This document shows positions 1 to 64,000 of a DNA stretch of 64,000 nucleotides, one piece after another. The stretch comes from Malacoraja senta. Lineage: Eukaryota. The notes beneath the pieces were generated by a model. The model was not told where the DNA came from and did not search any database. It worked only from the letters and a program-made list of their open reading frames with translations. The stretch is from positions 62,001 to 126,000 of the forward strand of contig JAXLNO010002112.1 of assembly GCA_038087875.1 (NCBI GenBank), written 5' to 3'. The translations under genes were made by a program, and so were the position numbers. How positions within the stretch are numbered: the stretch's first letter is position 1; each line of letters begins with the position of its first letter.

Positions 1-969
1 TCAGCTTGAACACCTTAATTAGATTAGCTTCCAAATGGGACTTAATTTATCTGTTAGACACACGTTATGTTGCATGCTGGCTCTGATCAGCTTAAAATGC
101 AATGTGTAACTATTTCTAGATAACTCTAGCTTTGATTACTTAATACTGTGGTAGAAACTTGACTTTTTTTTTAAATTAAAAATAAATAGTGGTATCCAGG
201 TGGGTTAAACTGCAATACTAATTCATTTACTCTGCCAATTCTTTCAACCTTTAATGCACTAGTACAGTTTGTAATAGCTTCTGAAGACATTTTTCTCTAG
301 ATTTTCTGCACAGAAGTTAAATGTACAATGCACTAAGGCAGTCCGAGCCAATAGTAGGGAGGCTAAAATTATTATCACAGTCATATTATTCCTACACCTA
401 TTTGTGATTTCTCTACATATTTGCATCTCAAATTCCTGCTGATAATTGTGAAGATGGGGGAACTAGTATATCCCTTTCAGAGAGATGAGATCCCTTTCAT
501 TACCCCTTTTATTATTTTTACACAGGTTACTTCACTGGACTTCTTCCCTAATCCCTTCCTGGTTAACTTCTCTAAGTACTTTTGCGATGTTCTCCCTGAT
601 CAACAGTGCAAACACCTCTCCTCTTTTTCCTCCACTCTGTCACGCTAGAGGCATTGATATCCCAGAACAATGAGTTGCGAATCTTGCCTATCTGTCTATC
701 ATGTTTCTGTTATAACTAAAATATTGCAATCATATGCCATTCCATGCTCTGTTAATCTGTTTTACCTGTGATACTTTTTATATTAAAGCAAATACAGTTA
801 GGGAAATCAGACCTTGCTTCCCTGTCTTGCTCCTGATTGGCCTGCTCAATGGATACGCTTGCTTTAACCTCTACATTTGCTTCAAATTTCTCATCTGCCA
901 CACTACTACTTTGGGTTGTTTTTCCCCTCTCTGTCAGACTAGTTTAAACCCCTCCAAGTAGCATTTACT

Positions 970-1092
970 GCGGATGCAGTAGATGAGGTTAGAGGAAGTG
1001 CAGGTGAACCTCTATCTCGACCCGAAGCGTCACCTATGCATGTTCTCCAGAGATGCTGCCAACCTGCTGAGATATTACAGCACTTTGTGTCC
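970..1092. mobile_element. Short inverted Penelope fragment
   Basis: 970-1012 matches the GIY-YIG coding segment at about 20983-21025 (minus strand) and is fused to a plus-strand pLTR/hammerhead remnant. Confidence 0.6.
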
Positions 1093-1414
1093 TTTTAAAT
1101 ATGGTGAAACGTACTGGTAACATAATTTTGAAAGTTAGATTCTGTACTGGAGGAGCAAGTGTCATCAATTAATTACTGTAATTCTCTGGCAAAACCAACT
1201 AATTCCTAAATGCAAAATTGATTTAGCACTTTGTTGTGAAAATAAAGAGTTGATATACTGAATTGCACAATTAGTAGACAGACTGGAATTTAGATAGTTG
1301 GACTTCAAAACATTTCAAACACAAAGTAATATGCCATCACCCATTAGAAATTGTTAGCAAGCAAATGGTGTGGCAAGCATATTTTAGCTGCAATACAAAT
1401 CTTCGTATGAAGCA

Positions 1415-1530
1415 ATCTGAAGAAGGGCCACAACCCGAAATGTCGCATTGTTCATCAGAAATGCTGCTGACCCATTGAGTGTAGCACTTTGTGTCATTTT
1501 TGGTAAACCAGCATCGGCAGTTCCTTATGT
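1415..1530 (+). mobile_element. Penelope pLTR fragment with hammerhead motif
   Basis: CTGAAGA-aGGG..CCC-GAAA-TGTC at 1417-1444, followed by the family tail. Confidence 0.6.
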
Positions 1531-1774
1531 CTCCATACTAACACTCCCACATCACAAGTGAAATACTGTACATTAATTTGCGCATATACTAAATCCTTCA
1601 AAGCAAAATACCCTTCCATTTATTCGCTCAACGTGCTTAAATTTATTAAAACAAACCTGGAATGCCATGACAACATAAGCATTGATATCATTTATCCAAC
1701 TGTGGTTTTGGCTTGTTGTGAATTGGTCATGTTGAAGGCAGAGTTCAAAATATGTACATTGCTTAGCAGTCAGC

Positions 1775-2066
1775 AAAGTGGCGCAGTAGTAGAGTTGCTA
1801 CCTTACAGTACCAGACCCAAGTTCGATCCTGACTATGGGTGTTGACTGTACGGAGTTTGTACGTTGTTCCTGTGACCAGGTGGGTTTTCTCCGAGTACTC
1901 CGATTTCCCCCCACATTCCAAAGACCTACAGATTTGTAGGTTAATTGGACATGTAAATTGCCCCTAGTGTGTAGAATAGAGTTAGTATACGGGGTGATCG
2001 CTGGTCGCCATGGATTCAGTGGGCCGAAGGACCTGTTTCCACGCTGTACGTCTAAACTAAACTAAA
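1775..2066 (+). mobile_element. HE1-like V-SINE
   Basis: tRNA-like head with B box GTTCGATCC, V-domain-like core, CR1-type tail GGGCCGAAGG.CCTGTTTCC and (CTAAA)n end. Confidence 0.8.
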
Positions 2067-2149
2067 AGTATGGCCTGTTGCTAATATTGCCAAATTGTTG
2101 AATTGCCAAATATACTGAATTGTCTGAAGTAAGACATTAACTCACAATC

Positions 2150-2495
2150 TTAGTCATAGAGCACAGAAGCATGACTTTTGGCCAAAATTCCCCATGCTGT
2201 CCAAGATGCCCCCATCTACAATAGTTCCACCTGTCCATGTTTGGCCCAAATGCCTCTGAATCTTACCTAACCACATACTATACCTGTCCAAATGTCTTTT
2301 GAAGTTGTTATTGTACCTGCCCCAACTACTCCCTCAGGCAGCTTGTTCCATACACCCACCATCCTCTGTTGTCCCTCAGGTTCCTATTAAATCTTTCTCC
2401 TCTCACCTTAACCCTATGTGCTATGGTTATTGATTACCATACTCTGGGTAAAATACTTTGTGCATTCACCCTATCTATTCCCCTCATGATTTTAC
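2150..2495 (-). mobile_element. CR1/HER1 LINE 3' fragment
   Basis: Similar to the other CR1 3' ends in the window (e.g. 9383-9780). Confidence 0.75.
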
Positions 2496-3142
2496 AGTCT
2501 TATGAAATAAAAACAACAAATGAAAGGGTTCTTGGCAGAGTGAATGTAGATGGATTTCCCTTGAACGGGATTATTGTTTGAAAACACAGCAGTTACAGAT
2601 TTAGGACAAGAAGTGTTTTTTTTCTCTCTTTACTTTGGAACATTTCCTCAAAGGGGGGTTATTTTAAAGCAGAGATAAATTGATTCTTTATAGGCAATGG
2701 GTGAAATATTACTGGGGTGTAGGTGGAAATACAGAACTGAGGCTAAAATGAAATTGGCCATAATCATGTTGATTGGTAGAGCAGATTGGGGAGGGCGAGT
2801 GGTATACTGTTATTACAAAAAGGAGGACAATTGGCTGCTCAAGCCTCCTCTGTCACAGTAAAATTATGGCAAAATCAATCTTGGTTTCAACACTGCTTCC
2901 CTACTCTCACGTACACCTCGATCTCTTATTTATGTGTGATGATAATGACATCAAGATCTTTCAACTGACAACAGACTTAAAATGAGCAGTTTTTTAGCTT
3001 GTAATTCTAAACCAATTGGAGTCTGGTTCACCTATTGGCTTTTTCACTAATGCATCAATATGAAAATTGCTATTGATTTTTAATCCTTTTTTTAAAATGT
3101 ATTATTACTTTTGTATTTCAAACTTTATTTCATCTCTTTCAG

Positions 3143-3362
3143 CATTGACAAGATAACCAAGGTAGCTTCTCCCGTGCTGGTAATTCATGGTACTGAGGAT
3201 GAAGTGATTGATTTTTCCCATGGTCTTACAATGTACGAGCAATGCCCAAGAGCAGTGGAACCCCTCTGGGTCGAGGGAGCCGGCCACAATGACATTGAGC
3301 TTTATGCGCAGTACCTTGAAAGATTGAAACAGTTCATTAGTCATGAACTGCCTGTTTCTTGA
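3143..3362 (+). CDS. ABHD17C: Alpha/beta hydrolase domain-containing protein 17C (depalmitoylase), last coding exon
   Basis: Acceptor tctctttcag|C at 3142/3143, TGA at 3360-3362. Translation [72 protein letters not shown] matches the recalled ABHD17C C-terminus ([21 protein letters not shown]) better than 17A or 17B. Contains the catalytic Asp (EDEVID) and His (GAGHND). Confidence 0.93.
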
Positions 3363-4850
3363 AGACTCTGTGGATGTTTCCAAGGCAAATGTGAATAGAT
3401 GAACTGCTTTAATTTGCACATGGTCAAACTGGACTACTGTAGCTTCTGAGGACACAAGAAGCTATCACTTTTCAGGCTGATTCATTTGAGAAACAGCACA
3501 AAATCTGTCATTTTTATACCAGGAAAAATCCATATGATTTATGTATCTTGCACATGAAATAATGTTCACCTACTGTAATTTTAAATATTTTATGATTGTT
3601 ATTAACGTTTAGTATTTCCTGAATTACAAATTATTGTTTAACTGTCTGGGGATGTAAGCTGTTCAGCATCCTGGCAACAATTTTCCTGAATTTTTTGGAG
3701 TAGAAATCTCTCTTTGGTCACTTAATAAATGTATGAGAATGGTCATTGGTGTACTCCACACATTCAATTCCTTTTATATTGGATGATTGAAGCTTGAGAT
3801 GAGTACAACCAGCTGCCAATACTGAGTTTAGTCATAATGACCAAAGATTACTCTCAACCCTTTATTTTTTTTTGCAACTAGTTTATAAACTGGAAATTTC
3901 TTGTACAATGTAACATGACAGAGTATGCGATTGTGAATAAGTAGCTAAAACAGCCTTTCATTGAAAGATGATTAAACCAATGTGATTAATTAATCTGAAT
4001 GTTTATTACCTTCTAGATATTTATAGTATTGTCCCTAAGTATTGTATTTGTAAAACTCAATGAAATTGAAAGGAAACTCCATTTCATCACTAACGTTCTT
4101 TAAAGTGGTCACGATGTTCCAACATTTATGGAAGTGCTTTCCATATTAAAATTGTTAAACAATACCTCATATTTCCCTAATGGTGCAAAACATGGTACAT
4201 GGCTGCATACCTTTTCACATGTGTAAAGTTACGAACTAATTGACAGTTCTTGTGTATTGTATTTCAGGAGAGGAGTTCCAAAAATAAGTGTTGTGTCTTC
4301 ATCTTAAATAGTATTGCTTCTTCTGTGATATCTTTCAAGGTTATAGGAACTTTTCAGTTTCAGGTGTTGAATTGATGTGATAACTGTCTAATAGCTTTAT
4401 CCTGTGAGATGTTTTCATTTGTATTTATACCCTGAATTAATTACACATTCAACTTTAAAAAATGTACAGCCATTTAGTTTCAAAAAATTACATATCAATT
4501 ATCAATATGGGAACAGATGGAAAGACCAGAAATTTGAGGTTGATTTTGACCTTGGGATTGTATTGAAATATCCAGAAATAATGCAAGACAATGCTAAACA
4601 AACTGATCAAAGCCTTAAATGTAATAAGGACCTCTGTATATTTGATTTCAATACCAATTGTTGTAAGTTATACATAAGCAACAAATTGTCACAATGGAAT
4701 GAAAGATGCATGAAATGTAGAAAAAAATTGAAAGTCAACATTGTGTAAAGTAGGAAACAACAATAAACCAATTTCAGCCTTTTTGGTGTAATCAGTTTAA
4801 AAAATGATTCAAAATATGGATTAAACGTAGGAAATATTGTGCATAATAAA
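3363..4850 (+). other. ABHD17C: ABHD17C 3' UTR with candidate polyadenylation signals
   Basis: AT-rich, repeat-free stretch after the stop codon. AATAAA at 3724, 4762 and 4845; CR1 sequence starts at about 4900. Confidence 0.55.
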
Positions 4851-4899
4851 CCTATTGACGACATCTATTTTTTCCAATTATTTTGTCCTATTAGGTTTA

Positions 4900-6050
4900 T
4901 AGTAGAAAACTTAAAAAGGAGATTGGCAGGCAGGATCAAAGAGAATCCCCAAATCTTTTACAAGTATATTAGAAGCAAGAGGATAGCTAGAAAAATAATA
5001 GGTTGCTTCAAGGACGAAAATGTTTATTTGTAAATGGATAAAACAGAGTGGAAATGGGATTTGAATGGGATCCTAAATATGTACTTCTCATTGATATTCA
5101 CCAGGGAGAAACATATGGAGGATAGAGAGTTAGGGGAGCCATGCATTGATATTCTGGAACAGGAAAGAGAAACCGTTCGAGATAGTACCACACACTAAAG
5201 TGCATAAATCCTTAAGCCTGAAGGGATCTATCCAGGGACTCTTAAGAGTTTTGCATCTTCATTTGCCACAGGTGAGGTAAAAGAAGACTGGATTGGAAAG
5301 GTTTAAACAATATTGCCTGGAATGGAAGGCTTTAGTTGTAAGGAACGACTGGGTAGACTGGGTTTATTCTCATGAGAACACAGGAAGCTGAAGGATGGTT
5401 CTATAGAGGTTTATAAAATGACTAGATTATGTGCAGACCCATTGGGTCTGCTCCCCCAACGGTGTGCGTTGGCGAGCTGATGTAGCTGTTTTTTAAATGA
5501 GGCCCTCCCCCTGACGTCACTGGAAGGTGGTGGAATATTCTGTTTCACTGTACCATTGGGGGGGGGCGGGGGGTGTGACTAACCCGGGGAGGGTTAGTCA
5601 CTGGAAGCTGGTGTTTTAAAAGGTTGTTTTGGCTTTTTGTGGAAACTTTAATCATGAATAACCATGGAGGGGGCGAGGGGGCAGGGGGTGTGAATAACCT
5701 GGAGAGGGAGATGCTGGAGGATAGGGTAGATAGAGTCCTTTTCCCAGGATGCTGAGAGGGGAGGAATTTGCTGAGAAGCATAGCTGAGAGGGGAGGAATT
5801 TAAAGGAAAATTGAATAGCAAGCTTTTTCCATACATAAGGTCTGATTATACAGAATGAGCTGGCGTAGGGGGGAATACAATAAGAATGTTTACAAATCAT
5901 TTGGACAAAGTACCTGGATAGGACAATAGTAGTGGGACACAGGCCTTAAGCAGACAAATGGGATTAGCATTTATAGGCATAGTTGTGGCATGGATGGGAT
6001 GGGATGGGCCATTGGTCCTGTTTCTGAGCTATACAACTGTACGACTCGAC
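4900..6050 (+). mobile_element. Degenerate CR1 LINE interrupted by a Helitron-like insert
   Basis: Encodes the IKENPQIFYKYIRSKR CR1 ORF2 motif; CR1 3' tail at about 5720-6050. Confidence 0.7.
5422..5711 (-). mobile_element. Candidate non-autonomous Helitron
   Basis: On the minus strand: GC-rich hairpin (5433-5451), 7 nt, then CTAG|T. A candidate A|TC 5' end lies at about 5711. It interrupts a CR1. Confidence 0.5.
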
Positions 6051-6059
6051 CCTACCATT

Positions 6060-6960
6060 CATTATGTACACCCTCACCTACCCAAAGTTTATCACCTGGC
6101 ACTTATCTAGAGTAAATTTCATCTGTCATGATTTTGCCATTTTACCAGCTAAGCAATATAATTCTACAATGTAGGACTCCAACCTCCCCCCCCCCCCCCC
6201 CCCCTCACTATCAACAGCACTACTGAGTGTTGTGTCATCTGGAAACATCTTGCATATCTAAGATATTAATGTATATAATGATCACCACATTCTAGCCTTA
6301 TTACAAAATACCTCCATCATCACCTTCTCCCTCCTAATCACCAAGCTAATTTTGGATGCCTTGGGCTCTAACCTTCTGGACTAGTCTTTTTTACTGTAGT
6401 CATGTGGACCACATCAACAGCATTAGCCTCAATACATTTTGTCACTTTGGAAAATTCAGTCAAGTTGGTCAGGCTGAGTCCCCCCACAACAACCATGCTG
6501 ATTGTTAATAATCCTTGCTTTTTGAAGTAGACATTAATCTTGTCCCACAGAATTTTTCCCAATAACATTCTTGCTCTTGACATTGGACACTCAGTCCTAT
6601 AATTATGTGGTTTATCACTGCTACCCATCTTGAATAAAGCTGTTAAAGAAGGAACTGCAGATGCTGGAAAATCGAAGGTACACAAAAATGCTGGAGAAAC
6701 TCAGCGGGTGCAGCAGCATCTATGGAGCGAAGGAAATAGGTAACGTTTTGGGCTGAAACCCTTCCTCAGACCACGTTTGCTGTCCTCCAGTCATCTAGTG
6801 TTTCCCCTTAGTTCAGCAAAGATTTAACAATCTTTGTCAGGGCCCCAGCAATCTCCTCCCTTGCCTTCCATAACAGCCTTGAATACTTCTTATGAATCCC
6901 TGAGGATTTATACCATCTCAACATTTCATATCTCTATTAATGTTAACATGTTCTAGAATT
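6060..6960 (-). mobile_element. Degenerate CR1 LINE (RT region) with a nested Penelope pLTR at 6646-6771
   Basis: The minus-strand ORF has LTNLTEF..VTKCI..AVDVV CR1 RT motifs; the nested insert carries a hammerhead-like motif. Confidence 0.7.
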
Positions 6961-7341
6961 TCACTCGGCCCTTCTCTCCCTGGGTTCACCAACCAGATAA
7001 GATGCAGCTAGAATACAAATCAACATCCTGAATTTGAATTATTATTATGTCTATTAGTTATAAGCATACATATGGCAACACTGGTCGGGATTAAGATGTT
7101 CAGGTAATTCTTTCATTAGCCAAGGCTTTACTGCTGTAAATGATTGAATAATTTAAAACACCAAATTTGTTTTGTAATTATCCCCTGCTCATTACATTTT
7201 AATGCATTAATAACTCTATCTGAGCTCTGCTATAATTTGTGTCACATCTTATGTTTGCAGTACATGTTAATAATATCGAACGAACAGTATCTGTACCGCC
7301 TCCAAGTCGCTAGCTGGTTCTGGTGTCAATACTGAAACGTC

Positions 7342-7349
7342 ATGGTAAG
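7342..7349 (+). CDS. Candidate alternative first coding micro-exon (ATG GTA AG) of the CEMIP2-like gene
   Basis: gtcATGG Kozak context and a perfect AAG|GTGAGT donor at 7350. Phase 2, so it is in frame with exon 10892 (M-V-R-F-K-M...). Confidence 0.35.
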
Positions 7350-7899
7350 GTGAGTCCCATATTCCCCCCAAAAATCACTCGTTATCTGTTTTATTTGCGT
7401 GTGTGTGTGTGGCCAGTGTACCAGCAGGTCACATTGTCATACATTACAACTCAAAATACTTAGTTTTCTACTTGGAATTATAATTGTTCCAAATAATGAA
7501 TGCAATAGCCAGAAAGGCATTAAAGCTTGACCAAATGATCAATCACGTGGCGGCAGGTATCACAAATACCTCAAGAAAAACTGTCAACTCAAAATAATTG
7601 GTGAAAGGTCTTTGACCTGAAACATTAACTGTTTTACTCTTTCCACGGGTACAGTTCGACCTCTGTTGAGTGCTTCAGCCTTTTCTGTTTCGATTTCAGA
7701 CTTCCAGCAGCTGCAGTTTTGTATTAATTTCCAACTAATTCACTTACTAGAAAATGGTTACACTTTTTAATGGGGGTTTTTAAACAGTGATTTGTTTAAC
7801 AATAATGTCCTTTAATACAATTTTACTATAGTGAATGGAGCCAACCTCTTTCTCGATATTATTGATTTTGTTTATAATCTAGTGACTACAAATATCCGA

Positions 7900-8290
7900 A
7901 CTGTAATTCCTGGGTCTTTGTCCCTCGGTACAGGATTTTACCGGCATTAAAGGCTGTGGAAACGAGGCTGCGCATCGCAGTCTGAACTACTAGAAGCCGG
8001 CGCCTGCAGCTCGGCTCCCTGCACATCGACACCGAGTTACCAGCTCGGCTTTGGAGGCGGGTACACCGCATGTGGCCGTGCTTATTTCTCGCTTCAGGTT
8101 GGGGATGCGCTTGAGATCCCAGTGCTTGGCTCGCTGTCCCGAACGTTTCGCCGCCAGGTGATGTCACATGCCACGTGGATTTTGTTTTGACTCCAGCTGC
8201 AATCAACACTACAACAAAAGCGGAGGAAAGAAAGGAATCAGTTTGACCGGGCGAAAAGCCGAGATTGGTACTAGGGACCATGCCGCGGTA
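7900..8290 (+). promoter_or_regulatory. CpG-island promoter (upstream promoter of the CEMIP2-like gene)
   Basis: Sharp local CpG/GC enrichment in an AT-rich background. GC box GAGGCGGG at about 8053, adjacent E-boxes GTCACATG (8163) and CACGTG (8172), reverse CCAAT (ATTGG) at about 8263. Ends in ATG plus a splice donor. Confidence 0.7.
8280..8287 (+). CDS. CEMIP2-like: First coding exon (ATG CCG CG) of the CEMIP2-like gene
   Basis: ggaccATG Kozak at the end of the CpG island, donor CG|gtaaaa. Phase 2 joins exon 10892 in frame (M-P-R-F-K-M-Q-T-D...). Confidence 0.6.
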
Positions 8291-8907
8291 AAATACAAAT
8301 ATTTCGTCTACTATTTCTGAGCATCAATTCCAAAGTTTCATATTGTGCGTGTGTTGTGTTCCCCCATACATTGAAACCCCAAATCATTTAAAATGGAAAG
8401 ACACACTGGATTGACGATAATCTAACTTTAAATATATTTGCTTAGAGAAAAAAACGAATGAAATAATCAACTTTTAACCTTGCTTTTATTTCCATGTATT
8501 TAAATAATGTAATTAGAACTGCACGTTGTTCTTTTACTTAAACGATGAGAAATCCTTCCAACTTTAGTTGAAGTGACCTTTTTCTGCCGTCCTCTCACTT
8601 CTGTTGACTGACAGTCCAACAACTCCCACCCTCGATCGGCAGTCTCCAGTACTGTGCAACATTACTGGAAACAGTATAATTCTGCCAGGCAGGTCCTAGT
8701 GCGTGGTGATTTACACAAATAATAAATAGACGTTTGTTTCTATTGAAGAGTAAACTTAATGTCAATGATGTTTCTCTGGCCCTAATTTGCAAAGTTCAGA
8801 CACGGCTAGCCAGCTTGAAGTTCGCTGCTTGGCATGTTATAAAATTACTTTAACGGAGTATTTGGCAGGAGAATGAGAAGACGACTGAGAGAATAGTTTA
8901 TCTTCAG

Positions 8908-8973
8908 TTTTTGGATGAAAAACACAAACCATACCATTAAGAGTAACTGCCGTAGGGAATTTATTGGACCAAG
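8908..8973 (+). CDS. Candidate 66-nt in-frame cassette or alternative exon (FWMKNTNHTIKSNCRREFIGP)
   Basis: tcttcag| acceptor (weak pyrimidine tract) and consensus AAG|GTAAGT donor at 8974. Symmetric phase 2-2, no stop, internal ATG at 8915. Confidence 0.3.
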
Positions 8974-9382
8974 GTAAGTGAGATTTGTAGGTGTTGGAAA
9001 TTGGTGGGTTGACATCTGATAATTAACTATGTACAGTGCGGTGGAAAAAAACGAATGTGGTACTTTTGAAGAGCAGAGAGCTTTTCAGATGTAAATGATA
9101 TTTTGCAACTGCGAAATCTGGAGTTATAATCAGATATAAAAAATATCTATTCATTTTTAACCAAAATTTTTTAACTAATTGGCTCAATTAGTGAGGTTTG
9201 GAAAGAGATTCAAAGATTCAATTTTAAATGAATTAGTGTTTGAAAGGAATTCTTTTTTGTGCTGTTAAGTTGTTTCATTTCACTAATTGTGGCTTTTATT
9301 CCATGGAATATTGCGAAAAGTCACATATTTAGATCTTTGATTTAAGAAAATAAACTGACCTTAATTAAAAAGAGCAGCCTCC

Positions 9383-9780
9383 ATAGAGTCATAGAGTAAT
9401 ACAGTGTGGAAACAGGCCCTTTGGCCCATCTCGCTCACACCAGCCAACAATGTCCCAGCTACCCTAATCCCACTTACCTGCGCTTGATCCATACCGCTCC
9501 AAACCTGTCCTATCCATGTACCCTGTCCAACTGTTTCTTAAATGATGGGACAGTCCCAGCCTCAACTACCTCCTCTGGCAGCTTGTTCCATACACCCACC
9601 ACCCTCTGTGTGAAAAAGTTACCCCTCGGATTCCTATTAAATCTTTTCCCCATCACCTTGAACCTATGTTCTCTGGTCCTCGATTCCCCTACTCTGGGTA
9701 AAAGACTCTGTGCATATACCCAATCTATTCCTCTCATGATTTTGTATACCTCTATAAGATCTCCCCTCATCCTCCTAACA
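9383..9780 (-). mobile_element. CR1/HER1 LINE 3' end
   Basis: RRMRGDLIEVYKIMRG...FFTQRVVGVWNKLP CR1 ORF2 C-terminus and a CTCTATGA tail. Confidence 0.88.
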
Positions 9781-10159
9781 TCCTCATAACAATCAAATGT
9801 GCTTACTTGTGTGAAGACGTTGATGACCGTGGAGTTCAAGGAACACAAATTTCCTGGGCGTTCATAGTTTTAGTCACATCATTGCTGTGAATTTAGTTTG
9901 TCACGTTGCGACCAACAAGTAACAGCGAATGGAGTTCCAGAGGTCAGAAATACATATATTTATTCAGGAAGTAATTTGGAAGAAAACATACAAATCTTTC
10001 AACCTAGCCCTTTTTCTTGCTACCCACTTCTAATTTGATAGTTACTCACAATTTCTATGGACGCTAGGTTAAATGTAAATGTTTATCTAATGACTGGGTT
10101 ATGCAGCATTTCGGGTGGTATCTGTGGAGACAGAAATTTCAGGCCAAAGGACAAGAACA

Positions 10160-10458
10160 ATGGTGCAGCTGGAAGCGCTGCTGCCTCGCATCACCAGGGA
10201 CCCGGGTTCAATCCTGACCTTGGGTACTGTCTGTGTGGAGTTTGCATGTTCTCCCTGTGACTGTTTCCTCCAGGAGCTCCCATTTCATCTTGCATCCCAA
10301 AGGCGTGTGGGTATGTAGGTTAATTGGCCTCTGTAAATTCCCCTGGTGTGCAGAGTGGATGGGAAAGTGGGATAACATAGAACTAGTGTGAACGAGTAAT
10401 CAGTGGTCGGCATGGACACGGCCGAAGGGCCTGTTTCCATGCTATAACTCTAAACCAA
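10160..10458 (+). mobile_element. HE1-like V-SINE
   Basis: GGTTCAATCC B box, conserved core and CR1-like tail. Confidence 0.8.
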
Positions 10459-10891
10459 ATATTGAACACAAACAACTTCAATTTTAAGCAAATACAAGAT
10501 GTAGAAAATGAACAGGTAGAGTGATGATAATTTAAGATGGTCATTTAAGAAGACGTACGTAAACAAAAGGTTTAGATTCAAGAAATTAAAATAATCTGGT
10601 GGCAAGGAAGAGGCTTATGAAGCTTTAAATGTGATAGTGGAAAGGCTGATATATTCCATGTACAGATGTTATCCAAAGGCAGTAATTACATCTCCTATGT
10701 CCTTTCATCCGCCAATACCATCTCCACACCCAGGGCTCTCCCGCAATCATCCTTAAGACAAGGTTACAGTGATCATCAAGGACACAAGGAACTATAGATG
10801 TTGGTTTACAATGATAATTTGATGATTACTGATTGGTTTCACTGTGGTGGATTGTATGATGTTAATTTTGACTTTTTACTGTCATTTTCAG

Positions 10892-11244
10892 ATTCAAAAT
10901 GCAAACAGATGAAACCCCCAAGTTCCAATCTTCCCTCAAAGACAATTGTGACAACTGCACAGTTAAGAGGTTTTCGCAAAGTACAATACCTCAGTCCCTT
11001 CATTTATGGCCTCATCAAAAGCAGTTGCTGTTTCAAAATGTCTCGCCTGCATTGGAAGCTGCTCCCAGGCTTCTCATGCCTGAGGATCATACACTAAAGA
11101 AAAGGAGGAGAGTGTTTTCTAGCCCAGAGGTAGCAAGAGAATTTGCACTTCACCTGCTGTATTTTGCAGTTTTTGCTGTAGGTGTACTGGGTTTACTTCA
11201 CTGGCATGGCATGATACAGCTATTCCAAGGAAAAAGTTGCAAAG
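10892..11244 (+). CDS. CEMIP2-like: CEMIP2-like exon: cytoplasmic tail + type II transmembrane helix
   Basis: Acceptor ttttcag|A, donor AAAG|gtaagc, open frame. KKRRR basic cluster (11097-11111) precedes hydrophobic FALHLLYFAVFAVGVLGLLHW (11142-11204). Ends in phase 1. Confidence 0.75.
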
Positions 11245-14200
11245 GTAAGCTAGACAGCATTAAAACTACTAAAATAGAAGGGAATATAGATACGGTATGG
11301 AAAGATGGTGAACATAAGTAGTGAGAGGTGCCATGAAACCAAAAGGAAAGAATAAAAGTAAATAGTACAATAGACTCAGATCTGTGAGAAATTTCAAACT
11401 TGACAGAAGATAAAAAGGATAACAGGTTCATTACACACAGATGGATGGGAAATTACAAAGAAAATAGAGCAGCAGCAGAACATGACAGTAGAAAATGACA
11501 GTAAATTTGGCATCCCAGGAAACTAATAAAACAAAATCAAAGACTGGAATCAACTAAGTTCAAGTGAGATAGCAGATGGTACAGGAAAAATAATGGCACT
11601 TAATGACTTACAAATCCACAGTTCTTGGGGGGAAAAAAGCTGTAGTATTCCATATTGTCTTGGTTCAGGAATTAGCTCTTATGATTGGAAAACAACAAAC
11701 ATTTACTTAAAGAAAAATCTGATTGTTTTAACATAATGGATTGTGCAGGATCATGTTAAAATATGTAATAATGCATAACATTGAGGGATCTGGTTCAGGG
11801 TAGGTCCAGCTGGACTGATTGGATTTTCTTTTGGGAAGGGGGGAATTAATGTAGAAGATTGTATTGTTTATGGATACAGTTTATACACTTGAAGGCTTTC
11901 AATAAGGTTCAATATGATAAACTTTGGAATAATAAAAACCCACAGACTGAGGTGAAGCTATTGACCTCAGTGGAAATTTAGTTAGAAAGTAAAAGGCAGA
12001 AATTATTAATAATTGATATGTACAAGTATTTTGAAAAAACCTTTGGTGTCCCTTAAGTTTCTGTGCTGGTGAAATAAATGTGTATCAATGAATTAGATTA
12101 TGCAACAGAGACCATGTAGGGACAATCTTTTGTATTGCTGCACAATGTTTAATGATGTTCCTTTGAACAATTTGAAATGTTTTAATGCATTACGATATAA
12201 TACAAATACAAGTTGCTGCTGTTATGAATATTTCTTGTAAATCTGTCCTGCACAATTTCCCAGGATATTGCCACTGCTCCAAGTTATATTATAAAGTCAA
12301 ATTATATAAACTAGCCTTGTATTTCCTGTACAGTCAAAGATTAATGGGTGATTTGAACCAGATTTGAAGGATTTGGAAAGGAATTGTTAAGGAGGACAAA
12401 GCAAATCCTTTTCTGCTAGTCGGGAGTTCAAGGATGAAGGAATATTAGTTTTAACTAGAAGGCAGGCCGCTTGGGAAGTAGTTCTTCATATTGCAAGTAA
12501 TAGAAGGGTGGAGTATTTGCCCACAAAACATTATCTCTATTAATAATTTTAAATCTGAGGTTTCTAATTCCAGCTCAGGATATTGACTGATATAAAATCA
12601 AGACAAGTAGATGGAGTTAGGGCACCGATCCTACATAATCTCATAAAACGTTGCAGAATGTCTTATCCCATTTTTAAAAATATATATATTTAAATAGTCT
12701 ATTCCACGTTTTTAGGAGGAAATTCCATCTCAGTGGGCTCCAGAAAAAAACATGCATTATCCATCTATAAAATTAAATTGTTTTCTTCCTGCTATTATAT
12801 GTAAGACTGCACTATTGATTTAATTTCCATCTACTACAGGTGGCAACCTGGCACCAGTTGTCTTAACCTGAAGAGAACTCTAAACTGGAAAATCACTGAC
12901 CTCTAGAAAGCCAGAAGCACCTGAATGCCTTCAAGCTGTGGGAATTATTAGGTGCTCTTATTGTGTCTTCCAGATGTTGATAGAGACATGCAAACCCAAC
13001 TTGTAAAAGCAGTTTGTTTTGTTGCTTTGTATTGGGCACAGGCCAAAGGGCGTACTACAACAGCTGGGAGCACATTGTGTGCTCAGTGTAAAGTTTTAGT
13101 CGCTGTCTCCGTTGGAGAGTCACCCACCCTAATTAATAGCAACGCATGAAAAGGCAACATTTCAGCAAATAAACTGCTGCATCATTATTTATCTTCAAGC
13201 TATTTGCATGGGGTTAGTTAGTTAGTATACTGATTAGCAGGTTGCTTATGCAGCTGCCTATATGCAAAACAGCTGAAACGAAAATCGAAAACTAATATTC
13301 CAAATGTGATAACAAAACCCTTGATTATAACGCAGAGTACACCAACTTCCTGTTGCCTCTTCAACATGATTTCAAATTCCAGTGGAAACAAAAACAAGAA
13401 TGAATATTAGTAGCAACATAAAATCGGCCTACATTGTACAAAGCAAGAGAGGTGTTTTTTAATTGAGGCAGGTGGTAGATATGTAGGAAGTGAATTTGAG
13501 CTAAGAACATTGAAGAATTATATAACATGGCAGGGTATTGCATGGATGTTCCACTGGAGATCTTGACAGAAGAGATGGAAAGTAGACTTGCCATTATATC
13601 CTCAGGGAATTAAGGAGGTCCATGCTTGAAGTTCGTGTGCTCAAGAGTTTGTGTGTGGTGTTGGAAGAAGCTCCTTGGTTTCACGCCCTGTAAGTGCTCC
13701 TTCTGGTACATTTTCTTACCACGAGCACCATCTGCCTCAGATGCCACTCAGTGCATACGTCCGATCACTCAGCTCCCAACAACCTACATTAATCAGGACT
13801 TGAATGTTGGATTGCATCTTCATGCTTAGAGGATAGCAGAAAAATAAAAATGACATATGATGGGACATTAAGCAACCATCGCTTAAGTCAGGCCAAGAGG
13901 AAAGAGAAAAACTTAAGGGAGAGGTTCAACACCGTTCTGTTGCAAAGAGCAACAGGTTCTGTTGCAAAGAGCTCATCTGAAGCAATCTAAGGAAGATGCA
14001 CAATGAATGCATAGTTAGCAAGCATGCTCGAGATCTCCAAAATGGAGTGTACAACTAGCTATATTGCAGAGTCTAACCTCTGTTGATTTAGACTTTATTG
14101 CAACACAGATAGCAGCCATAAAGGAATAAAGAATAGCACCAATAGGAATAACAAAGTCATACAGAAGGGAGGCCATATCATTCCTCCAAGCCTGTCCAGC

Positions 14201-17109
14201 ATTCACTTAGATCAAGTATTAGTTGCACAAACCAACTTTTGCCACCTCAGCCTTTAGGCCCTCATATCTTAAAATATAGGCCTGTGCATTCTAATTCTAA
14301 AGCTGTAAAGACAAACCCACTAATTGATATTTCTTTCCTGTCCGTGTTATTTTTATGATCTAATAAAATGAGATCACTATAGTTCTCATAGTTCTTTCAC
14401 CATAGTTCTTTAGATATGTAAGACGCCACTAGAACACTTTCCTCCTGAGGATAGTGGATTGGCCCTTATCCTATTTGTGTTCTTGATACTTACTAACTTT
14501 TCACCATTTTTGAGGTACTCTATTCTACTTAGGTACAAAAACATGCGCCTTGTCAAGATTGCAATCCATTTGTTGCCATTTTTCTCGTTTCCTTAATCTA
14601 TTAATATCAATTTAATTCATTGCTTCTACCTAAACCGCCCTTAATGGCGTGTATTGCGGTGGCGTAGGTATTTTCCGATGCAACATACATTTTGTGACAT
14701 CTGAAAATTTATGGAGATGTGGCTTTCCACTCCTTCATCCATGTATCAACAGATTTTGGGAGTAGTTGTGGTTCCAACGTAGATCCCTGTTGGATCTACT
14801 TACATTCTGCCATTTGGATCCCATGTCCTGATGACAGTATGCCATCCTCGTTGTAATAAATGTTGATGTAACATTTTCATGATTTTTTTTTAATTTTTTA
14901 TATGTTTTCAAGGAATCCTGCTTTGCTTCTGACTTTTCCTAATGTTATAAAAAATATTGATGTTCTTCTTTTTTCAAGCTTTTACTGTTCCGTGGCCATT
15001 TATTGTTCTTGCAATCTATCCTAGTTGACAGGTTCTGGGTGTTGGTTCTTGTATTGAAAGATACATTTTCTTTTAATGTCATGTTTAGCTCTTAGTCATA
15101 GACTACAAATTAGTTGCCAACTGAAACTCTTTCCTCCTGAGGAAACTACACTGGCACTTATCCCATTAAATTCCTTTATGAATACTTCATACTGGTCTTT
15201 GTCTTTTTTTCCCATTACAACTTATTGCAAACCGTCAATGTGTCAGTATTGAAGTGGGCTTGTCTAAGTCTAGAATACTTCATGGCTGTTTTTTCCATTT
15301 TTATTTTAATTACTATATTGATCTTGAATATACAACTACTTTTAAATAAATATCCATGCACTTTCAGGCTGTTAATGAAATCTGATATATAGCTCATTAC
15401 TAATATATCCAGCTATGTTGTCAGCTGTAGGAATGTTTTTGTTGCTGACCACTATCATGATAATTCTTGAGAAATTTACTTCCTTCCTGATAGGGTTTAA
15501 CTGCATCTGTATGGAAGTTGAAATCCTACTGCTAATGAATTACTCCACCCTTGTTACACATTTATCTAATCTTAGAATTTGAGTTTTACGTCTTCAAATG
15601 CTACCAAAACAATACACAGTTCCCATCAGCATTTAAAATTATTTTCTATTTCATAATTCTACTTGTAAGGCTTCCAACTTACCACGGTAACTAGCTTTCC
15701 AATTAATTAGTAATTTTATCATTGACCTCACAATCTCCTCTTCTGGGAATTAGATTTTATTTTGTGCGTCCACCTCTCAAAATCCTGCACCATTTTTCTT
15801 TCAGGCATTCTAAAAAGGAAACCCGCAAATACTTGCATGTTCTCAATGTCTCAACTCACACTGAACTGCACATAGGACTGTCATTGCCAAATGACTCAAA
15901 ATGAGCCTCATCTCCATTGACAAGCATGCATGCATAATTGTCGGTACATTTTTGTGTAATGCTCAGAAAACACTCATTCAAGGCCAATTGAAGTTCTTGT
16001 ATTCAAATCTCATTTAAATATATGTTAATAAATAATTTATGTTTAATGGTTATTAATTTTCACTTCACAGTTGCAGCCTCACAGTCCATTTCTCAAACTT
16101 GCTCTGCAAGTTAGATCTTTACCCTTGCTCCAAATCATAGACTATGTATATTGACAAGTACACTTTGTGAAACATTTTCTCAATGCACTGACCTGCCTCT
16201 CTCTCCAAGTCTACCACCATCAACATCCTAGGGGGTCACCATTGATTAGAAAATCTGCTGGGCCAGGCACCCAAGTACTGTGGCTACAAGAAAAGGCCAA
16301 ATGCTGGGTTGGTTTTGGCACCCTAATGCTTTCCACCATCTTATTCTTTCCACCATAAACAAAGCGCGTCTGAAGCATAATAAAATGCTCTCCAATTGCC
16401 CGGATGAGTGATGTTCTAGCGATACTTGAGATGCTGTCCAGGACAAAGCAGGTCACTTGACTGGTGCTTATCAACCAACCTAACTATTTATTCTCTCCAC
16501 CACTTCCAAACATTTTTGTAGTGTTGTGGCCCTCGAATGCATTGCAGGTGCGTGCCTGGATTATTTCAACAGAGCCTTCCAAACCTATGAACTCTACCAT
16601 CAAGAAGGACAAAGCCAATAGCCATGTCACACACAATTCACTCAGTATTACTCTTGCCTGTCTCGTGCTGCTGTAAGAATGAAAAGTAGTGCAGCTTCAA
16701 ATTTCTACAAATGCTTTGTAACATTGTCTACCTAAGATAATCCTAATAATTAAGATGAATTCTGGGGCGACTGCCTCTTGGTGTTTAAACACAAACTACA
16801 TCTTAACTTGTTCCTGTATCCAATGATTTCCTCAATGTAATTTTTTTAAATTCTGATTTTGGGGACTGGGCACTGTTGGCAAAGCCATCATTTATTGTCC
16901 TTCCTTGATTGCTCATTGAGGTGGTGATGAACCACCATCAACTTAGTGGTTTGCTGGGCTGTTTCAAGTGGCATTTAAGAGTCAACCACAAGCAGTGATT
17001 GAAGTCATATATTGCCCAGATCAGCTAATCCTGGCACATTTCATCTCCTGAAGGACGTTTATGAAACTATAGGTTGTTATGACGTCAATAATTCTTATCA
17101 ATGTTGAGG

Positions 17110-17810
17110 GGGGTTATTGGAGGGGATTTGGAGAGACAGGATCTATCTGCATTTGGAAAAGCAAGGACAAATTAGGGATAGTCAACATGGCTTTGCACAT
17201 GGGAACTTGTGTCTCATGAATTTGATTGAGGTTTTGAGGGAGGTTACCAAGAAAATTGACAAGGGTGGAGCTGTAGACGTTGACTACATGGACATTAGCA
17301 GGGTTTTTTACAATGCCCTGTATGGTAGGCCAGACTGGAAGGTGAGAACTCATGGGATCCAGGAATGAGTCGGTACATTGCATACAAAATTAGCTTGGGG
17401 GAAGGAGTCGGATGGTGACAGTGGTGGATTGTTTTTCAGATTGAAAAGGCTTGTGACCAATGGTGTGCCACAGGAACGGTGCTGCATCCCCTGTTTTGTC
17501 ATATACATTAACAATATAAATGCCTTGATGGTAACTTTGCGAATGGCACCAAGATTGGTGGTGCGATGGACACTGAGAAAATTGTCTAAGATTATAACGG
17601 ATCTAGATCAACTGGGAAAGTGTGTAAAGGAATGGCAGATGGAAATTAACTCAAATTAGTGTGAATTAATGCATTTTGGTAAGTAAAGCAAAACGGGAGT
17701 AAAAAACAGGGCCTTGGGGAGAGTCGTAAAACAGAGAGACCTAGATGCACAGATACATAGTTGCCTGAAAGTGAGAACAAGATAGATAAGGTGGTGAAAA
17801 GGGCAATAAT
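17110..17810 (+). mobile_element. CR1 LINE RT fragment
   Basis: SQHGF..G.LCLMNLIE...AVDVDYMD and VTNGVPQ motifs, frameshifted. Confidence 0.85.
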
Positions 17811-18910
17811 GCCTTTATCTGTTTAATGGTTTACATGGAAGCAAAATTCTTAAATTCTCATATTTCTTTGTTACAAAAAAGGGGAAAATGTGATTCAAAA
17901 GTGAAACAAAAGGCTTCCATTTTATAGCATCTTCACCACCTGGGATGTCCTAAATGACGTATCTAACAAGATACTTTTTGAAGGTCTGTCATAATTTTGA
18001 TGAAGGAACGCAATGGCCTCTGTAACTCTACACCAGCACGATGGACACCTGATCTCCTTAAGGCAACCAAGGATGGTCAAATATATTATCTTGTCAAAAA
18101 TGTAAAATGCTAATAACAAATTAAGTTCTCTTGTCTGAACACTTCATAATGGGCAAAAGCAGTGGTGAGGGTGGGTGTACCCAATCCCACTCCTTCAGGG
18201 ACTGGCTTGTGGTGGATAACAAATCTTCCTTAAATCTCTCTAAAGTTCCCAACTTTTACTTCAGGTAATGTATAAGTCTGCCAAGGGTAAACGTTTCTTA
18301 CTAATCTAATCTATGCTCCTCAGCTTTGTTTCTCAATCAGATCTCTTCTCAGTCTTCTTCATACTGAGGCAAACATTCCCAGCCTTTCCAGTCTCTCCTG
18401 TTAGCTGAAACACTCCACCTCAGCCACATACTGGCAAAAATCCTTTTTCACCCTCGCTAGTGTAATCGCAACCTTTCCATAGTTGTGCCAGCCAAAACTG
18501 CATAAAGTATTCCAGCTGGGGTCCAACTAATGTACTGTCAATCTGATAAAATTATTAATCCAGGACCCCAACTACTTTCTCGAGTGAACATGAAATGTTC
18601 TATAGTATCATTTTGAAAGTGAAATAAAAAAATTCCTCAGTGTCCATGTCAATATTCATGTCTCGGTAAATTCGTAAATCAGATTATGTGCAAATTATGG
18701 TGGTGCTTATATACATCAAAACAAAATACTGAGCTGTGACTTTGTGTTTTGGGACATCTTGATACTGACAAAGGTGTGATCATAAATTCTGTCTTCATTG
18801 CATTTTAGAATATATAATAATAATAAACAGACGAGTATAAGTATTCATTAAGAGTTACAACCCATGTAATTTTTTTTTTTTAATCTGAATATTTAATTTC
18901 TGTTCTTCAG

Positions 18911-19396
18911 ATGGTGATCAACAAATTCAAAGCACTCATTGGAAGTTGTCATACTTCACAACCAACTCATCTGACATATACCCACTGCACAAACGATTTG
19001 TACGGAGCACAATACCAAAGAAAGACAAACAGGAGAAAAGTTTGCTGACTATCTACCAGAGAATGACAGAAGTAAAAGAAATACTACTGCAATGCGAATC
19101 TCTTGTTAAAGTGACCAATTATGTTCTGAGAGAAGCTTTGGGGAAAACTTTGGAGTTCTACCCACTTCCAACCTGTGATCAGAGGCTGAATAATCAGATT
19201 ACCAAAGTTGATCCACTCATTCTTGTTAGGGTTAAGATAAAACCACAGTTACTTTACCAAGTCTTACACTTCCTGAAAGAGCTAGACTGGCTGGTGGATG
19301 CTCATCTAGCAAAAGCGTTCTACACTGTGAAAAAGCTAATGGTTTTTAAGCAAGAAATGATATTGGGAAAGACAAGTAAAACCAATAATGAACATG
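18911..19396 (+). CDS. CEMIP2-like: CEMIP2-like exon: 162-aa extracellular stalk with furin-like KRFVR/S site
   Basis: tgttcttcag|AT acceptor, CATG|gtatgt donor. 486 nt, stop-free, symmetric phase 1-1, so it links the TM exon (phase 1) to the G8 exon (phase 1). Confidence 0.68.
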
Positions 19397-20473
19397 GTAT
19401 GTATTTGTTTATATCTTCTCCTTCCATTTAGATTTGTTGAGATTCTAAATTTAAAAAACATATGTGGAATTTTTGGATAAATATGAATCCAAGGAGGAAC
19501 ATTACATATTTATTGTGTGGAAAACTTCCGATATGTAGGAAGCCATCTGTCAATGATGGTAGACCCTAATTATGAAATTCACCATTGCCATCACCACACA
19601 CGTGCAACCTTTGGTTATCTGAGGGAAAGGATGTTTGAAGATCAGACCCTTTTACAAAACTCATAGTTTCCCAGGCATTTACCAGCATTAATCCTGCTCT
19701 TCCTTATGTTTCTGAGTCTTTGATTACCTACAACAGTCACATAAAAACACTAAAAGGACACCATCAACACTGTCTCTGCAAACTCCTCCAGATTCACCAG
19801 AAAGGTAAGTGAGTCAATGTTAGCACCCTCTCCCATGTCAACATTCCCAGTGTTGATGCCCTTGTTACTCAGTTTGCTCCAATTGAGCAGATCCTGTCAT
19901 TTGCACGCCCAGCATCAGCCTTTTGCAATGGACACCCTTTTCCGAGTACTGTCACAGAGAGAGATTACCATCTTGATTGGGGAGAAAGATTCCACGATGT
20001 TCTCAAAACCTGGAAAAGATAAAATTATCGCATTGACTTCAGGGAATCACTGGCCCATGCTCTTCTCCAAGTAGAGTAAATGCTTTCATTTGGAACTGAG
20101 AATCTAGAGTCAATTGTTCAGAACCACATAGAGCCCAATGTCAAAACCAGAAGAAATACATTACTTCAGAAATTCTCCTCCTGCCCAATCCAAAGACACC
20201 AAGTATTGCACCATATCTGTTTGAGTATGTTTCATACTGTCCTCAGCAATTTGACCTTCAGAACCTGCAGAATTGGAGTAGCAACAAGTCATCCTTGCCA
20301 TGAGAGATAAGGGATATATCATTATAAGGCTGATCCCAAAGAGAAACAAATATGAAGCAAAATACTATAATGACAGCTACACAATGTAATTCGATAAATT
20401 AATCATTAAGAACGCAGAAATATAATGAACTATCCTCTCTAGTTTTGTGGACACTTAACCACCTGTAGATTGT

Positions 20474-21869
20474 GTAGGAAAGAACTGCAGATGCTGGTTT
20501 AAATCGAAGGTAGACACAGAATGCTAGAGTAACTCAGCGGGTCAGGCAGCATCTCTGGAGAGAAGGAATGGGTGATGTTTTGGGTCGAGACCCTTCTTCA
20601 GACTGATGTCAGGGGAGTGGGCGGGACAGAGATAGAATGTAGTCGGAGACAGGACTGGTGGGAGAACTAGGAAGGGGGAGGGGATGGAGACAGATGGAAC
20701 GCAAGGGCATTTGAAGTTAAATAAGTCAATGTTCATACCGCTGGGGTGTAAGCTACCCAAGCAAAATATGAGGTGCTGTTCCTCCAATTTGTGCTGGGCC
20801 TCACTCTGACAATGGAGGAGACCCAGAGCAGAAAGGTCAGATTGGGAATGGGAGGGGGAGTTAAAGTACTGAGCAACAGGGAGATCAGGTAGGTTGAGGC
20901 GGACCGAGCGGCGGTGTTCAGCGAAACGATCGCCGAGCCTGCGCTTGGTCTCACCAATATACTGATGTTGATACCTGGAACAGCGGATGCAGTAGATGAG
21001 GTTGGAAGAGGTGCAGATGAACCTCTGCCTCACCTGAGCAGACTGTCGGCGCCCTTGGATGGAGTCGAGGGTGGAGGCAAAGGGACAGGTGTTGCATCTC
21101 CTGCAGTTGCAGGGGAAAGTACCTGGGGAGGGGGTGGGAAGGGACGAGTTGACCAGGGAGTTGCGGAGGGAACGGTCTCTGCGGAAAGCGGAAAGGGGTG
21201 GAGATGGGAAGATGTGGCCAGTAGTGGGACCATGTTGGAGGTGGCGAAAGTGTTGGAGGACATCTCCAATGATCTAGTATGGAAAACCCTAAAGAATGAG
21301 GAAATCTCTGATGATCTAGTATGGGAAACATCGGAGATGTCCTAATTCTTTAGGAAACGCAGGTTCCCCACCCATTATAGATGAGGCTCTCACTAGGGCC
21401 TCCTCGATATCCCACAGCTCCGCTCTTGCTCCCCCCGCCCACATTCGCAACAAGGACAGAGCGCCCCTTGTCCTCACCTTCCACCCCATCAGCCGTCGCA
21501 TACAGCACATAATCCTCCAACACTTTCACCATCTCCAACGGGATCCCACTATTGGCCACATCTTCCCATCTCCATTGTCAGAGGTCCAGCGCATATTGGA
21601 GGAACATCACCTCATATTTCGCTTGGGTCGCTTACACCCCAGCGGTATGAACATTGACTTCTAACTTCAAATATCCCTTGCTTTGCCTCCCTCTCCATCC
21701 TCTCCCCATCCCATTTCTCCCACCAGTCTTACTGTCTCCGACTACATTCTATCTCTGTCCAGCCCACTGACCTGACAGTCTGAAGAAGGGTCTCAACCCG
21801 AAACATCACCCATTCCTTCTCTCCAGAGATGCTGCCTGACCCGCTGAGTAACTCCAGCATTTTGTGTCT
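20474..21869. mobile_element. Penelope-like retroelement (GIY-YIG endonuclease end) in inverted configuration
   Basis: Minus ORF 20542-21033 NLIYCIRCSR...YIGETKRRLGDRFAEH is a GIY-YIG endonuclease. An inverted partial copy lies at 21340-21869, with hammerhead motifs at both ends. 16-bp TSD ACCACCTGTAGATTGT at 20458-20473 and 21870-21885. Confidence 0.9.
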
Positions 21870-22924
21870 ACCACCTGTAGATTGTCAGGTTTGTGAGGAT
21901 AGTTCATTACATTTCCACGCTCTAAAGGATTAATTTATCAAATTACATTGCATTTATGGTTTGTACAAAAACTGAAGTCTCAGACATACTGACAGATATT
22001 TGCTGACATTTTGTCCACTGGATACTTCAGTGCGAAGATGTCACTAGTCACAAGCATTTCAGTTCAGGAATATGCCTTAACAGCCTGTCTCAGAATGGAC
22101 TGGCATGAAAACTATCTCCATTTATTTCAATGCAGTGGATCTGCTCCAAAATGTCACGGTAACTCTGAAGTTACTGTATAATTCTTTTGAATTCTTTGAA
22201 TATATTTATAACATTGCATTTATTTTATTTTTAAGTAAAATATTTGTTTTATTTTTTAAACATACACAGCTGGGGATGGATAGCTTACCCAAAGGATATG
22301 TTTTTCCAGCAGTATGTAGCTGGGACCTATTCTGGCCCCACCACATAACAAGATATATATTGAAGCATTCCCATGTAGCAGAAGGCCTCATCCATTACTT
22401 GAAAGATTTTGTGCCACAATTCCTACTTTTGTAAACCATGCAAAGATAATGTGGTTTGCTGCAGATGACAAATTTGTTGCTTTTGAGTACTTTTAATTAT
22501 GAAATAGGAATATGATCCCAGAGGTGGCTTTTCCAATTATCCAATACTTTGAATTCCGCTGAGGATTGAGAATGACTTGCTTCCACTCTTCTGTGTGTTC
22601 TGAGATGATGATGAGACTAATGATGGGAATCACAGACTCCAATACAGGAGGGCGGTGGTGCTTGATGCGAATGTAAGTAGTTTGGGATGTGGTTCACTGC
22701 TTATGCCATTTACACTGGGCTTCTGTGCACTTCCAAAGGAACATGAATATCTCAAGGCCTCCCTGATTCCCAGGAGCCAGTGGTGATGTTACAGTTTTCA
22801 AAGAGGCTTTGAGAACTCCCTAATGTTTTCCTCTGTCCACTTGATTATATTTTGCTGTGACAATACTCAGAATAGACTGTCAGGCACGTGAGTGATGTGC
22901 TCATTGGAGCCAAGCTAGTGTAAT

Positions 22925-23770
22925 TAGAAATAAAAACAAGATGTTGAAGATGCTCAGCGGGCCAGGCAGCATATGTGGAGAGAAGAAGAGTTAATGTTTC
23001 AGGTGAATCACTTTCCTTCAGAACTGGAATATGTGTTTTAAATTGCAGAGAAGAGGAGGGCCAGAGAGAATAAAAGGAATGTTTGTGAACGACTGGAGAC
23101 CAAGGTTGACCAACATCTGCAACATCAAAAAGAGGATAGTACAGGCTTACAAATCATAGCTAATCTTTCTGTAAGAGATGTAAGTGGAAATAAATAATAA
23201 ATGGGGACAGAGAAGAGAGGGACAAAACACTGCTGAAATTTTGAAATGTAGAACCTATCAGTTGCTGCAAAATCTTAAATAATAGAAATTCATGATTACT
23301 CAGAAGATCAGTTACCAACTACGGAGAGAAGAAAACAAACTTAATGTTAACGCTTCAGGATCTTCTATCAGAACTGGCAGGTTCTAACGCATAGAAAAGT
23401 GGCTGGTTACATTAAGTTGCATTCAATATGGGGTCCCAATGTTTGCAACATGTTAGATGAAAGATAAGGTGCTATTCCTCAAGCTTGTAATGGGCTTTGT
23501 TGGAACAAAATAGGGAGGCAAAAACACATGGGTCAAAATGGAAGAGGGATGAAAAATTAATGTTACAGGCAACTGGAAGCACACAACACTCTTGCCGATG
23601 GAACAGAGGTGCTGTCATAACTGTATTTAGTTTCTCCGCATCATGAGGACAGGACTTAGTACACCAAATTGGCAGGAGAGCAAATAATACTTTACCTGGA
23701 AGGGGTCCCAGGATGATGGAATGGGAGGTGATGCAAGGAAAGGTGATGTATCTGTTACTGTCGTGTGGAA
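22925..23770 (-). mobile_element. Older degenerate Penelope copy with tandem pLTR remnants
   Basis: pLTR-like segments at about 22925-23030 and 23260-23380; 23466-23620 resembles 20770-20910. Confidence 0.55.
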
Positions 23771-23794
23771 ATGGTTGGTTACAATAGAATCACC

Positions 23795-24185
23795 ACAGCA
23801 CAGTGGTTGGCACTGTTGCCTCAGTTTGATCCTGAGCTCAGGTGATGTCTGTAGAGTTTTCACCTTCTTCCCATGACCATGCGATTTTATGCCAGGTTGT
23901 TGGGTGTTCCCCTACATCCCAAAGACATGCTGGTTGGTAAGCTGGAGATTTGTCTGTGTGGAGTTTGCACATTCTCCCTGTGACCACGTGGGTATCCTCC
24001 AGGTGCTTCGGTTTCCATCCACATCACAAAGGTAGATTCATTGGCCACTGTAAATTTTGCTTAACGTGTCAGTGAATGTTAGAATCTGGAGGGGAGTTAA
24101 TGTGAATATGAGGGAAATAAAGTGGGTGCTTGATGGTCAGTAAGGTCTCAATAGGCTGAACACCCATTTCCATGCTTTATATGTC
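23795..24185 (+). mobile_element. HE1-like V-SINE with internally duplicated core
   Basis: The V-domain core (GGAGTTTGCAC.TTCTCCC.GTGACC) occurs twice. Confidence 0.65.
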
Positions 24186-26384
24186 CTACTCATTACAATG
24201 TTTTGCACTCACTGCCCCAGTATTGTTTCTTTCTTTTTCTCTTTGTCTTCATTTATCGCCATCTATCTGTTGTGGACCTTTATTGTAGGATGCAGCTTGA
24301 TAGAGGAGCTTTGTTCAAAATATGTTTGGTGTTAGGTCCATTCTCTCATATGTTTCAGTGAATAGGTCATCAACAACTTGGAGTGTGTCCTCAGAACATG
24401 CGCATACACTAGTGCTGACTGCACACAACAGCTCAACAGCTCAAATAAATTCAAGGAAAACAAGTCAAGTTTGCACAACCAGTTTTCAATGCTGGTATCA
24501 TTTTAGTGAATCTGCACTGTAAACTCTGCAAACCCAATATATCTCACTAGCCAAGATCAAGTGCAGTATTCTACTATCAAAATGCTTAGGTTTTGTCACA
24601 TTGTACCATTGTCTCATTGTCCCAGTCATGTCAAGGTGAATCCATCAAGGCAGTTCTACTGAGGCAATGTGTAATTCATGTATATCAGGAATCATATCAG
24701 TCTTAGGTGAGTCAAACACACAGAAAATGCCTCAGAGTAATTTAGTCAAAAAGATTTGGAAAAATCTTTTTGACCTCCGAAGGTAGTTTAATAAAACTCC
24801 ATGAGGCATATGTATTGAATTTCAACATCTACAAATCCACATACCTCTCAAACTGGAAATGTTCTTGATTCTTATGGGTTTACCTTTAAAGGGCTAAAGT
24901 GCCTGACATCTTAAGTGAAGGGCTTAACTTAAGGTCAGAGGAAAGGTCGAGAACTGAAAAGTCATCTATCTATTCCTACACGTGCTGCCTAACCCGCTGA
25001 GTCCTCCAGCATTTATTTTTTCCTTAAGTGAATCTTTGTTTAACATATATTTTAGTAGTGCATTCAAAGGATCAATATTAAAATCTAAATAAATCTTAAC
25101 CTTTTTATTTCAAAGTTACCTCCTTACAATTAATACCAAATGATCTTTCAGTCAGAAAAAAAATCGGTGCTCTTTATCATTTAAAAAATATCAAGTGGAA
25201 CTCCTCATTCTACCCTTTTCCGTTGAAAAAAAATGATTTCCGGAGTCTGATAGCTTAAGACTTTGATCATTTCTTGACCTTCTCCAAGGCCTCAATTTCT
25301 GTCGTCCATCAAAGTGAGTAAAATTGAGATACATTTCTAACATCTGCTGTGAGGATCTGAACAGCAAACTTCTGTCTTCAAGGTTTATTCCTCATATCAT
25401 GGCTTACACACAGCGACATTCATTGCATGGTCATAGCACCTCTGGGTTCATCATTGGCTAATCATACTGTCTGATAGAATGTCACCTGAAATTCTTAAAG
25501 TTAAATGTTTTAATTGTACGCATCCCATTCACTAAATCCATTTGTGTATGCTATTTTTCTAGATGATTTGTCAGAATGTCCCATGCTTTTCCATGTTATG
25601 TCTATCCATTTGCTTTGTTTTTATAGTCTTAAAATGGCTGAAAAGGAACAGGACCCACAGAAAGTCCTTTAAAGGTAGAGTTCGGCCAAGACCCTTACTT
25701 GGACCAGACTGTGTTATATGTTGTTAGTGCATGGCAACTCCAGTGTATAACGATCATTTCACTTGCTCAAACATCTTGGGTACAATCCAATTCTTCCCAT
25801 TTGTTTCGTGCTCCATTCTGTTGCACTGACAGGACTTGGCACTGAGTAGGTCAATGAGTTTCGTGATACTATTTATCCCGAATAAATAGATTTTGTTGGA
25901 CAAATCCTGAATAAATTATACACTAATCTCAAAGTATTGCCATTCTTGACAGAAAAATTGTTTTGAGTTGTGTTGGACATGATGTTTGATATATGAATAA
26001 TATAGATAGGACACGAGATGAAATTCATTCAGACTGGCACCAAGCCATAGGGTTCCTTTATTAATGAGAAAAAGGAGGACTTTTTTAAAATAATAAAATC
26101 ATCAAAAAGCACAAACAATAAATTATATTTAGTAGGTGGCCATTCATAGAGAATGACACACATAAATTTACTTTAAAAAGAGGAAATTCCACCCTATCAT
26201 AAGATAAGCTTGGGTGTACTGATGATGTTTAAAAGGTGATCGAAAGTTAGTAACATAAAATCACTTGAGGTAGAATACCTGTCATTTTAATGTGTGTTAC
26301 ATGGGCTGTTAAAAAAAGATGTCATGTTGAATCACTCTGTTAAAATCAAAAGAAAGATAGCCAACTGATTATTTAGTTTATGCA

Positions 26385-26560
26385 AAACACAAGGTGCTCG
26401 AGGAACTGAGTAGGTGAGGCAGCATCTGGGGAGGGAATGGATTGGCAGTGTTTTAGATCAAGACCCTTCAGCCAAGACCCGAAACATCACGTCTATTCCC
26501 TCCCCAGATGCTGCCTGACCCTCAGAGGTCCTCCAGCATTTTGTGTTTAGCTCAAGATTC
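26385..26560. mobile_element. Fold-back Penelope pLTR element (diverged)
   Basis: Inverted arms AACACAAGGTGCT..GGCAGCATCTGGGGAGGGAAT and ATTCCCTCCCCAGATGCTGCC..GCATTTTGTGTT. Confidence 0.7.
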
Positions 26561-26563
26561 CAT

Positions 26564-26596
<33 letters not shown>
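26564..26596 (+). repeat. (TAAG)8 microsatellite
   Basis: Read directly from the sequence. Confidence 0.95.
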
Positions 26597-26979
26597 TGAC
26601 ATTATCGACAGTTTCTTCAGTCTCCTAGTTATCCAATCTATTATTTATTTATTTCAATTAATTATATATATTGCCCCAGCAGGAGAGATAAATCATATAT
26701 TACTGTCATTTTAAACACACCCACTTTAAAAAAGTGGTGTGCTTTCAGCAACTTTCTCTCTACAGTGCTGCTTGTGCTGCCACCTAATGAACAGTCAGAG
26801 TACCTTTTCTGAAATAAATGACATCTGGTAGCTTGGCCGTTGAGATTATATTTTGCTCCACTTTCACCAGGCTTACATAAAAGCTGCCCTGAGCATAACT
26901 GTTTCTCACTTAGTATTTAGTTTATCGTCCTTGGTAAATAGAAAATTTGATGTTTCAGAAACATAAAACGCGTATAAGA

Positions 26980-27320
26980 CCATGAGAGGAATAGATAAGG
27001 TAGATGACAGTGTCTTTTACCCAGGGTGGGAGAATCAAGACCAGAGAACATAGGATTAAAGTGAGGGGGAAAACAATTTAAAAGGAACTTAAAGGGCAAC
27101 TTTTTAACACAAAATGTAGTGGATATATGGAACGAGCTTCCAAAGGAGATAGTTGAGGCAGGTACTATCATAACGTTTAGAAGATATTTGGACAGGTATA
27201 TCGATAGGATAGGTATAGAAGGATATGGGTCAAATGCAGGCAGGTGGGACTACCATAGATGGGGCATCTTGGTTGGCATGGGCAAGATAGACTAAAGGGC
27301 CTGTTTCTGTGCTCCATTAC
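26980..27320 (+). mobile_element. CR1/HER1 LINE 3' end
   Basis: Reverse-complement similarity to 9383-9780. Confidence 0.8.
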
Positions 27321-28039
27321 TTAGACTGTGCATTCATGTCTTACTTAAAACATTTCAATATATAATTTAAACCGTTAATAAATTGGCAATATTAGCAATA
27401 CCGGCCATACTGCTAAGAAATTTAAATTATTTTAAACACTGCCCTCGACATGTCCAATTCAGTGTTGGTCGGCATGGGGAAGTTAGGCTGAAGGACCTGT
27501 TTCCATGCCGTATGACTCCATGACTCTATGACTTGATAAAAAAAAAAGAAATCATTTGTCCTCTATGTTTTCAAAATAAAAAATATTTGTTATATTTCAT
27601 GAGGTCATTATACCTGCTAAAATAAGTATAGTTATTGAAAGGCAGTGGATATATCAGTGTAAAACTCACTGTTTGCAACCAAGCTGTAAAGGCTGACTGC
27701 TATTTCCAGCCCAATGGAACCAGAGTTAGATGGCAATTGGGATTCCACTTATTAAGTGAAAATTGTATATTCTCGTAATTTATGAATCCATTAATAGCCA
27801 CTTTTAACTTCGTAATGTTTACAATGATGATGAATGAACAGTTCTTTGTTTTGGTCGTGTCTTCAAACTATATTCAAAATAGATAGTTAGTCATTGCGTT
27901 ATAAAAGAGAATCAGTTCTTAATGTTAGGAGATTCCCTCACCAGAACAAGACATAACTATGTAGTGATAAACTTATTTTGCACGTGTCCTACTGTAAACA
28001 TATCAATTTCACTGGAAAGTCTATTGATATTAGCAATGA

Positions 28040-28400
28040 ATGATCTGTGGCATCTACTTACTTTTGCTCAGTCAGAATGTTGAATTCATGTCTCACTCCT
28101 GAGACCTGAGCAAATGATTAAGAGTGATGCTTCTACACATGACTAAGAAAGTACTACACAGCCGAAGATGCCACTTTTAAATGAGATGTTTAACTGGGGC
28201 TATCTGTATATCCATTGACACCAAACTGTGTCACTCCTTTTCTGTGAATTCTACTTGTACATTGTTTAATTTTACTTCAAAACCAACATCACTCAAATTT
28301 CTTGTTTTACTGTTTGTGCAAGGTTGTAGTATGCAGATCAACATAAAATGGCTGTGAAGCTATTGGGCATTCTGAATGGATGAAAGCCACATATTAAATG
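28040..28400 (+). mobile_element. Ancient DeuSINE (SacSINE1/AmnSINE1-like) remnant
   Basis: Resembles the recalled Deu-domain consensus (CACTCC.GAGAC.TGAGCA...GATGCC.CTTT...ATGAGATGTT.AAC); highly diverged. Confidence 0.45.
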
Positions 28401-30574
28401 CAAATTTGTTTTTGCTATTGTTTATGTGAGGAGTTTGAATTAATCTGAGAGACGTTTTAATTAGTCTGAATTTTTAACCTTTTACACTTTTTAAGTATTT
28501 ACTAATCAATATTGATTAGATAATGTAGCAATGAAAAATAGTAATCTAAAATGGGACATACAAGCTGATTGAAAATCATACTATGTTTTAATTTGTAAAC
28601 ATTTCCCATAACATCACATTGCTTTCTGTGAATATGTTGTGCTCAAAATATTTTCTGCCTATTCAAAAAATAGAAGATTGTGCCCCCTGGTTTCCAGAGT
28701 TACTCATTTGTTGTCATGGACAAGATGGTATCTATTTAAAGTTACTAGCAATCTCATACATTTCAAATTTAGCCAAAGAGATTAAACAATGTTCTTCACA
28801 ATCATTTTAAACCTTTACTTCTGTCTAATATTCCCACAGCTAGTGTTTCTATTTAATATTTATCATCTCCTGTGGAGCATATTTATTATCTACTACTTTA
28901 ATTTCAGTGAAAACAAGAACAAGGAATAATGCTGTTGTTTTCAATTTCAGTTTTTTTCCCCTAGCATTTGCATTTTTTTAATTTTCTACAAATATCAGGT
29001 GGTTTAAGACACATTGAAGAATTTTCATATACACGCTAAGGATATCTGTGAAGGCATAAAGTTTAGTAATTACTGCTCAGCCTGCCTGACTGTGCCAGGA
29101 TTGTGAGGAATAGCTGTCAGATTTAAAGTGTTTCTGGTAAACCACAAACTTGCTCAAAATGACTACCAAGCAGGCAGAAGGCAGCTTGCAGTTAGAAATG
29201 AGGATACTACACTGGAAAAGTAATAGAATGAAAGAACAGACTTGCATTTATAAAGCACCTTTCCCATCAGTGCTAATTGAAACACTGCTTAGCTAATAAA
29301 CAGTACGTGCCACTCAGTAGTTTAGTGGTGTAATGGTTACGTTACTGGACTAATCTATTTAAGCAATTTGAAAATGCTGTATGGAATTTGGTACTAAAAA
29401 GCTGGTTTTCTGTGAAAGTGACCACAAAACCACTGTCATAAAATCATAATTGGCTTACTAATGACTTAACCTGGTATATGAATGCAGCCCTGACTAATGC
29501 AAGCCACGGGTTGTATCAATAACAATGAACTAAAAATGTTGGCACATTCTGAAAATGAATTAAAAAAAAATACAGGTAAGAACTAATTTATACTCAAAAT
29601 GATCAATATTTCACCTTTATTCATAAAGCTAATGTTTCTATTGAACATAATAGAATATGTGGGCACATTTGTTATCTGGTTCTATAATTAGTGAAATTAA
29701 GATCACAGAGTAATCACTGGGGGAAAGAATGGCTGTTGGTTTGATTGAGAATCACAATGTGACATTAATACAACAGTGACAGCTGGAAAATCTTCATTTA
29801 TAGCAACATTTCAGCATGTTAGATGTAATAAATGTAAAAAATGATTCAGCATTTTTATCCACATCATATAATAATTATAGGGCTGTTTGTGAGCCGTGTT
29901 AAAGCCATCCGGTATTCCCGATAGAAATTCTCCACACTTCTTCCCAATTTCAGTCCTCCTCATAGAATCCCAACTTTGCACTACTCAGCTCAAGAGTCCT
30001 GTTCAACATCACATCCCAAATCTTCTGCTGTAAAAATCATCAGCCATGCCTTTTGACACCTGCAATTCAGTTTTGCTGGCCTGAGTACCACAGAATAGAA
30101 ACTCAATCCTCATCAATCAAGTTTCGCTCACCCAGCAGCTGTTCCCACCAGCTCGCTCCTTGTTTCCTTTTCTATTTCAATCAAAATCCTCATTCATGAC
30201 CAACTTCCCTTTTGAGATAAATAAAGTTCTATCGTATCGTATGGCCTTGTTCTGCCCAACTCGTTTACATTCTAGCAGACACATGCATTCATTCACTGGT
30301 TATGGGTATTGCGGCCGAGACAAATGTTTAAGGCCAGTTGGCAGGAAGTCAGGGGACCTCCTCTTGCACCTTCTATCAGGCCGAGCTGTAACAACTGTTT
30401 GTAGATCCCTTGACGAGGTGAGAAAGTGGATGTGGTGCCTGGCCCACTTCCTTGGTCTGCTGGTATGTTTCAACCTTCTGTAACTTTGATAAATTGGTAT
30501 GTGCTTAGGTTGGAGCACAATGCTGAGATATTAGTTTGACTGGAATATCCATTGATTGAAACATGAGGGCAGTA

Positions 30575-30880
30575 GAGTGAGATAGCAGGAAGTGCAACTG
30601 CCCTCACAGTTACAGCAACCTGGGATTGACCCTGACCTCTGCTGCTGTCTGCGTGGAATTTACATATACCTCTTCTGTTTCTAGTTTCACCCACATCCCA
30701 GAAACTTTCTGGTTCGTAGGTTAATTGGCCCCTGTAGATTGCCCCTGGAGTAGGTTGGTGGTAAGATATTCAGGTGATGACTCAATGAACATCTGGAAAG
30801 ATTGCAGTGAAATAAATAGGGTCTTTGGGTTATTTCGTAACATGGCATAGACTTGATAGATGAATGTCCTCCTGTGTCAT
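30575..30880 (+). mobile_element. HE1-like V-SINE (diverged)
   Basis: Core CCCACATCCC...GTAGGTTAATTGGC.CCTGTA.ATTGCCCC. Confidence 0.7.
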
Positions 30881-31889
30881 AAAGAAGGTTAGTGTATTTC
30901 TTTTTAGTGGTGATTTGAAATGAGTATGGATTGTGATGATTTTCTTTTTGCTGGTCTGGGGCAACACAGAAGCATCGTTTCAGACCTGCATGAGTGCAAA
31001 TGTACAGCACTTCTTCATCACGGCTGGCTCATTTTTCAAATAGCCCTGGTATCTCTTCCCTATCACTAGAGACCTTCTGGGATAACTTCACCCTTCCTTT
31101 CCATCTCCTACTATGCCATCGTTTACCATTTGGAATCTGAATTTTTACTACTCTTGTAAAGTTCCCTGAAATGTTTTTTTTTCTAATTTAAGTATTGTTT
31201 AGAATGTTATTGGAAAATAGGTGTCCGTTAATTGGAGAGTATTTAGATTTTAGTTTTGACTTTCAATTGGTTAATATAGATTTTGTGTGAATCGGAATGT
31301 TGTCTACAAATTCATATGCCTGTATGGATCACGATAATTCATATTGATGATATAATGCATTAGCTCTGCAATTGAGAATTAGTTAAGGATAATAAAAGGT
31401 AAATGAAAGCAATTGGAGATGTTCAAGTAAGCTGCAAGTAGAAGAAACAGCAATGAAACTTGTGATTGCTAACATTCTGTTAGAGATTTAGGAACATTGG
31501 TATAATGTGTGTTGAGTTACAGATTTATACATTGCCAAATTAAAACACGTCCTTAGTTCCAATATAAACTCTCATCAGAAGTAGACTACAATGAAGGGAA
31601 ATGTGTTGTGTTAGAAACCACCCATTCTATGATGTTTATTCTTTGTAACCCTTGTACTCCCTGGTGAGATTTGTAAATTATTTCTTGTTTCCTTTAAAAT
31701 GCTCAAGGAATAAAATGTAATCCACAATGTGTAAAGGGACCCATAAATGGAATAATGACAAATTCTAGGGCTATAGGTCAACATTCCTTCACTGAACAGT
31801 GGGTGAAACAGCAGCTGATGTGCACCATGTGCCCAGAGGTGAAATCTGTTCAATCTGTGCCAATGCATTGAGTGCCAATGAGATTCTCT

Positions 31890-32440
31890 GAGAGTGAAGA
31901 AGAGACAAAAGAAAAGGGAAGGACAAGAAAAAGAGAGTTGAGGAAGGTTTACTAGGGAAAGAAGAAGTGAGACCTCATGAACCTCATGAGGGGAGGTGAC
32001 GAAAGAAAGGGATGGGAAGCAGAGAGAGGGCAAGGCAGGGTGAGGTGAGATTGAGGGATGTAGAAATGAAAGGGAAAAGTGAAACCAGTAGGATGTGACC
32101 ACTGAAGGGAAAGGAAGAAGGGGAATGAGGAAGTGATGTGGGCTGAATAACAAAGGGGGGAGGAAAGGTAGCTAATTGGACAGGGAGTTTGATGGAGGAG
32201 TGTGAAGGACTGAGTAGGTAAGAAACGGTGTGGAGGGCAGGAAGAATTAGGACAAGAAAAGGACAAAGAGTTTGAAAAAAGAGCAATGGAAAGAGTGGGA
32301 GTGAAGGATGGGGGAAGAAAGGAGAGCTGCTAGTAAGGAGGAGTGAAGAATAGAGAATGCTCAGATTATAGGAAGAAGAGGAAGGGAGAGAAGTGAGAAT
32401 AGCTGAGAGAATAATAGAGGGAGGGAGGGTGAGGGCAAAG
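31890..32440 (+). repeat. Purine-rich (GA-rich) low-complexity tract
   Basis: About 550 bp strongly A/G-skewed on the + strand. Confidence 0.8.
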
Positions 32441-32464
32441 CATGAACATAGGTAGATCATTCAT

Positions 32465-33730
32465 CTTAGAGTTATAGAGTCATACAGTCTGGAAACAGAC
32501 CTTTCAGCTGAACTTGCCCATGGCGACCAACATACCCCGTTTAATCTAGCCCCACCTGCCTGCTTTTGGCCCTATCCCTCTAAACCCATCTTCTCGAACT
32601 TGCTTGCATTCAATAAGATCTTGGCTGATCTTTTACTTCAGCACCACTTTTGGAATATAAAACAGTACAGCACAAGAACAGGCCCCTAGGTCCACAATGT
32701 CTGTACTGAACATGATGCCAAGACCAACTCTTAGCAGCCTGCACGTAATCCATATCCCTCCATTACCTGCATATCCATGTGCCTATCCAAAAGTCTCTTA
32801 AATGCCACTATCGTATCTGCCTCAACCACCACTCCAGGAATTCACCACCGTCTTTGTAAAAAGACTTGCGCCACACATCTTCTTTAAACTTTGCCCCTCT
32901 CACCTTAAAGCTATGCCCACTAGTATTTGATTTTTCCATCCTGGGAAAAAGATTCTTATTATCTATCCTATCTGTGCCTCTCATATGTCCCCATGCAACC
33001 TCTGGCATTACCCCCTAATCCAAGGCATCATTTTGGTAAACCACCTCTCAAGAGTCAAGTCAAGAGAGTTTTATTGTCATGTGTCCCAGATAGGACAATG
33101 AAATTCTTGCTTGCTGCAGCACAACAGAATATGTAAACATAATACAGAACAGGAGATAAAAGTTCAGTGTGTCTATATACCATAGACCATATATATATAT
33201 ACAATAAATAAACAGATAAAGTGCAATAGTAATAATAGACTTATTGTTCAGAGCTTGTTTGATGTTGTGTTCAATAGCCTGATGGCTGTGGGGAAGAAGG
33301 TGTTCCTGAACCTGGATGTTCCAGATATTCACTCTTTCCAAAGCCTCCACATCCTTCCTGATCAGAACTGGATGCAATACTCCAAATGCAGCCTAATCAA
33401 CGTCCTATAAAGCTGTATTATGCCTTCCTGGCTCTTGTACTCAATGCCCTGAGCTATGAAAACAAGCATACCATATGCCTGCTTTACCACTCTATCTACT
33501 TGTGTTGCCACTTGCAGGGAGTTGTTGACTTGGACCCCATTATCCCTCTGTACTTCAATGCCATTAATTGTATATTTCCACACATCACATTTACTCTAAT
33601 TGAATTCCATCCACCACAATCCTCTGTCTTCCATCAGTAAGCCATTTCTGAACCCATATGACCAAGTCATTGTTAATCACATCCACCTTAATCTTCTGGG
33701 TCAGCCTACCATGGGGGACTTTATTCATAT
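32465..33730 (-). mobile_element. Cluster of CR1 fragments with a nested second LINE 3' end (about 33050-33325)
   Basis: CR1 ORF2 peptides (QVDRVVKQAYGML...LYRTLIRLHLEYCIQF; NLFPRME..TSGHSFKVRG). Confidence 0.75.
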
Positions 33731-34999
33731 GCTGTACTAACCCATACCCCTTGACTCTCGTCCAAATTGGCACAGATTAGGTGGGCCAGAGGACATTTTT
33801 CCATTCTTTCTGACTCCAAGAATCCAAGCCTCCACACACCTGGCCCCAGCACCAACCCCTGTGGCACTCCGTTAGGTTCAGTCTCCAAACCTAGCCCAAT
33901 AACTAATCTCCAATCAGCAGTATATTACCAGAGTATCACATTCTCCAATAAAATCTTATGAACATTTGAATACTGCACAACCACGGGTTTATACTTATGC
34001 AATTTTGTTAACTACAATCTCAAATCTGATTTCCCTTTCATAAATTGAGGTTGACTGCTGAATCTTATAATTACTTTCAATGTGCCCTTCTATCGCTTCC
34101 ATAATAATAGATTCCTACATTTGCTCTGCAACCAATGTCAGGCTAGCTGGTCTTAAACTGGAAGTTGACAATCAATACATCCAATATCTCCACTGCCAGG
34201 TTTTACCAAACCTTGAAATGTAAGTCGTGAGTCCCGGGATTTATCGACTTTACGTTCCATTAATACTTCCATACATTTTTAGTGTTTTACTGCCTTAAAT
34301 GGAAATGTGTTTGTTGTAATCTATGTATTCATTCTCTAAATATCATATTGGTTGTCTACTGTCAGGCATTTTTAAAGTAGATTTTCAACTTATCAGAACC
34401 ACAAGTGCCTCATGCATTCATATTTGGTTTTGTTTAGTTTTAAGATCTGGGTTGCAATAGAATTAATTCACTTGCAAACTTTTTTAGGTAATATAATCAT
34501 TCTTCTTTTTACCCACGTTATTAGTTAGCACATTGAATTTAAAATAGCCTGTTCTCTAATTGGTTCCACAACATAGAAATCTAAAAATCCCATCTTATAT
34601 GGATACTGTGAATACATCCTCCACCCTACTGCTGCTAATTTGGTTTTCATGGTATATGCGTAGGTTGAAGTCCACCATGGTTATTGCATTACAATTGCAA
34701 CATGGAGTGAGGATGAGGGAGACGGTGACAGTGTGACATTGAATACGAAGATTGGGGAGGGAAAAGGATCAATGATCTGAGGTTAATGAGATGCAACAAA
34801 TGGGTTAACTGGAATTAAATGGTGAGAGGTTGTGGTAAGATAAGAATGAATGAGGTAGAATGAGATGGAACAGCATTTGGCACAACATTTAATGCTGGTG
34901 CCTCAATGCTGCAGGGACTTGAGATATATGCTGACCTCGGGTGATTTCTACAGGAAGTTTGCACATTCTCCCTGTGACCACACGTTTCAGACTAGTGTT

Positions 35000-35181
35000 A
35001 AAGAAGGAACTGCAGATGCTGGAAAATCGAAGGTACACAAAAATGCTGGAGAAACTCAGCGGGTGCAGCAGCATCTATGGAGCGAAGGAAATAGGTAACG
35101 TTTCGGGCCGAAACGTTACCTATTTCCTTCGCTCCATAGATGCTGCTGCACCCGCTGAGTTTCTCCAGCATTTTTGTGTAC
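35000..35181. mobile_element. Perfect fold-back Penelope-derived element
   Basis: 74-bp perfect inverted arms 35033-35106 and 35108-35181. 15-bp TSD TTTCAGACTAGTGTT at 34985-34999 and 35182-35196. Confidence 0.9.
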
Positions 35182-35249
35182 TTTCAGACTAGTGTTGTGT
35201 GCTGAAATGTTAATTGTCTTTTGTAAATTATTCTTATTGGAGGCAAGTA

Positions 35250-36060
35250 GCGAGGGGAGAGATAATGAGAAGGAGATGGGGTGAGGAGGGAAGGGCTAAA
35301 GAGGAGTGTGGGTGTGGTGCAGGTGAGGAGGAGTGAGAGGGGGCATGAGGTGAGGGTGTAATGGTGATGAAAAGGAGCGGTGTGATAAGGATGTGGAGTG
35401 GATGGGTGCGAGAGCTGTGGGGGTAAAGTGATGAGGAGGGGTGTGGTGGAGGTGAGCGGTGTGCAGGAGGTGAGGGGTGTGGAGGGAGGGTGAGAAGTGT
35501 GCCGGAGGAGAGGGGAGTGGGGGAGGTGAGGGCTGTGGTGCAGATGAGGGGTGTGAGGAGGAGGAGGTGATGGGTGTGGAGAGGAGGTGAGGTGCAGGGG
35601 TGAGGGGTGTGGATGGGGAGATGAGGAGTGGTGAGGGGTGTGGAGAGGAGGTGAGGTGCAGGGGTGTGGATGGGGAGTGTGGAGGAGGTGTGATGGGTGT
35701 GATGGATGTGAGGGGTGTGGAGAGGGAGTGAGGGGTATGGAGAGGAGGTGAGGTGCAGAGGTGAGGGGTGTGGATGGGGAGATGAGGAGTGGTGAGGGGT
35801 GTGGAGAGGAGGTGAGGTGCAGGGGTGTGGATGGGGAGTGTGGAGGAGGTGTGATGGGTGTGATGGATGTGGGGTGTGGAGAGGGAGTGAGGGGTATGGA
35901 GAGGAGGTGAGGGGTGTGGATGGGGAGATGAGGAGGTGAGGGTGTGGAGAGGGAGTGAGGGGTATGGAGAGGAGGTGAGGGGTGTGGATGGGGAGATGAG
36001 GAGGTGAGGGTGTGGAGAGGGAGTGAAGGGTATGGAGAGGGGCGTGAAGGATGTGGTGGT
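35250..36060 (+). repeat. G-rich complex minisatellite (GGAGAGGAGGTGAGGGGTGTGGATGGGGA variants)
   Basis: About 800 bp of reiterated G/A/T units, almost C-free, abutting the internal promoter. Confidence 0.9.
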
Positions 36061-36069
36061 GTTGAGCTG

Positions 36070-36240
36070 GGATGGGGCGGCCGGTTGGGTTCCCCCTCGG
36101 CGGGCGCTCGCTGTCACAGAGGGCGGACCGAGCCAATGAGCACCGGGAGGCGGGGCGGCAGCGCGGTGTCGCCGGGCGAGGTGAGCGGCCAGCGAGCTGG
36201 GTATAAATAGAGCTGTGACTGCCGGCTGCGGGCAGTCGGC
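36070..36240 (+). promoter_or_regulatory. Internal CpG-island promoter with GC boxes, CCAAT and TATA
   Basis: GGGCGG at about 36075, 36121 and 36152; CCAAT at 36133; TATAAATAG at 36202-36210, in canonical spacing. CpG-rich, followed by a leader with several GT donors (36403, 36418, 36430). Confidence 0.78.
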
Positions 36241-36730
36241 GGCGAGCGGCGGCGGCGCTGGGACAGACTGACTGACTGACACTCACCAGCCCACCGGCAG
36301 ACAGCGATCACAGCTTCTCAATCCGCGGCAGACAGACAGACAGACGGACATCAGCGGCCGGAGCCTGGGAAACGCACTCTGGCTGCTCCCAACTTGCTAC
36401 AGGTGCGCACTACCCGGGTGGGTGTTGCGGTGAGCGGGTGGTGGGGACCAGGTTGGCAGAGGGTGTTCTGCGTGGCGGGAGTGTGTGGGGGCAGTCCTGG
36501 TACAGGGAGCTGTGCTGACTGTAGTACGTGCCAAACAGTTTCTGATTTCTAGGCTTCTAGTTTGTATTTTGTGCTGCCTTCTCCATTGTGATTCTCCATC
36601 AACCACCCGCCTGGCCCCTCTACTATAATAAGTATGGATTATCTATCAATAATCCATGGCAAACCTGCCCCTCTTCCGAGAGACGTTGACAGCCTGAAAC
36701 TAGGATTAAACACAAAGCATCAGCGGCTGG

Positions 36731-36776
36731 ATGAGCCGGAGCCCATTTGTGCACTGCACACTGGTTTATACAACAG
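36731..36776 (+). CDS. Candidate alternative N-terminal coding segment (MSRSPFVHCTLVYTT) for the internal-promoter isoform
   Basis: ATG at 36731, ACAG|gtgtgt donor, phase 1 compatible with exon 36865 across an 88-nt intron. Weak Kozak context. Confidence 0.3.
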
Positions 36777-36864
36777 GTGTGTAACTTTCTTGTTATCAAC
36801 ATTTGAACACTATATATTAAGAATTTGCAACCACATGTGATAGTGAATGAGAATTCTCTTTTAG

Positions 36865-37005
36865 TGGATTGCCCAGATAAGGCCCCATATTTATTACCCT
36901 GGAACCCTGGACATCATGAAAATAAGAAGGTTAAGATTGGACGGAGAATGTTCCTAAAACTGGAGTCTTCTGCCTCGCTACATTCCATTATTATAGAGAA
37001 CGGGG
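36865..37005 (+). CDS. CEMIP2-like: CEMIP2-like exon, start of G8 domain (VDCPDKAPYLLPWNPGH...IENG)
   Basis: ctcttttag|TG acceptor, GGGG|gtaagt donor. Homologous to the CPDQ..PWNPG/WDPG start of CEMIP/TMEM2. Confidence 0.93.
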
Positions 37006-37280
37006 GTAAGTTTAATTTGATAAATGTCTTTCATACTTGTAAACAATTCCCATATCTAACTGTTTTTCTTCTTTGGGGCTCTGTTTTATGCATAGGTTTT
37101 CACATTCCTTCCTGACAGAATAGATGCTACCTTTATTTACAGTTGGATAGTACGGGTGATGCTAAATGCATCTGAGTTTGGGATTATTTTTGTGATGGGA
37201 TTTCTGTTCAAGGGTAGAGCGGGGTGGTAAAATCACCCCTGGTGACCATCGGTGACCTTACTATTGACATTATTTTGCAG

Positions 37281-37839
37281 GTAAACTCGTGTTCAACGAT
37301 GCGCCGAAATCCCCTATCGCTCTGAAAGCCCGCTATATTCTGATCAGGAACGGGGGCGAGTTGCACATCGGAGCGGAAAAATGCCCCTATATTTCCAGCG
37401 CCACTATTACTCTCTACGGAAAGTCGACAGATGCATTAAACGTGGAGCATTTTGGTCAGAAGTTCATTGGCGTGGACAAAGGTGGTGTTTTGGAATTGCA
37501 CGGAAGGAAAACCTTGTCTTGGACATTTTTAGCCCAAACTCTCTACCCCGGTGGCTTGCAGTCTGGGGCTTACCGCTTTGACAGGTACTGGGGCAGCAGG
37601 GGTATCAACATCAGGGTGATAGATGCCGGCACGGCCAAGGTGCTCGCAGCCCACCGTTTCGACACTCACCTCTGGGCGGATGAGAGCAGGCGGCTGCAGG
37701 AGTTCTTACGCCGCCAACCCAGAGGGCGAATAGTGGCCATCGCTGTCGGAGACTCGGCCGCCAGGAGACTGACGCTGTCTGCCAGGAATGACCTGAGCGA
37801 ACTGCTGGGGAGCAAAGAGGCGATGTATCTGGGCTACAG
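37281..37839 (+). CDS. CEMIP2-like: CEMIP2-like exon, G8 + first GG domain
   Basis: ttttgcag|GT, ACAG|gtgagc. Encodes GGELHIGAEKC, SRRLQEFLR and GRIVAIAVGDSAA motifs typical of TMEM2. Confidence 0.95.
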
Positions 37840-38668
37840 GTGAGCCAGCTCGGATCGTGCATGGCCGCACCGCCGCGCTCCCACTGCGTTTTGAGGAATG
37901 TGTTTACATTTTAAATCCAGTTTACTTTCAACAGACAGTAAGACGCGTCCCTGTCGTTTACTGCTTTAATTCAATTCGCGTGCTAGATTAAATCTAATCC
38001 GGTAAACGAGGCTTTCCGTTTGCTCATTTGGGGCGGCAGTTTTTACCCACGTTAATTACCCTCTTACCACTGTTTGCCTGCGTTTATAACTGTGTGACAA
38101 CAAGATGGAGGAAACCAGAGGCCGGGGCATTCCCTATTCCTCACATGCAGTCGGAAACGTTGCTTGACGTGGAAGGTATCGATTATCTTGTCAACTGGGG
38201 TGAGATTTTCAACTCGCAGGTCCTTTAGCAGATTTGGATCAATGCCAAGGGTACACATTCGCTGAAGTATATTTTAATGATTGCAATTGGAACCACCATG
38301 GACAGCTCCCCGGGTCCTTTCTCGGGCGACTGGTCAGATTGGTTGCAAAGTGAGAGTAAAACGCAAAGTGCTGGAGCTACTCAGCGGGTCAGATAACATT
38401 TGTGGAGGGAATGGACAGGAGATGTTTCCTATGGGGACCCTTCCTCGGTTTCCTCCTCCCTCCACCAGCACAATAAGTTTTGCTCAAGATTCCAGCATAT
38501 GCGGTTACCTGTGTCTCTAAAAAAAAAGACCATACTTGAAACCCATAATGTGTATGTTTATATAGTTCAAATTATGTATTCATTTGTTTCATTCAAGCAT
38601 ATTTGCCATTGTAAATCAATCACAGTGGCAGACAATTTCATTATGATCTTTGCCAATCTTGACTTTAG

Positions 38669-38832
38669 GCAACCATGGGCTGCGATTGGAGTTCTTGGTG
38701 AATTGTTTGCTATGGAAGACAAACAACTGTATCAGCCTAATGGGTCAACTGGTATGGCTATAGTAAGAAGAGACTTTCAGACATATGATGGGATTCATTT
38801 CACAGTCACTGCTTTCAGTGAGTGGGTGAGAG
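38669..38832 (+). CDS. CEMIP2-like: CEMIP2-like exon (RQPWAAIG...FSEWVRG)
   Basis: ctttag|G, AGAG|gtaagt; phases 2-1 consistent with neighbours. Confidence 0.93.
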
Positions 38833-40957
38833 GTAAGTCTAATCAGCAGTTTTGTGTTTTTGAGGTTTACATTAGGTCTTTTTTAGGGTCACTACTATAG
38901 TCTGCTAAGAACCATAGACGCATGTAAGCGGAAGGCCATACGATTATAAGACATGGAAGCAGAATTAGGCCATTTGCCCTGTCGAGTTTGCTGAGCCATT
39001 CGATCATAACTGATCTATGTTTCCCTCTCAACCCCCATCTCCTGCCTTCTCCCCATCACCGTTGACACCCTTACTAATCAAAAATCTATCAATTTCCACT
39101 TTAAAAAAATATCTATTGTACAGGTATACCTGATTCTCAATTCTGCCTTTTCTCCCTTCACTGATTAAGTAAAAACATATTTTCTTTGTAGAAGAACACA
39201 AGCATTTATGTAAACAATTGAGAAACGTAATTGAAGATATTCAAAGCCAGGAATAATTGGAATTTATAAAAATAACGAAGGTTGAGGAAAAATATCAAAA
39301 AGGGGGTGGCTTGCTGGGTGTGGTGGATGGGCTGATGGCATCATGCTGTATTTCTTTGATTATAACTATAAGAGTAGAGAGGTTAAAGTTTGGTTATGTA
39401 GAGTATTGGCGAGACTACATCTGGGTACTATGTGCCATATATGTCTCACTTATTTAAGGAAGGATCTATGTTGGAAACAATTCCAAGAAGGTTTACTTGA
39501 AGGATTCCCAGCATTGGTGGGTTGTCTTGTGAGGAAAGTTGGACAAACTAGGCTTGAATCTGCTGGAGAGTAGTAGACTGGGAGGTGACACCACTGGTGC
39601 ATAAGATGACGGAGCGAATATGGTGAAGATGTTTCTGCAGTTGTTATCATTGGGATTTTTGGCAATGTCCTCCACGGTGTAGACAATGCGGGGGGGGGGG
39701 GGGGGGGGGGGATGGTTTGCTGTATCTGTCTTGTTTTCTGACATTAATTTCCCAGCCACATTCTCCAAAGGTACTGTGATGACCTAAACCACATCTTTTA
39801 AAAATATAATCTCCATAGAAAGTTAGTTTTAACATTGTGCGTTTCCCAATAACTCATTTTTGTTCCCTATCTTATGAGAACTTACACCACTGATTACTGA
39901 AAAATTCCAAGTGTAAGAATAGATTGAAAACCAGTTGTTGCACAGAAAACAGATGTAATAAATGATACTTTTTTTCTTGGTTGAATGGATATAACTTTTC
40001 AATTATCCCAGGGATATGCTCTTGGTCCTACGTTAGTCACTATTTATGTTAATGACCTAGAGGCGGGGGTCGGATTTAAGGTATCAAAGTTTGCCATTAA
40101 GACAAAAATAGATCGAAGGGCATCTTGTGATTTGCCTACTTTGGAATTTAGAAGAATGAGGACTGATCCTTATTAAACATAAGATTGGAAGGAGGCGTGA
40201 TATAGAAACACAGAAAATAGGTGCAGGAGTAGGCTCTTCAGCCCATCGAGCCAGCACCACCATTCAAATTGATCATGGCTGATCATCCAAAAGCAGTACC
40301 CTGTTCCTACTTACCCCCCCATATCCCTTGATTCCTTTAGCCCTAAGAGCTAAATCTAACTCTCTTGAAAACATCCAGTGAATTGGTCTCCACGGCCTTC
40401 TGTGACAGAGTGACAGGGTAGATGTCAGTGTGATCACTTGTTGGAGAATAGCTTCAAAATAAAGAGTGAGTCATTTAGAACAGATTTGCATTTAAATTTC
40501 TTCTCTGTGAGAGTGATAAATCTCTGAGATTCACTGACCCAGAGAGTTTTAGCAGCTAGCTCATGACAAGTAGTTCACTTGAAGAGGTAAAGTTTTGGAG
40601 AATTTGAGGGCTCTGGCTATCTGGCACAGAGGAGTTGAGATTTGGTTTTTGGATCGAACATTCTGCATGACATTTCTGAAGCAGTTGTCTACAACTCAAT
40701 AGTTTTTTTCTATTATAAACTAAAAATTCAACACTGAACAGCACACATGTGGTTATAGTGAAATATATCATATGCAGGCTGCTATTGATAACTGGGCTTA
40801 AATTCACATGGATAGTGTTATTCAAACATGTTGGTTGACAGTGTTATTGAACTAGATAAGCTTGGGGAGATAAGAATGAGAACTGACTTGTCACAAGTGA
40901 ATCGGACAGTCATATAGTGCAGGAAAGGAAAGGAAACAAAAAAAGATCATTGTCCAG

Positions 40958-41245
40958 GGTGGCACAGTGGTTACAGCACCATGGACCCAGGTTTAATCCT
41001 GACTATGGGTTGCTGTCTGTACAGATATTGTACATTCTTTCTATGACCGTATGTGTTTTCTCCAGGTGCCTCCCATACTCTAATGTCGTACAGGTTTGTA
41101 GGTTAACTGGCTTTTGGAAATTGTCCTTAGTGTGCAGGATAATCTTAGTGTGTACAGGATGATCGCTGGTAGGCGCAGACTCGGTGGGCTGAAGGGCCTG
41201 TTTCAACGCTGTATCTCTAAAGTCTAAAGCAAAGTCTAAAGTCTA
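40958..41245 (+). mobile_element. HE1-like V-SINE
   Basis: Same organisation as 1775-2066, with a (CTAAAGT)n tail. Confidence 0.8.
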
Positions 41246-41373
41246 ATCATATTGCTGTACCATTCTCCATCTTTAAAGGAAAGCAATTGCATAACGTATT
41301 TTTTCTTTCTAATATTTATTTTCTTAATGTATGCCTTTTGTGCTTTTATAACATTGTGTTATTTATTCCACAG

Positions 41374-41559
41374 GTGTCCCTCACTGTGGCTTTCGTGTGG
41401 ATGTGTCAAATGGTGTTATTCTTAATTTAATGGATGATGCCTCAAGCTGGTTGCCTGGTGATCAAATAGTCATTGCAAGTACTGATTATTCTATGCATCA
41501 GGCAGAAGAATTTGATCTCCTTCCCTGTCCTGGGTGTAATATTTATCAGATTAAAATTG
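41374..41559 (+). CDS. CEMIP2-like: CEMIP2-like exon (GVPHCGFRVDV...ASTDYSMHQAEEF...QIKI)
   Basis: ccacag|GT, ATTG|gtaaga; conserved STDYSMxQAEEF motif. Confidence 0.94.
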
Positions 41560-41843
41560 GTAAGAACTACGAATCTACAATAATTTTGAGTTTATCTCTT
41601 TTTAAAACTTTATCTCAAGGATTCTATGGATCAACACTTCGGATTTCTTTTACTCTGTGGATTTAAATTGTGCAATGCTATTCAAGGTTTATCTGGGGAC
41701 ATTTCTGATATGCAATCTGTTTCCTGTCTTTTTTACTGTAACAATAAATGTAGACTGTATGTTCAGAATTTAAAGTGTAGAAAGCATACTTTATTGATGT
41801 TCAATTTTGCTCAACCAATTTGAATTCCCAACACTGAGGGATT

Positions 41844-42045
41844 AGACACAAAATGCTAGAGTAACACAGGAGGTCAGGCAGCATCTCTGGAGAAAATGAA
41901 TAGGTAACGTTTTGGGTCGCAACCTTTCATCGGACCTGAAATGTTACGTATTCTTTTTCTCCAGAGGAGCTGCTTGACCCATTGAGATACTCCAGCATTT
42001 TGTGTCTATCTGCGGTATAAACCAGCATCTGCAGTTCCTTCCTAC
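41844..42045. mobile_element. Fold-back Penelope pLTR element (diverged)
   Basis: Inverted arms around about 41925; imperfect TSD CTGAG(G/T)GATTAGA. Confidence 0.7.
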
Positions 42046-42269
42046 TTATTCTGAGTGATTAGATATCCTTTCATTTTGCTTCCATGCTGAGCCTTTACCT
42101 GGCTAGATTAGAGTTAGTGATCTCAACAAACGGGAACATTTGAATTGCCTGCACAGATTAACACACAAAAATATATTTTTCCATTGGTAATGAGTATATC
42201 AACACTGAACAAGAGAAGAGTGTTCTCTGATAAACCTAGCATGTTGCACAACTTATAGTTTATTGTTTC

Positions 42270-42397
42270 AGAAGGAACTGCAGATGCTGGAAAATCGAAG
42301 GTAGACAAAAATGCTGGAGAAACTCAGCGGGTGAGGCAGCATCTATGGAGCGAAGGAAATAGGCAACGTTTTGGGCCGAAACCCTTCTTCAGACTGA
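42270..42397 (-). mobile_element. Penelope pLTR with hammerhead motif
   Basis: The minus strand reads CTGAAGA-aGGGTTTCGGCCC-AAAA-CGTTG. Confidence 0.8.
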
Positions 42398-42539
42398 TTA
42401 TAGTGTCTTGTGATAGTTATCATATGATCAGTTTCCTGTGGTAGGTGGATAAATCATCCCTGAGCTTTCTTATTAATGAGATTGACTCCAATGTGTTACC
42501 TGGTGCACAAGGTTGCAGAGAGGTTTACCTTGTCAGAAG

Positions 42540-42900
42540 TGTTTGTATCCTTTCCATGTCCACTCTATCTAAGCCTTTCAATATTCAGGAGGTTTCAACG
42601 TGATTTCCCCCCTCCCCCGTCCTTCTAAACTCCAGCAAATACAGGCCCAGTACCTTCAAATGCTCCTCATACATTAATCCAATCGTCCCCGGGATCATTC
42701 TTGTAAACCTCCTCTGGACCCTCTCCAACGCAAACACATCCTTCCTCAGATGTGGGGCCAAACAGCTCATAATATTCCAAATGTGGCTTCACACCACCTT
42801 ATAAAGCCTCAGCAATACATCCTTGCTTTTATATTCTGGTCCCCTCAAAATGAATGCATTGCATTAGCTTTCCTTACCGCTGACTCAACCTGCAAATTAC
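42540..42900 (-). mobile_element. CR1 LINE fragment
   Basis: APHLRKDVFALERVQRRFTRMIPG motif. Confidence 0.85.
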
Positions 42901-44454
42901 TCAGAGTCTCAGAATAAGGAGATGCATATTTAAAACAGAGGTGAGCCTCTTGCCACAGAGAACTGAGAGCAGAGTCCTTCGGGTGTATTTACTGTAATGT
43001 TAGAATTTGTTGATGAAGAGACGGCAGCATAGATTTAGGAAATCTTGGATCAGTCCTGAACCTTTTCAATGACAAAGCGGACTTTGGAGGGTGGGGAAGG
43101 CGGAGGGGGGAGCTGAATAGTCTACTACTATAGTTGCTGATGGTCAAGCATGAAAGTTAAAATACCAACCCTCCTCCCCCTAAAAAAACCCATCCTGTAT
43201 TTCCTAAATGCTTGTTAAATATCTGCATGTTATTTCTACCATTTCCCAGCTGCCCCCTGGGATCTCAGACTTCCCCTCTGGAGTCTTAAATCTGTCTACG
43301 CTTATTAACTCTAGCTGTGAAGTCACCACCTACTGCTTGCTACTTGTTACAGCCTCTTACATTAACTTCATTTCATTCCTTGATCACCAAGATTATATTC
43401 CTACCTGCTATTTTTCTTTTGCTTCTGTGGATCACGTACTTTTAGTTCCTGCTCTCATTCTTGCAAATTTGCCTCCATTATGATTTGACCTCCAAATTTA
43501 AATTTCAGCCAGCAATTAATTTGTTAATTTCATCCACTTTGCTTCTTATTCTATGCTTTTTTAAAAATAATGCTTATTTGGATTGCACACTTTTAGTGTT
43601 TTATCATTAATTGTTTTCATTCTTAGCATACTTTCTAGTCTACGTTTATTTTTAACCTGCAGTGCCTAGAAGCACCACCTCTAATTCTCAGCTAACTTCC
43701 CTGAGGATTTGGATCAATTTTTATTACTAACACTACATGGGTCATTAAAATGTCATGAGTATGTGCAAAAGATCAATAGCAATTTATACATTCTAGTTGA
43801 TATTTAACTCGAGGGAACTGCAGCACAAGGCAAAGGAAGTTGTGCTGCAGTTTTCCAAAGCCTTGATTTGACTGCAGCTGACTACCCCTCTCTTGGTAAA
43901 AACAAAGTGCAGTTCAAATTTGCATGATGTGTTAAATATAGATAAATGTTTGCTCAGACTTGGATTGCATTCCCTGAAACTGAAGGATAAGGAGTGATTA
44001 AATTAAAATGTTAAGATGTTGGGCACCAAGGATAGAAAGAGGAGATATCTGTGATGATTGGGAAATCTAAGTTTAATACATATAATCTAAAAATTAGACC
44101 CAAGCATTTCAAATTTGACCACTTCTGCATTTAAATTATGGTAGAAATCTTTTAACTTTATCCATAAGGATTATTGCTTGATCAGTTGTTAAATTAAAAT
44201 CTGAAATGGATAGATTTTTGTTTCTAAAAGTAATGGAGAGAAAATAGACTGAATAACTTGAACTTTTTCCAATATTCCTAAAGTTATTGACTGTAGTAAA
44301 GTTGATTGGCATCAAATCAACACTTGTTGAGTTGTTCTCTGTACTCTTTACAATCTGCTGTAATCATTGGGGCTTTTCAAATAAATGTCTTAAGTTGCTG
44401 GTGATATGCCATTTCAATGAGTGGGTAGTTTTGAAAAATAATCTTTCATCATAG

Positions 44455-44624
44455 GCAAGCCACGTTATCTCCATATGGGTGAAATTGTAGATGGAATAGA
44501 CATGAGGGCTGAAGTTGGACTTCTAAGTAGAAACATCCTCATAAAAGGAGAAATGGAGGACTCCTGTTACGGACAAAACTTCTGCCACTTCTTTAGCTAC
44601 GATACATTTGGTGGACAGATAAAG
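44455..44624 (+). CDS. CEMIP2-like: CEMIP2-like exon (GKPRYLHMGE...DMRAEVGLLSRN...DTFGGQIK)
   Basis: catag|GC, AAG|gtaagc; family motif DMRAEVG. Confidence 0.94.
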
Positions 44625-45340
44625 GTAAGCATTGTTATTGAAGGTCTTTCAGCATTGTTTAGATAATATTAATTAGAGGTAAAGCAAATCATGTATATTT
44701 GGTCTCTGGCCAAAATACACACTGTTTATTGTGCCTTGTGGATTTTTCAAAATTGATTTAGGGTGAGAGGGAGGAAATTTCAGTAGGATGAAAAAGGTGT
44801 TTTTTTTCCCACAGAGGGATTGAATGAGCTGCCAAAAGTGGTAGAGACAGAAAAAAAATCACAATGTTTAAAGAAGCCATTGGGTGGGCACTTCGATAGA
44901 AGGAGTAGAGCCTAATGCAGGCAAATGGGATTAGTATAGATTGTGTCACACTTGGTATGGATGAGTTGGGCTGAGGTGTCCTTTTCTGTGTTGTACTGTT
45001 CTATGGCACTAAATGGCAGGAAAATGGTGCAGTGAACCTACTGTCAACTTTCTGCTTTTCCTAGATTGGCAATGGCTTCCCAACCAATGCCCTGCCCCCC
45101 CCCCTTCAAAGCCATACAGAGTGGTTTAAAGCTCTGTCTTCTGTTCTACTTCTATCTAGAGTAAGTGTCTTAGGAATTTGAGGAAATTTCTGTCATGCCA
45201 GAATATTTCAACTTTTGTAGACTGTATTTTTCTTGAACATACCAATCTCTCCATGACTCGAGTGTATTTTCAAAGATTTGGTTCTCAAATCTATCTCAAG
45301 TACATAGGGAAGAACTAATTTCATTACCTTGGCTTGGCAG

Positions 45341-45550
45341 ATCCTAAGAAACTTTGCCTCGGTTCACTTGTCTGGCGTAGAATTGACGAACATGGGCCAG
45401 CAGATACTTGGGAGTTACCCAGTACACTTACACCTGGCTGGAGATGTGGATCGGAAAGGCGGCTACAATCCGCCAACTTATGTGGACAACCTATCCATAC
45501 ATCACTGTTTCTCGCGATGTGTGGCTATACATAGAACAAATGGTTTGCTG
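45341..45550 (+). CDS. CEMIP2-like: CEMIP2-like exon (ILRNFASVHL...SIHHCFSRC...NGLL)
   Basis: ggcag|ATC, CTG|gtacgt; 210 nt, phase 0-0. Confidence 0.94.
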
Positions 45551-45911
45551 GTACGTGTATCATTCCACCCGACTCTCTAATTTTAACCAAACTAATTCAT
45601 CAGCACATTCTACATGTTTTCTCATATGTGTAACCAGCAAATGCTAATGGCAGATTCGGTGAGTATGATATGCACAGTTACTCCTTCAGACCCTATTTGG
45701 TGCATTGTGATATATGAAAGCAAAATGTTCTACTCTTTTTGTTAAAACTTGCCCTCCATCCACCTCCATCCCAAAACATTGTGAACATTGCACTATTTTC
45801 CACAGTTTATTTAAATAGGGAATATTCTTAAATTTCCAATTCTAACCAATCAAAACTGAATTTTTGAGCTAATTTTTCTGAATTATCCTGGAGCAGATGT
45901 TTTAACAACAA

Positions 45912-46430
45912 TTTGAGGAAGGACATTCTTGCTGTGGAGGGAGTGCAGCGTAGGTTCACGACGTTAATTCCCAGGATGGCGGGACTGTCATGATGAAAGA
46001 ATGGAGCGACTGGGCTTGTATTCACGGGAATTTAGAAGGATGAGAGGGGATCTTATAGAAGCATATCAAATTATTAAGGGATTGGACACGCTAGATGCAG
46101 GAAACTTGTTCCCGATGTTGGGGGAGTTCAGAACCAGGGGCCACAGTTTAAGAATAAGGGGTAGGCTATTTAGAACTGAGATGAGGAAAAACTTTTTCAC
46201 CCAGAGAGTTGTGAATTTGTGGAATTCTCTGCCTCAGAAGGCAGTGGAGGCCAATTCACTGGATGCATTCAAACGAGTTAGATAGAGCTCTTAGGGCTAG
46301 CGGAATCAAGGGATATGGGGAGAAGGCAGGAACGGGGTACTGATTGTGGATGATCAGCCATGATCACATTGAATGGCAGTGCTAGCTCGAAGGGCCGAAT
46401 GGCCAACTCCTGCACCTATTTTCTATGTAT
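45912..46430 (+). mobile_element. CR1 LINE 3' end (young)
   Basis: RLGLYSREFRRMRGDLIE...FFTQRVVNLWNSLPQ plus 3' UTR. Confidence 0.9.
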
Positions 46431-47216
46431 CTAAACAACAAACCTGGTCTCATCTAATTAGATATTCTATTCATTCCTCCCTCCCTCCCTCCAGCTTCTT
46501 AACTTAAAATGAACCATTTTAACTCTTTCCCAGTTCTGAACAAGGATCTCAGACCTAAAATATTCACTCTTTATGCAGATTCTGAGAATGCTATTGTTTT
46601 TCAATTTTTTTTATTTGTAGTTTTTAACAGTAGACGGAGTAAATCGGAATTTCAACTATTTCATTAATTTCAATGGTGAAGAAAATTTGGGTTTACATTT
46701 GTGATCACTGTATTTGTGCTGCAGATTAAATCAACATTTATACCTCCATATGTTCTCAAACTGCTGTGCTTGAAGCCATACTGTACCTTGGTACTGGTGA
46801 CAATAAAACTAAACTAAATACTGGGAGTGTACCCAGAGCTCTGGATAAATGATCATTTGAGGCTTGTTACATCTTGTGCAAACTGCCTTGTTAAGCTTGA
46901 ATGGGTTACAGAGGGCGTTTTCCTAAAAATGCAGAGAATTACATGTTGACAAGGAGACTGATCATTTGAGAACTATGTTGATTTACATTCATTGCTCCAT
47001 TCTAAACAAACATAGTGCGTGCCTTTGCCCAATACGCCATGACTTTCAACTGGCTAGCTTACACTGATATCAAATGTACATACAAATTGGAAGAAGTAAG
47101 CTATTTGGCTCCCCTCAGCTTGCTGTGCCATTTAATAAAATTGTAGCCAATGCATCCTTAATTTTATTTATTTTATGTTTATTTCCCTAATTCAATCTAA
47201 TCTTTTAATTCTATAG

Positions 47217-47422
47217 GTCAAAGATACAATAGGGTATGACACGCTTGGACATTGTTTCTTCCTGGAGGATGGTGTGGAGCAGAGAAACATACTGTATCAC
47301 AACCTGGGTCTCCTTACCAAGCCAGGCACCATCCTCCCTTCTGACCGCAATGAAATTATGTGCATTTCAATCCGTAATCAAGTTTGTGGAAATTATATTC
47401 CCATACCAAGTAATGACTGCAT
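47217..47422 (+). CDS. CEMIP2-like: CEMIP2-like exon, PbH1 region (VKDTIGYDTLGHCFFLEDGVEQRN...NDCM)
   Basis: ctatag|GTC, GCAT|gtaagt. Translated by hand; this frame is not in the ORF track. Confidence 0.94.
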
Positions 47423-47729
47423 GTAAGTTAAACTTGGAATTTCTCCCATTGTTTGAGTCACTATATTGGCACATTTTCTGGTCATTTCTGATTAGAAAAA
47501 GATTCAATGTAAAATGAGGGGATATCAGTCTATCATGGAAAGTGAAATACAAGCACTTCAAGTATGAAGATTTTGACCATCATTCATATAATTACTGACT
47601 CAATGGCACAACCTCAGATCAGACGAGATGAGCCCATGTTTACATGTGAACCGACTGCAAAATATCCATGCATGCATATCTCAATATAAAAATCCCAAGG
47701 TTGCTGCAGGCAGTTCACCACCGATAACA

Positions 47730-48300
47730 CTATATAGAACAATATAACACAGGAACAGGCCCTTTAGCCCATGCAGACCACGTTGCCAATCTAAACTAAT
47801 CCCACGTACCTGCATATCGTTCCATATCCCTCTGTACGCCAACCAGTTCATGTATCTGTCCAAATGGTTCTTAAACATTGCTGTGGTATCTTCTATCATC
47901 TCCTCTTGCTATTCATTCCAGGCACCTACCCTCTTCCTCACGTTTCCTTTTAAACTTTCACCTTTCACCCATGCCCTCTAGTATTCAACATCTTTACCTT
48001 GTGCAACCTCTCCTTATAACTAATACGCTCCAATCCAGCCAACATCCTGGTGAACCTCTTCTGTACCCTCTCCTAAGCCTTCTTGTCCTTCCTATAGTGT
48101 GGTGGTCGGAACTGCACAAAATATTCCAACATTTAGCGTAAAAAATGTTATATAGCTGTAACATGACTTGTCAACTTTTATACTCAATGCCCCAATTGAT
48201 GAAAGCAAATCTTCTTTGCCATCCTCTCCACTTGTGTTGCCACTTTCAGGAGCTATGAACCTGCTACTCAAGATCCCTCTGTTCATTATTGCCCCTTAGG
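47730..48300 (-). mobile_element. CR1 LINE fragment
   Basis: MFKNHLDRYM motif and CR1 tail. Confidence 0.7.
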
Positions 48301-51059
48301 GGCATTCACTGTACGCTTCCCTCTTGCATTTGACTTTACTTTTGTGATGTCCTCCCAAATCAATATGCAATCCCCCCGACCTCTTATAGATCCCTCTCTA
48401 AAACATCTATGCCCTGGAATGTTAAGCTGCCACTGCAGCTCTTCTTTTAGCCAAGTTTCTGTAATGGCTGCAAAATTGTATTTCCATGTATTAATTCAAG
48501 CTCGAAGCACATCTGCCTTGCCCATTATGAACGATCTTGACCTGAAACATTGACTATCCATGTCCTTCCATGGATATTACCTGAGCCGTTGAGTTCCTCC
48601 ACCTGCTCTCCATTTTCTTATTTACCTAATAACTCCCCGCATTAAAACAAATATACTTCATACCATCTTTCCTATCATGTTCATGATCTTGGACATCCCT
48701 GTTTTTCTTGACTTGCTTGACTTAATCTCCACCCTCTCCTCAATCATTCCACCTGTTGATCTACTGCTCAGAGCCCAGTTTAAACCCCACTCCCCACCAA
48801 GCAGCACTAGCAACCCTCCCTGAAAACATTGATTTCCCCTGGTGGGAACTTAGTAATGTGCAATTTAGGATGTTTTTGTTAATTCAGTCGATCTTTCTGA
48901 GAATTTCTCATAAAATATCTAATTGGCCTATTAATTTATATTTTAAAATGCTTAAAAGTATTTTTCAGTTAAGCTTCTAACAATATGTTTTGAACCTGTT
49001 TGATATTTCTGGCTAAGTCTTATGTTCCACTGAATGCATCTTGAAAAGCTGAAGGCCCCTTTTGAAGTGTAGGGGCTCTTCACCAAGAATATTTCCAGTA
49101 GTATTTGCAGGTTCCCATTGAGGATTTACTGAGTTTAGAATATTTACTTAGGTTGAAAGCAAGCTGACAGCTCCAGCTGCTGACTACAAAATGTGTCCCA
49201 TTGTAGCTAGAAATTTATAAATGAAGAAGCTGTTTAATTTTAAATGATGACGTGCATCTTCCTCCAATGTGTAAGGATCTGATTGTAATTTGAAAAAAAA
49301 AAACTTTGGGCAAATGTAATTGCCTGATGCTGTCATTCTTCTCTTTCCTAGGATGGTGTGAGTTTCATGAGCAGAGATAATTATAATGTTTTGCATAACC
49401 TATGTACCCAAAATTGAGAAACATAAGTCTGCAGATACTGGAAATCTGAAAGAAATGCTGAAAGTACCCAGCAGATCAGGCAGTATCTATGGAGAGAGGA
49501 AAATATGTTTCGGAGCAAATCATTCCCATAAGCTAAAATCCAACAAGCTTTGTCTACACAAGGAACATCAACCTGTGTAGGTTGGTCAAACATAAACTTT
49601 GTTTTTCTCTCTCCATAGATGCTTTCTTACCACTTGAATATTTCTAATATTTTTTTGTTGCTAGGCCAATTGCATTTCATGCAATTTTTGTAATTTGAAT
49701 CGGTTGCTCTATTTTCTGGGTATGAGAATAGAAAGAATTTCAGACCTATTTATATTCTGGGATCCCCGATTAAATGTATTTATACAGGAAATATATTTGC
49801 TATATTTATGGAATGGCTTATTTGTGATGTGGCACGGCGGTAGAGTTGCAATGTCAGAAACCCAGGTTTGATCCTGACTACAGGTGTTGTCTGTACAGAG
49901 TATGTACATTCTCCCTGTGACAACGTGGGTTTCCTCCCATATTCCAAAGACGTCCAGGCGACAACCACTAGTTTGTCATTATAAAAAAAAAAATCTATTT
50001 TATTCATCATTGTTATATTCATGGTGGATGTCATTCTACCATGCCTGGTCAGGTCGACTGTGACTCTAGAATCAAGCAATCTGATGATCCTTTGAAATGG
50101 TCCAGCAAAGATCATGGTCATATCAAGGGAGCAGAAAGAATGTCGGGGAAGTGGGTGGATATCTAGAATCAGTGCATTAGTGTGTGTGCGGAGAGTGGGG
50201 AGAGTTGGATAGAATAATAAGGTTGCAATCGGTTTGGAAGATTAAGGTTGAATTGTTATGATGTGAGGGGGATGTTGGTGCCATCGATATTGCAGGGTTT
50301 GGCGATAGGGGGGGTCTGAAGGACACCTGGAACAAGGGTTAAGTTTCTAACACGGGGAATCTACCTGCAGCTGGTTTTCAGCACTGGATCCTTCGGGCTA
50401 AATCCCTTAAGTATTATTGAAGCAGGTCTCATATTGTTCTGCTCTTGCATGAGTGGTTTTTACTGTCTGCAGGCTACACAGTGCAAATGAATTGATTGAG
50501 TTGGGGTGCAGATCTAGTTTGGAAACTTCATGTGCTCAGACACACAGAAGAGTCTGAAGCCAAAGTTATTTTGAAATGAATGTAAGAAGCTGTTGCTTTT
50601 CCAGTTCAGAATTCTATTTGGTATTGCACATACATTGTGTTGCACAGTAGAATTGTTGGATGTCATATTTTAATTTATTCTTCCAAAGTCTCCAAGACTA
50701 CATATACAGTAACAAGACTAATTCTGTAGACTATGCAATGCGTTGAGGGAAAATCCAGAATGTGTTCCAACAGCCCAGTCTTGGCCACATGTTTCATTTG
50801 CAAGTGTTTTGTGGGGTTACCATGGATTATTGAAAATTCATACTAAATGGAACAAGATAAAGAGCAGTTGTCTGTCCATCCGTTCAATAATGTAGATTAT
50901 AAATATTACGATTACATGCAATTATTAATCACATTTCCACACTAATTTTCCCTGTCACCCACATCCCCATCAAATGCTCCTTCATCCCATCACATCTCCC
51001 CATCTCTCACCCCCTCCCCACCTCCATCACCCCGCCCAACATGCTTGGGCTACTAAAAA

Positions 51060-51245
51060 AAGACACAAAGTACTGGTGTAACTGAGCAGGTCAGGCAGCA
51101 TCTCTGAAGGACATGGAGTACTGATGTTTTGGGTCGGGACCCTTCTTCAGACTTATACATGTCAGCGAGAGATGCTGCCTGACCCACTGAGTTACTCCGG
51201 CATTTGTATTTTTTTTTGTAAGCCACCATCTATTGTTCCTTGTGT
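51060..51245. mobile_element. Fold-back Penelope pLTR element
   Basis: Minus-strand hammerhead motif at 51121-51152 and an inverted second arm. Confidence 0.7.
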
Positions 51246-51540
51246 TCCCAGACTTAGCACACTAGCCATACTGTGGGTTAGAAAGGAAATGACATTCATT
51301 TAAACACATTGCAACTTTCTGAGATATTTTAAGTGCTTCAGAAACATGTCGAATAAACTGACTAATCTAATTAACCATTGGACTGTTGAGAATTTGGATC
51401 TCGCTCAAACCTGAGTAGCATACGCTTGAGTTCCAAGTATAAAATTCTTTTAATAAATTTACTGTTGTCACTCTCGTTTTAAGAGGGAATTTGGCTTTAT
51501 TGGATGCTGTGTATCACTAAAGTGGAATGTTAATTTGCAG

Positions 51541-51610
51541 GGCTGTCACAACATTTTGGATATCCAATCCTAACAACCACCTCATCAACAATGCAGCAGC
51601 TGGTGCCCAG
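51541..51610 (+). CDS. CEMIP2-like: CEMIP2-like exon (AVTTFWISNPNNHLINNAAAGAQ)
   Basis: tttgcag|G, CAG|gtaagg. Confidence 0.94.
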
Positions 51611-54600
51611 GTAAGGCAATACTTGGTTGACTTGGAAAACCAGTTTATACAGACAGCAGCCTGGGATTTCGATTTCCCTCCTGGGATAAATAAAGTTCTA
51701 TCGTATCGTAGATATTCTTTTTCAGAGTCATTCTTGTAACGTTCCCCCAGCACCCCTACCAGCAACATGTCCCTAACATTACTGATACTATTTAGTCTGG
51801 AAATCATGACCTGGGAATCATGTTTTTTTTAATCTGACGGGCTGCTGTCTGTATATATTTGTTTTGTAAATCTGCCCAGTTGTTATACAGGCTCCATTTA
51901 TACATGAAGTGAATTAGATTTGTTGTCCTTTATTTTGGCTTGATATTTTAGTTAAAGTCGTGCAGTAAACAGGCTCACAGAGAGTGATGTTCATATGATC
52001 ATTATGAACTTCTGATCATAATGTTCTCAACATGGGCATGGACACTTGTTAAAGCACCAGAATAGTAATCCAGAGATTAGCGATATCTATCAGAAGGGAA
52101 AACCCACCAGTAAGAAAATTAAAATTTCTTAATAAATTTGAATCTGAAAAAAGAAACAACAACTATTCTTCATAATGATGTTCTTGAAAACTACTGGATT
52201 GTTATAAAAAAAAAAAAAACATCTGGTTCACCAATGCCCTTGAGGGGAAAGCTATCATTCAGATGTGATTTGCAGGTGACTCCAGGCACACCCCATATGG
52301 TTAACTCTTAATTGCCAATGAAGTGGCCCAGTAAATCATTCGGTTCCATTACAGTCAAAATTTAAATTTATGTTCTTGTACACATAATGATACAGAAGGA
52401 GAACCGTCGCTTCCTTGCCAAGCCCCTGGGAGCAATTAGTCCCTTCCCTCTCATTTCCCAGTAGCCCTTCAAATTATTCTCTCTCAAACATTCCTATCAA
52501 CTTTTTCTTCGCTTCTAATTGCCAGTAAGTTACTGTAGCCAATTAACCTACCAGTATTTCATTAGAACCTGGGAGGAAACTGGGTCACTCAGTTGAAACT
52601 GGTGGTCATGGGGAGAGTGTGCCATCTCCACACAAACAGCATCCTAGGCCAGAATGGAACCAAGGTTCCCAAAGCTGTGAGATAACAGCACTGACTGCTG
52701 TGAAATAGTGTCTGTGGTAGAAAATTGGATGGGACAGCCTGGCATTGACTCGAGTATCGCAATGTCTAAGAAACATGTAGACGGGTGTTTCATGGATAAG
52801 ACAGGTGGGCCAAATTCAGGCAGGTGGGACTACTGTAGATGGGAAATGTTGGCAGGTGTGGGTAAGTTGGGCAAAAGGGCCTGTCTCCATGCTGTAAGAC
52901 ACTATGACTCTATTAAATCTGGATACAGCAAATGGCTCCCAAAAACATCAGACAAAGACCTCATCAAAGATTTGCAGAGTGCATTGCCACTGACCATTCA
53001 TTCAAAAGCCCGACATAATCATACTTGCAGATTCATTCCTGGCAATGTACTAGATCTCCAACGCAATCCATGAGCATTATTATTAAACCAATCTTATTCA
53101 ATGAGTAGAACAGTCTCACCAAAGACAAGAATTGATGCCACACCTCATAAATACACATGGCATCAGGACAGCCATGGACAAGGAAACCTCTTCCTGATTA
53201 GAACTTATCACCTTCACAATACCGTGGTGGTTAGTTTTGGTGTGAAGACAGGGCTTTGCACAAGGATTGTGCATTAATCGTTTCTACTAATAGGAGCATT
53301 GGCAGATCCATCTACTGCTGGTAAATGGTGAGGCATGGTCTAGGACGTATACGCAGTTATTTCAGTTTTGCCCTTCAGAACATGGCCTGGTCATTATAGT
53401 GATGCTACCTAATCACTTGGCTATGGATAATGAAATCCCTGCCCCCCAGAATACATTTGGTGCTCTTGCTATTATCAACGTTTCTCCCACCTCTGTCTAG
53501 TACACTTATAACATCAGCGTCTACCCGACAATATGAAAACTGCCTTGCTGTGCTCTGTTTACAAAATGTAGGACAATCCCAACTGGCCAATCTATCTGTT
53601 CTCAATCATCTGGAAAGTGATGGGAGCTGTCATGGACAATAGTATTATGCAACACTTAATTGCTGGTGCCAAGTTTGGATCTTGCCAAGGCAGCTTGACT
53701 TCAGGCCTAACCAAATATTGACCATCTATATTTGATCTTCTAGCCAAGCAAAACATCATTCATCCAGCCTGGAGCCCTGTTAGACACTTGCCAGCTTCAT
53801 GGGACTTATACTTTCAAACTTGAGTCTATCCAATCCCTTCTAATTTAACAGGACTCAGTTTGGTGAACCTTTGTGTTGTTTTATTTTCTATGTCACATAT
53901 ATATTTTCCTGGGTAAGGTGACCAAAGGTGTACTGCTCCAAGCATGGTGTTTTTATTTAATTGATTGCAAAATACAGCATGGAAACATGCCCTTTGGTCT
54001 ACTGAGTCCACTCTGACCATCAATCACCCGTTCACCCTGGCCTCAGCAAGAATCTGTATTCATGCCATTTTATTAATTTTGGATGAGGTTGCCCAGTGGA
54101 GAGCTCTTCTATTCTTCAAATTCATCCATGTGGTTACATGGTAGGGCTTCCATTTAATGTCTTGCCCAAAAGGCAGCTTCCCCTCATTTCTGTAATTCGG
54201 TATCAACCTGAGATTTTGCTGCTCAAAACACTCAGTCTTTGTTTCCAAGATGCAAGAACTATATCGCTGAGCTATGACTTATTTAAAATGAGGATTAACT
54301 TATCCCAAACAATCGTTTTGTAGCTGGCTTACCAATTTATGAAAATTCCCAGTCACTGTTACTTAATTCTATACCATGTAAATAGTGTGTTGATGTCAAA
54401 TACCACCATCGCCAGGAGTGAATTAATGATATAGTTATCACAGATCTAATTGGTCTGAAACCTGCAAAATATACCAGTACCCAAAAAGATTCCAAGCAGT
54501 AGTTTACAGACTTTAATATATTAATTATTTTATTCAACTTGTGGTCATGAAACAGGGCAAGTTTTGAAATGGGATTTGTGGCATGGCATCTGAAAAATTA

Positions 54601-54904
54601 CCCTGAAAGTTGTTAAGGTGGTGAAAACTTATGGTGATATCTTTTGTGGAGTGGTTGTCTGGGGGATAGGGGAATGTTTGCACATAATTGAAGTAAAACA
54701 AAAGTGCTGGAACACTCATCTGGTCAGGCGGCATCCATGTAGAGAGAAGCAGATTTAATGTTTCAGCTCGGCAACCTTTCATTAGAACTGGGGGGAAAAA
54801 GCAACCTACAGGGTCTAGTGAGACAATGGGAGAGATGGATAGGACAAAGGTGAAGCCAGAGTTGTGTAGTGATATGCTGTTAACAAAGTTGCCCCATTGT
54901 TGGC

Positions 54905-55562
54905 CTTCATAACAAGAGAATTTCGGTATAGGAGTAAAGAGGTTCTTCTGCAGTTGTATAGGGCTCTGGTGAGACCACATCTGGAGTATTGTGTACAGTT
55001 TTGGTCTCCTAACTTGAGGAAGGAGATTGTGTACAGTTTTGGTCTCCTAACTTGTGATTGAGGCAGTGCAGCGTAGGTTCACGAGATTGATCCTTGGGAT
55101 GGCGGGACTGTCATATGAGGAAAGATTGAAAAGACTAGGCTTGTATTCACTGGAGTTTAGAAGGATGAGGGGGCATCTTATAGAAACATATAAAATTATA
55201 AAAGGATTGGACAAGCTAGATGCAGGAAAAAATTTCCCAATGATGGGCGAGTCCTGAACCAGGGGCCACAGTCTTAGAATAAAGGGGAGGTCATTTAAGA
55301 CTGAGGTGAGAAAAAACGTTTTCACCCAGAGAGTTGTGAATTTATAGAATTCCCGGCCACAGAGGGCAGTGGAGGCCAAGTCACTGGATGGATTTAAGAG
55401 AGAGTTAGATAGAGCTCTAGGGGCTAGTGGAGTCAAGGGATATGGGGAGAAGGCAGGCACGGGTTATTGATAGGGGACGATCAGCCATGATCACAATGAA
55501 TGGCGGTGCTGGCTCGAAGGGCTGAATGGCCTCCTCCTGCACCTATTTTCTATGTTTCTATG
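54905..55562 (+). mobile_element. CR1 LINE 3' end (young) with a 28-bp internal duplication
   Basis: VQRRFTRLILGMAGLSYEERLKRLGLYSLEFRRMRG; TTGTGTACAGTTTTGGTCTCCTAACTTG repeated at about 54989 and 55027. Confidence 0.9.
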
Positions 55563-55808
55563 ATAGACTAATGCTGGCAGTCAGCAAGAAAGGAAATGGA
55601 GAAAGAGACAGGTAAAAGCTATAAACTGGAGGCCAGAGCAGTTGCAGAGAACTTAAACCCAATGGAAAATATTGGAAATTGGGTAACGCCTCTGGAGAGT
55701 GAAAAACTTGGTTAATATTGCAGATGATTTAGCCAATTCTCATACAGGGAAAGCTTGAAATTGTAAAATTTTATCTGGGGTCCCAAAGTCTGCAAAATGT
55801 TTAGGTGG

Positions 55809-55970
55809 AAGATAGACACAAAAAGCTCAAGAAGACTCAGTCTGAAGAAGTGATCGACCCAAAACGTCACCCATTCCTTCTCTCCAGAGATGCTGCCTGT
55901 CCCGCTGAGTTACTCCAGCTTTTTGTGTCTATTTTCGGTTTAAACCAGCACCTTCAGTTTCTTCTTACAC
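55809..55970 (+). mobile_element. Penelope pLTR element with a short inverted 5' piece
   Basis: CTGAAGA core at about 55842. 14-bp TSD AAATGTTTAGGTGG at 55795-55808 and 55971-55984. Confidence 0.82.
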
Positions 55971-56633
55971 AAATGTTTAGGTGGGACTGGTGTTGTTCTG
56001 CTGGCCCTTTTGAATACATCTACACAAGTGTAACTTGTTGGTGATGAAACTTTGATCTCAAATGGTCATTTTTACCTCTCCATAGATACTGCCTGACTTG
56101 CTGAGCATATCTGGTATTTTTTTAAATTTAAGAATTACAATGGTTTAGCTCACCACAACATTCTCAAGAGAAATTATGGAACAACAATAAATGGAATTGC
56201 AAATAATACCTTGATTCCATAGAAATACATGTTTATGAATGTGTCTATTCAGTGTGTGGCAAGTAGGCAGTTACTTTGTATGAAAGATTACTGCTGCAAA
56301 ATACTTTGCATAAGTCCGGGAACAGTCCTTGCATGTTTAATAGATGCAAGGGCATTTTATTCTGCATCTATTTCAGATGTTCAGCATTTGCTGATTTTTC
56401 AATTTTAATTTCTGCATACATTTGGTCCAACCTACAAAAAGCAATAATTAACCTCAAGCCCTATTTTAAGCTGGTTCTCCTCTGGGTTGTATGAATTCAT
56501 TTAAATGTATAGGTTAGTTTAGTGTTTGAATATTTCTACTGAAGCACAATTATGCTTAGAGAGTGTTTTGTTTAAAAAATATATGTTGTTTTTCCTGGTT
56601 TTAACGTTTCTTGTTTAATCTCTTCCTTTCCAG

Positions 56634-56762
56634 GATGTGGGGATATGGTATATTTTCCACCGTAACCCTACTGGAGAATCTGTGGGTCAATTTCCAGATG
56701 GCCAGTCAGAGTTTACCCCCTTGGGAATATTTTACAACAACAGGGTACATTCTAACTTCAAG
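56634..56762 (+). CDS. CEMIP2-like: CEMIP2-like exon (DVGIWYIFH...TPLGIFYNNRVHSNFK)
   Basis: ctttccag|GAT, AAG|gtgtgt; 129 nt. Confidence 0.94.
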
Positions 56763-56919
56763 GTGTGTATACTCTGCTACAATAAGAGCATGTAACAATG
56801 ATTTATTTTGCACGTATTTTTTATTTCAAAATAAGATTTCCAATTATTGTTGTGAACTATTAAAAAATATAGCCTGTAGGCACACTAGTGTGTTCTATGC
56901 CTAGGTTTAGATTTCAACC

Positions 56920-57150
56920 CAATTTTTTTAGATTAGTTTGGAAATGCAACATGGAAACAGGCCCCTTCAGTCCACCGAGTCCACTCCAGCTATCGATCAC
57001 CTGTACACTACGTCATCCCACTTTTGCATCTTACACACTAGGGGCAATTTACAGAAGGCAATACACCTACAAACCTGCATGCCTTTGGAAAGTGGGAGGA
57101 AACCGGAGCACCTGGAGAAACCCCACGCAATCACCGGGAAAACATACTAA
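56920..57150 (-). mobile_element. HE1-like V-SINE
   Basis: Reverse complement of the HE1 core and tail. Confidence 0.75.
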
Positions 57151-57282
57151 CTGGATATCTTGCTGAGAGATGAGTCACGAACATTAATGTCAAGGGTAAT
57201 GTCAGATCTCAAAAGTTCCGTGCAGTGGACGCTCCCTACATTATTGTCCATTCCTCACTTACAGTTGGTATACTCTTGGGTG

Positions 57283-57403
57283 GAGAAGGGTCTCGACCTG
57301 AAACGTCACCCATTCCTTCTCTCCAGAGATGCTGCCTGTCCTGCTGAGTTACTCCAGCATATTATGTCTACCTTCGATTAAACTAGTATCTGCAGTTCTT
57401 TCC
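57283..57403 (+). mobile_element. 5'-truncated Penelope pLTR
   Basis: Starts inside the hammerhead core. 12-bp TSD TACTCTTGGGTG at 57271-57282 and 57404-57415. Confidence 0.85.
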
Positions 57404-58886
57404 TACTCTTGGGTGTTTAGACCGTTGATTGTCTTATTAACAGTGTGTGTTATCGGTGTTGGATAGCCTATGCTCTTCCTCCTGTTTTTTGGGTCAAGTG
57501 TTTTGTGTTCTGAGCCACCTTATATTTAAAGAGTTGCTTTTTAAAATCACAGTGGTGTTTCTAATCCCAAAACACCGTACAGTCGAGGTTGGTTAACTCT
57601 TGGATCCTCAATTGATTCTTACAAGCCTGCCCTGGTACGTCTTGGTAGAAAAGCCCAAAGTCTTTCAATAGGTGCTAATTAAAGCTCTTGTTGTTTGTGG
57701 GGTCATCAGATTGTACGTAAGGTGCTGTCTGAATAGTCATCTTTTGTGCCGTACTTGGAAATTCCCAAGTTATTTGTTTCTTGTGGCTGTATTGCTTTGT
57801 GCCTGGTGGTTTTAGGTAATGCTGAATCCAACTGACATCGCCTTTGTGGTTTCCAGTTTGGAGAGTGATGTAATCAAACTGCTGCCTATGACAAGATCAT
57901 GGGGAATTCCTTAAAGCCTTGTGATTGTCTCTGACAAAATAGGTTGTTGATTTTGACAAGTCTGCGCTTCAAGCAATTTGTCAGGAGGATTCTGTTGGAT
58001 TGATCTTTCCCTACTCCCTCCTTGTAAATTCTGTCTTGCTACCAGATTGTCTCCAGCATTGAGGTTATCCAGGAAGATTGCTTTGTCTCATATTTTCTAA
58101 CAGCCAGGGCGTTTTCATGATTTCTTGAGCAGAAGTCCTCTTTGGGTTTGCCCGTAGTTCCCAATGTGGGGGGGACATCCGTGCTGATGACCCTAGAGTA
58201 TTAGTTCCATGATTGAGCTAGTGGGAGAGGCACGCGGCATTCACATACTCTACAGGGGTAATCTTTGAGATACCAACCTGACACATTTTCCACTAGCATT
58301 GGTAGCATTCCATTAACTTCCCTAATTACTTGCTTTCTAGCCCATTGAGAATCATGCATAAACACGCCGATCTCGGCATTTCAGAACGCGACTGTCTCTC
58401 ACTATTCAGATAAAATTCTCCTCCTTTATTTTTCTTGCCAAAATGGTCAGTTTCCCATTTTCCCACATTATAATCCACTTGGTAGAACACCAAATCCATC
58501 TCTAACCTTTCTCTGTCTGCTTCACGACATCTCTGTGCCATCATCAAATTGAGCTGTTTTAGCTTTTGGTATCGTGATCCAAGTCATTTACTGTGTTTGC
58601 ATAGTAAACAAGAATTATGGCACCAACACCAATTGCGTTGGCACCTTGCTCATTGCATCTTGCCAATCAGAAAAAGCCTAGTGTGCCTAGTGTTTTCTGC
58701 TAGTCAACTCACTTTTGCTGTATATTATCTTTTTGAAATACCCAATCCTCCAGAAAAGAAGAGGGAGTTTCTGTAGTTGTTAATTCTACTCAGTGTTACT
58801 AATGTGTGTTTTATTATAGTGCCAGGCTGGAATGTTGGGATTATTATCTCCAGTGATTTATTGATTTCTGGTCTCCTTTCCCGCAG

Positions 58887-58972
58887 GCTGGACTTTTCAT
58901 TGACAGTGGAGTGAAGACAACCAAATGCAATGACAATGATCCCAGGGAAATTCTTGCACTGGACTTTGCAAG
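58887..58972 (+). CDS. CEMIP2-like: CEMIP2-like exon (AGLFIDSGVKTT...DPREILALDFAR)
   Basis: cccgcag|GCT, AAG|gtatag. Confidence 0.93.
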
Positions 58973-59839
58973 GTATAGCGGAATTAAATATTTCAGAAGA
59001 TTGATTTACTTCTGTGTAAAGGTCTTTCCATAATAAACACTGGGGCTAGTTTATTGAACTAGTAATGCTTGCTAGCATGATATCACCCTGGGAAATTTGA
59101 TATAAACTCTATGCAAATGAATCCAACTTATAAGCATTAATTTTTCCAATGCTTGAAGCATTTTTAAATTGAACGAAACAGATTCCATGTAAGCATTATT
59201 TCGGGAGAAATTATGCAAGTTGTGTTCACTGGTGAGTTTTGATGCTTATTTGCGGCCTCTTCCTTGTGGGAACTAAATAGCTGATTACTTCCCCTGCAAG
59301 ATCTGGCTATTTGTTAGGAAATGATTTCATTCAGCCAATATTTTTTCGTGCTTGTTTTGATAACATACAGCTTCCTTACTCTGTCAAAGCAGGGTCAAAT
59401 GCTGGAGATTGGTGTTTGTTTTTGGCATTGGGTATTATTGTTTGATACCACCAGTTGCTAGTAAGAGGGAGGTAAGAGTGTGGAATTAAGGGAGAAGGTC
59501 AGCGTTGGGGAATCTCTCAGTGGGTTGACGCTTTAAAAAAATAGGAAGGGGGAAAGGAGAACTCAATAGCTGGGACGTTGTCAACTGGGAGTCAGTAATG
59601 AAGATTGGACCAAGAAGCCATTAGATATATTGAGGTGCATGGGGCAGAATTAACTGTTGGGTATTTTGAAGATTGGGATTGGAAAGAGTGTAGAGACAGA
59701 ATGATAAAGAGTTGTTTCTCACTACTGGCATTGACAACATAGTAATGAAGCTGGGTTAGGTCAGTTGTCAAGGGAATGAGATAAGCGAGGTTCTTGACTG
59801 ATGACCCAATAGAGAGCTTGATAAAATTATCACTTGGTG

Positions 59840-60070
59840 TAATGGAGACTTGCAGCACAAAAACAGGCCCATCAACCTAACTCGTTCATGCCAATCGGGA
59901 TGCCCCATCTAAGCAAGTCCAATTTACCCTTGTTTGGTTTATAGCCCTCTAAATCCTTCCTATCCATGTACCTATCCAAATGTCTTTTAAATGTTATTGT
60001 ACCTAGTTCAACTACTTTCTCTGGTAGCTTGTTCCATGTACTAGCCACCCTGTTTGAAAAGGTCATTCCT
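59840..60070 (-). mobile_element. CR1/HER1 LINE 3' end
   Basis: RVASTWNKLPEKVVE..TFKRHLDRYMD. Confidence 0.85.
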
Positions 60071-60374
60071 CGGGGCTGATACCAAGTAAACAAAAAATAT
60101 TCTGCTTTAAAATTCACAGTTTCTTCAGAATATCTTGCAACAATACGAGTAAAACTGCATTGTTCTAGCGATAAGTGCCAACATACAGTGGAGTACAGAT
60201 AGATATATCTGCTGCTGTGAAGCTTAAATAATAAATAATGAATATTGTGGGTTCACATGTAATCAATAATGTGTATAAAATATTGAATCATTCTCTTACC
60301 ATTCTGGCATATATTGCCAGCAACAGCCATTGGATCTTCTAATAACATGCTCCATGTGCAGCAAGAAGAGTCTA

Positions 60375-60925
60375 AAGGGCCTGTCCCACGGGCATGCGAC
60401 TCCATGCGGCAAGCGCGACCTAACCGGAAGCGGGGGCCGCGCGGAGGTCGCAGGGCCGGTCCCACTTCGATCGCCGGAGCCGTATGGAGTTGTGCGGAGC
60501 TGGTCCACACATGGCGCGGGGCTCCGAAAAACTGACACTGTTCAAAAATTCCTCGCGGCAACGGCCTGCCGCCCCGCAGCCGCATCGAGGCCGTGCGCGC
60601 CGCATCGACGGCCGTGCGCACCGCCTCGAAGCCGTATGCAGCCGCCTTAAGGCCGTGCGCACCGCCTCGACGTCGTACGCAGCCGCATCGAGGCCGTATG
60701 CACCGCCTCAACGGCCGTGCGCACCACCCCGACACCGTACGCACCGTCTTGACGTCACTCGACCTCCGCGGGGCCCCCGCTTCCGGTTTGGTAGCGCTTG
60801 CTGCATGCAGCCGCATGCTGGTGGGACAGGCCCTGTCCGGGGATCACTCGACCTCCGTGCGGCCCCCCGCTTCCGGTTAGGTCGCGCTTGCCGCATGGAG
60901 TCGCATGCCCGTGGGACAGGCCCTT
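60375..60925. mobile_element. Young CpG-rich MITE (non-autonomous DNA transposon)
   Basis: About 76-bp near-perfect TIRs starting AAGGGCCTGTCCCAC, flanked by TA. Internal ~21-bp tandem repeats and a duplicated right end at 60755-60833. Confidence 0.88.
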
Positions 60926-61300
60926 TATTTACCATTCAACTGTTGTTTTTATTATTTATAATCTCCAATTTTCTTGATGTTTACACTTTGCTGCAAACAT
61001 ATTTGGCATAATATGCAATGATTGCTTCATTTTATTTTGGCTGAAATCATGTAACAAGAAAAGATTTGTCATTTAATGATTTATTTATATGGCTTTAAAT
61101 ATCTTATGCTCAACTGATAATGAAGGATTAATAATTAATTAGTGTTTAAAACTGTTGTATTTAGCCTTCTGTTCCCGCTGAATCTTGGTTTCTGATGTCT
61201 ATTAATTCCTTGGGCCTCAGTGTCTGCCTTCTGTTTTCAATAGTTTATGTCTCAAGAACCGTGACAGATCTGTAACTTCTGCTCTGTATCTTTGACATAG

Positions 61301-61432
61301 GTTTCGCCCTCATCAAAATGCTGACCCAAGGCAGCCACGTGTTCCTGCTGTTATTGATGGTCTTATAGCTTTTAAAAACAATGAGCAAGGAGCTTGGGCT
61401 AGAGGGGGAGACATTATATTCCGCAACTCTGG
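61301..61432 (+). CDS. CEMIP2-like: CEMIP2-like exon (FRPHQNADP...AFKNNEQGAWARGGDIIFRNSG)
   Basis: gacatag|G, TGG|gtaagt. Confidence 0.94.
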
Positions 61433-61726
61433 GTAAGTTCTGTTATATGCTGGAACATGTCTTTGCAACAGAAAATATCTTTGATATATATAGAAGCATT
61501 GAATGAATTACTAGAGATGGTGTATCTCAGTCACTGAGCTAGAGGTTCCACTGCTGATGCTGCATGCACGGTACTGAAGATATAATGCAGAGGTAATTAC
61601 TACGGCTATACAAAACAATTAGCTGATCACATATGTTTCACAAAGGATTTGATATTATGTTGCTTGCTGTATAATGTAAGATGCATGAAATTCTGGAATG
61701 TGACCCCATTCTCTTTGCTTCTGTAG

Positions 61727-61762
61727 GTTCTCCGATAATGGGATAGGTCTGACTCTAGCAAG
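61727..61762 (+). CDS. CEMIP2-like: CEMIP2-like 36-nt exon (FSDNGIGLTLA); gene continues beyond the window
   Basis: ctgtag|G, AAG|gtaatc; matches the family FADNGIGLTxAS motif. Confidence 0.9.
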
Positions 61763-62328
61763 GTAATCTTGATTTTCTAATTTTTTGGTGACGAGCTTAT
61801 CTGATCAAATCATTTTGGGTTAAAAACCAATATGTGCAGGAACAATGCTTATCAATTTCCAATCCCAACAGATTCAAAAATCATGGTACTGATAAAGGTC
61901 ATAGACCTGGAATGTTAATGGTTCTGTTGCCACACATGCTGCCCAGCATTTCCAGTATTTTCAAGTTTCAGGTAGTCTTTGTTTGCAGTTGGTTTAGTGA
62001 CAAGATTCCTGAGGATCATTCAATCCATTATAACATCTTTTCTGCTTATTTTTTCATCCCTATTTAAAATGAAAAATTCTCGCAAATATATGGCCTTGCT
62101 CAGGATGATACAAAGTGTTATAGTTATTCCGATGAAAAAGTTATTGTAAATGTGATCAATAATTTCCAATACAATAGTGGCAAGTGTACAGTGTAAGATG
62201 TTTAATATTCTAAATGAATTCTGTTTTATACAATTGTTAAACTATGCAAATCTGGCAAGATTTTTTTTTTTTTACATTTGTTGTAAAGGAAAATTAGGTA
62301 GAAAAATAATTATCCTAATCCCAACAAT

Positions 62329-62556
62329 GTTTAAGAAGGAACTGCAGATGCAGGAAAATCAAAGGTAGACAAAAATGCTGGTGAAACTCAGCGGTGAGGC
62401 AACATCTATGGAGCGAAGGAAATAGGCGACGTTTCGGGTCGAGACCCTTCTTGAGACTGATCAGTCTGAAGAAGGGTCTCGACCCGAAATGTCACCTATT
62501 TCCTTCGCTCCTTAGATGCTGCCTCACCTGCTGAGTTTCTCCAGCATTTTTGTCTA
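62329..62556. mobile_element. Fold-back Penelope element with two back-to-back hammerhead motifs
   Basis: About 97-bp inverted arms centred at 62460/62461. 15-bp TSD CCTAATCCCAACAAT at 62314-62328 and 62557-62571. Confidence 0.9.
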
Positions 62557-64000
62557 CCTAATCCCAACAATAAGCAGTTATGCCATGAAGTGCAATAAAA
62601 TATAGAACAATTGAAAACATAACTAAATCTCTCAACGTGTAACTGGGTTTGACTTTGCCAATTTGGTTTGGCCTGCTTATTGGCCAAGGTCAACACCGTA
62701 TAAGATCCCATAATGTTGTTGCCACTTCGCTCAGATCCTGCAATTGCTCTGCTTTTGTGCTCTGGTAGTTCCTCCAATTGCTTTTCTGCAACATATGTAA
62801 TCTTCAAAGCATCCTTTGCTTAGAGAGACACGGTATCTATAAGCATAAACAAATAACTCATGAGAGAATGTATTTAAGTGTGTTAGGAGAGTACTGTTGA
62901 CCAAAACGCTGGGACAATGTACATGGTGACATCCAACTCTGCTTTAGTCTCATCTAATACATCATTGACAATGCAGCAACCTCAACCTTGTGATGTTCAT
63001 GGAATCAGAGTGGGCTGTTTATGTCCTCATGTTAAACCTATCAGTTCACATGTTTATCCTTGATTTTCTACCTCTGTGTTGCTATTCTGCACTAGCCCCA
63101 CATCCCATGGTTTATTTTAATATCTAAAGAGCTATTGATCTCTGCCTTGAACATACTTAGTGACTGGGAGACACAAGTTTGGAAGTTTGAGTTTTAAAAA
63201 AACCAGTGCTGGATGAACTCAGTGGGTCAGGCAGCATCAGAGGGAAGTGGACAGATGAAATTTCAGGTAGGGACCATTCATGATGGAATGGGGGGAGAAA
63301 ATGGCATTGAAGGGGATGTGATGGAGTGCAGCAAGCGGCAGAAAAATGTTTGCTTTTGATTTGTTTTTTGTTGGCATTAAATTGGAAATGGAGAATAAAT
63401 TGGAGAACTGATATAATTCAAGCTAATTCTATTAATTTGAAAGTGGCATTTGGTGAATTCAAGAAAGCTATTGACTCTGATGAATCTGAAAAACAAGTGG
63501 TTAAAAAGACGCCAATCCCAATGAATACCTGGCTAAATTATTATAATTTTGGCGAGGGTCTCTGCAGAACGTAGGAACTGATTTTTCATGGTGACAAGAT
63601 TTTCATGGGTACAGAACATGAACAATCAAAGTTATTATTTTCCTACTTTGCAACTTGAGATACTTCATTTCCCAGGAAGCACAACAGTGTTTATGATGCA
63701 AGGGCTTGAGAGAACAGGCCGTTTGGTGGTAGTGTGTAAAGTGCTACTTTTGTGAATTGCAAATGATGGAAGGAACAAGAATCCTAATTTGTTTAATTAG
63801 CTGCCGTTGAGTGGAATTAGTAAATTATTCTAACATCGAAGGATCAATGCAGAAAGTCTCTATCAACCCATAATTTCCTACTTTTCACACTAAAATGGGA
63901 AGATTCCATATTGGAAGCATATTTATCATGTAACTCTGTGATTGTTGTTTGCTTATTGTTGACTTAAGGATTGAAAATAGTTGCCAATTGATTGATGTCT

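What the first reader, a model, noticed from the sequence alone, without database searches (positions are those of the whole stretch)
8280..61762. A TMEM2-architecture hyaluronidase at the ABHD17C (CEMIP) locus: candidate third CEMIP/TMEM2 family member
Established: in human, ABHD17C neighbours CEMIP (secreted) and ABHD17B neighbours CEMIP2/TMEM2 (type II membrane). Seen: the upstream gene is ABHD17C-type, yet the hyaluronidase has an N-terminal TM. It joins SEWVRG directly to VPHCGFRVDV (38832 to 41374), so it lacks the CEMIP-specific insert, and it carries TMEM2-type motifs (SRRLQEFLR, GRIVAIAVGDSAA, TPLGIFYNNRVHSNFK). It also has CEMIP-type residues (PWNPGH, TLxPGG, RxWGxRG, HLAGDVD..GGYxPPTY, LPSDR, GLTLA). 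Inference: this is a distinct paralog, or an ancestral-like ohnolog of TMEM2 retained in the CEMIP paralogon and absent from human.
Basis: partly seen in the sequence, partly recalled or inferred. Interest (0 to 1): 0.78.

Follow-up and report, generated by a model that had tools for sequence, protein, structure and literature searches.

The report
Third CEMIP-family gene, CEMIP2-like
The window holds the first two thirds of a skate gene for a membrane-anchored relative of the hyaluronan-degrading proteins CEMIP and TMEM2; it belongs to a real third branch of that family, kept from sharks to birds but lost in mammals, already labelled "CEMIP2-like" in databases though I found no paper that describes it.

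Summary
All cited motifs are present. Sixteen coding exons with canonical AG/GT sites (8915-61762, + strand) give a stop-free 1011-aa N-terminal part. It has a cytoplasmic tail, a membrane anchor, a 180-aa stalk, G8, GG/ILEI and the start of the CEMIP beta-helix. The gene runs off the window.

The 38832>41374 junction is seen in RNA contigs of three related species. The CEMIP-only WxxW domain maps exactly to that junction.

The window is colinear (93% nt) with Leucoraja erinacea, where the order is ABHD17 > this gene > CEMIP > MESD. Duck has the same ABHD17 > CEMIP2-like > CEMIP order.

An ML tree gives three gnathostome clades. CEMIP2-like (100/100, window inside the skates) is sister to CEMIP2 (100/99). 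AU tests reject grouping it with CEMIP (p=7e-7) and nesting CEMIP2 inside it (p=4e-5).

The "mosaic" residues are ancestral states that CEMIP2 lost, not gene conversion.

It is not new to databases: NCBI annotates it in over 100 species. Reviews from 2024-25 still count two members. The scan noted the same gene twice before on other pieces of this genome.

Whether skates also keep CEMIP2 is unresolved. Function is untested.

The parts
3144..3362 (+). Last coding exon of the upstream ABHD17 gene (C-type), with stop codon
   Evidence: ORF and translation. Identical to the Leucoraja ABHD17 upstream of CEMIP2-like. 68/72 identical to the duck CEMIP-linked copy. Differs from the Lates CEMIP2-linked copy at 7 diagnostic sites. 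Weak alpha/beta-hydrolase Pfam hits.
8168..8287 (+). Alternative 5' exon region. ATG 8168 is the Leucoraja X1-type start, with donor lost and frame shifted here. Usage not verified.
   Evidence: tblastn of P0425/P0416 aa 1-17. DNA comparison with L003.
8915..8973 (+). First coding exon (isoform X2 type), aa 1-20
   Evidence: 100% match to Amblyraja P0281 aa 1-20. GT donor, in-frame junction to exon 2.
10892..11244 (+). Exon 2: cytoplasmic tail and type II membrane anchor (hydrophobic aa 104-122 at about 11142-11198, preceded by KKRRR)
   Evidence: A hydrophobic segment in the same place across the CEMIP2-like clade.
18911..19396 (+). Exon 3: 162-aa stalk exon. Its core is a clade-specific helical domain with two invariant cysteines.
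   Evidence: Alignment A1 of 26 orthologues. AlphaFold model, core pLDDT 70-91. No fold match.
25627..25674 (+). Exon 4: 16-aa basic mini-exon (contains RTHRK), present only in some elasmobranchs
   Evidence: Distribution seen in alignment A1.
36865..37005 (+). Exon 5: start of the ectodomain body (CPD...PWNPGH, G8 N-terminal part)
   Evidence: Joint 37005>37281 in RNA contigs.
37281..37839 (+). Exon 6: G8 C-terminal part and GG/ILEI lectin-like domain 1, with R265/D273/D286 equivalents
   Evidence: Pfam G8 3e-24 and ILEI 6e-18. 8c6i alignment. Residue census.
38669..38832 (+). Exon 7: end of GG region, ends SEWVRG
   Evidence: joints 37839>38669 and 38832>41374.
41374..41559 (+). Exon 8: begins VPHCGF. 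The CEMIP-only WxxW domain would sit at its 5' boundary.
44455..44624 (+). Exon 9
45341..45550 (+). Exon 10: CEMIP beta-helix
   Evidence: Pfam CEMIP_beta-hel 7e-27..
47217..47422 (+). Exon 11: CEMIP beta-helix
   Evidence: Pfam 1e-21..
51541..51610 (+). Exon 12
56634..56762 (+). Exon 13: CEMIP beta-helix
   Evidence: Pfam 6e-10..
58887..58972 (+). Exon 14
61301..61432 (+). Exon 15
61727..61762 (+). Exon 16 (..SDNGIGLTLA), the last one in the window. The gene continues beyond 64000.
   Evidence: No further exon found in 61763-64000.

Best explanation
The window carries the 5' two thirds of a skate orthologue of the gene that NCBI calls 'cell surface hyaluronidase-like / CEMIP2-like'. This is the third gnathostome member of the CEMIP/TMEM2 family.

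Shown: it is an intact, spliced, expressed gene under purifying selection. It lies between ABHD17C and CEMIP. Its clade is sister to CEMIP2 (TMEM2) and is as old as jawed vertebrates.

Inferred history: a tandem pair (membrane type + secreted type) stood downstream of an ABHD17 gene before the block was duplicated. The duplication was probably the second vertebrate genome duplication, which also made ABHD17B and ABHD17C. One block kept both genes (CEMIP2-like + CEMIP). The other kept only the membrane type (CEMIP2). Mammals and most teleosts later lost CEMIP2-like.

Inferred mechanism (about 45%): a type II cell-surface protein whose beta-helix ectodomain is held on a 180-aa stalk. It binds hyaluronan through lectin-like domain 1, where the Arg/Asp/Asp triad is intact, and takes part in its depolymerisation at the cell surface. 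Whether it is itself catalytic is as open as it is for TMEM2.
For: Gene model: 16 exons, all AG/GT, no stops. Splice joints are seen in RNA contigs of three related organisms.

Selection: dN/dS 0.21 against Leucoraja over 991 codons, with every exon the same length.

Orthology: 95-98% aa identity to Leucoraja, Amblyraja and Rhinoraja 'cell surface hyaluronidase-like'. 93% nt colinearity with Leucoraja locus L003.

Synteny: ABHD17 > CEMIP2-like > CEMIP > MESD in Leucoraja. ABHD17 > CEMIP2-like > CEMIP in duck. ABHD17 > CEMIP2 in Lates. Chicken order MESDC2, CEMIP, ABHD17C.

Tree: CEMIP2-like 100/100, CEMIP2 100/100, the two together 100/99, CEMIP with cyclostome sequences 100/100. AU tests reject CEMIP2-like + CEMIP (p=6.8e-7) and CEMIP2 + bony-vertebrate CEMIP2-like (p=4e-5). 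Turtle CEMIP2 scores 2313 bits to human TMEM2 8c6i, turtle CEMIP2-like 1660 and skate 1637.

Architecture: G8, ILEI, CEMIP beta-helix, CEMIP_X, second ILEI. No WxxW.

Functional residues: R265, D273 and D286 equivalents are present in 127-128 of 129 CEMIP2-like sequences. Their role is described in PMC10276149 and PMC10206443.
Against: Only about 64% of the gene is in the window.

The downstream CEMIP and MESD are read from Leucoraja, not from this genome.

No chondrichthyan CEMIP2 was recovered. So it is not shown that the skate has all three genes.

The root rests on long outgroup branches (amphioxus 0.74, Lingula stem 1.1).

ABHD17 was typed from 72 residues plus synteny, and ABHD17A was not compared.

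There is no functional assay for any CEMIP2-like protein. Soluble human TMEM2 showed no hyaluronidase activity (PMC10206443), and human TMEM2 is reported as non-catalytic (PMC10276149).

Positions 248 and 303, needed in mouse TMEM2, are Tyr and Arg here. They vary across all three clades, so they say little.
Confidence: 0.85

Rival explanations
1. It is simply the skate's CEMIP2 (TMEM2) orthologue, the only membrane-type member in this genome, and the '-like' label and odd residues reflect lineage divergence.
For: No chondrichthyan CEMIP2 turned up in the listed hits. The architecture is TMEM2-like: a membrane anchor and no WxxW domain.
Against: The clade holding the window also holds CEMIP2-like genes of species that have a separate CEMIP2: sturgeon, gar, Amia, eels, coelacanth and turtles. 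CEMIP2 lies outside the whole clade at 100/100, and forcing CEMIP2 to join the bony-vertebrate members is rejected (p=4e-5). The gene sits beside ABHD17C, CEMIP and MESD, not in the ABHD17B block.
Confidence: 0.03
2. It is a tandem duplicate of the neighbouring CEMIP, or a CEMIP / CEMIP2 mosaic made by gene conversion between neighbours. That would explain the CEMIP-type residues.
For: It is the direct upstream neighbour of CEMIP on the same strand. It shares TLxPGG, W[GS]xRG, LPSDR, GLTLA and GGYxPPTY with CEMIP but not with CEMIP2.
Against: The AU test rejects a CEMIP2-like + CEMIP clade (p=6.8e-7). Exon by exon, identity runs CEMIP2-like > CEMIP2 > CEMIP from exon 5 on. CEMIP2 is level with CEMIP2-like in exon 10 and higher in the 28-aa exon 14, and CEMIP is level only in the 12-aa exon 16; CEMIP is the closest in no exon. 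The shared motifs also occur in cyclostome, amphioxus and Lingula proteins, so they are ancestral states lost on the CEMIP2 stem.
Confidence: 0.02
3. It is a decaying relic (pseudogene) of a paralogue on its way out, as happened in mammals.
For: One alternative first exon, the Leucoraja X1 type, has lost its donor and is frame-shifted in the window.
Against: Sixteen exons have no stop or frameshift. dN/dS is 0.21. Spliced transcripts of 4-5 kb are present in related skates. Another first exon is intact (8915-8973). Branch lengths in the clade are similar to those of CEMIP2.
Confidence: 0.02
4. Same gene and same history, but the protein is a non-catalytic hyaluronan-binding lectin or regulator, as proposed for human TMEM2. 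It would present or sequester hyaluronan, or tune CEMIP and HAS2, rather than cut it.
For: No active site can be assigned in the TMEM2 structure, and soluble TMEM2 was inactive (PMC10206443). Human TMEM2 regulates HYBID and HAS2 without catalysis (PMC10276149). The conserved triad lies in the lectin-like domain, not in a catalytic cleft.
Against: Mouse TMEM2 and CEMIP do lower hyaluronan size in cells (PMC10276149). The beta-helix is the most conserved part of CEMIP2-like, at 73-88% identity across jawed vertebrates in exons 9-13. That fits more than a lectin role.
Confidence: 0.4

Closest known systems
CEMIP2 / TMEM2 (cell surface hyaluronidase; human ectodomain structure 8c6i)
   Same: Sister clade (100/99). 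Both are type II membrane proteins with the same G8-GG-beta-helix-CEMIP_X-GG body and no WxxW domain. About 62-63% identity over the body. The R265/D273/D286 triad is kept. Both have an ABHD17 gene directly upstream.
   Different: Different chromosomal block: ABHD17C/CEMIP/MESD rather than ABHD17B. A roughly 180-aa stalk with a conserved two-cysteine helical domain lies between membrane and body, where CEMIP2 has about 12 residues. It keeps ancestral residues that CEMIP2 changed: TLxPGG, the extra residue in W[GS]xRG, LPSDR and GLTLA. It was not seen in mammals or in teleosts other than eels.
CEMIP / KIAA1199 / HYBID
   Same: Same family and domain set, and the direct downstream neighbour on the same strand. 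Shares several ancestral motifs.
   Different: CEMIP is secreted (signal peptide) and carries a Mucin2_WxxW domain exactly where the window joins exons 7 and 8. Only 54-55% identical. Grouping with it is rejected.
NCBI gene models 'cell surface hyaluronidase-like' (Amblyraja radiata XP_032906153/6, Leucoraja erinacea XP_055517167) and 'CEMIP2-like' (Rhinoraja longicauda and many birds, reptiles, amphibians, fishes)
   Same: Direct orthologues: 95-98% identical, same exons, same neighbours.
   Different: The window is from another skate species or assembly, since none is 100% identical. The alternative first exon differs.

Membership tests
CEMIP/TMEM2 family (G8 + GG + CEMIP beta-helix proteins) | G8 domain followed by a GG/ILEI lectin-like domain | tested here: met
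   Window exon 6: Pfam G8 3e-24 and ILEI 5.6e-18. Alignment to 8c6i, E=4e-57.
CEMIP/TMEM2 family (G8 + GG + CEMIP beta-helix proteins) | CEMIP-type right-handed beta-helix | tested here: met
   Window exons 10, 11 and 13 hit PF24606 at 7e-27, 1e-21 and 6e-10.
CEMIP/TMEM2 family (G8 + GG + CEMIP beta-helix proteins) | C-terminal CEMIP_X domain and second GG domain | not testable with these tools
   These lie beyond the window end. They are present in the 98%-identical Leucoraja orthologue P0425.
CEMIP/TMEM2 family (G8 + GG + CEMIP beta-helix proteins) | Lectin-domain residues needed for hyaluronan degradation (mouse TMEM2 R265, D273, D286; CEMIP R187) | tested here: met
   R, D and D are present in the window and in 127-128 of 129 CEMIP2-like sequences. 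Residue roles from PMC10276149 and PMC10206443.
CEMIP/TMEM2 family (G8 + GG + CEMIP beta-helix proteins) | Hyaluronan depolymerising activity | not testable with these tools
CEMIP2-like clade (third paralogue) | Falls in the clade in an ML tree, apart from CEMIP2 and CEMIP | tested here: met
   Clade 100/100, window inside the skates 100/100. AU tests.
CEMIP2-like clade (third paralogue) | Position between ABHD17C and CEMIP, same strand | tested here: met
   The ABHD17 C-type exon lies upstream in the window. The CEMIP side is read from the colinear Leucoraja locus and from duck. It was not seen in this genome itself.
CEMIP2-like clade (third paralogue) | Membrane anchor plus roughly 180-aa stalk with the conserved C...C helical core | tested here: met
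   Exons 2 and 3. Alignment A1 has both cysteines invariant in 26 species. Stalk lengths 154-202 aa wherever both landmarks were found and the anchor is plausible.
CEMIP2 (TMEM2) orthologue group | Groups with proteins orthologous to human TMEM2 | tested here: not met
   Sister to that group, not a member. 1637 bits to 8c6i against 2313 for turtle CEMIP2.
CEMIP (KIAA1199) orthologue group | Signal peptide and Mucin2_WxxW domain between GG1 and the beta-helix | tested here: not met
   A membrane anchor instead of a signal peptide. Exons 7 and 8 join with no insert, confirmed by RNA. WxxW is found only in CEMIP.

The most novel reading that the evidence does not exclude
CEMIP2-like is a working cell-surface hyaluronan depolymerase (or an obligate partner of the adjacent CEMIP) whose clade-specific disulfide-bonded stalk domain controls its reach, oligomerisation or shedding. 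In cartilaginous fishes it may be the only membrane-type member. Its loss on the mammalian stem would then mark a re-division of hyaluronan turnover between CEMIP and TMEM2. Chicken, Xenopus and axolotl studies of hyaluronan breakdown would have been missing one enzyme.
Probability: 0.2. Interest if true: 0.65.

Novelty: new member of a known kind. Interest (0 to 1): 0.5.

Why it matters
Reviews of hyaluronan degradation still list two G8-domain proteins, CEMIP and TMEM2 (PMC11275217, PMC12423501). Whether TMEM2 is catalytic is disputed.

A third, ancient and selectively maintained paralogue exists in chicken, Xenopus, axolotl, sharks and skates. Knock-outs and expression studies in those animals may therefore be buffered by an unstudied gene.

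It also offers a natural comparison for finding what makes these proteins active. It keeps ancestral residues that TMEM2 lost, shares the membrane anchor with TMEM2, and adds a stalk domain with no structural relative found.

The tandem ABHD17C > CEMIP2-like > CEMIP arrangement gives a clean account of how the family arose. The gene itself is already in public annotation, so the gain is recognition and framing, not discovery of an unknown sequence.

Tried and rejected
- Skate or shark CEMIP2. Three capped homologue searches list only the best 120 hits, and none was a chondrichthyan CEMIP2. The unnamed Logan CEMIP2 hits all fall among teleosts. This shows neither presence nor absence.
- ABHD17 typing with the protein atlas on the 72-aa exon gave only generic bacterial hydrolase clusters. 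Typing therefore rests on synteny-labelled exons. ABHD17A could not be compared.
- Sturgeon CEMIP2 locus: no called gene within 10 kb on either side, so it gave no information on ABHD17B.
- Amblyraja isoform X2 is not on record for locus look-up. The Leucoraja X1 isoform was used instead.
- Fold search of the stalk model against PDB and AlphaFold clusters found nothing (best E=1 and 0.1, TM below 0.3).
- Positions 248 and 303, the mouse-versus-human TMEM2 activity switch, vary in all clades. I dropped them as a predictor of activity.
- Long intronic ORFs have no Pfam domain. The 350-aa minus-strand ORFs are an artefact of a G-rich minisatellite.
- Literature searches for CEMIP3, TMEM2L, CEMIP2-like, synteny and gene duplication found no description of the paralogue. 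'TMEM2L' in papers is an alias of CEMIP.

Full report
WHAT IS IN THE WINDOW

A 184-aa exon (37281-37839) aligns to the solved human TMEM2 ectodomain 8c6i at E=4e-57. An exhaustive profile-free search with it returned full-length family members. I used those as guides for spliced alignment.

Skate orthologues then fixed the 5' exons. The model has 16 coding exons between 8915 and 61762. Every one has an AG acceptor and a GT donor. They translate to 1011 residues without a stop.

No further exon lies between 61763 and 64000. The window therefore ends in intron 16 and holds about 64% of a roughly 1585-aa protein.

Window exons hit Pfam G8, ILEI and CEMIP_beta-hel directly.

Residues 104-122, encoded at about 11142-11198, are hydrophobic and preceded by KKRRR. 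That indicates a type II anchor.

Logan RNA contigs of three related organisms lie on exons 5-8. They carry the joints 37005>37281, 37839>38669 and 38832>41374, all GT..AG.

WHOSE GENE IT IS

The spliced protein is 97.6% identical to Leucoraja erinacea, 96.8% to Amblyraja radiata and 95.2% to Rhinoraja longicauda 'cell surface hyaluronidase-like / CEMIP2-like'.

The whole window is colinear with the Leucoraja locus at 93% nucleotide identity, introns included. It is therefore the orthologous locus of another skate species or assembly.

Against Leucoraja, all 15 compared exons have identical length, and dN/dS is 0.21 over 991 codons.

NEIGHBOURS

In Leucoraja the order on one strand is ABHD17 (286 aa), this gene (1590 aa, 70 kb), then CEMIP (1364 aa). 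MESD follows on the other strand.

In the duck Anas acuta the order is ABHD17 (311 aa), CEMIP2-like (1497 aa), then a 1360-aa CEMIP-type gene.

In the teleost Lates calcarifer, an ABHD17 gene (288 aa) lies directly upstream of CEMIP2, and no family member follows within 10 kb.

Published gene lists give MESDC2, CEMIP, ABHD17C, ARNT2 on chicken chromosome 10. They place ABHD17C 175 kb from CEMIP in cattle.

The ABHD17 exon in the window (3144-3362) is identical to the Leucoraja one. It matches the duck CEMIP-linked copy at all seven positions where that copy differs from the Lates CEMIP2-linked copy. The upstream gene is therefore C-type. ABHD17A could not be compared.

PHYLOGENY

I built a 62-row tree (LG+C20+F+G4 PMSF, 1334 columns) from these sequences:
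- the window protein;
- 24 CEMIP2-like sequences;
- 13 CEMIP2 sequences;
- 17 CEMIP sequences;
- 4 cyclostome sequences;
- amphioxus and two Lingula sequences as outgroup.

Support values (bootstrap/SH-aLRT):
- CEMIP2-like: 100/100, with the window inside the skates at 100/100;
- CEMIP2: 100/100;
- CEMIP2-like + CEMIP2: 100/99;
- CEMIP + cyclostome sequences: 100/100.

Inside each clade the branching follows the species tree.

AU tests reject a CEMIP2-like + CEMIP clade (p=6.8e-7). They also reject a clade of CEMIP2 with the bony-vertebrate CEMIP2-like genes (p=4e-5).

The CEMIP2 clade is anchored to human TMEM2. Turtle CEMIP2 scores 2313 bits to 8c6i, turtle CEMIP2-like 1660 and skate CEMIP2-like 1637.

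Latimeria, sturgeon, gar and eels carry all three genes. Amia and turtles were found with CEMIP2-like and CEMIP2.

No mammal, and no teleost other than eels, appeared among the CEMIP2-like hits. A mammalian copy would be expected to rank above the fish sequences that were listed.

THE 'MOSAIC'

TLxPGG, W[GS]xRG, LPSDR, GLTLA and GGYxPPTY are common in CEMIP2-like and CEMIP, and in the cyclostome and invertebrate proteins. They are absent from 113-114 of 114 CEMIP2 sequences. TPLGIFYNNRVHSNFK is shared by CEMIP2-like and CEMIP2 only.

Exon by exon, identity runs CEMIP2-like > CEMIP2 > CEMIP from exon 5 on. CEMIP2 is level in exon 10 and higher in the 28-aa exon 14, and CEMIP is level only in the 12-aa exon 16; CEMIP is the closest in no exon.

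The mosaic is therefore retention of ancestral residues that the CEMIP2 stem changed. It is not gene conversion from the neighbour.

The 'CEMIP-specific insert' is the Mucin2_WxxW domain. It is found only in CEMIP. In the alignment it falls exactly at the window's exon 7/8 boundary, and it is present in the cyclostome proteins too.

Outgroup, cyclostome and CEMIP proteins start with a signal peptide directly before the CPD...W.PG motif. CEMIP2 has a tail, an anchor and about 12 linker residues. So the anchor is a shared derived trait of CEMIP2 and CEMIP2-like, not an ancestral one.

WHAT SETS THE PARALOGUE APART

Between anchor and body lies a stalk of about 154-202 residues. Most of it is encoded by the single exon 18911-19396.

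Its core of about 100 residues is alignable from skates to birds and has two invariant cysteines. AlphaFold predicts a small helical domain with core pLDDT of 70-91. Neither PDB nor the AlphaFold clusters hold a similar fold.

A 16-aa basic mini-exon (25627-25674, containing RTHRK) occurs only in some elasmobranchs.

LIKELY FUNCTION

The three lectin-domain residues whose mutation abolishes mouse TMEM2 activity (R265, D273, D286) are kept in the window and throughout the clade.

Positions 248 and 303 separate active mouse from inactive human TMEM2. Here they are Tyr and Arg. They vary in all three clades and are not informative.

The beta-helix exons are the most conserved part.

The best reading is a cell-surface hyaluronan-binding protein that takes part in depolymerisation. 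The alternative of a non-catalytic lectin or regulator, as argued for human TMEM2 (PMC10276149, PMC10206443), is nearly as likely.

The word 'inactive' in some NCBI names is inherited from the current name of human CEMIP2. It is not evidence about this gene.

HISTORY (INFERRED)

CEMIP split from the membrane type before the CEMIP2 / CEMIP2-like split. CEMIP and CEMIP2-like are tandem, and both blocks start with an ABHD17 gene.

The simplest account has four steps:
1. A tandem pair stood downstream of ABHD17.
2. The block was duplicated.
3. The CEMIP-type copy was lost from the ABHD17B block.
4. CEMIP2-like was later lost in mammals and most teleosts.

That the block duplication was the second vertebrate genome duplication rests on my own knowledge that human 15q25 and 9q21 are paralogous regions. 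I did not test it here.

NOVELTY

The gene is annotated in well over a hundred species. It appears under 'transmembrane protein 2-like' in chicken and Xenopus expression lists; I did not check that those LOC genes are this paralogue.

No paper in the searchable library describes it as a family member. Reviews from 2024 and 2025 count two.

The scan itself noted the same gene twice before on other pieces of this genome.

OPEN POINTS

- Whether skates also have CEMIP2.
- The 3' third of the gene and the downstream gene in this genome.
- Which first exon is used here.
- Any function.

Noticed in passing
window 35436-36056: A G-rich minisatellite in intron 4 (units of about 20, 57-68 and 161 bases). 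It explains the two overlapping 330-350-aa 'ORFs' on the minus strand and the drop to 80% identity with Leucoraja at this spot.
   Followed up: partly
window 8168-8290 versus L003 10890-11010: The alternative first coding exon used by Leucoraja isoform X1 (ATG at 8168) has a 1-nt insertion and a GT>GA change at its donor in the window. A downstream ATG (8280) followed by a strong donor (8288) would give a 3-residue start in the right phase. Which start is used here was not verified.
   Followed up: partly
window 38249-38570, 38893-39214, 40181-40502, 40986-41307: Interspersed repeats in introns 6 and 7 reach assembler depths of thousands to hundreds of thousands in RNA contigs of all four related runs. 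These are very abundant transcribed repeat families and are unrelated to the gene's exons.
   Followed up: no
window 25627-25674: The 16-aa basic mini-exon (VLKWLKRNRTHRKSFK) is present in skates, rays, Heptranchias and Pristiophorus. It is absent from carpet, cat and basking sharks and from all bony vertebrates. It is skipped in some annotated isoforms. It carries a minimal R-x-x-R motif.
   Followed up: partly
other pieces of the same genome (earlier notes s1-206899, s1-206947): Two earlier notes describe the same kind of gene, one of them also beside ABHD17C, on 'another piece' of this genome. This could be a duplicated haplotype piece in the assembly or a real second copy. I could not check which.
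   Followed up: no
L001 (duck), L003 (Leucoraja), Aldrovandia locus tags AAFF_G00067580/67590: CEMIP2-like and CEMIP are direct head-to-tail neighbours, 5.6 kb apart in Leucoraja and 7.6 kb in duck. This raises the possibility of shared regulation.
   Followed up: partly
P0353 (Lingula) in the 62-row alignment: One of the three outgroup rows also fills the columns of the CEMIP WxxW insert. I did not identify which one. Lingula P0353 is the likely one, because it is the longest outgroup (1375 aa) and carries an extra PF08240 hit. I did not establish whether that insert is homologous to the WxxW domain.
   Followed up: no

Follow-up and report, generated by a model that had tools for sequence, protein, structure and literature searches.

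A conserved stalk exon encoding a linker motif and an orphan helical module in a CEMIP2-like gene of the skate Malacoraja senta

Results

Gene organization in the window

The window analysed here is a 64,000-nucleotide stretch of Malacoraja senta DNA, and all positions are counted from its first letter. It contains the last coding exon of an ABHD17-type gene and, downstream on the same strand, the 5' part of a gene that sequence comparison identifies as the skate's orthologue of "cell surface hyaluronidase-like / CEMIP2-like". The coding exons of this gene and the features of its stalk are collected in Table 1. Transposon-derived ORFs also occur in the 25-kb interval between the TM and G8 exons; one of them is a minus-strand GIY-YIG ORF (20542-21033).

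Table 1. Features of the window with their coordinates (exon borders in splice-site sequences are marked by a slash).
Feature	Position	Strand	Evidence and remarks
ABHD17-type gene, last coding exon (upstream neighbour)	3141..3362	+	Translation
Alternative 5' coding exon (MKNTNHTIKSNCRREFIGPR)	8915..8974	+	tblastn, Amblyraja isoform X2 (P0127) residues 1-20, 100% identity; GT donor at 8975
TM exon: ATG at 10899, cytoplasmic tail, type II anchor	10892..11244	+	Hydropathy; 91% identity to Amblyraja; transcripts from three related species connect its 3' end to 18911
Stalk exon	18911..19396	+	486 nt, phase 1-1; juxtamembrane linker and helical domain
N-glycosylation sequon NSS	18964..18972	+	Sequence; 6 of 11 cartilaginous-fish sequences have a sequon in this alignment column
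HKRFVR/S basic motif (P5 K, P4 R, P1 R, P1' S), candidate proprotein-convertase site	18988..19008	+	
Helical domain, about 105 aa (exon residues about 42-156)	19036..19380	+	AlphaFold2, phmmer, alignment A1
Cys61 and Cys88 of the helical domain	19093-19095 and 19174-19176	+	Invariant in the alignment
Cassette exon, 48 nt, phase 1-1, encoding VLKWLKRNRTHRKSFK	25627..25674	+	Transcript contig X4; acceptor tttatag/, donor AAAG/gtag; 100% identity to P0127:295-310
First G8/beta-helix exon (VDCPDKAPYLLPWNPG...)	36865..37005	+	Joined to 19396 in transcripts of runs X1 and X3
Ten more coding exons of the same gene	37281..61433	+	tblastn of P0127; gene continues past the window

The membrane anchor occupies residues 82-100 (nt 11142-11198), with a Kyte-Doolittle 19-residue score of 2.31 for FALHLLYFAVFAVGVLGLL. 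Six K/R are found in the preceding 15 amino acids and two K/R after the anchor, and by the positive-inside rule this places the N-terminus inside the cell. By this hydropathy calculation, the protein has the single N-terminal signal-anchor and cytoplasmic N-terminus of the TMEM2 type.

The stalk exon is an open, in-frame coding exon

The stalk exon has AG/GT borders. Its acceptor consists of a long pyrimidine tract followed by cag/AT, and its donor reads CATG/gtatgt. Positions 18913-19395 translate into 161 stop-free codons; a single base is left over on either side, so that the exon is in phase 1-1. When 10899-11244, 18911-19396 and 36865-37005 are joined, a single open frame results, which reads in order Met, a basic tail, the hydrophobic TM segment, the 162-aa stalk insert and then DCPDKAPYLLPWNPG. 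Translation and inspection of the borders thus bear out the earlier note on this DNA, which had described a 486-nt stop-free exon with good splice sites and symmetric phase. The NSS sequon, the HKRFVR/S motif and the two cysteines are also where that note had placed them (Table 1).

The open stretch around the exon runs from 18889 to 19428 (540 nt) and ranks ninth by length in the window, the longer ones lying in G+C-rich or transposon-derived DNA. When its own AT-rich 2-kb block was shuffled 2000 times, that length was reached only once, and 0.28 stretches as long are expected per shuffled window.

The stalk exon is joined to both flanking exons in transcripts of related skates

Two index searches brought up RNA-type runs of related organisms, whose shared words all fell within the exon; the share rose from 0.19 to 0.37 once the flanks were dropped. 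Four of these runs were aligned to 17900-20400. For DNA runs of another relative, about 0.37 of the sampled words matched within the exon and about 0.11 in the flanks. RNA contigs of related skates are about 97-98% identical to the exon. Three contigs, X1 (3314 nt), X3 (1084 nt) and X4 (1811 nt), align to 18909/18922-19396 only, with zero depth in the nearest intron on both sides. The substitutions of X1 match Leucoraja erinacea. The unaligned contig letters before the exon (...GATACAGCTATTCCAAGGAAAAAGTTGCAA) are the end of exon 10892-11244, and those after the exon in X1 and X3, TGGATTGCCCAGATAAGG... (TGGATTGCCCAGATAAGGCC...), correspond to 36865 onward. Contig X4, from a third species, has the same upstream join (11244>18911) but continues from 19396 as TCTTAAAATGGCTGAAAAGG..., which maps uniquely to 25627, so that the cassette is inserted before G8.

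Both junctions that the earlier note had singled out, 11244>18911 and 19396>36865, are therefore found in transcripts of two related skates, and the link from 19396 to 36865, on which its gene model hung, is carried by X1 and X3. Its description of the exon as exactly bridging the TM and G8 exons holds for one isoform and fails for another, in which the overlooked cassette at 25627-25674 lies between. Among the RefSeq models, too, some isoforms include the cassette exon and others lack it. Twelve RefSeq isoforms, taken from Amblyraja, Leucoraja and Rhinoraja, were compared; they vary in the N-terminal exon, the cassette or the C-terminus, or start downstream of the TM. The note had also proposed that skipping of the stalk exon yields a non-shed form. 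This part found no support: the junction 11244>36865 is missing from the three transcript contigs, and no isoform with TM but without stalk exon occurs among the 12 skate RefSeq isoforms compared.

The exon had been called novel as well, and this claim has to be withdrawn, since RefSeq already has the exon in its "cell surface hyaluronidase-like" models, those of Amblyraja and Leucoraja as well as those of many further vertebrates. The stalk exon is an ordinary, constitutive coding exon that the RefSeq models of relatives already annotate.

When the exon was compared with three near relatives, 3-6 codon changes were synonymous (103 sites) and 5-8 were non-synonymous (380 sites). The omega of roughly 0.2-0.6 rests on few substitutions, and one relative has an in-frame 3-nt deletion in the exon. 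The similarity of the exon peptide from chimaera to bird is a stronger sign of purifying selection than omega.

The gene belongs to the CEMIP family and is widespread in jawed vertebrates

The exon peptide was searched with phmmer against 1.84 billion representative proteins. Nine matches were obtained (E 1e-11 to 8e-4), all covering residues about 36-152. Two of them are CEMIP-type proteins of full length, with the matched segment directly before G8. The others are short predictions that run past the same exon end into the intron, as seen in turtles and passerines, which indicates that this exon border is conserved. The matches bear names such as "cell surface hyaluronidase CEMIP2-like" and "transmembrane protein 2-like", and the fragments are named "uncharacterized protein LOC...". 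With the full-length protein as query, the best 120 matches listed include orthologues in birds, crocodilians, turtles, squamates, frogs, salamanders, coelacanth, gar, sturgeon, bichir, eel and ten cartilaginous fishes. The axolotl stalk region, used as query in a word-indexed homology search, returned two salamander proteins only, the search being too insensitive.

The exon peptide is 92.5% identical to residues 136-294 of Amblyraja radiata XP_032906156.1 (P0127) and 52-79% identical to nine other cartilaginous fishes. Its identity to sturgeon, gar, coelacanth, amphibians, turtles, alligator and birds is 24-42%, and in all of these the segment lies directly before G8.

The exons from 36865 on align to P0127, and exon 37281-37840 aligns to the human TMEM2 structure 8C6I with E = 1.4e-57, as expected of a CEMIP-family gene. 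The hallmark of this family is present here: a right-handed beta-helix that begins with a G8 domain and into which a GG-1 lectin domain (ILEI/FAM3-like) is inserted. The orthologues carry PF10162, PF15711, PF24606 and PF24605. The orthologue P0127 also has the C-terminal beta-sandwich and GG-2 domains; the window stops at residue about 995 of about 1583.

The closest counterparts are RefSeq CEMIP2-like proteins, such as those of Amblyraja (XP_032906156.1), Leucoraja erinacea (XP_055517167.1), Callorhinchus milii (XP_007905360.1), Ambystoma (XP_069480268.1) and Podargus (KAM6301555.1). These orthologues, known as computer predictions only, share one order of parts: cytoplasmic tail, TM/leader, linker, helical module, optional cassette, G8, beta-helix and GG domains. 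They show no essential difference from the gene of the window. CEMIP (HYBID, KIAA1199) has the body architecture in common with the skate protein, but its G8 comes straight after a cleavable signal peptide (P0172 begins MMMMHLLYNIGWLLALNLPALFAACPDQ...), and it is without the stalk module.

The skate protein is 46-48% identical to shark CEMIP and, among the best 120 matches listed, 63% identical to bird CEMIP2-like. In sharks, CEMIP2-like apparently adjoins CEMIP, because the RefSeq accessions of the two are consecutive and one fused model of 2814 aa (GCB69077.1) spans both. Judged against the human sequences, the ABHD17-type exon at 3141..3362 probably corresponds to ABHD17C, not to ABHD17A or ABHD17B; in human, ABHD17C is the neighbour of CEMIP, and ABHD17B that of TMEM2. 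The identity pattern together with the ABHD17C-like neighbour suggests a possible third CEMIP-family paralogue lying between ABHD17C and CEMIP. No bona fide skate CEMIP2 was found among the best 120 matches listed, which were filled by orthologues of the CEMIP2-like paralogue. This paralogue was absent from the mammalian entries in these searches. A literature search for papers describing the paralogue or its stalk returned gene-list mentions only, together with papers on TMEM2 structure and activity.

Comparison with TMEM2

The skate protein resembles TMEM2/CEMIP2 in having a type II anchor followed by a body of G8/beta-helix, GG-1, beta-helix and GG-2. The human TMEM2 ectodomain construct covers residues 106-1383, and the beta-helix begins at the N-terminus of the ectodomain (PMC10206443). 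The structure 8C6I aligns to P0127 only at 312-1578, that is, from G8 (1629 bits), and in the construct numbering of PMC10206443 the homology starts at about residue 112 of human TMEM2. The earlier note was thus correct that G8 nearly abuts the TM in human TMEM2; the 8C6I homology begins a few residues past the anchor, and the stalk has no counterpart there. In the window's protein the anchor is at residues 82-100, RFVR at 144-147 and the G8 cysteine at 280. Whereas the beta-helix of TMEM2 lies about 10 residues from the membrane, 179 residues separate the anchor from the G8 cysteine in the skate protein, so the beta-helix does not follow the anchor immediately as in the TMEM2 type.

His248 and Ala303 of mouse TMEM2 were reported to be indispensable for HA degradation, and human TMEM2, with Asn and Phe there, was weak or inactive (PMC12423501). 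In the alignment to 8C6I, the window has Tyr (TLYPGG) and Arg (FLRRQ) in the columns of human TMEM2 N248 and F303. The His/Ala pair of GG-1 is therefore not found here, and this rule, derived from TMEM2 only, gives no verdict on activity. The catalytic activity of TMEM2 is itself disputed (PMC10206443 vs. PMC10474455). Because of the Tyr and Arg residues at the His248 and Ala303 positions and of this dispute, the label "soluble hyaluronidase", which the earlier note had attached to the released protein, is a tentative one.

The stalk exon encodes a predicted flexible linker and a helical module

An AlphaFold2 model of the exon peptide was built from a 35-sequence alignment (mean pLDDT 70.5, pTM 0.61). 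Exon residues 1-40 have pLDDT below 50 and are predicted to be disordered. Helices are predicted at 44-53, 61-76, 101-105, 111-123 and 129-156, and the mean pLDDT of 10-residue blocks is about 74-93 for residues 41-150. The exon would thus encode a flexible extracellular linker of about 40-45 residues, which holds NSS and HKRFVR/S, followed by the helical module.

In alignment A1, C61, C88, P101, K110 and L121 are invariant, and the motifs LLKLS, CDQ, NPLKL and KPxLLxxVLxFL are near-invariant. The stalk-bearing clade is recognised by a helical module with CxxL..KLS, CDQ, NPLKL and KPxLLxxVLxFL directly N-terminal to G8, and this arrangement is found in the window. Cys61 and Cys88 probably form one stabilising disulfide. 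On the model, the module appears to fold independently; it is specific to this paralogue and conserved from chimaera to birds.

The earlier note had not recognised the helical segment as a known domain, and our searches agree with it. Pfam, queried with three exon peptides and all 35 aligned stalk sequences, showed no consistent match: seven families were each hit by a single member (best E = 0.038). Among PDB sequences, the best match of the stalk profile had E = 5.4. Foldseek gave a best E of 2.7 against PDB (TM below 0.25) and of 0.6 against AFDB clusters (TM below 0.33). The best Z of VIA-align wide was 5.4, under the noise level of the tool for helical models, and the best score of the ESM Atlas feature search, 0.81, is at chance level.

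The module was also modelled in context with the first 455 residues of the body, using 42 sequences. The pTM was 0.35 and the truncated beta-helix was poor. The 15-residue connector had pLDDT below 50, and the confidence of the module was not raised. A short linker, predicted to be flexible, tethers the module to the G8/beta-helix body. The cassette insert, 16 residues long and very basic (KRNRTHRK), lies between module and G8 and can lengthen this linker.

Conservation of the basic motif in the linker

Cartilaginous-fish evolution spans roughly 400 million years. In 20 cartilaginous-fish species the basic motif follows the pattern Y-P-L-[HY]-[KR]-R-x-[AV]-R-[SN] and is always located 29 residues before Cys61, and the linker around it is otherwise variable across species. 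Variants include HRAARS in Mustelus and YSLYRRFARS in Hemitrygon. R-x-x-R, with Arg at P4 and P1, is kept in 18 of the 20 species, the chimaera among them. The P1 Arg is lost in the two Chiloscyllium species, being Gln in C. punctatum (KRSAQS) and Trp in C. plagiosum (KRSAWS). Elsewhere, R-x-x-R is kept in sturgeon (RREARR), coelacanth (RRPGRS), Pelodytes (KRSTRQ) and Bombina (KRSRRN), and is absent in gar (RRETEQ) and sauropsids (SLLRSN). The earlier note had made its model depend on conservation of both the reading frame and R-x-x-R; the frame is conserved, and R-x-x-R largely so in cartilaginous fishes but not in Chiloscyllium, gar or sauropsids.

The R-F-V-R of the window is not the canonical R-x-[K/R]-R, as P2 is Val, Ala or Gly in cartilaginous fishes and never basic. 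It is a minimal, mostly conserved R-x-x-R at residues 144-147, 47 residues past the anchor and in a segment with pLDDT below 50. As judged from alignment and model, the motif would be an island of conservation in an exposed, disordered extracellular linker, which is how convertase sites look. Cleavage of this candidate site by a proprotein convertase has, in our judgement, about one chance in three.

Type II proteins shed by furin-type proteases include ectodysplasin-A, BAFF/APRIL and the transmembrane collagens XIII, XXIII and XXV. Like the skate protein, they have an N-in anchor, a flexible juxtamembrane stalk with a basic R-x-x-R-type site and a distal functional ectodomain. Their sites are mostly R-x-[KR]-R and experimentally proven, whereas the skate stalk has the minimal motif only, as a candidate. 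For TMEM2, our literature search found no report of shedding or cleavage.

In tetrapod and ray-finned orthologues, by inspection, the leaders are followed by signal-peptidase-like sequences, in tetrapods for example CWQRCAA/GN and GAQA/TS. These orthologues could thereby be released by another route.

Discussion

We favour, with a probability of roughly 0.85, the reading that 18911-19396 is a constitutive exon of a CEMIP2-like gene, that its splicing is real, and that it encodes a conserved linker motif and an orphan helical module. The product is a type II protein in which the anchor is followed by the exon-encoded linker and helical module and then by the G8/beta-helix body. The module may hold the catalytic-type body off the membrane and/or mediate interaction or regulation. 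The optional basic insert of 16 residues would lengthen the linker between module and body. Convertase cleavage at the candidate basic motif would release the ectodomain with the helical module attached.

The part played by the basic motif can be read in another way. The motif may be no protease site, with the stalk being permanent, the module serving oligomerisation or the binding of a partner or glycosaminoglycan, and YPL-Y-K/R-R acting as a surface or sorting signal. Y-P-L-x-[KRH]-R is the most invariant part of the motif and survives where the P1 Arg is lost. The amphipathic C-terminal helix (129-156) and the basic insert LKWLKRNRTHRKSFK would suit the binding of a polyanion or a protein. 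Release in tetrapods would need no convertase, given their signal-peptidase-like sites. However, the module is without a match to known interaction domains, and two Arg residues at fixed spacing are more specific than a general basic patch needs. We consider this reading quite possible, at somewhat less than an even chance.

If the motif is cleaved, the favoured architecture can be extended. In cartilaginous fishes, a convertase might switch an anchored TMEM2-like protein post-translationally to a soluble CEMIP-like one, secreted CEMIP being the end state of such shedding. The module would then travel with the body as a regulatory or targeting (pro-)domain, and the basic cassette might add a second processing site or a glycosaminoglycan-binding site. 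This extended scheme is speculative, and we think it rather unlikely as a whole.

The full model of the earlier note, in which a furin site at RFVR sheds a soluble hyaluronidase and exon skipping produces an anchored, non-shed isoform, seems to us improbable. It gains from the R-x-x-R that 18 of 20 cartilaginous fishes have fixed in a disordered linker 47 residues past the anchor, and from the phase 1-1 exon, whose skipping would keep the frame. But a skipped form was encountered neither in the three contigs nor in the 12 RefSeq isoforms, P2 is not basic, and the motif is lost in Chiloscyllium. Its enzymatic side meets Tyr and Arg at the GG-1 positions reported to be essential in mouse TMEM2 and the dispute over TMEM2 catalysis (PMC12423501, PMC10206443, PMC10474455).

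That the exon is a chance ORF, or belongs to another or unused gene in the first long intron, might be thought from its standing alone in an interval with transposon-derived ORFs, but this idea is refuted by the transcript joins to both flanking exons and by in-frame conservation at the same position across jawed vertebrates, the shuffles also speaking against it.

Reviews of HA turnover treat the family as two proteins, the secreted CEMIP/HYBID and the anchored TMEM2 (PMC12423501). A putative third paralogue, found widely among jawed vertebrates other than mammals and combining an anchor, a module of unrecognised fold, a candidate shedding site and a spliced basic insert, could throw light on the origin of the anchored and secreted modes and on the N-terminal elements by which the enzymes are regulated. 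If the cleavage model is true, the paralogue would stand midway between the family's two modes as a natural intermediate. The value of the locus lies in this unstudied domain and paralogue rather than in a new gene structure. There is also a consequence for annotation, as several birds, turtles and Xenopus have the stalk exon filed as a separate "uncharacterized protein".

Within the exon peptide, Malacoraja senta has the derived residues K36, Y83, W126, T138 and F145 at positions where four related transcripts agree among themselves.

Alternative exons of the CEMIP2-like gene

A 48-nt cassette exon lies in the CEMIP2-like gene after the conserved helical module encoded by the stalk exon and before the G8 domain (see table below). 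Its peptide is strongly basic and contains both an NRT sequon and RTHR, an R-x-x-R sequence. The cassette is kept in rays, sawshark and cow shark; it is included in the transcript of one related species and skipped in two.

The gene also varies at its 5' end, and the skate RefSeq models show at least three alternative N-termini. One alternative 5' coding exon is shared with Amblyraja isoform X2. The open stretch directly upstream of the cassette reads MICQNVPCFSMLCLSICFVFI; in Hypanus sabinus, isoform X2 begins with a matching sequence (MNMMICPNASCFSMLCLSICFVFTVLKW...). This stretch may serve as another first exon, one that encodes a hydrophobic leader, or it may just be a conserved splicing-regulatory region. 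Just 5' of the G8 exon, within a G+C-rich, G-skewed region (34-38 kb of the window), a short exon corresponds to the one that opens Amblyraja isoform X6 (MMSRSPFVHRTLVYTT-VDCPHK), an isoform with neither TM nor signal peptide.

Several short database models annotated as "uncharacterized protein" consist of the leader and the stalk exon, reading on into the intron. XP_053897283.1 (Malaclemys), XP_050165695.1 (Myiozetetes), XP_027742843.1 (Empidonax) and OCT89719.1 (Xenopus laevis) are probably 5' ends of the CEMIP2-like gene that were wrongly split off.

Features located in the window
Feature	Position	Strand	Remarks
C-terminal exon of ABHD17-type hydrolase	3141-3362	+	
Alternative 5' coding exon	8915-8974	+	MKNTNHTIKSNCRREFIGPR; 100% identity to Amblyraja isoform X2
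ORF with GIY-YIG-type motif	20542-21033	-	163 aa; motif CIRCSRYQHQYIGETKRRLGDRFAEHRRSV
ATG-initiated open stretch	25563-25626	+	in intron directly 5' of cassette; continues as MICQNVPCFSMLCLSICFVFI into cassette
Cassette exon	25627-25674	+	48 nt, phase 1-1; encodes VLKWLKRNRTHRKSFK
Short exon just 5' of G8 exon	~36750-36776	+	ends ...FVHCTLVYTT, then gt donor
Exon with GG-1 equivalents	37281-37840	+	Tyr (TLYPGG) and Arg (FLRRQ)

GG-1 residues

His248 and Ala303 of mouse TMEM2 have been reported as essential for HA degradation (PMC12423501). At the equivalent positions of the lectin-type GG-1 domain, the skate gene encodes Tyr and Arg; the bird CEMIP2-like orthologue (P0006) has His and Leu.

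Gene order and neighbours

The ABHD17-type exon appears closest to ABHD17C, the gene that lies beside CEMIP in human. On this assignment, ABHD17C would precede the CEMIP2-like gene in the window, both on the same strand. In the shark RefSeq models compared (P0172, the true CEMIP, with P0118 and P0177), true CEMIP, in which G8 follows a signal peptide, and CEMIP2-like carry consecutive accessions in Scyliorhinus, Mustelus, Heterodontus and Carcharodon, and one fused shark prediction of 2814 aa covers both. The two genes look like tandem neighbours in sharks. The minus-strand GIY-YIG ORF is probably an intronic remnant of a Penelope-like retroelement.

Follow-up and report, generated by a model that had tools for sequence, protein, structure and literature searches.

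The stretch of Malacoraja senta DNA analysed here (the window, 64 kb in length) carries the last exon of ABHD17 (3096-3359) and, beyond it, a gene that we assign from its sequence relationships to CEMIP2-like, the third paralogue of CEMIP and CEMIP2 (TMEM2). Searches with exon 6 of this gene returned, as the best full-length relatives, proteins that their sources name 'cell surface hyaluronidase CEMIP2-like', and such relatives occur in birds, turtles, crocodilians, lizards, frogs, salamanders, coelacanth, gar, sturgeon, bichir, sharks and rays. No mammalian CEMIP2-like protein was found among the matches listed, and the paralogue is apparently missing from mammals. When isoform X1 of Leucoraja erinacea was mapped by tblastn, the exons of the window proved to be 91-100% identical to it. 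A maximum-likelihood tree, whose rows include the Leucoraja and Amblyraja CEMIP2-like proteins as stand-ins for the window protein, places the CEMIP2-like clade (support 100/99) as sister to CEMIP2, with CEMIP forming a separate clade. Precomputed Pfam families agree with the domains of CEMIP2-like proteins (G8, ILEI/GG and the CEMIP beta-helix). ABHD17, CEMIP2-like and CEMIP follow one another in this order on one strand in the loci of Amblyraja and the eel (Anguilla); the window stops before the 3ʹ end of CEMIP2-like, and CEMIP itself lies outside it.

Full-length isoforms of the gene begin in an upstream CpG island and encode a cytoplasmic tail with a type II membrane anchor, a stalk and a basic micro-exon before the G8 domain is reached in exon 5 (Table 1). 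Three donors finish in phase 1 with G, and each can therefore join exon 5. The protein sequence of exon 6 is 96% identical to that of Leucoraja. Exon 5 also carries an in-frame Met codon at 36948, which is the start used in short gene models of other species.

Table 1. Features of the CEMIP2-like locus, with positions counted from the first letter of the window
Feature	Position	Strand	Remarks
Upstream CpG island with a first exon of full-length isoforms	7901-8300	+	
Exon for cytoplasmic tail and type II membrane anchor	10892-11244	+	ATG 10899; phase-1 donor; predicted to be bypassed by the internal promoter
Stalk exon	18911-19396	+	162 codons, phase 1 to 1; predicted to be bypassed by the internal promoter
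Basic 48-nt micro-exon VLKWLKRNRTHRKSFK	25627-25674	+	Predicted to be bypassed by the internal promoter
Intragenic CpG island, candidate promoter region	36040-36500	+	Intron 4 of the CEMIP2-like gene
Conserved promoter module: CCAAT box (36133-36137) with flanking GC boxes (36121, 36153)	36110-36158	+	
TATA box TATAAATAG	36202-36210	+	Sole TATAWA within the island
Predicted non-coding first exon (leader)	36233-36402	+	Start placed from the TATA box; donor CAG/GTGCGC
Conserved 5ʹ mini-exon	36553-36776	+	Candidate starts 36553, 36561 and 36681; donor CAG/GTGTGT
Upstream ATG	36634-36636	+	Strong context (A at -3, G at +4); 52-codon ORF overlapping the 36731 start
Predicted long-ORF start of the anchor-less isoform, MSRSPFVHCTLVYTT	36731-36776	+	Phase 1
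Exon 5, start of the G8 domain (VDCPDK...)	36865-37005	+	From tblastn of Leucoraja X1; splice sites checked
Exon 6, G8 and first GG/ILEI region	37281-37839	+	CpG-rich, observed/expected 0.83

Several other features of the gene were recorded during this mapping. The 5ʹ exon of the upstream island (8190-8245) has a 2-nt insertion relative to Amblyraja and Leucoraja, and its donor reads GAAAG/GAATCAG here versus GAAAG/GTATCAG in those species. Because of the insertion and the GA donor, the MPRGFCF... N-terminal extension of isoform X1 cannot be made in the same way, and the difference could be either a real change or an assembly error. The segment 25563-25674 carries a hydrophobic ORF (MICQNVPCFSMLCLSICFVFIV...) with an in-frame ATG as its start; this ORF continues across the acceptor of the basic micro-exon and is equal to the N-terminus of isoform X2 of Hypanus sabinus. 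This ORF may represent a second anchor-less start with a signal-like or anchor-like segment; basic residues lie on the C-terminal side of the hydrophobic segment, and no CpG island was found nearby. The pyrimidine tract of the same micro-exon includes UGC motifs, a trait of regulated micro-exons. The largest CpG island of the window is located within the gene at 60301-61000 (700 bp, 62% G+C, CpG observed/expected 1.15), approximately 300 bp ahead of an exon, and has long ORFs on both strands. On the minus strand of intron 3, a long ORF at 20545-21660 carries a GIY-YIG-like motif (...YIGETKRRLGDRFAEH...) and is presumably the remnant of a Penelope-type retroelement.

An intragenic CpG island in intron 4

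The segment 36040-36500 comprises 461 bp with 68% G+C, 42 CpG dinucleotides and a CpG observed/expected ratio of 0.82, and it qualifies as a CpG island under thresholds of at least 200 bp, at least 50-55% G+C and a ratio of at least 0.6. The corresponding ratio is 0.24 in the 9.3 kb of intron before the island and 0.34 over the whole window. Since the island resides in intron 4, 663 bp before exon 5, transcripts that start there would skip the tail, anchor, stalk and micro-exon. An earlier note on this DNA had described an island with GC boxes, a CCAAT box at 36133 and TATAAATAG at 36202, positioned 660 bp before the G8 exon and roughly 28 kb after the first CpG promoter. We recovered all of these elements; the TATA box precedes the G8 exon by 663 bp and follows the island at 7901-8300 at a distance of 28 kb.

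The arrangement of motifs was compared with a canonical layout in which GC boxes are accompanied by a CCAAT box at about -60 to -100 and a TATA box at about -30. Three GC boxes (36075, 36121 and 36153) reside upstream of the TATA box, the CCAAT box precedes it by 69 bp, and a CAGT is present at 36233, 31 bp beyond it. The order and spacing of core and proximal elements agree with the canonical layout, provided that +1 is placed near 36233. The 64-kb window holds a single instance of a TATA box that is accompanied by at least two GC boxes and by a CCAAT box 35-120 bp upstream. When the island was shuffled 5000 times with its dinucleotides preserved, this arrangement never appeared, and a TATAWA of any kind was present in 7 of the 5000 shuffles.

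Self-BLAST revealed no second copy of the island within the window, and an origin from a repeat-borne promoter was excluded on the basis of this single-copy status. An Rfam scan of 34-39 kb yielded nothing at the gathering score; its sole matches were sub-threshold, microRNA-like hits to both strands of a palindromic repeat at 35044-35170. That region includes a palindromic insertion of about 190 bp (34993-35181) that is not found at the orthologous sites of Amblyraja and Leucoraja, although many copies of the element exist elsewhere in the Amblyraja locus, and the insertion is probably a MITE. The promoter region is directly preceded by a G-rich minisatellite of approximately 800 bp (35250-36056; GC skew 0.78) with periods of 20-68 bp and 161 bp and with G-quadruplex potential. 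This minisatellite is found in all three skates examined (Malacoraja, Amblyraja and Leucoraja) and varies in length among them.

The predicted leader, the mini-exon and candidate start codons

The predicted leader exon ends at 36402 (GT at 36403-36404) and the mini-exon ends at 36776 (GT at 36777-36778); these ends, as well as the boundaries of exon 5, are amended by one base relative to the earlier note. That note had also proposed a leader of about 170 nt that is free of ATG codons, which holds, as no ATG was found anywhere in 36233-36633. The leader is judged to be non-coding because indels of 6-8 nt distinguish the skates within its GACA/GACT repeats. Its donor is kept in the skates, and the whale shark (Rhincodon) retains ACAG/GTG. 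A crude scan for acceptors with pyrimidine tracts did not fix the 5ʹ end of the mini-exon, and the same scan missed the known acceptor of exon 5 as well.

Beyond the leader, ATG codons occur at 36634, 36656 and 36731, and the last of these opens a frame that splices in phase 1 onto VDCPDK, all as the earlier note had read the sequence. ATG 36731 yields the 15-residue peptide MSRSPFVHCTLVYTT plus one base, which joins exon 5 in phase 1, and the frame remains open through exon 6. It is the third ATG when the full mini-exon is used and would be the first only with the acceptor at 36681. The strong-context ATG at 36634 is kept in Amblyraja and Leucoraja and is missing in the whale shark. If the mini-exon is skipped, the out-of-frame ATG at 36916 overlaps the Met codon at 36948. 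Both splice forms consequently carry an overlapping upstream ORF ahead of the long ORF.

Comparison with other vertebrates

Among the three skates, the CCAAT/GC-box module (36110-36158) is identical, the TATA box is likewise identical in Amblyraja and Leucoraja, and two substitutions are present in these species between the CCAAT box and a point 30 bp beyond the TATA box. The promoter region of the window is 97% identical to that of Amblyraja. Identity of the core promoter among the three skates (97.1-97.6%) was compared with a neutral intron baseline of 95.8 +/- 2%, and footprinting from skate to skate is uninformative because the neutral intron identity is already 95.8%.

The comparison with the whale shark is more telling. 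In its locus (L002), positions 9975-10021 align to window positions 36110-36156 with a score of 36, versus 22.8 +/- 3.1 for shuffled sequences. This score was reached by 1 of 300 shuffles, such that the 47-nt match is moderately significant. The annotated range of the whale shark gene starts at L002:10001, inside the CCAAT/GC module, and the counterpart of the TATA box is CATAAACAG, which is duplicated. The mini-exon (224 nt) is approximately 70% identical to L002:10515-10740 (226 nt), where its acceptor and donor are kept, and the intron that follows is also kept (85 nt in the whale shark versus 88 nt in the window). Both 5ʹ exons and their spacing are retained.

Across the window, colinear matches to the whale shark are confined to exons, the block of the mini-exon and its intron, and two other short non-coding blocks. 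One of these two blocks lies in intron 6 (38221-38333) and the other ahead of the exon at 61299 (61111-61298), and both may be conserved elements with a regulatory role. The mini-exon block holds TGACAG and GGATTA motifs, which we take to be MEIS-like and OTX/PITX-like, respectively, and the conserved block could be an enhancer instead of an exon. In the gecko, a strong CpG island (L005:11201-12600) is found directly upstream of the G8 exon, and the gene model begins downstream of the stalk exon. Similarity between the gecko island and either the skate promoter or the mini-exon did not rise above that of shuffled sequences, and only the position is shared.

Gene models of relatives were also evaluated. 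Elasmobranch isoforms were gathered from protein clusters at 90% identity and their N-termini were compared; all RefSeq isoforms discussed here are computed predictions. Isoform X6 of Amblyraja radiata (XP_032906160.1, 1289 aa) has the N-terminus MMSRSPFVHRTLVYTT-VDCPHK, in which the mini-exon is coding, and it equals the isoform predicted for the window apart from an extra Met and an Arg in place of Cys at position 9. The start at 36731 with this Arg is also present in the genome of Leucoraja. Short isoforms of 1240-1249 aa that start at the Met of exon 5 (MFLKLESS, window 36948) are modelled in Rhinoraja, two Mobula species, Pristis, Heterodontus, Carcharodon, Cetorhinus and Scyliorhinus canicula, with three transcript accessions for the short product of the last species. 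Models of this kind result where a non-coding 5ʹ exon is spliced onto exon 5. In the only Rhincodon model, a GC-rich first exon, which lies in a CpG-rich stretch some 500 bp ahead of the G8 exon, is spliced to exon 5.

Altogether, at least nine elasmobranchs besides Amblyraja have models that begin at or just upstream of the G8 exon. An orthologous start is represented by Amblyraja X6, the eight further species named above and Rhincodon, in each case by a gene model and not by raw transcripts. In birds, lizards, frogs and bichir, many models similarly begin just ahead of the G8 exon, with N-termini that are unrelated. A search for spliced fragments with the VYTT-VDCP junction gave only an unspliced genomic ORF and an unrelated fragment. 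A GenBank protein of Scyliorhinus torazame (2814 aa) was also encountered in which CEMIP2-like and CEMIP are apparently fused. From these gene models and from the conservation described above, a start site at the G8-proximal position looks old and widespread.

Predicted product, rival readings and significance

The earlier note had proposed that one gene may make both an anchored protein and a short CEMIP-like protein, which would be secreted if the peptide at 36731 works as a signal. The first part of this idea, an anchor-less message, agrees with Amblyraja X6, with the models of at least nine further elasmobranchs and with the conservation in the whale shark, whereas the secreted form is not supported. 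A Sec-type signal peptide is expected to begin with a short n-region, often basic, that is followed by a hydrophobic core of roughly 7-15 uncharged residues, and in a heuristic hydrophobicity test the 15-residue N-terminus lacked such a core. Its best 12-residue Kyte-Doolittle mean is 1.12 in the window and 0.54 in Amblyraja and Leucoraja, compared with 1.98-2.91 for controls that include shark CEMIP signal peptides, the eel N-terminus and the anchor of the CEMIP2-like gene itself. The longest run without charged or strongly polar residues is 8 residues in the window and 7 in Amblyraja versus 9-15 in the controls, and the core is interrupted by His in the window and by Arg in the other two skates. 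At position 9, where both other skates carry Arg and the window carries Cys, Arg is the ancestral skate residue, and Cys arose in the lineage of the window.

Conservation of the peptide is similarly restricted. In the whale shark, 48 nt separate the homologous ATG from the donor, compared with 46 nt in the window, and the peptide is therefore out of frame there (phase 0); this ATG opens a short upstream ORF. The N-terminus is in frame only in the three rajid skates. By the tree, the gene falls outside the CEMIP clade, and no signal peptide was seen on the ORF of the internal promoter. These sequence comparisons indicate that the conserved feature is the promoter with its non-coding exons and not the N-terminal peptide. 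Because the ORF lacks both a signal peptide and an anchor, the protein is predicted to be cytosolic. In addition, most short models begin past the first part of the G8 domain, which would then be missing from the product, if one is made.

We consider it probable that the island is a conserved alternative intragenic CpG-island promoter for RNA polymerase II in intron 4 of the skate CEMIP2-like gene, and it is very likely that the gene does possess an internal promoter by which the membrane-anchor exons are bypassed. Such an element is an ordinary alternative promoter, and it is already represented in the automated annotation of sister species. GC-box and CCAAT factors together with the TATA box would set the start near 36233, and the resulting non-coding first exon would be spliced either to the mini-exon or straight to exon 5, thereby omitting the cytoplasmic tail, membrane anchor, stalk and basic micro-exon. 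The long ORF would then begin at ATG 36731 in rajid skates and at Met 36948, as modelled, in most other species. Its product, if translated, is predicted to have neither signal peptide nor anchor and to remain in the cytosol, outside the secretory pathway, and the overlapping upstream ORFs suggest that translation would be poor. For M. senta, we infer that the promoter is used, precisely where transcription starts and what becomes of the protein, whereas the motifs, the splice compatibility, the matching annotated isoforms of relatives and the conservation in the whale shark were observed.

The reading that competes most directly with an alternative promoter accepts the conservation of the island but holds that it is an orphan CpG island or a promoter-proximal enhancer whose transcripts, by-products of its enhancer activity and laden with upstream ORFs, are non-productive and possibly degraded, such that the conserved block acts mainly as regulatory DNA, no anchor-less protein is made and the 'isoform' is a product of annotation pipelines that pick the longest ORF. 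We regard this as unlikely. The N-terminal coding solution differs per lineage: rajids use the mini-exon ATG, most species use the Met of exon 5, and the whale shark and birds use an ORF in a GC-rich exon 1. Sequence is conserved and the reading frame is not, an overlapping upstream ORF precedes the long ORF in both splice forms, and most short models begin inside the G8 domain, past its first Cys. However, short models recur across many independently annotated species, the conserved acceptor, donor and length of the mini-exon point to a spliced exon, and the short product of Scyliorhinus canicula has its three transcript accessions.

Far less credible is the notion that promoter-like motifs have clustered by chance, without any start site, in GC-rich DNA beside a minisatellite. 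The individual motifs are indeed short and the island adjoins 800 bp of G-rich repeats, but the shuffles never reproduced the arrangement, CpG is kept at an observed/expected ratio of 0.8-1.0 against 0.34 for the genome, the module is conserved in the whale shark, and annotated transcripts of relatives begin here. We give just as little credence to a soluble, secreted CEMIP-like enzyme with MSRSPFVHCTLVYTT as its signal peptide, as the earlier note had envisaged. The phase of the ORF does fit the G8 exon, and CEMIP follows the same exon logic, in which a short first coding exon precedes the exon with the CPD motif. Against this, the longest run without charged or strongly polar residues spans 8 residues and the hydrophobicity maximum is far under that of all controls, Arg occupies the middle of the core in Amblyraja and Leucoraja, the peptide is out of frame in the whale shark, the short models of most species have no N-terminal extension, and the start is the third ATG when the full mini-exon is used. 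On these sequence grounds, the anchor-less product is unlikely to be a secreted enzyme of the CEMIP kind.

The preferred reading, an alternative promoter, has parallels among known systems. Intragenic ('orphan') CpG-island promoters likewise use an island in the gene body far from the 5ʹ promoter, skip 5ʹ exons, carry GC boxes, CCAAT and TATA elements and keep their position across species. The skate element differs in that its activity is predicted from sequence and in that a TATA box within a CpG island is a less common combination. In gelsolin, the IL-1 receptor antagonist and yeast SUC2 invertase, alternative first exons remove a signal peptide and thereby create an intracellular isoform. 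The skate gene resembles these systems in having two starts, of which the downstream one omits the targeting segment. However, both isoforms of those genes have been shown to be made and to be functional, whereas the intracellular skate product is predicted only, and it would consist of a large, normally extracellular ectodomain in the wrong compartment with an N-terminus that is unconserved. A further close match is Amblyraja XP_032906160.1 (cell surface hyaluronidase-like isoform X6), which represents the same gene with the same mini-exon start and G8 junction. CEMIP (KIAA1199/HYBID), the next gene downstream on the same strand, is similar in that a short first coding exon precedes the exon with the CPD motif and in that anchor and stalk are missing, but it has a true signal peptide and belongs to a separate clade. 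No island comparable to the internal one of the skate was found at the 5ʹ region of Amblyraja CEMIP.

The earlier note had further suggested that the anchor-less form could model how secreted CEMIP arose, and here the comparisons point the other way. In homologues from amphioxus, Lingula and hagfish, as in CEMIP, the CPD motif is immediately preceded by a signal peptide. Judged by this arrangement in the outgroups, the secreted layout seems to be ancestral, whereas the anchor and stalk seem to be derived, having been added later at the 5ʹ end. CEMIP is, moreover, an older branch of the family as well as the neighbouring gene. One could go further and propose that the G8-proximal island is the retained ancestral promoter of the family, that anchor, stalk and micro-exons were added together with a captured upstream promoter, and that the anchor-less transcripts are functional. 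We put this forward tentatively and think it quite improbable. If it were true, the promoter would have persisted from sharks to squamates, over more than 400 million years, and would have been retained for a function of the anchor-less transcripts themselves, either as intracellular protein or as regulatory RNA.

A separate observation concerns the eel. The CEMIP2-like model of Anguilla anguilla (L003:10001-14922) has neither anchor tail nor stalk and starts with the strongly signal-like MVLLLFLLVWPLSHA, and it may be a natural secreted version of the paralogue. Its signal-like first exon follows ABHD17 by 5.3 kb and precedes the G8 exon by 4.5 kb. This exon is more likely derived from the anchor exon than from the internal promoter, and it was set aside as support for the latter.

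Our literature search found no paper on an internal promoter of TMEM2/CEMIP2 or CEMIP2-like, or on an isoform of either that lacks the anchor. Although it is the third member of the hyaluronan-degrading CEMIP/TMEM2 family of vertebrates, CEMIP2-like has hardly been studied, and the presence of two conserved starts matters for cloning, knockout and quantification of this gene in fish, amphibians, reptiles and birds. Knockout of the 5ʹ exons would spare the internal transcripts, and expression counts for CEMIP2-like mix two transcript classes. The evolutionary direction proposed for the family is corrected as well, in that the outgroups suggest that the secreted layout came first and the anchor later.
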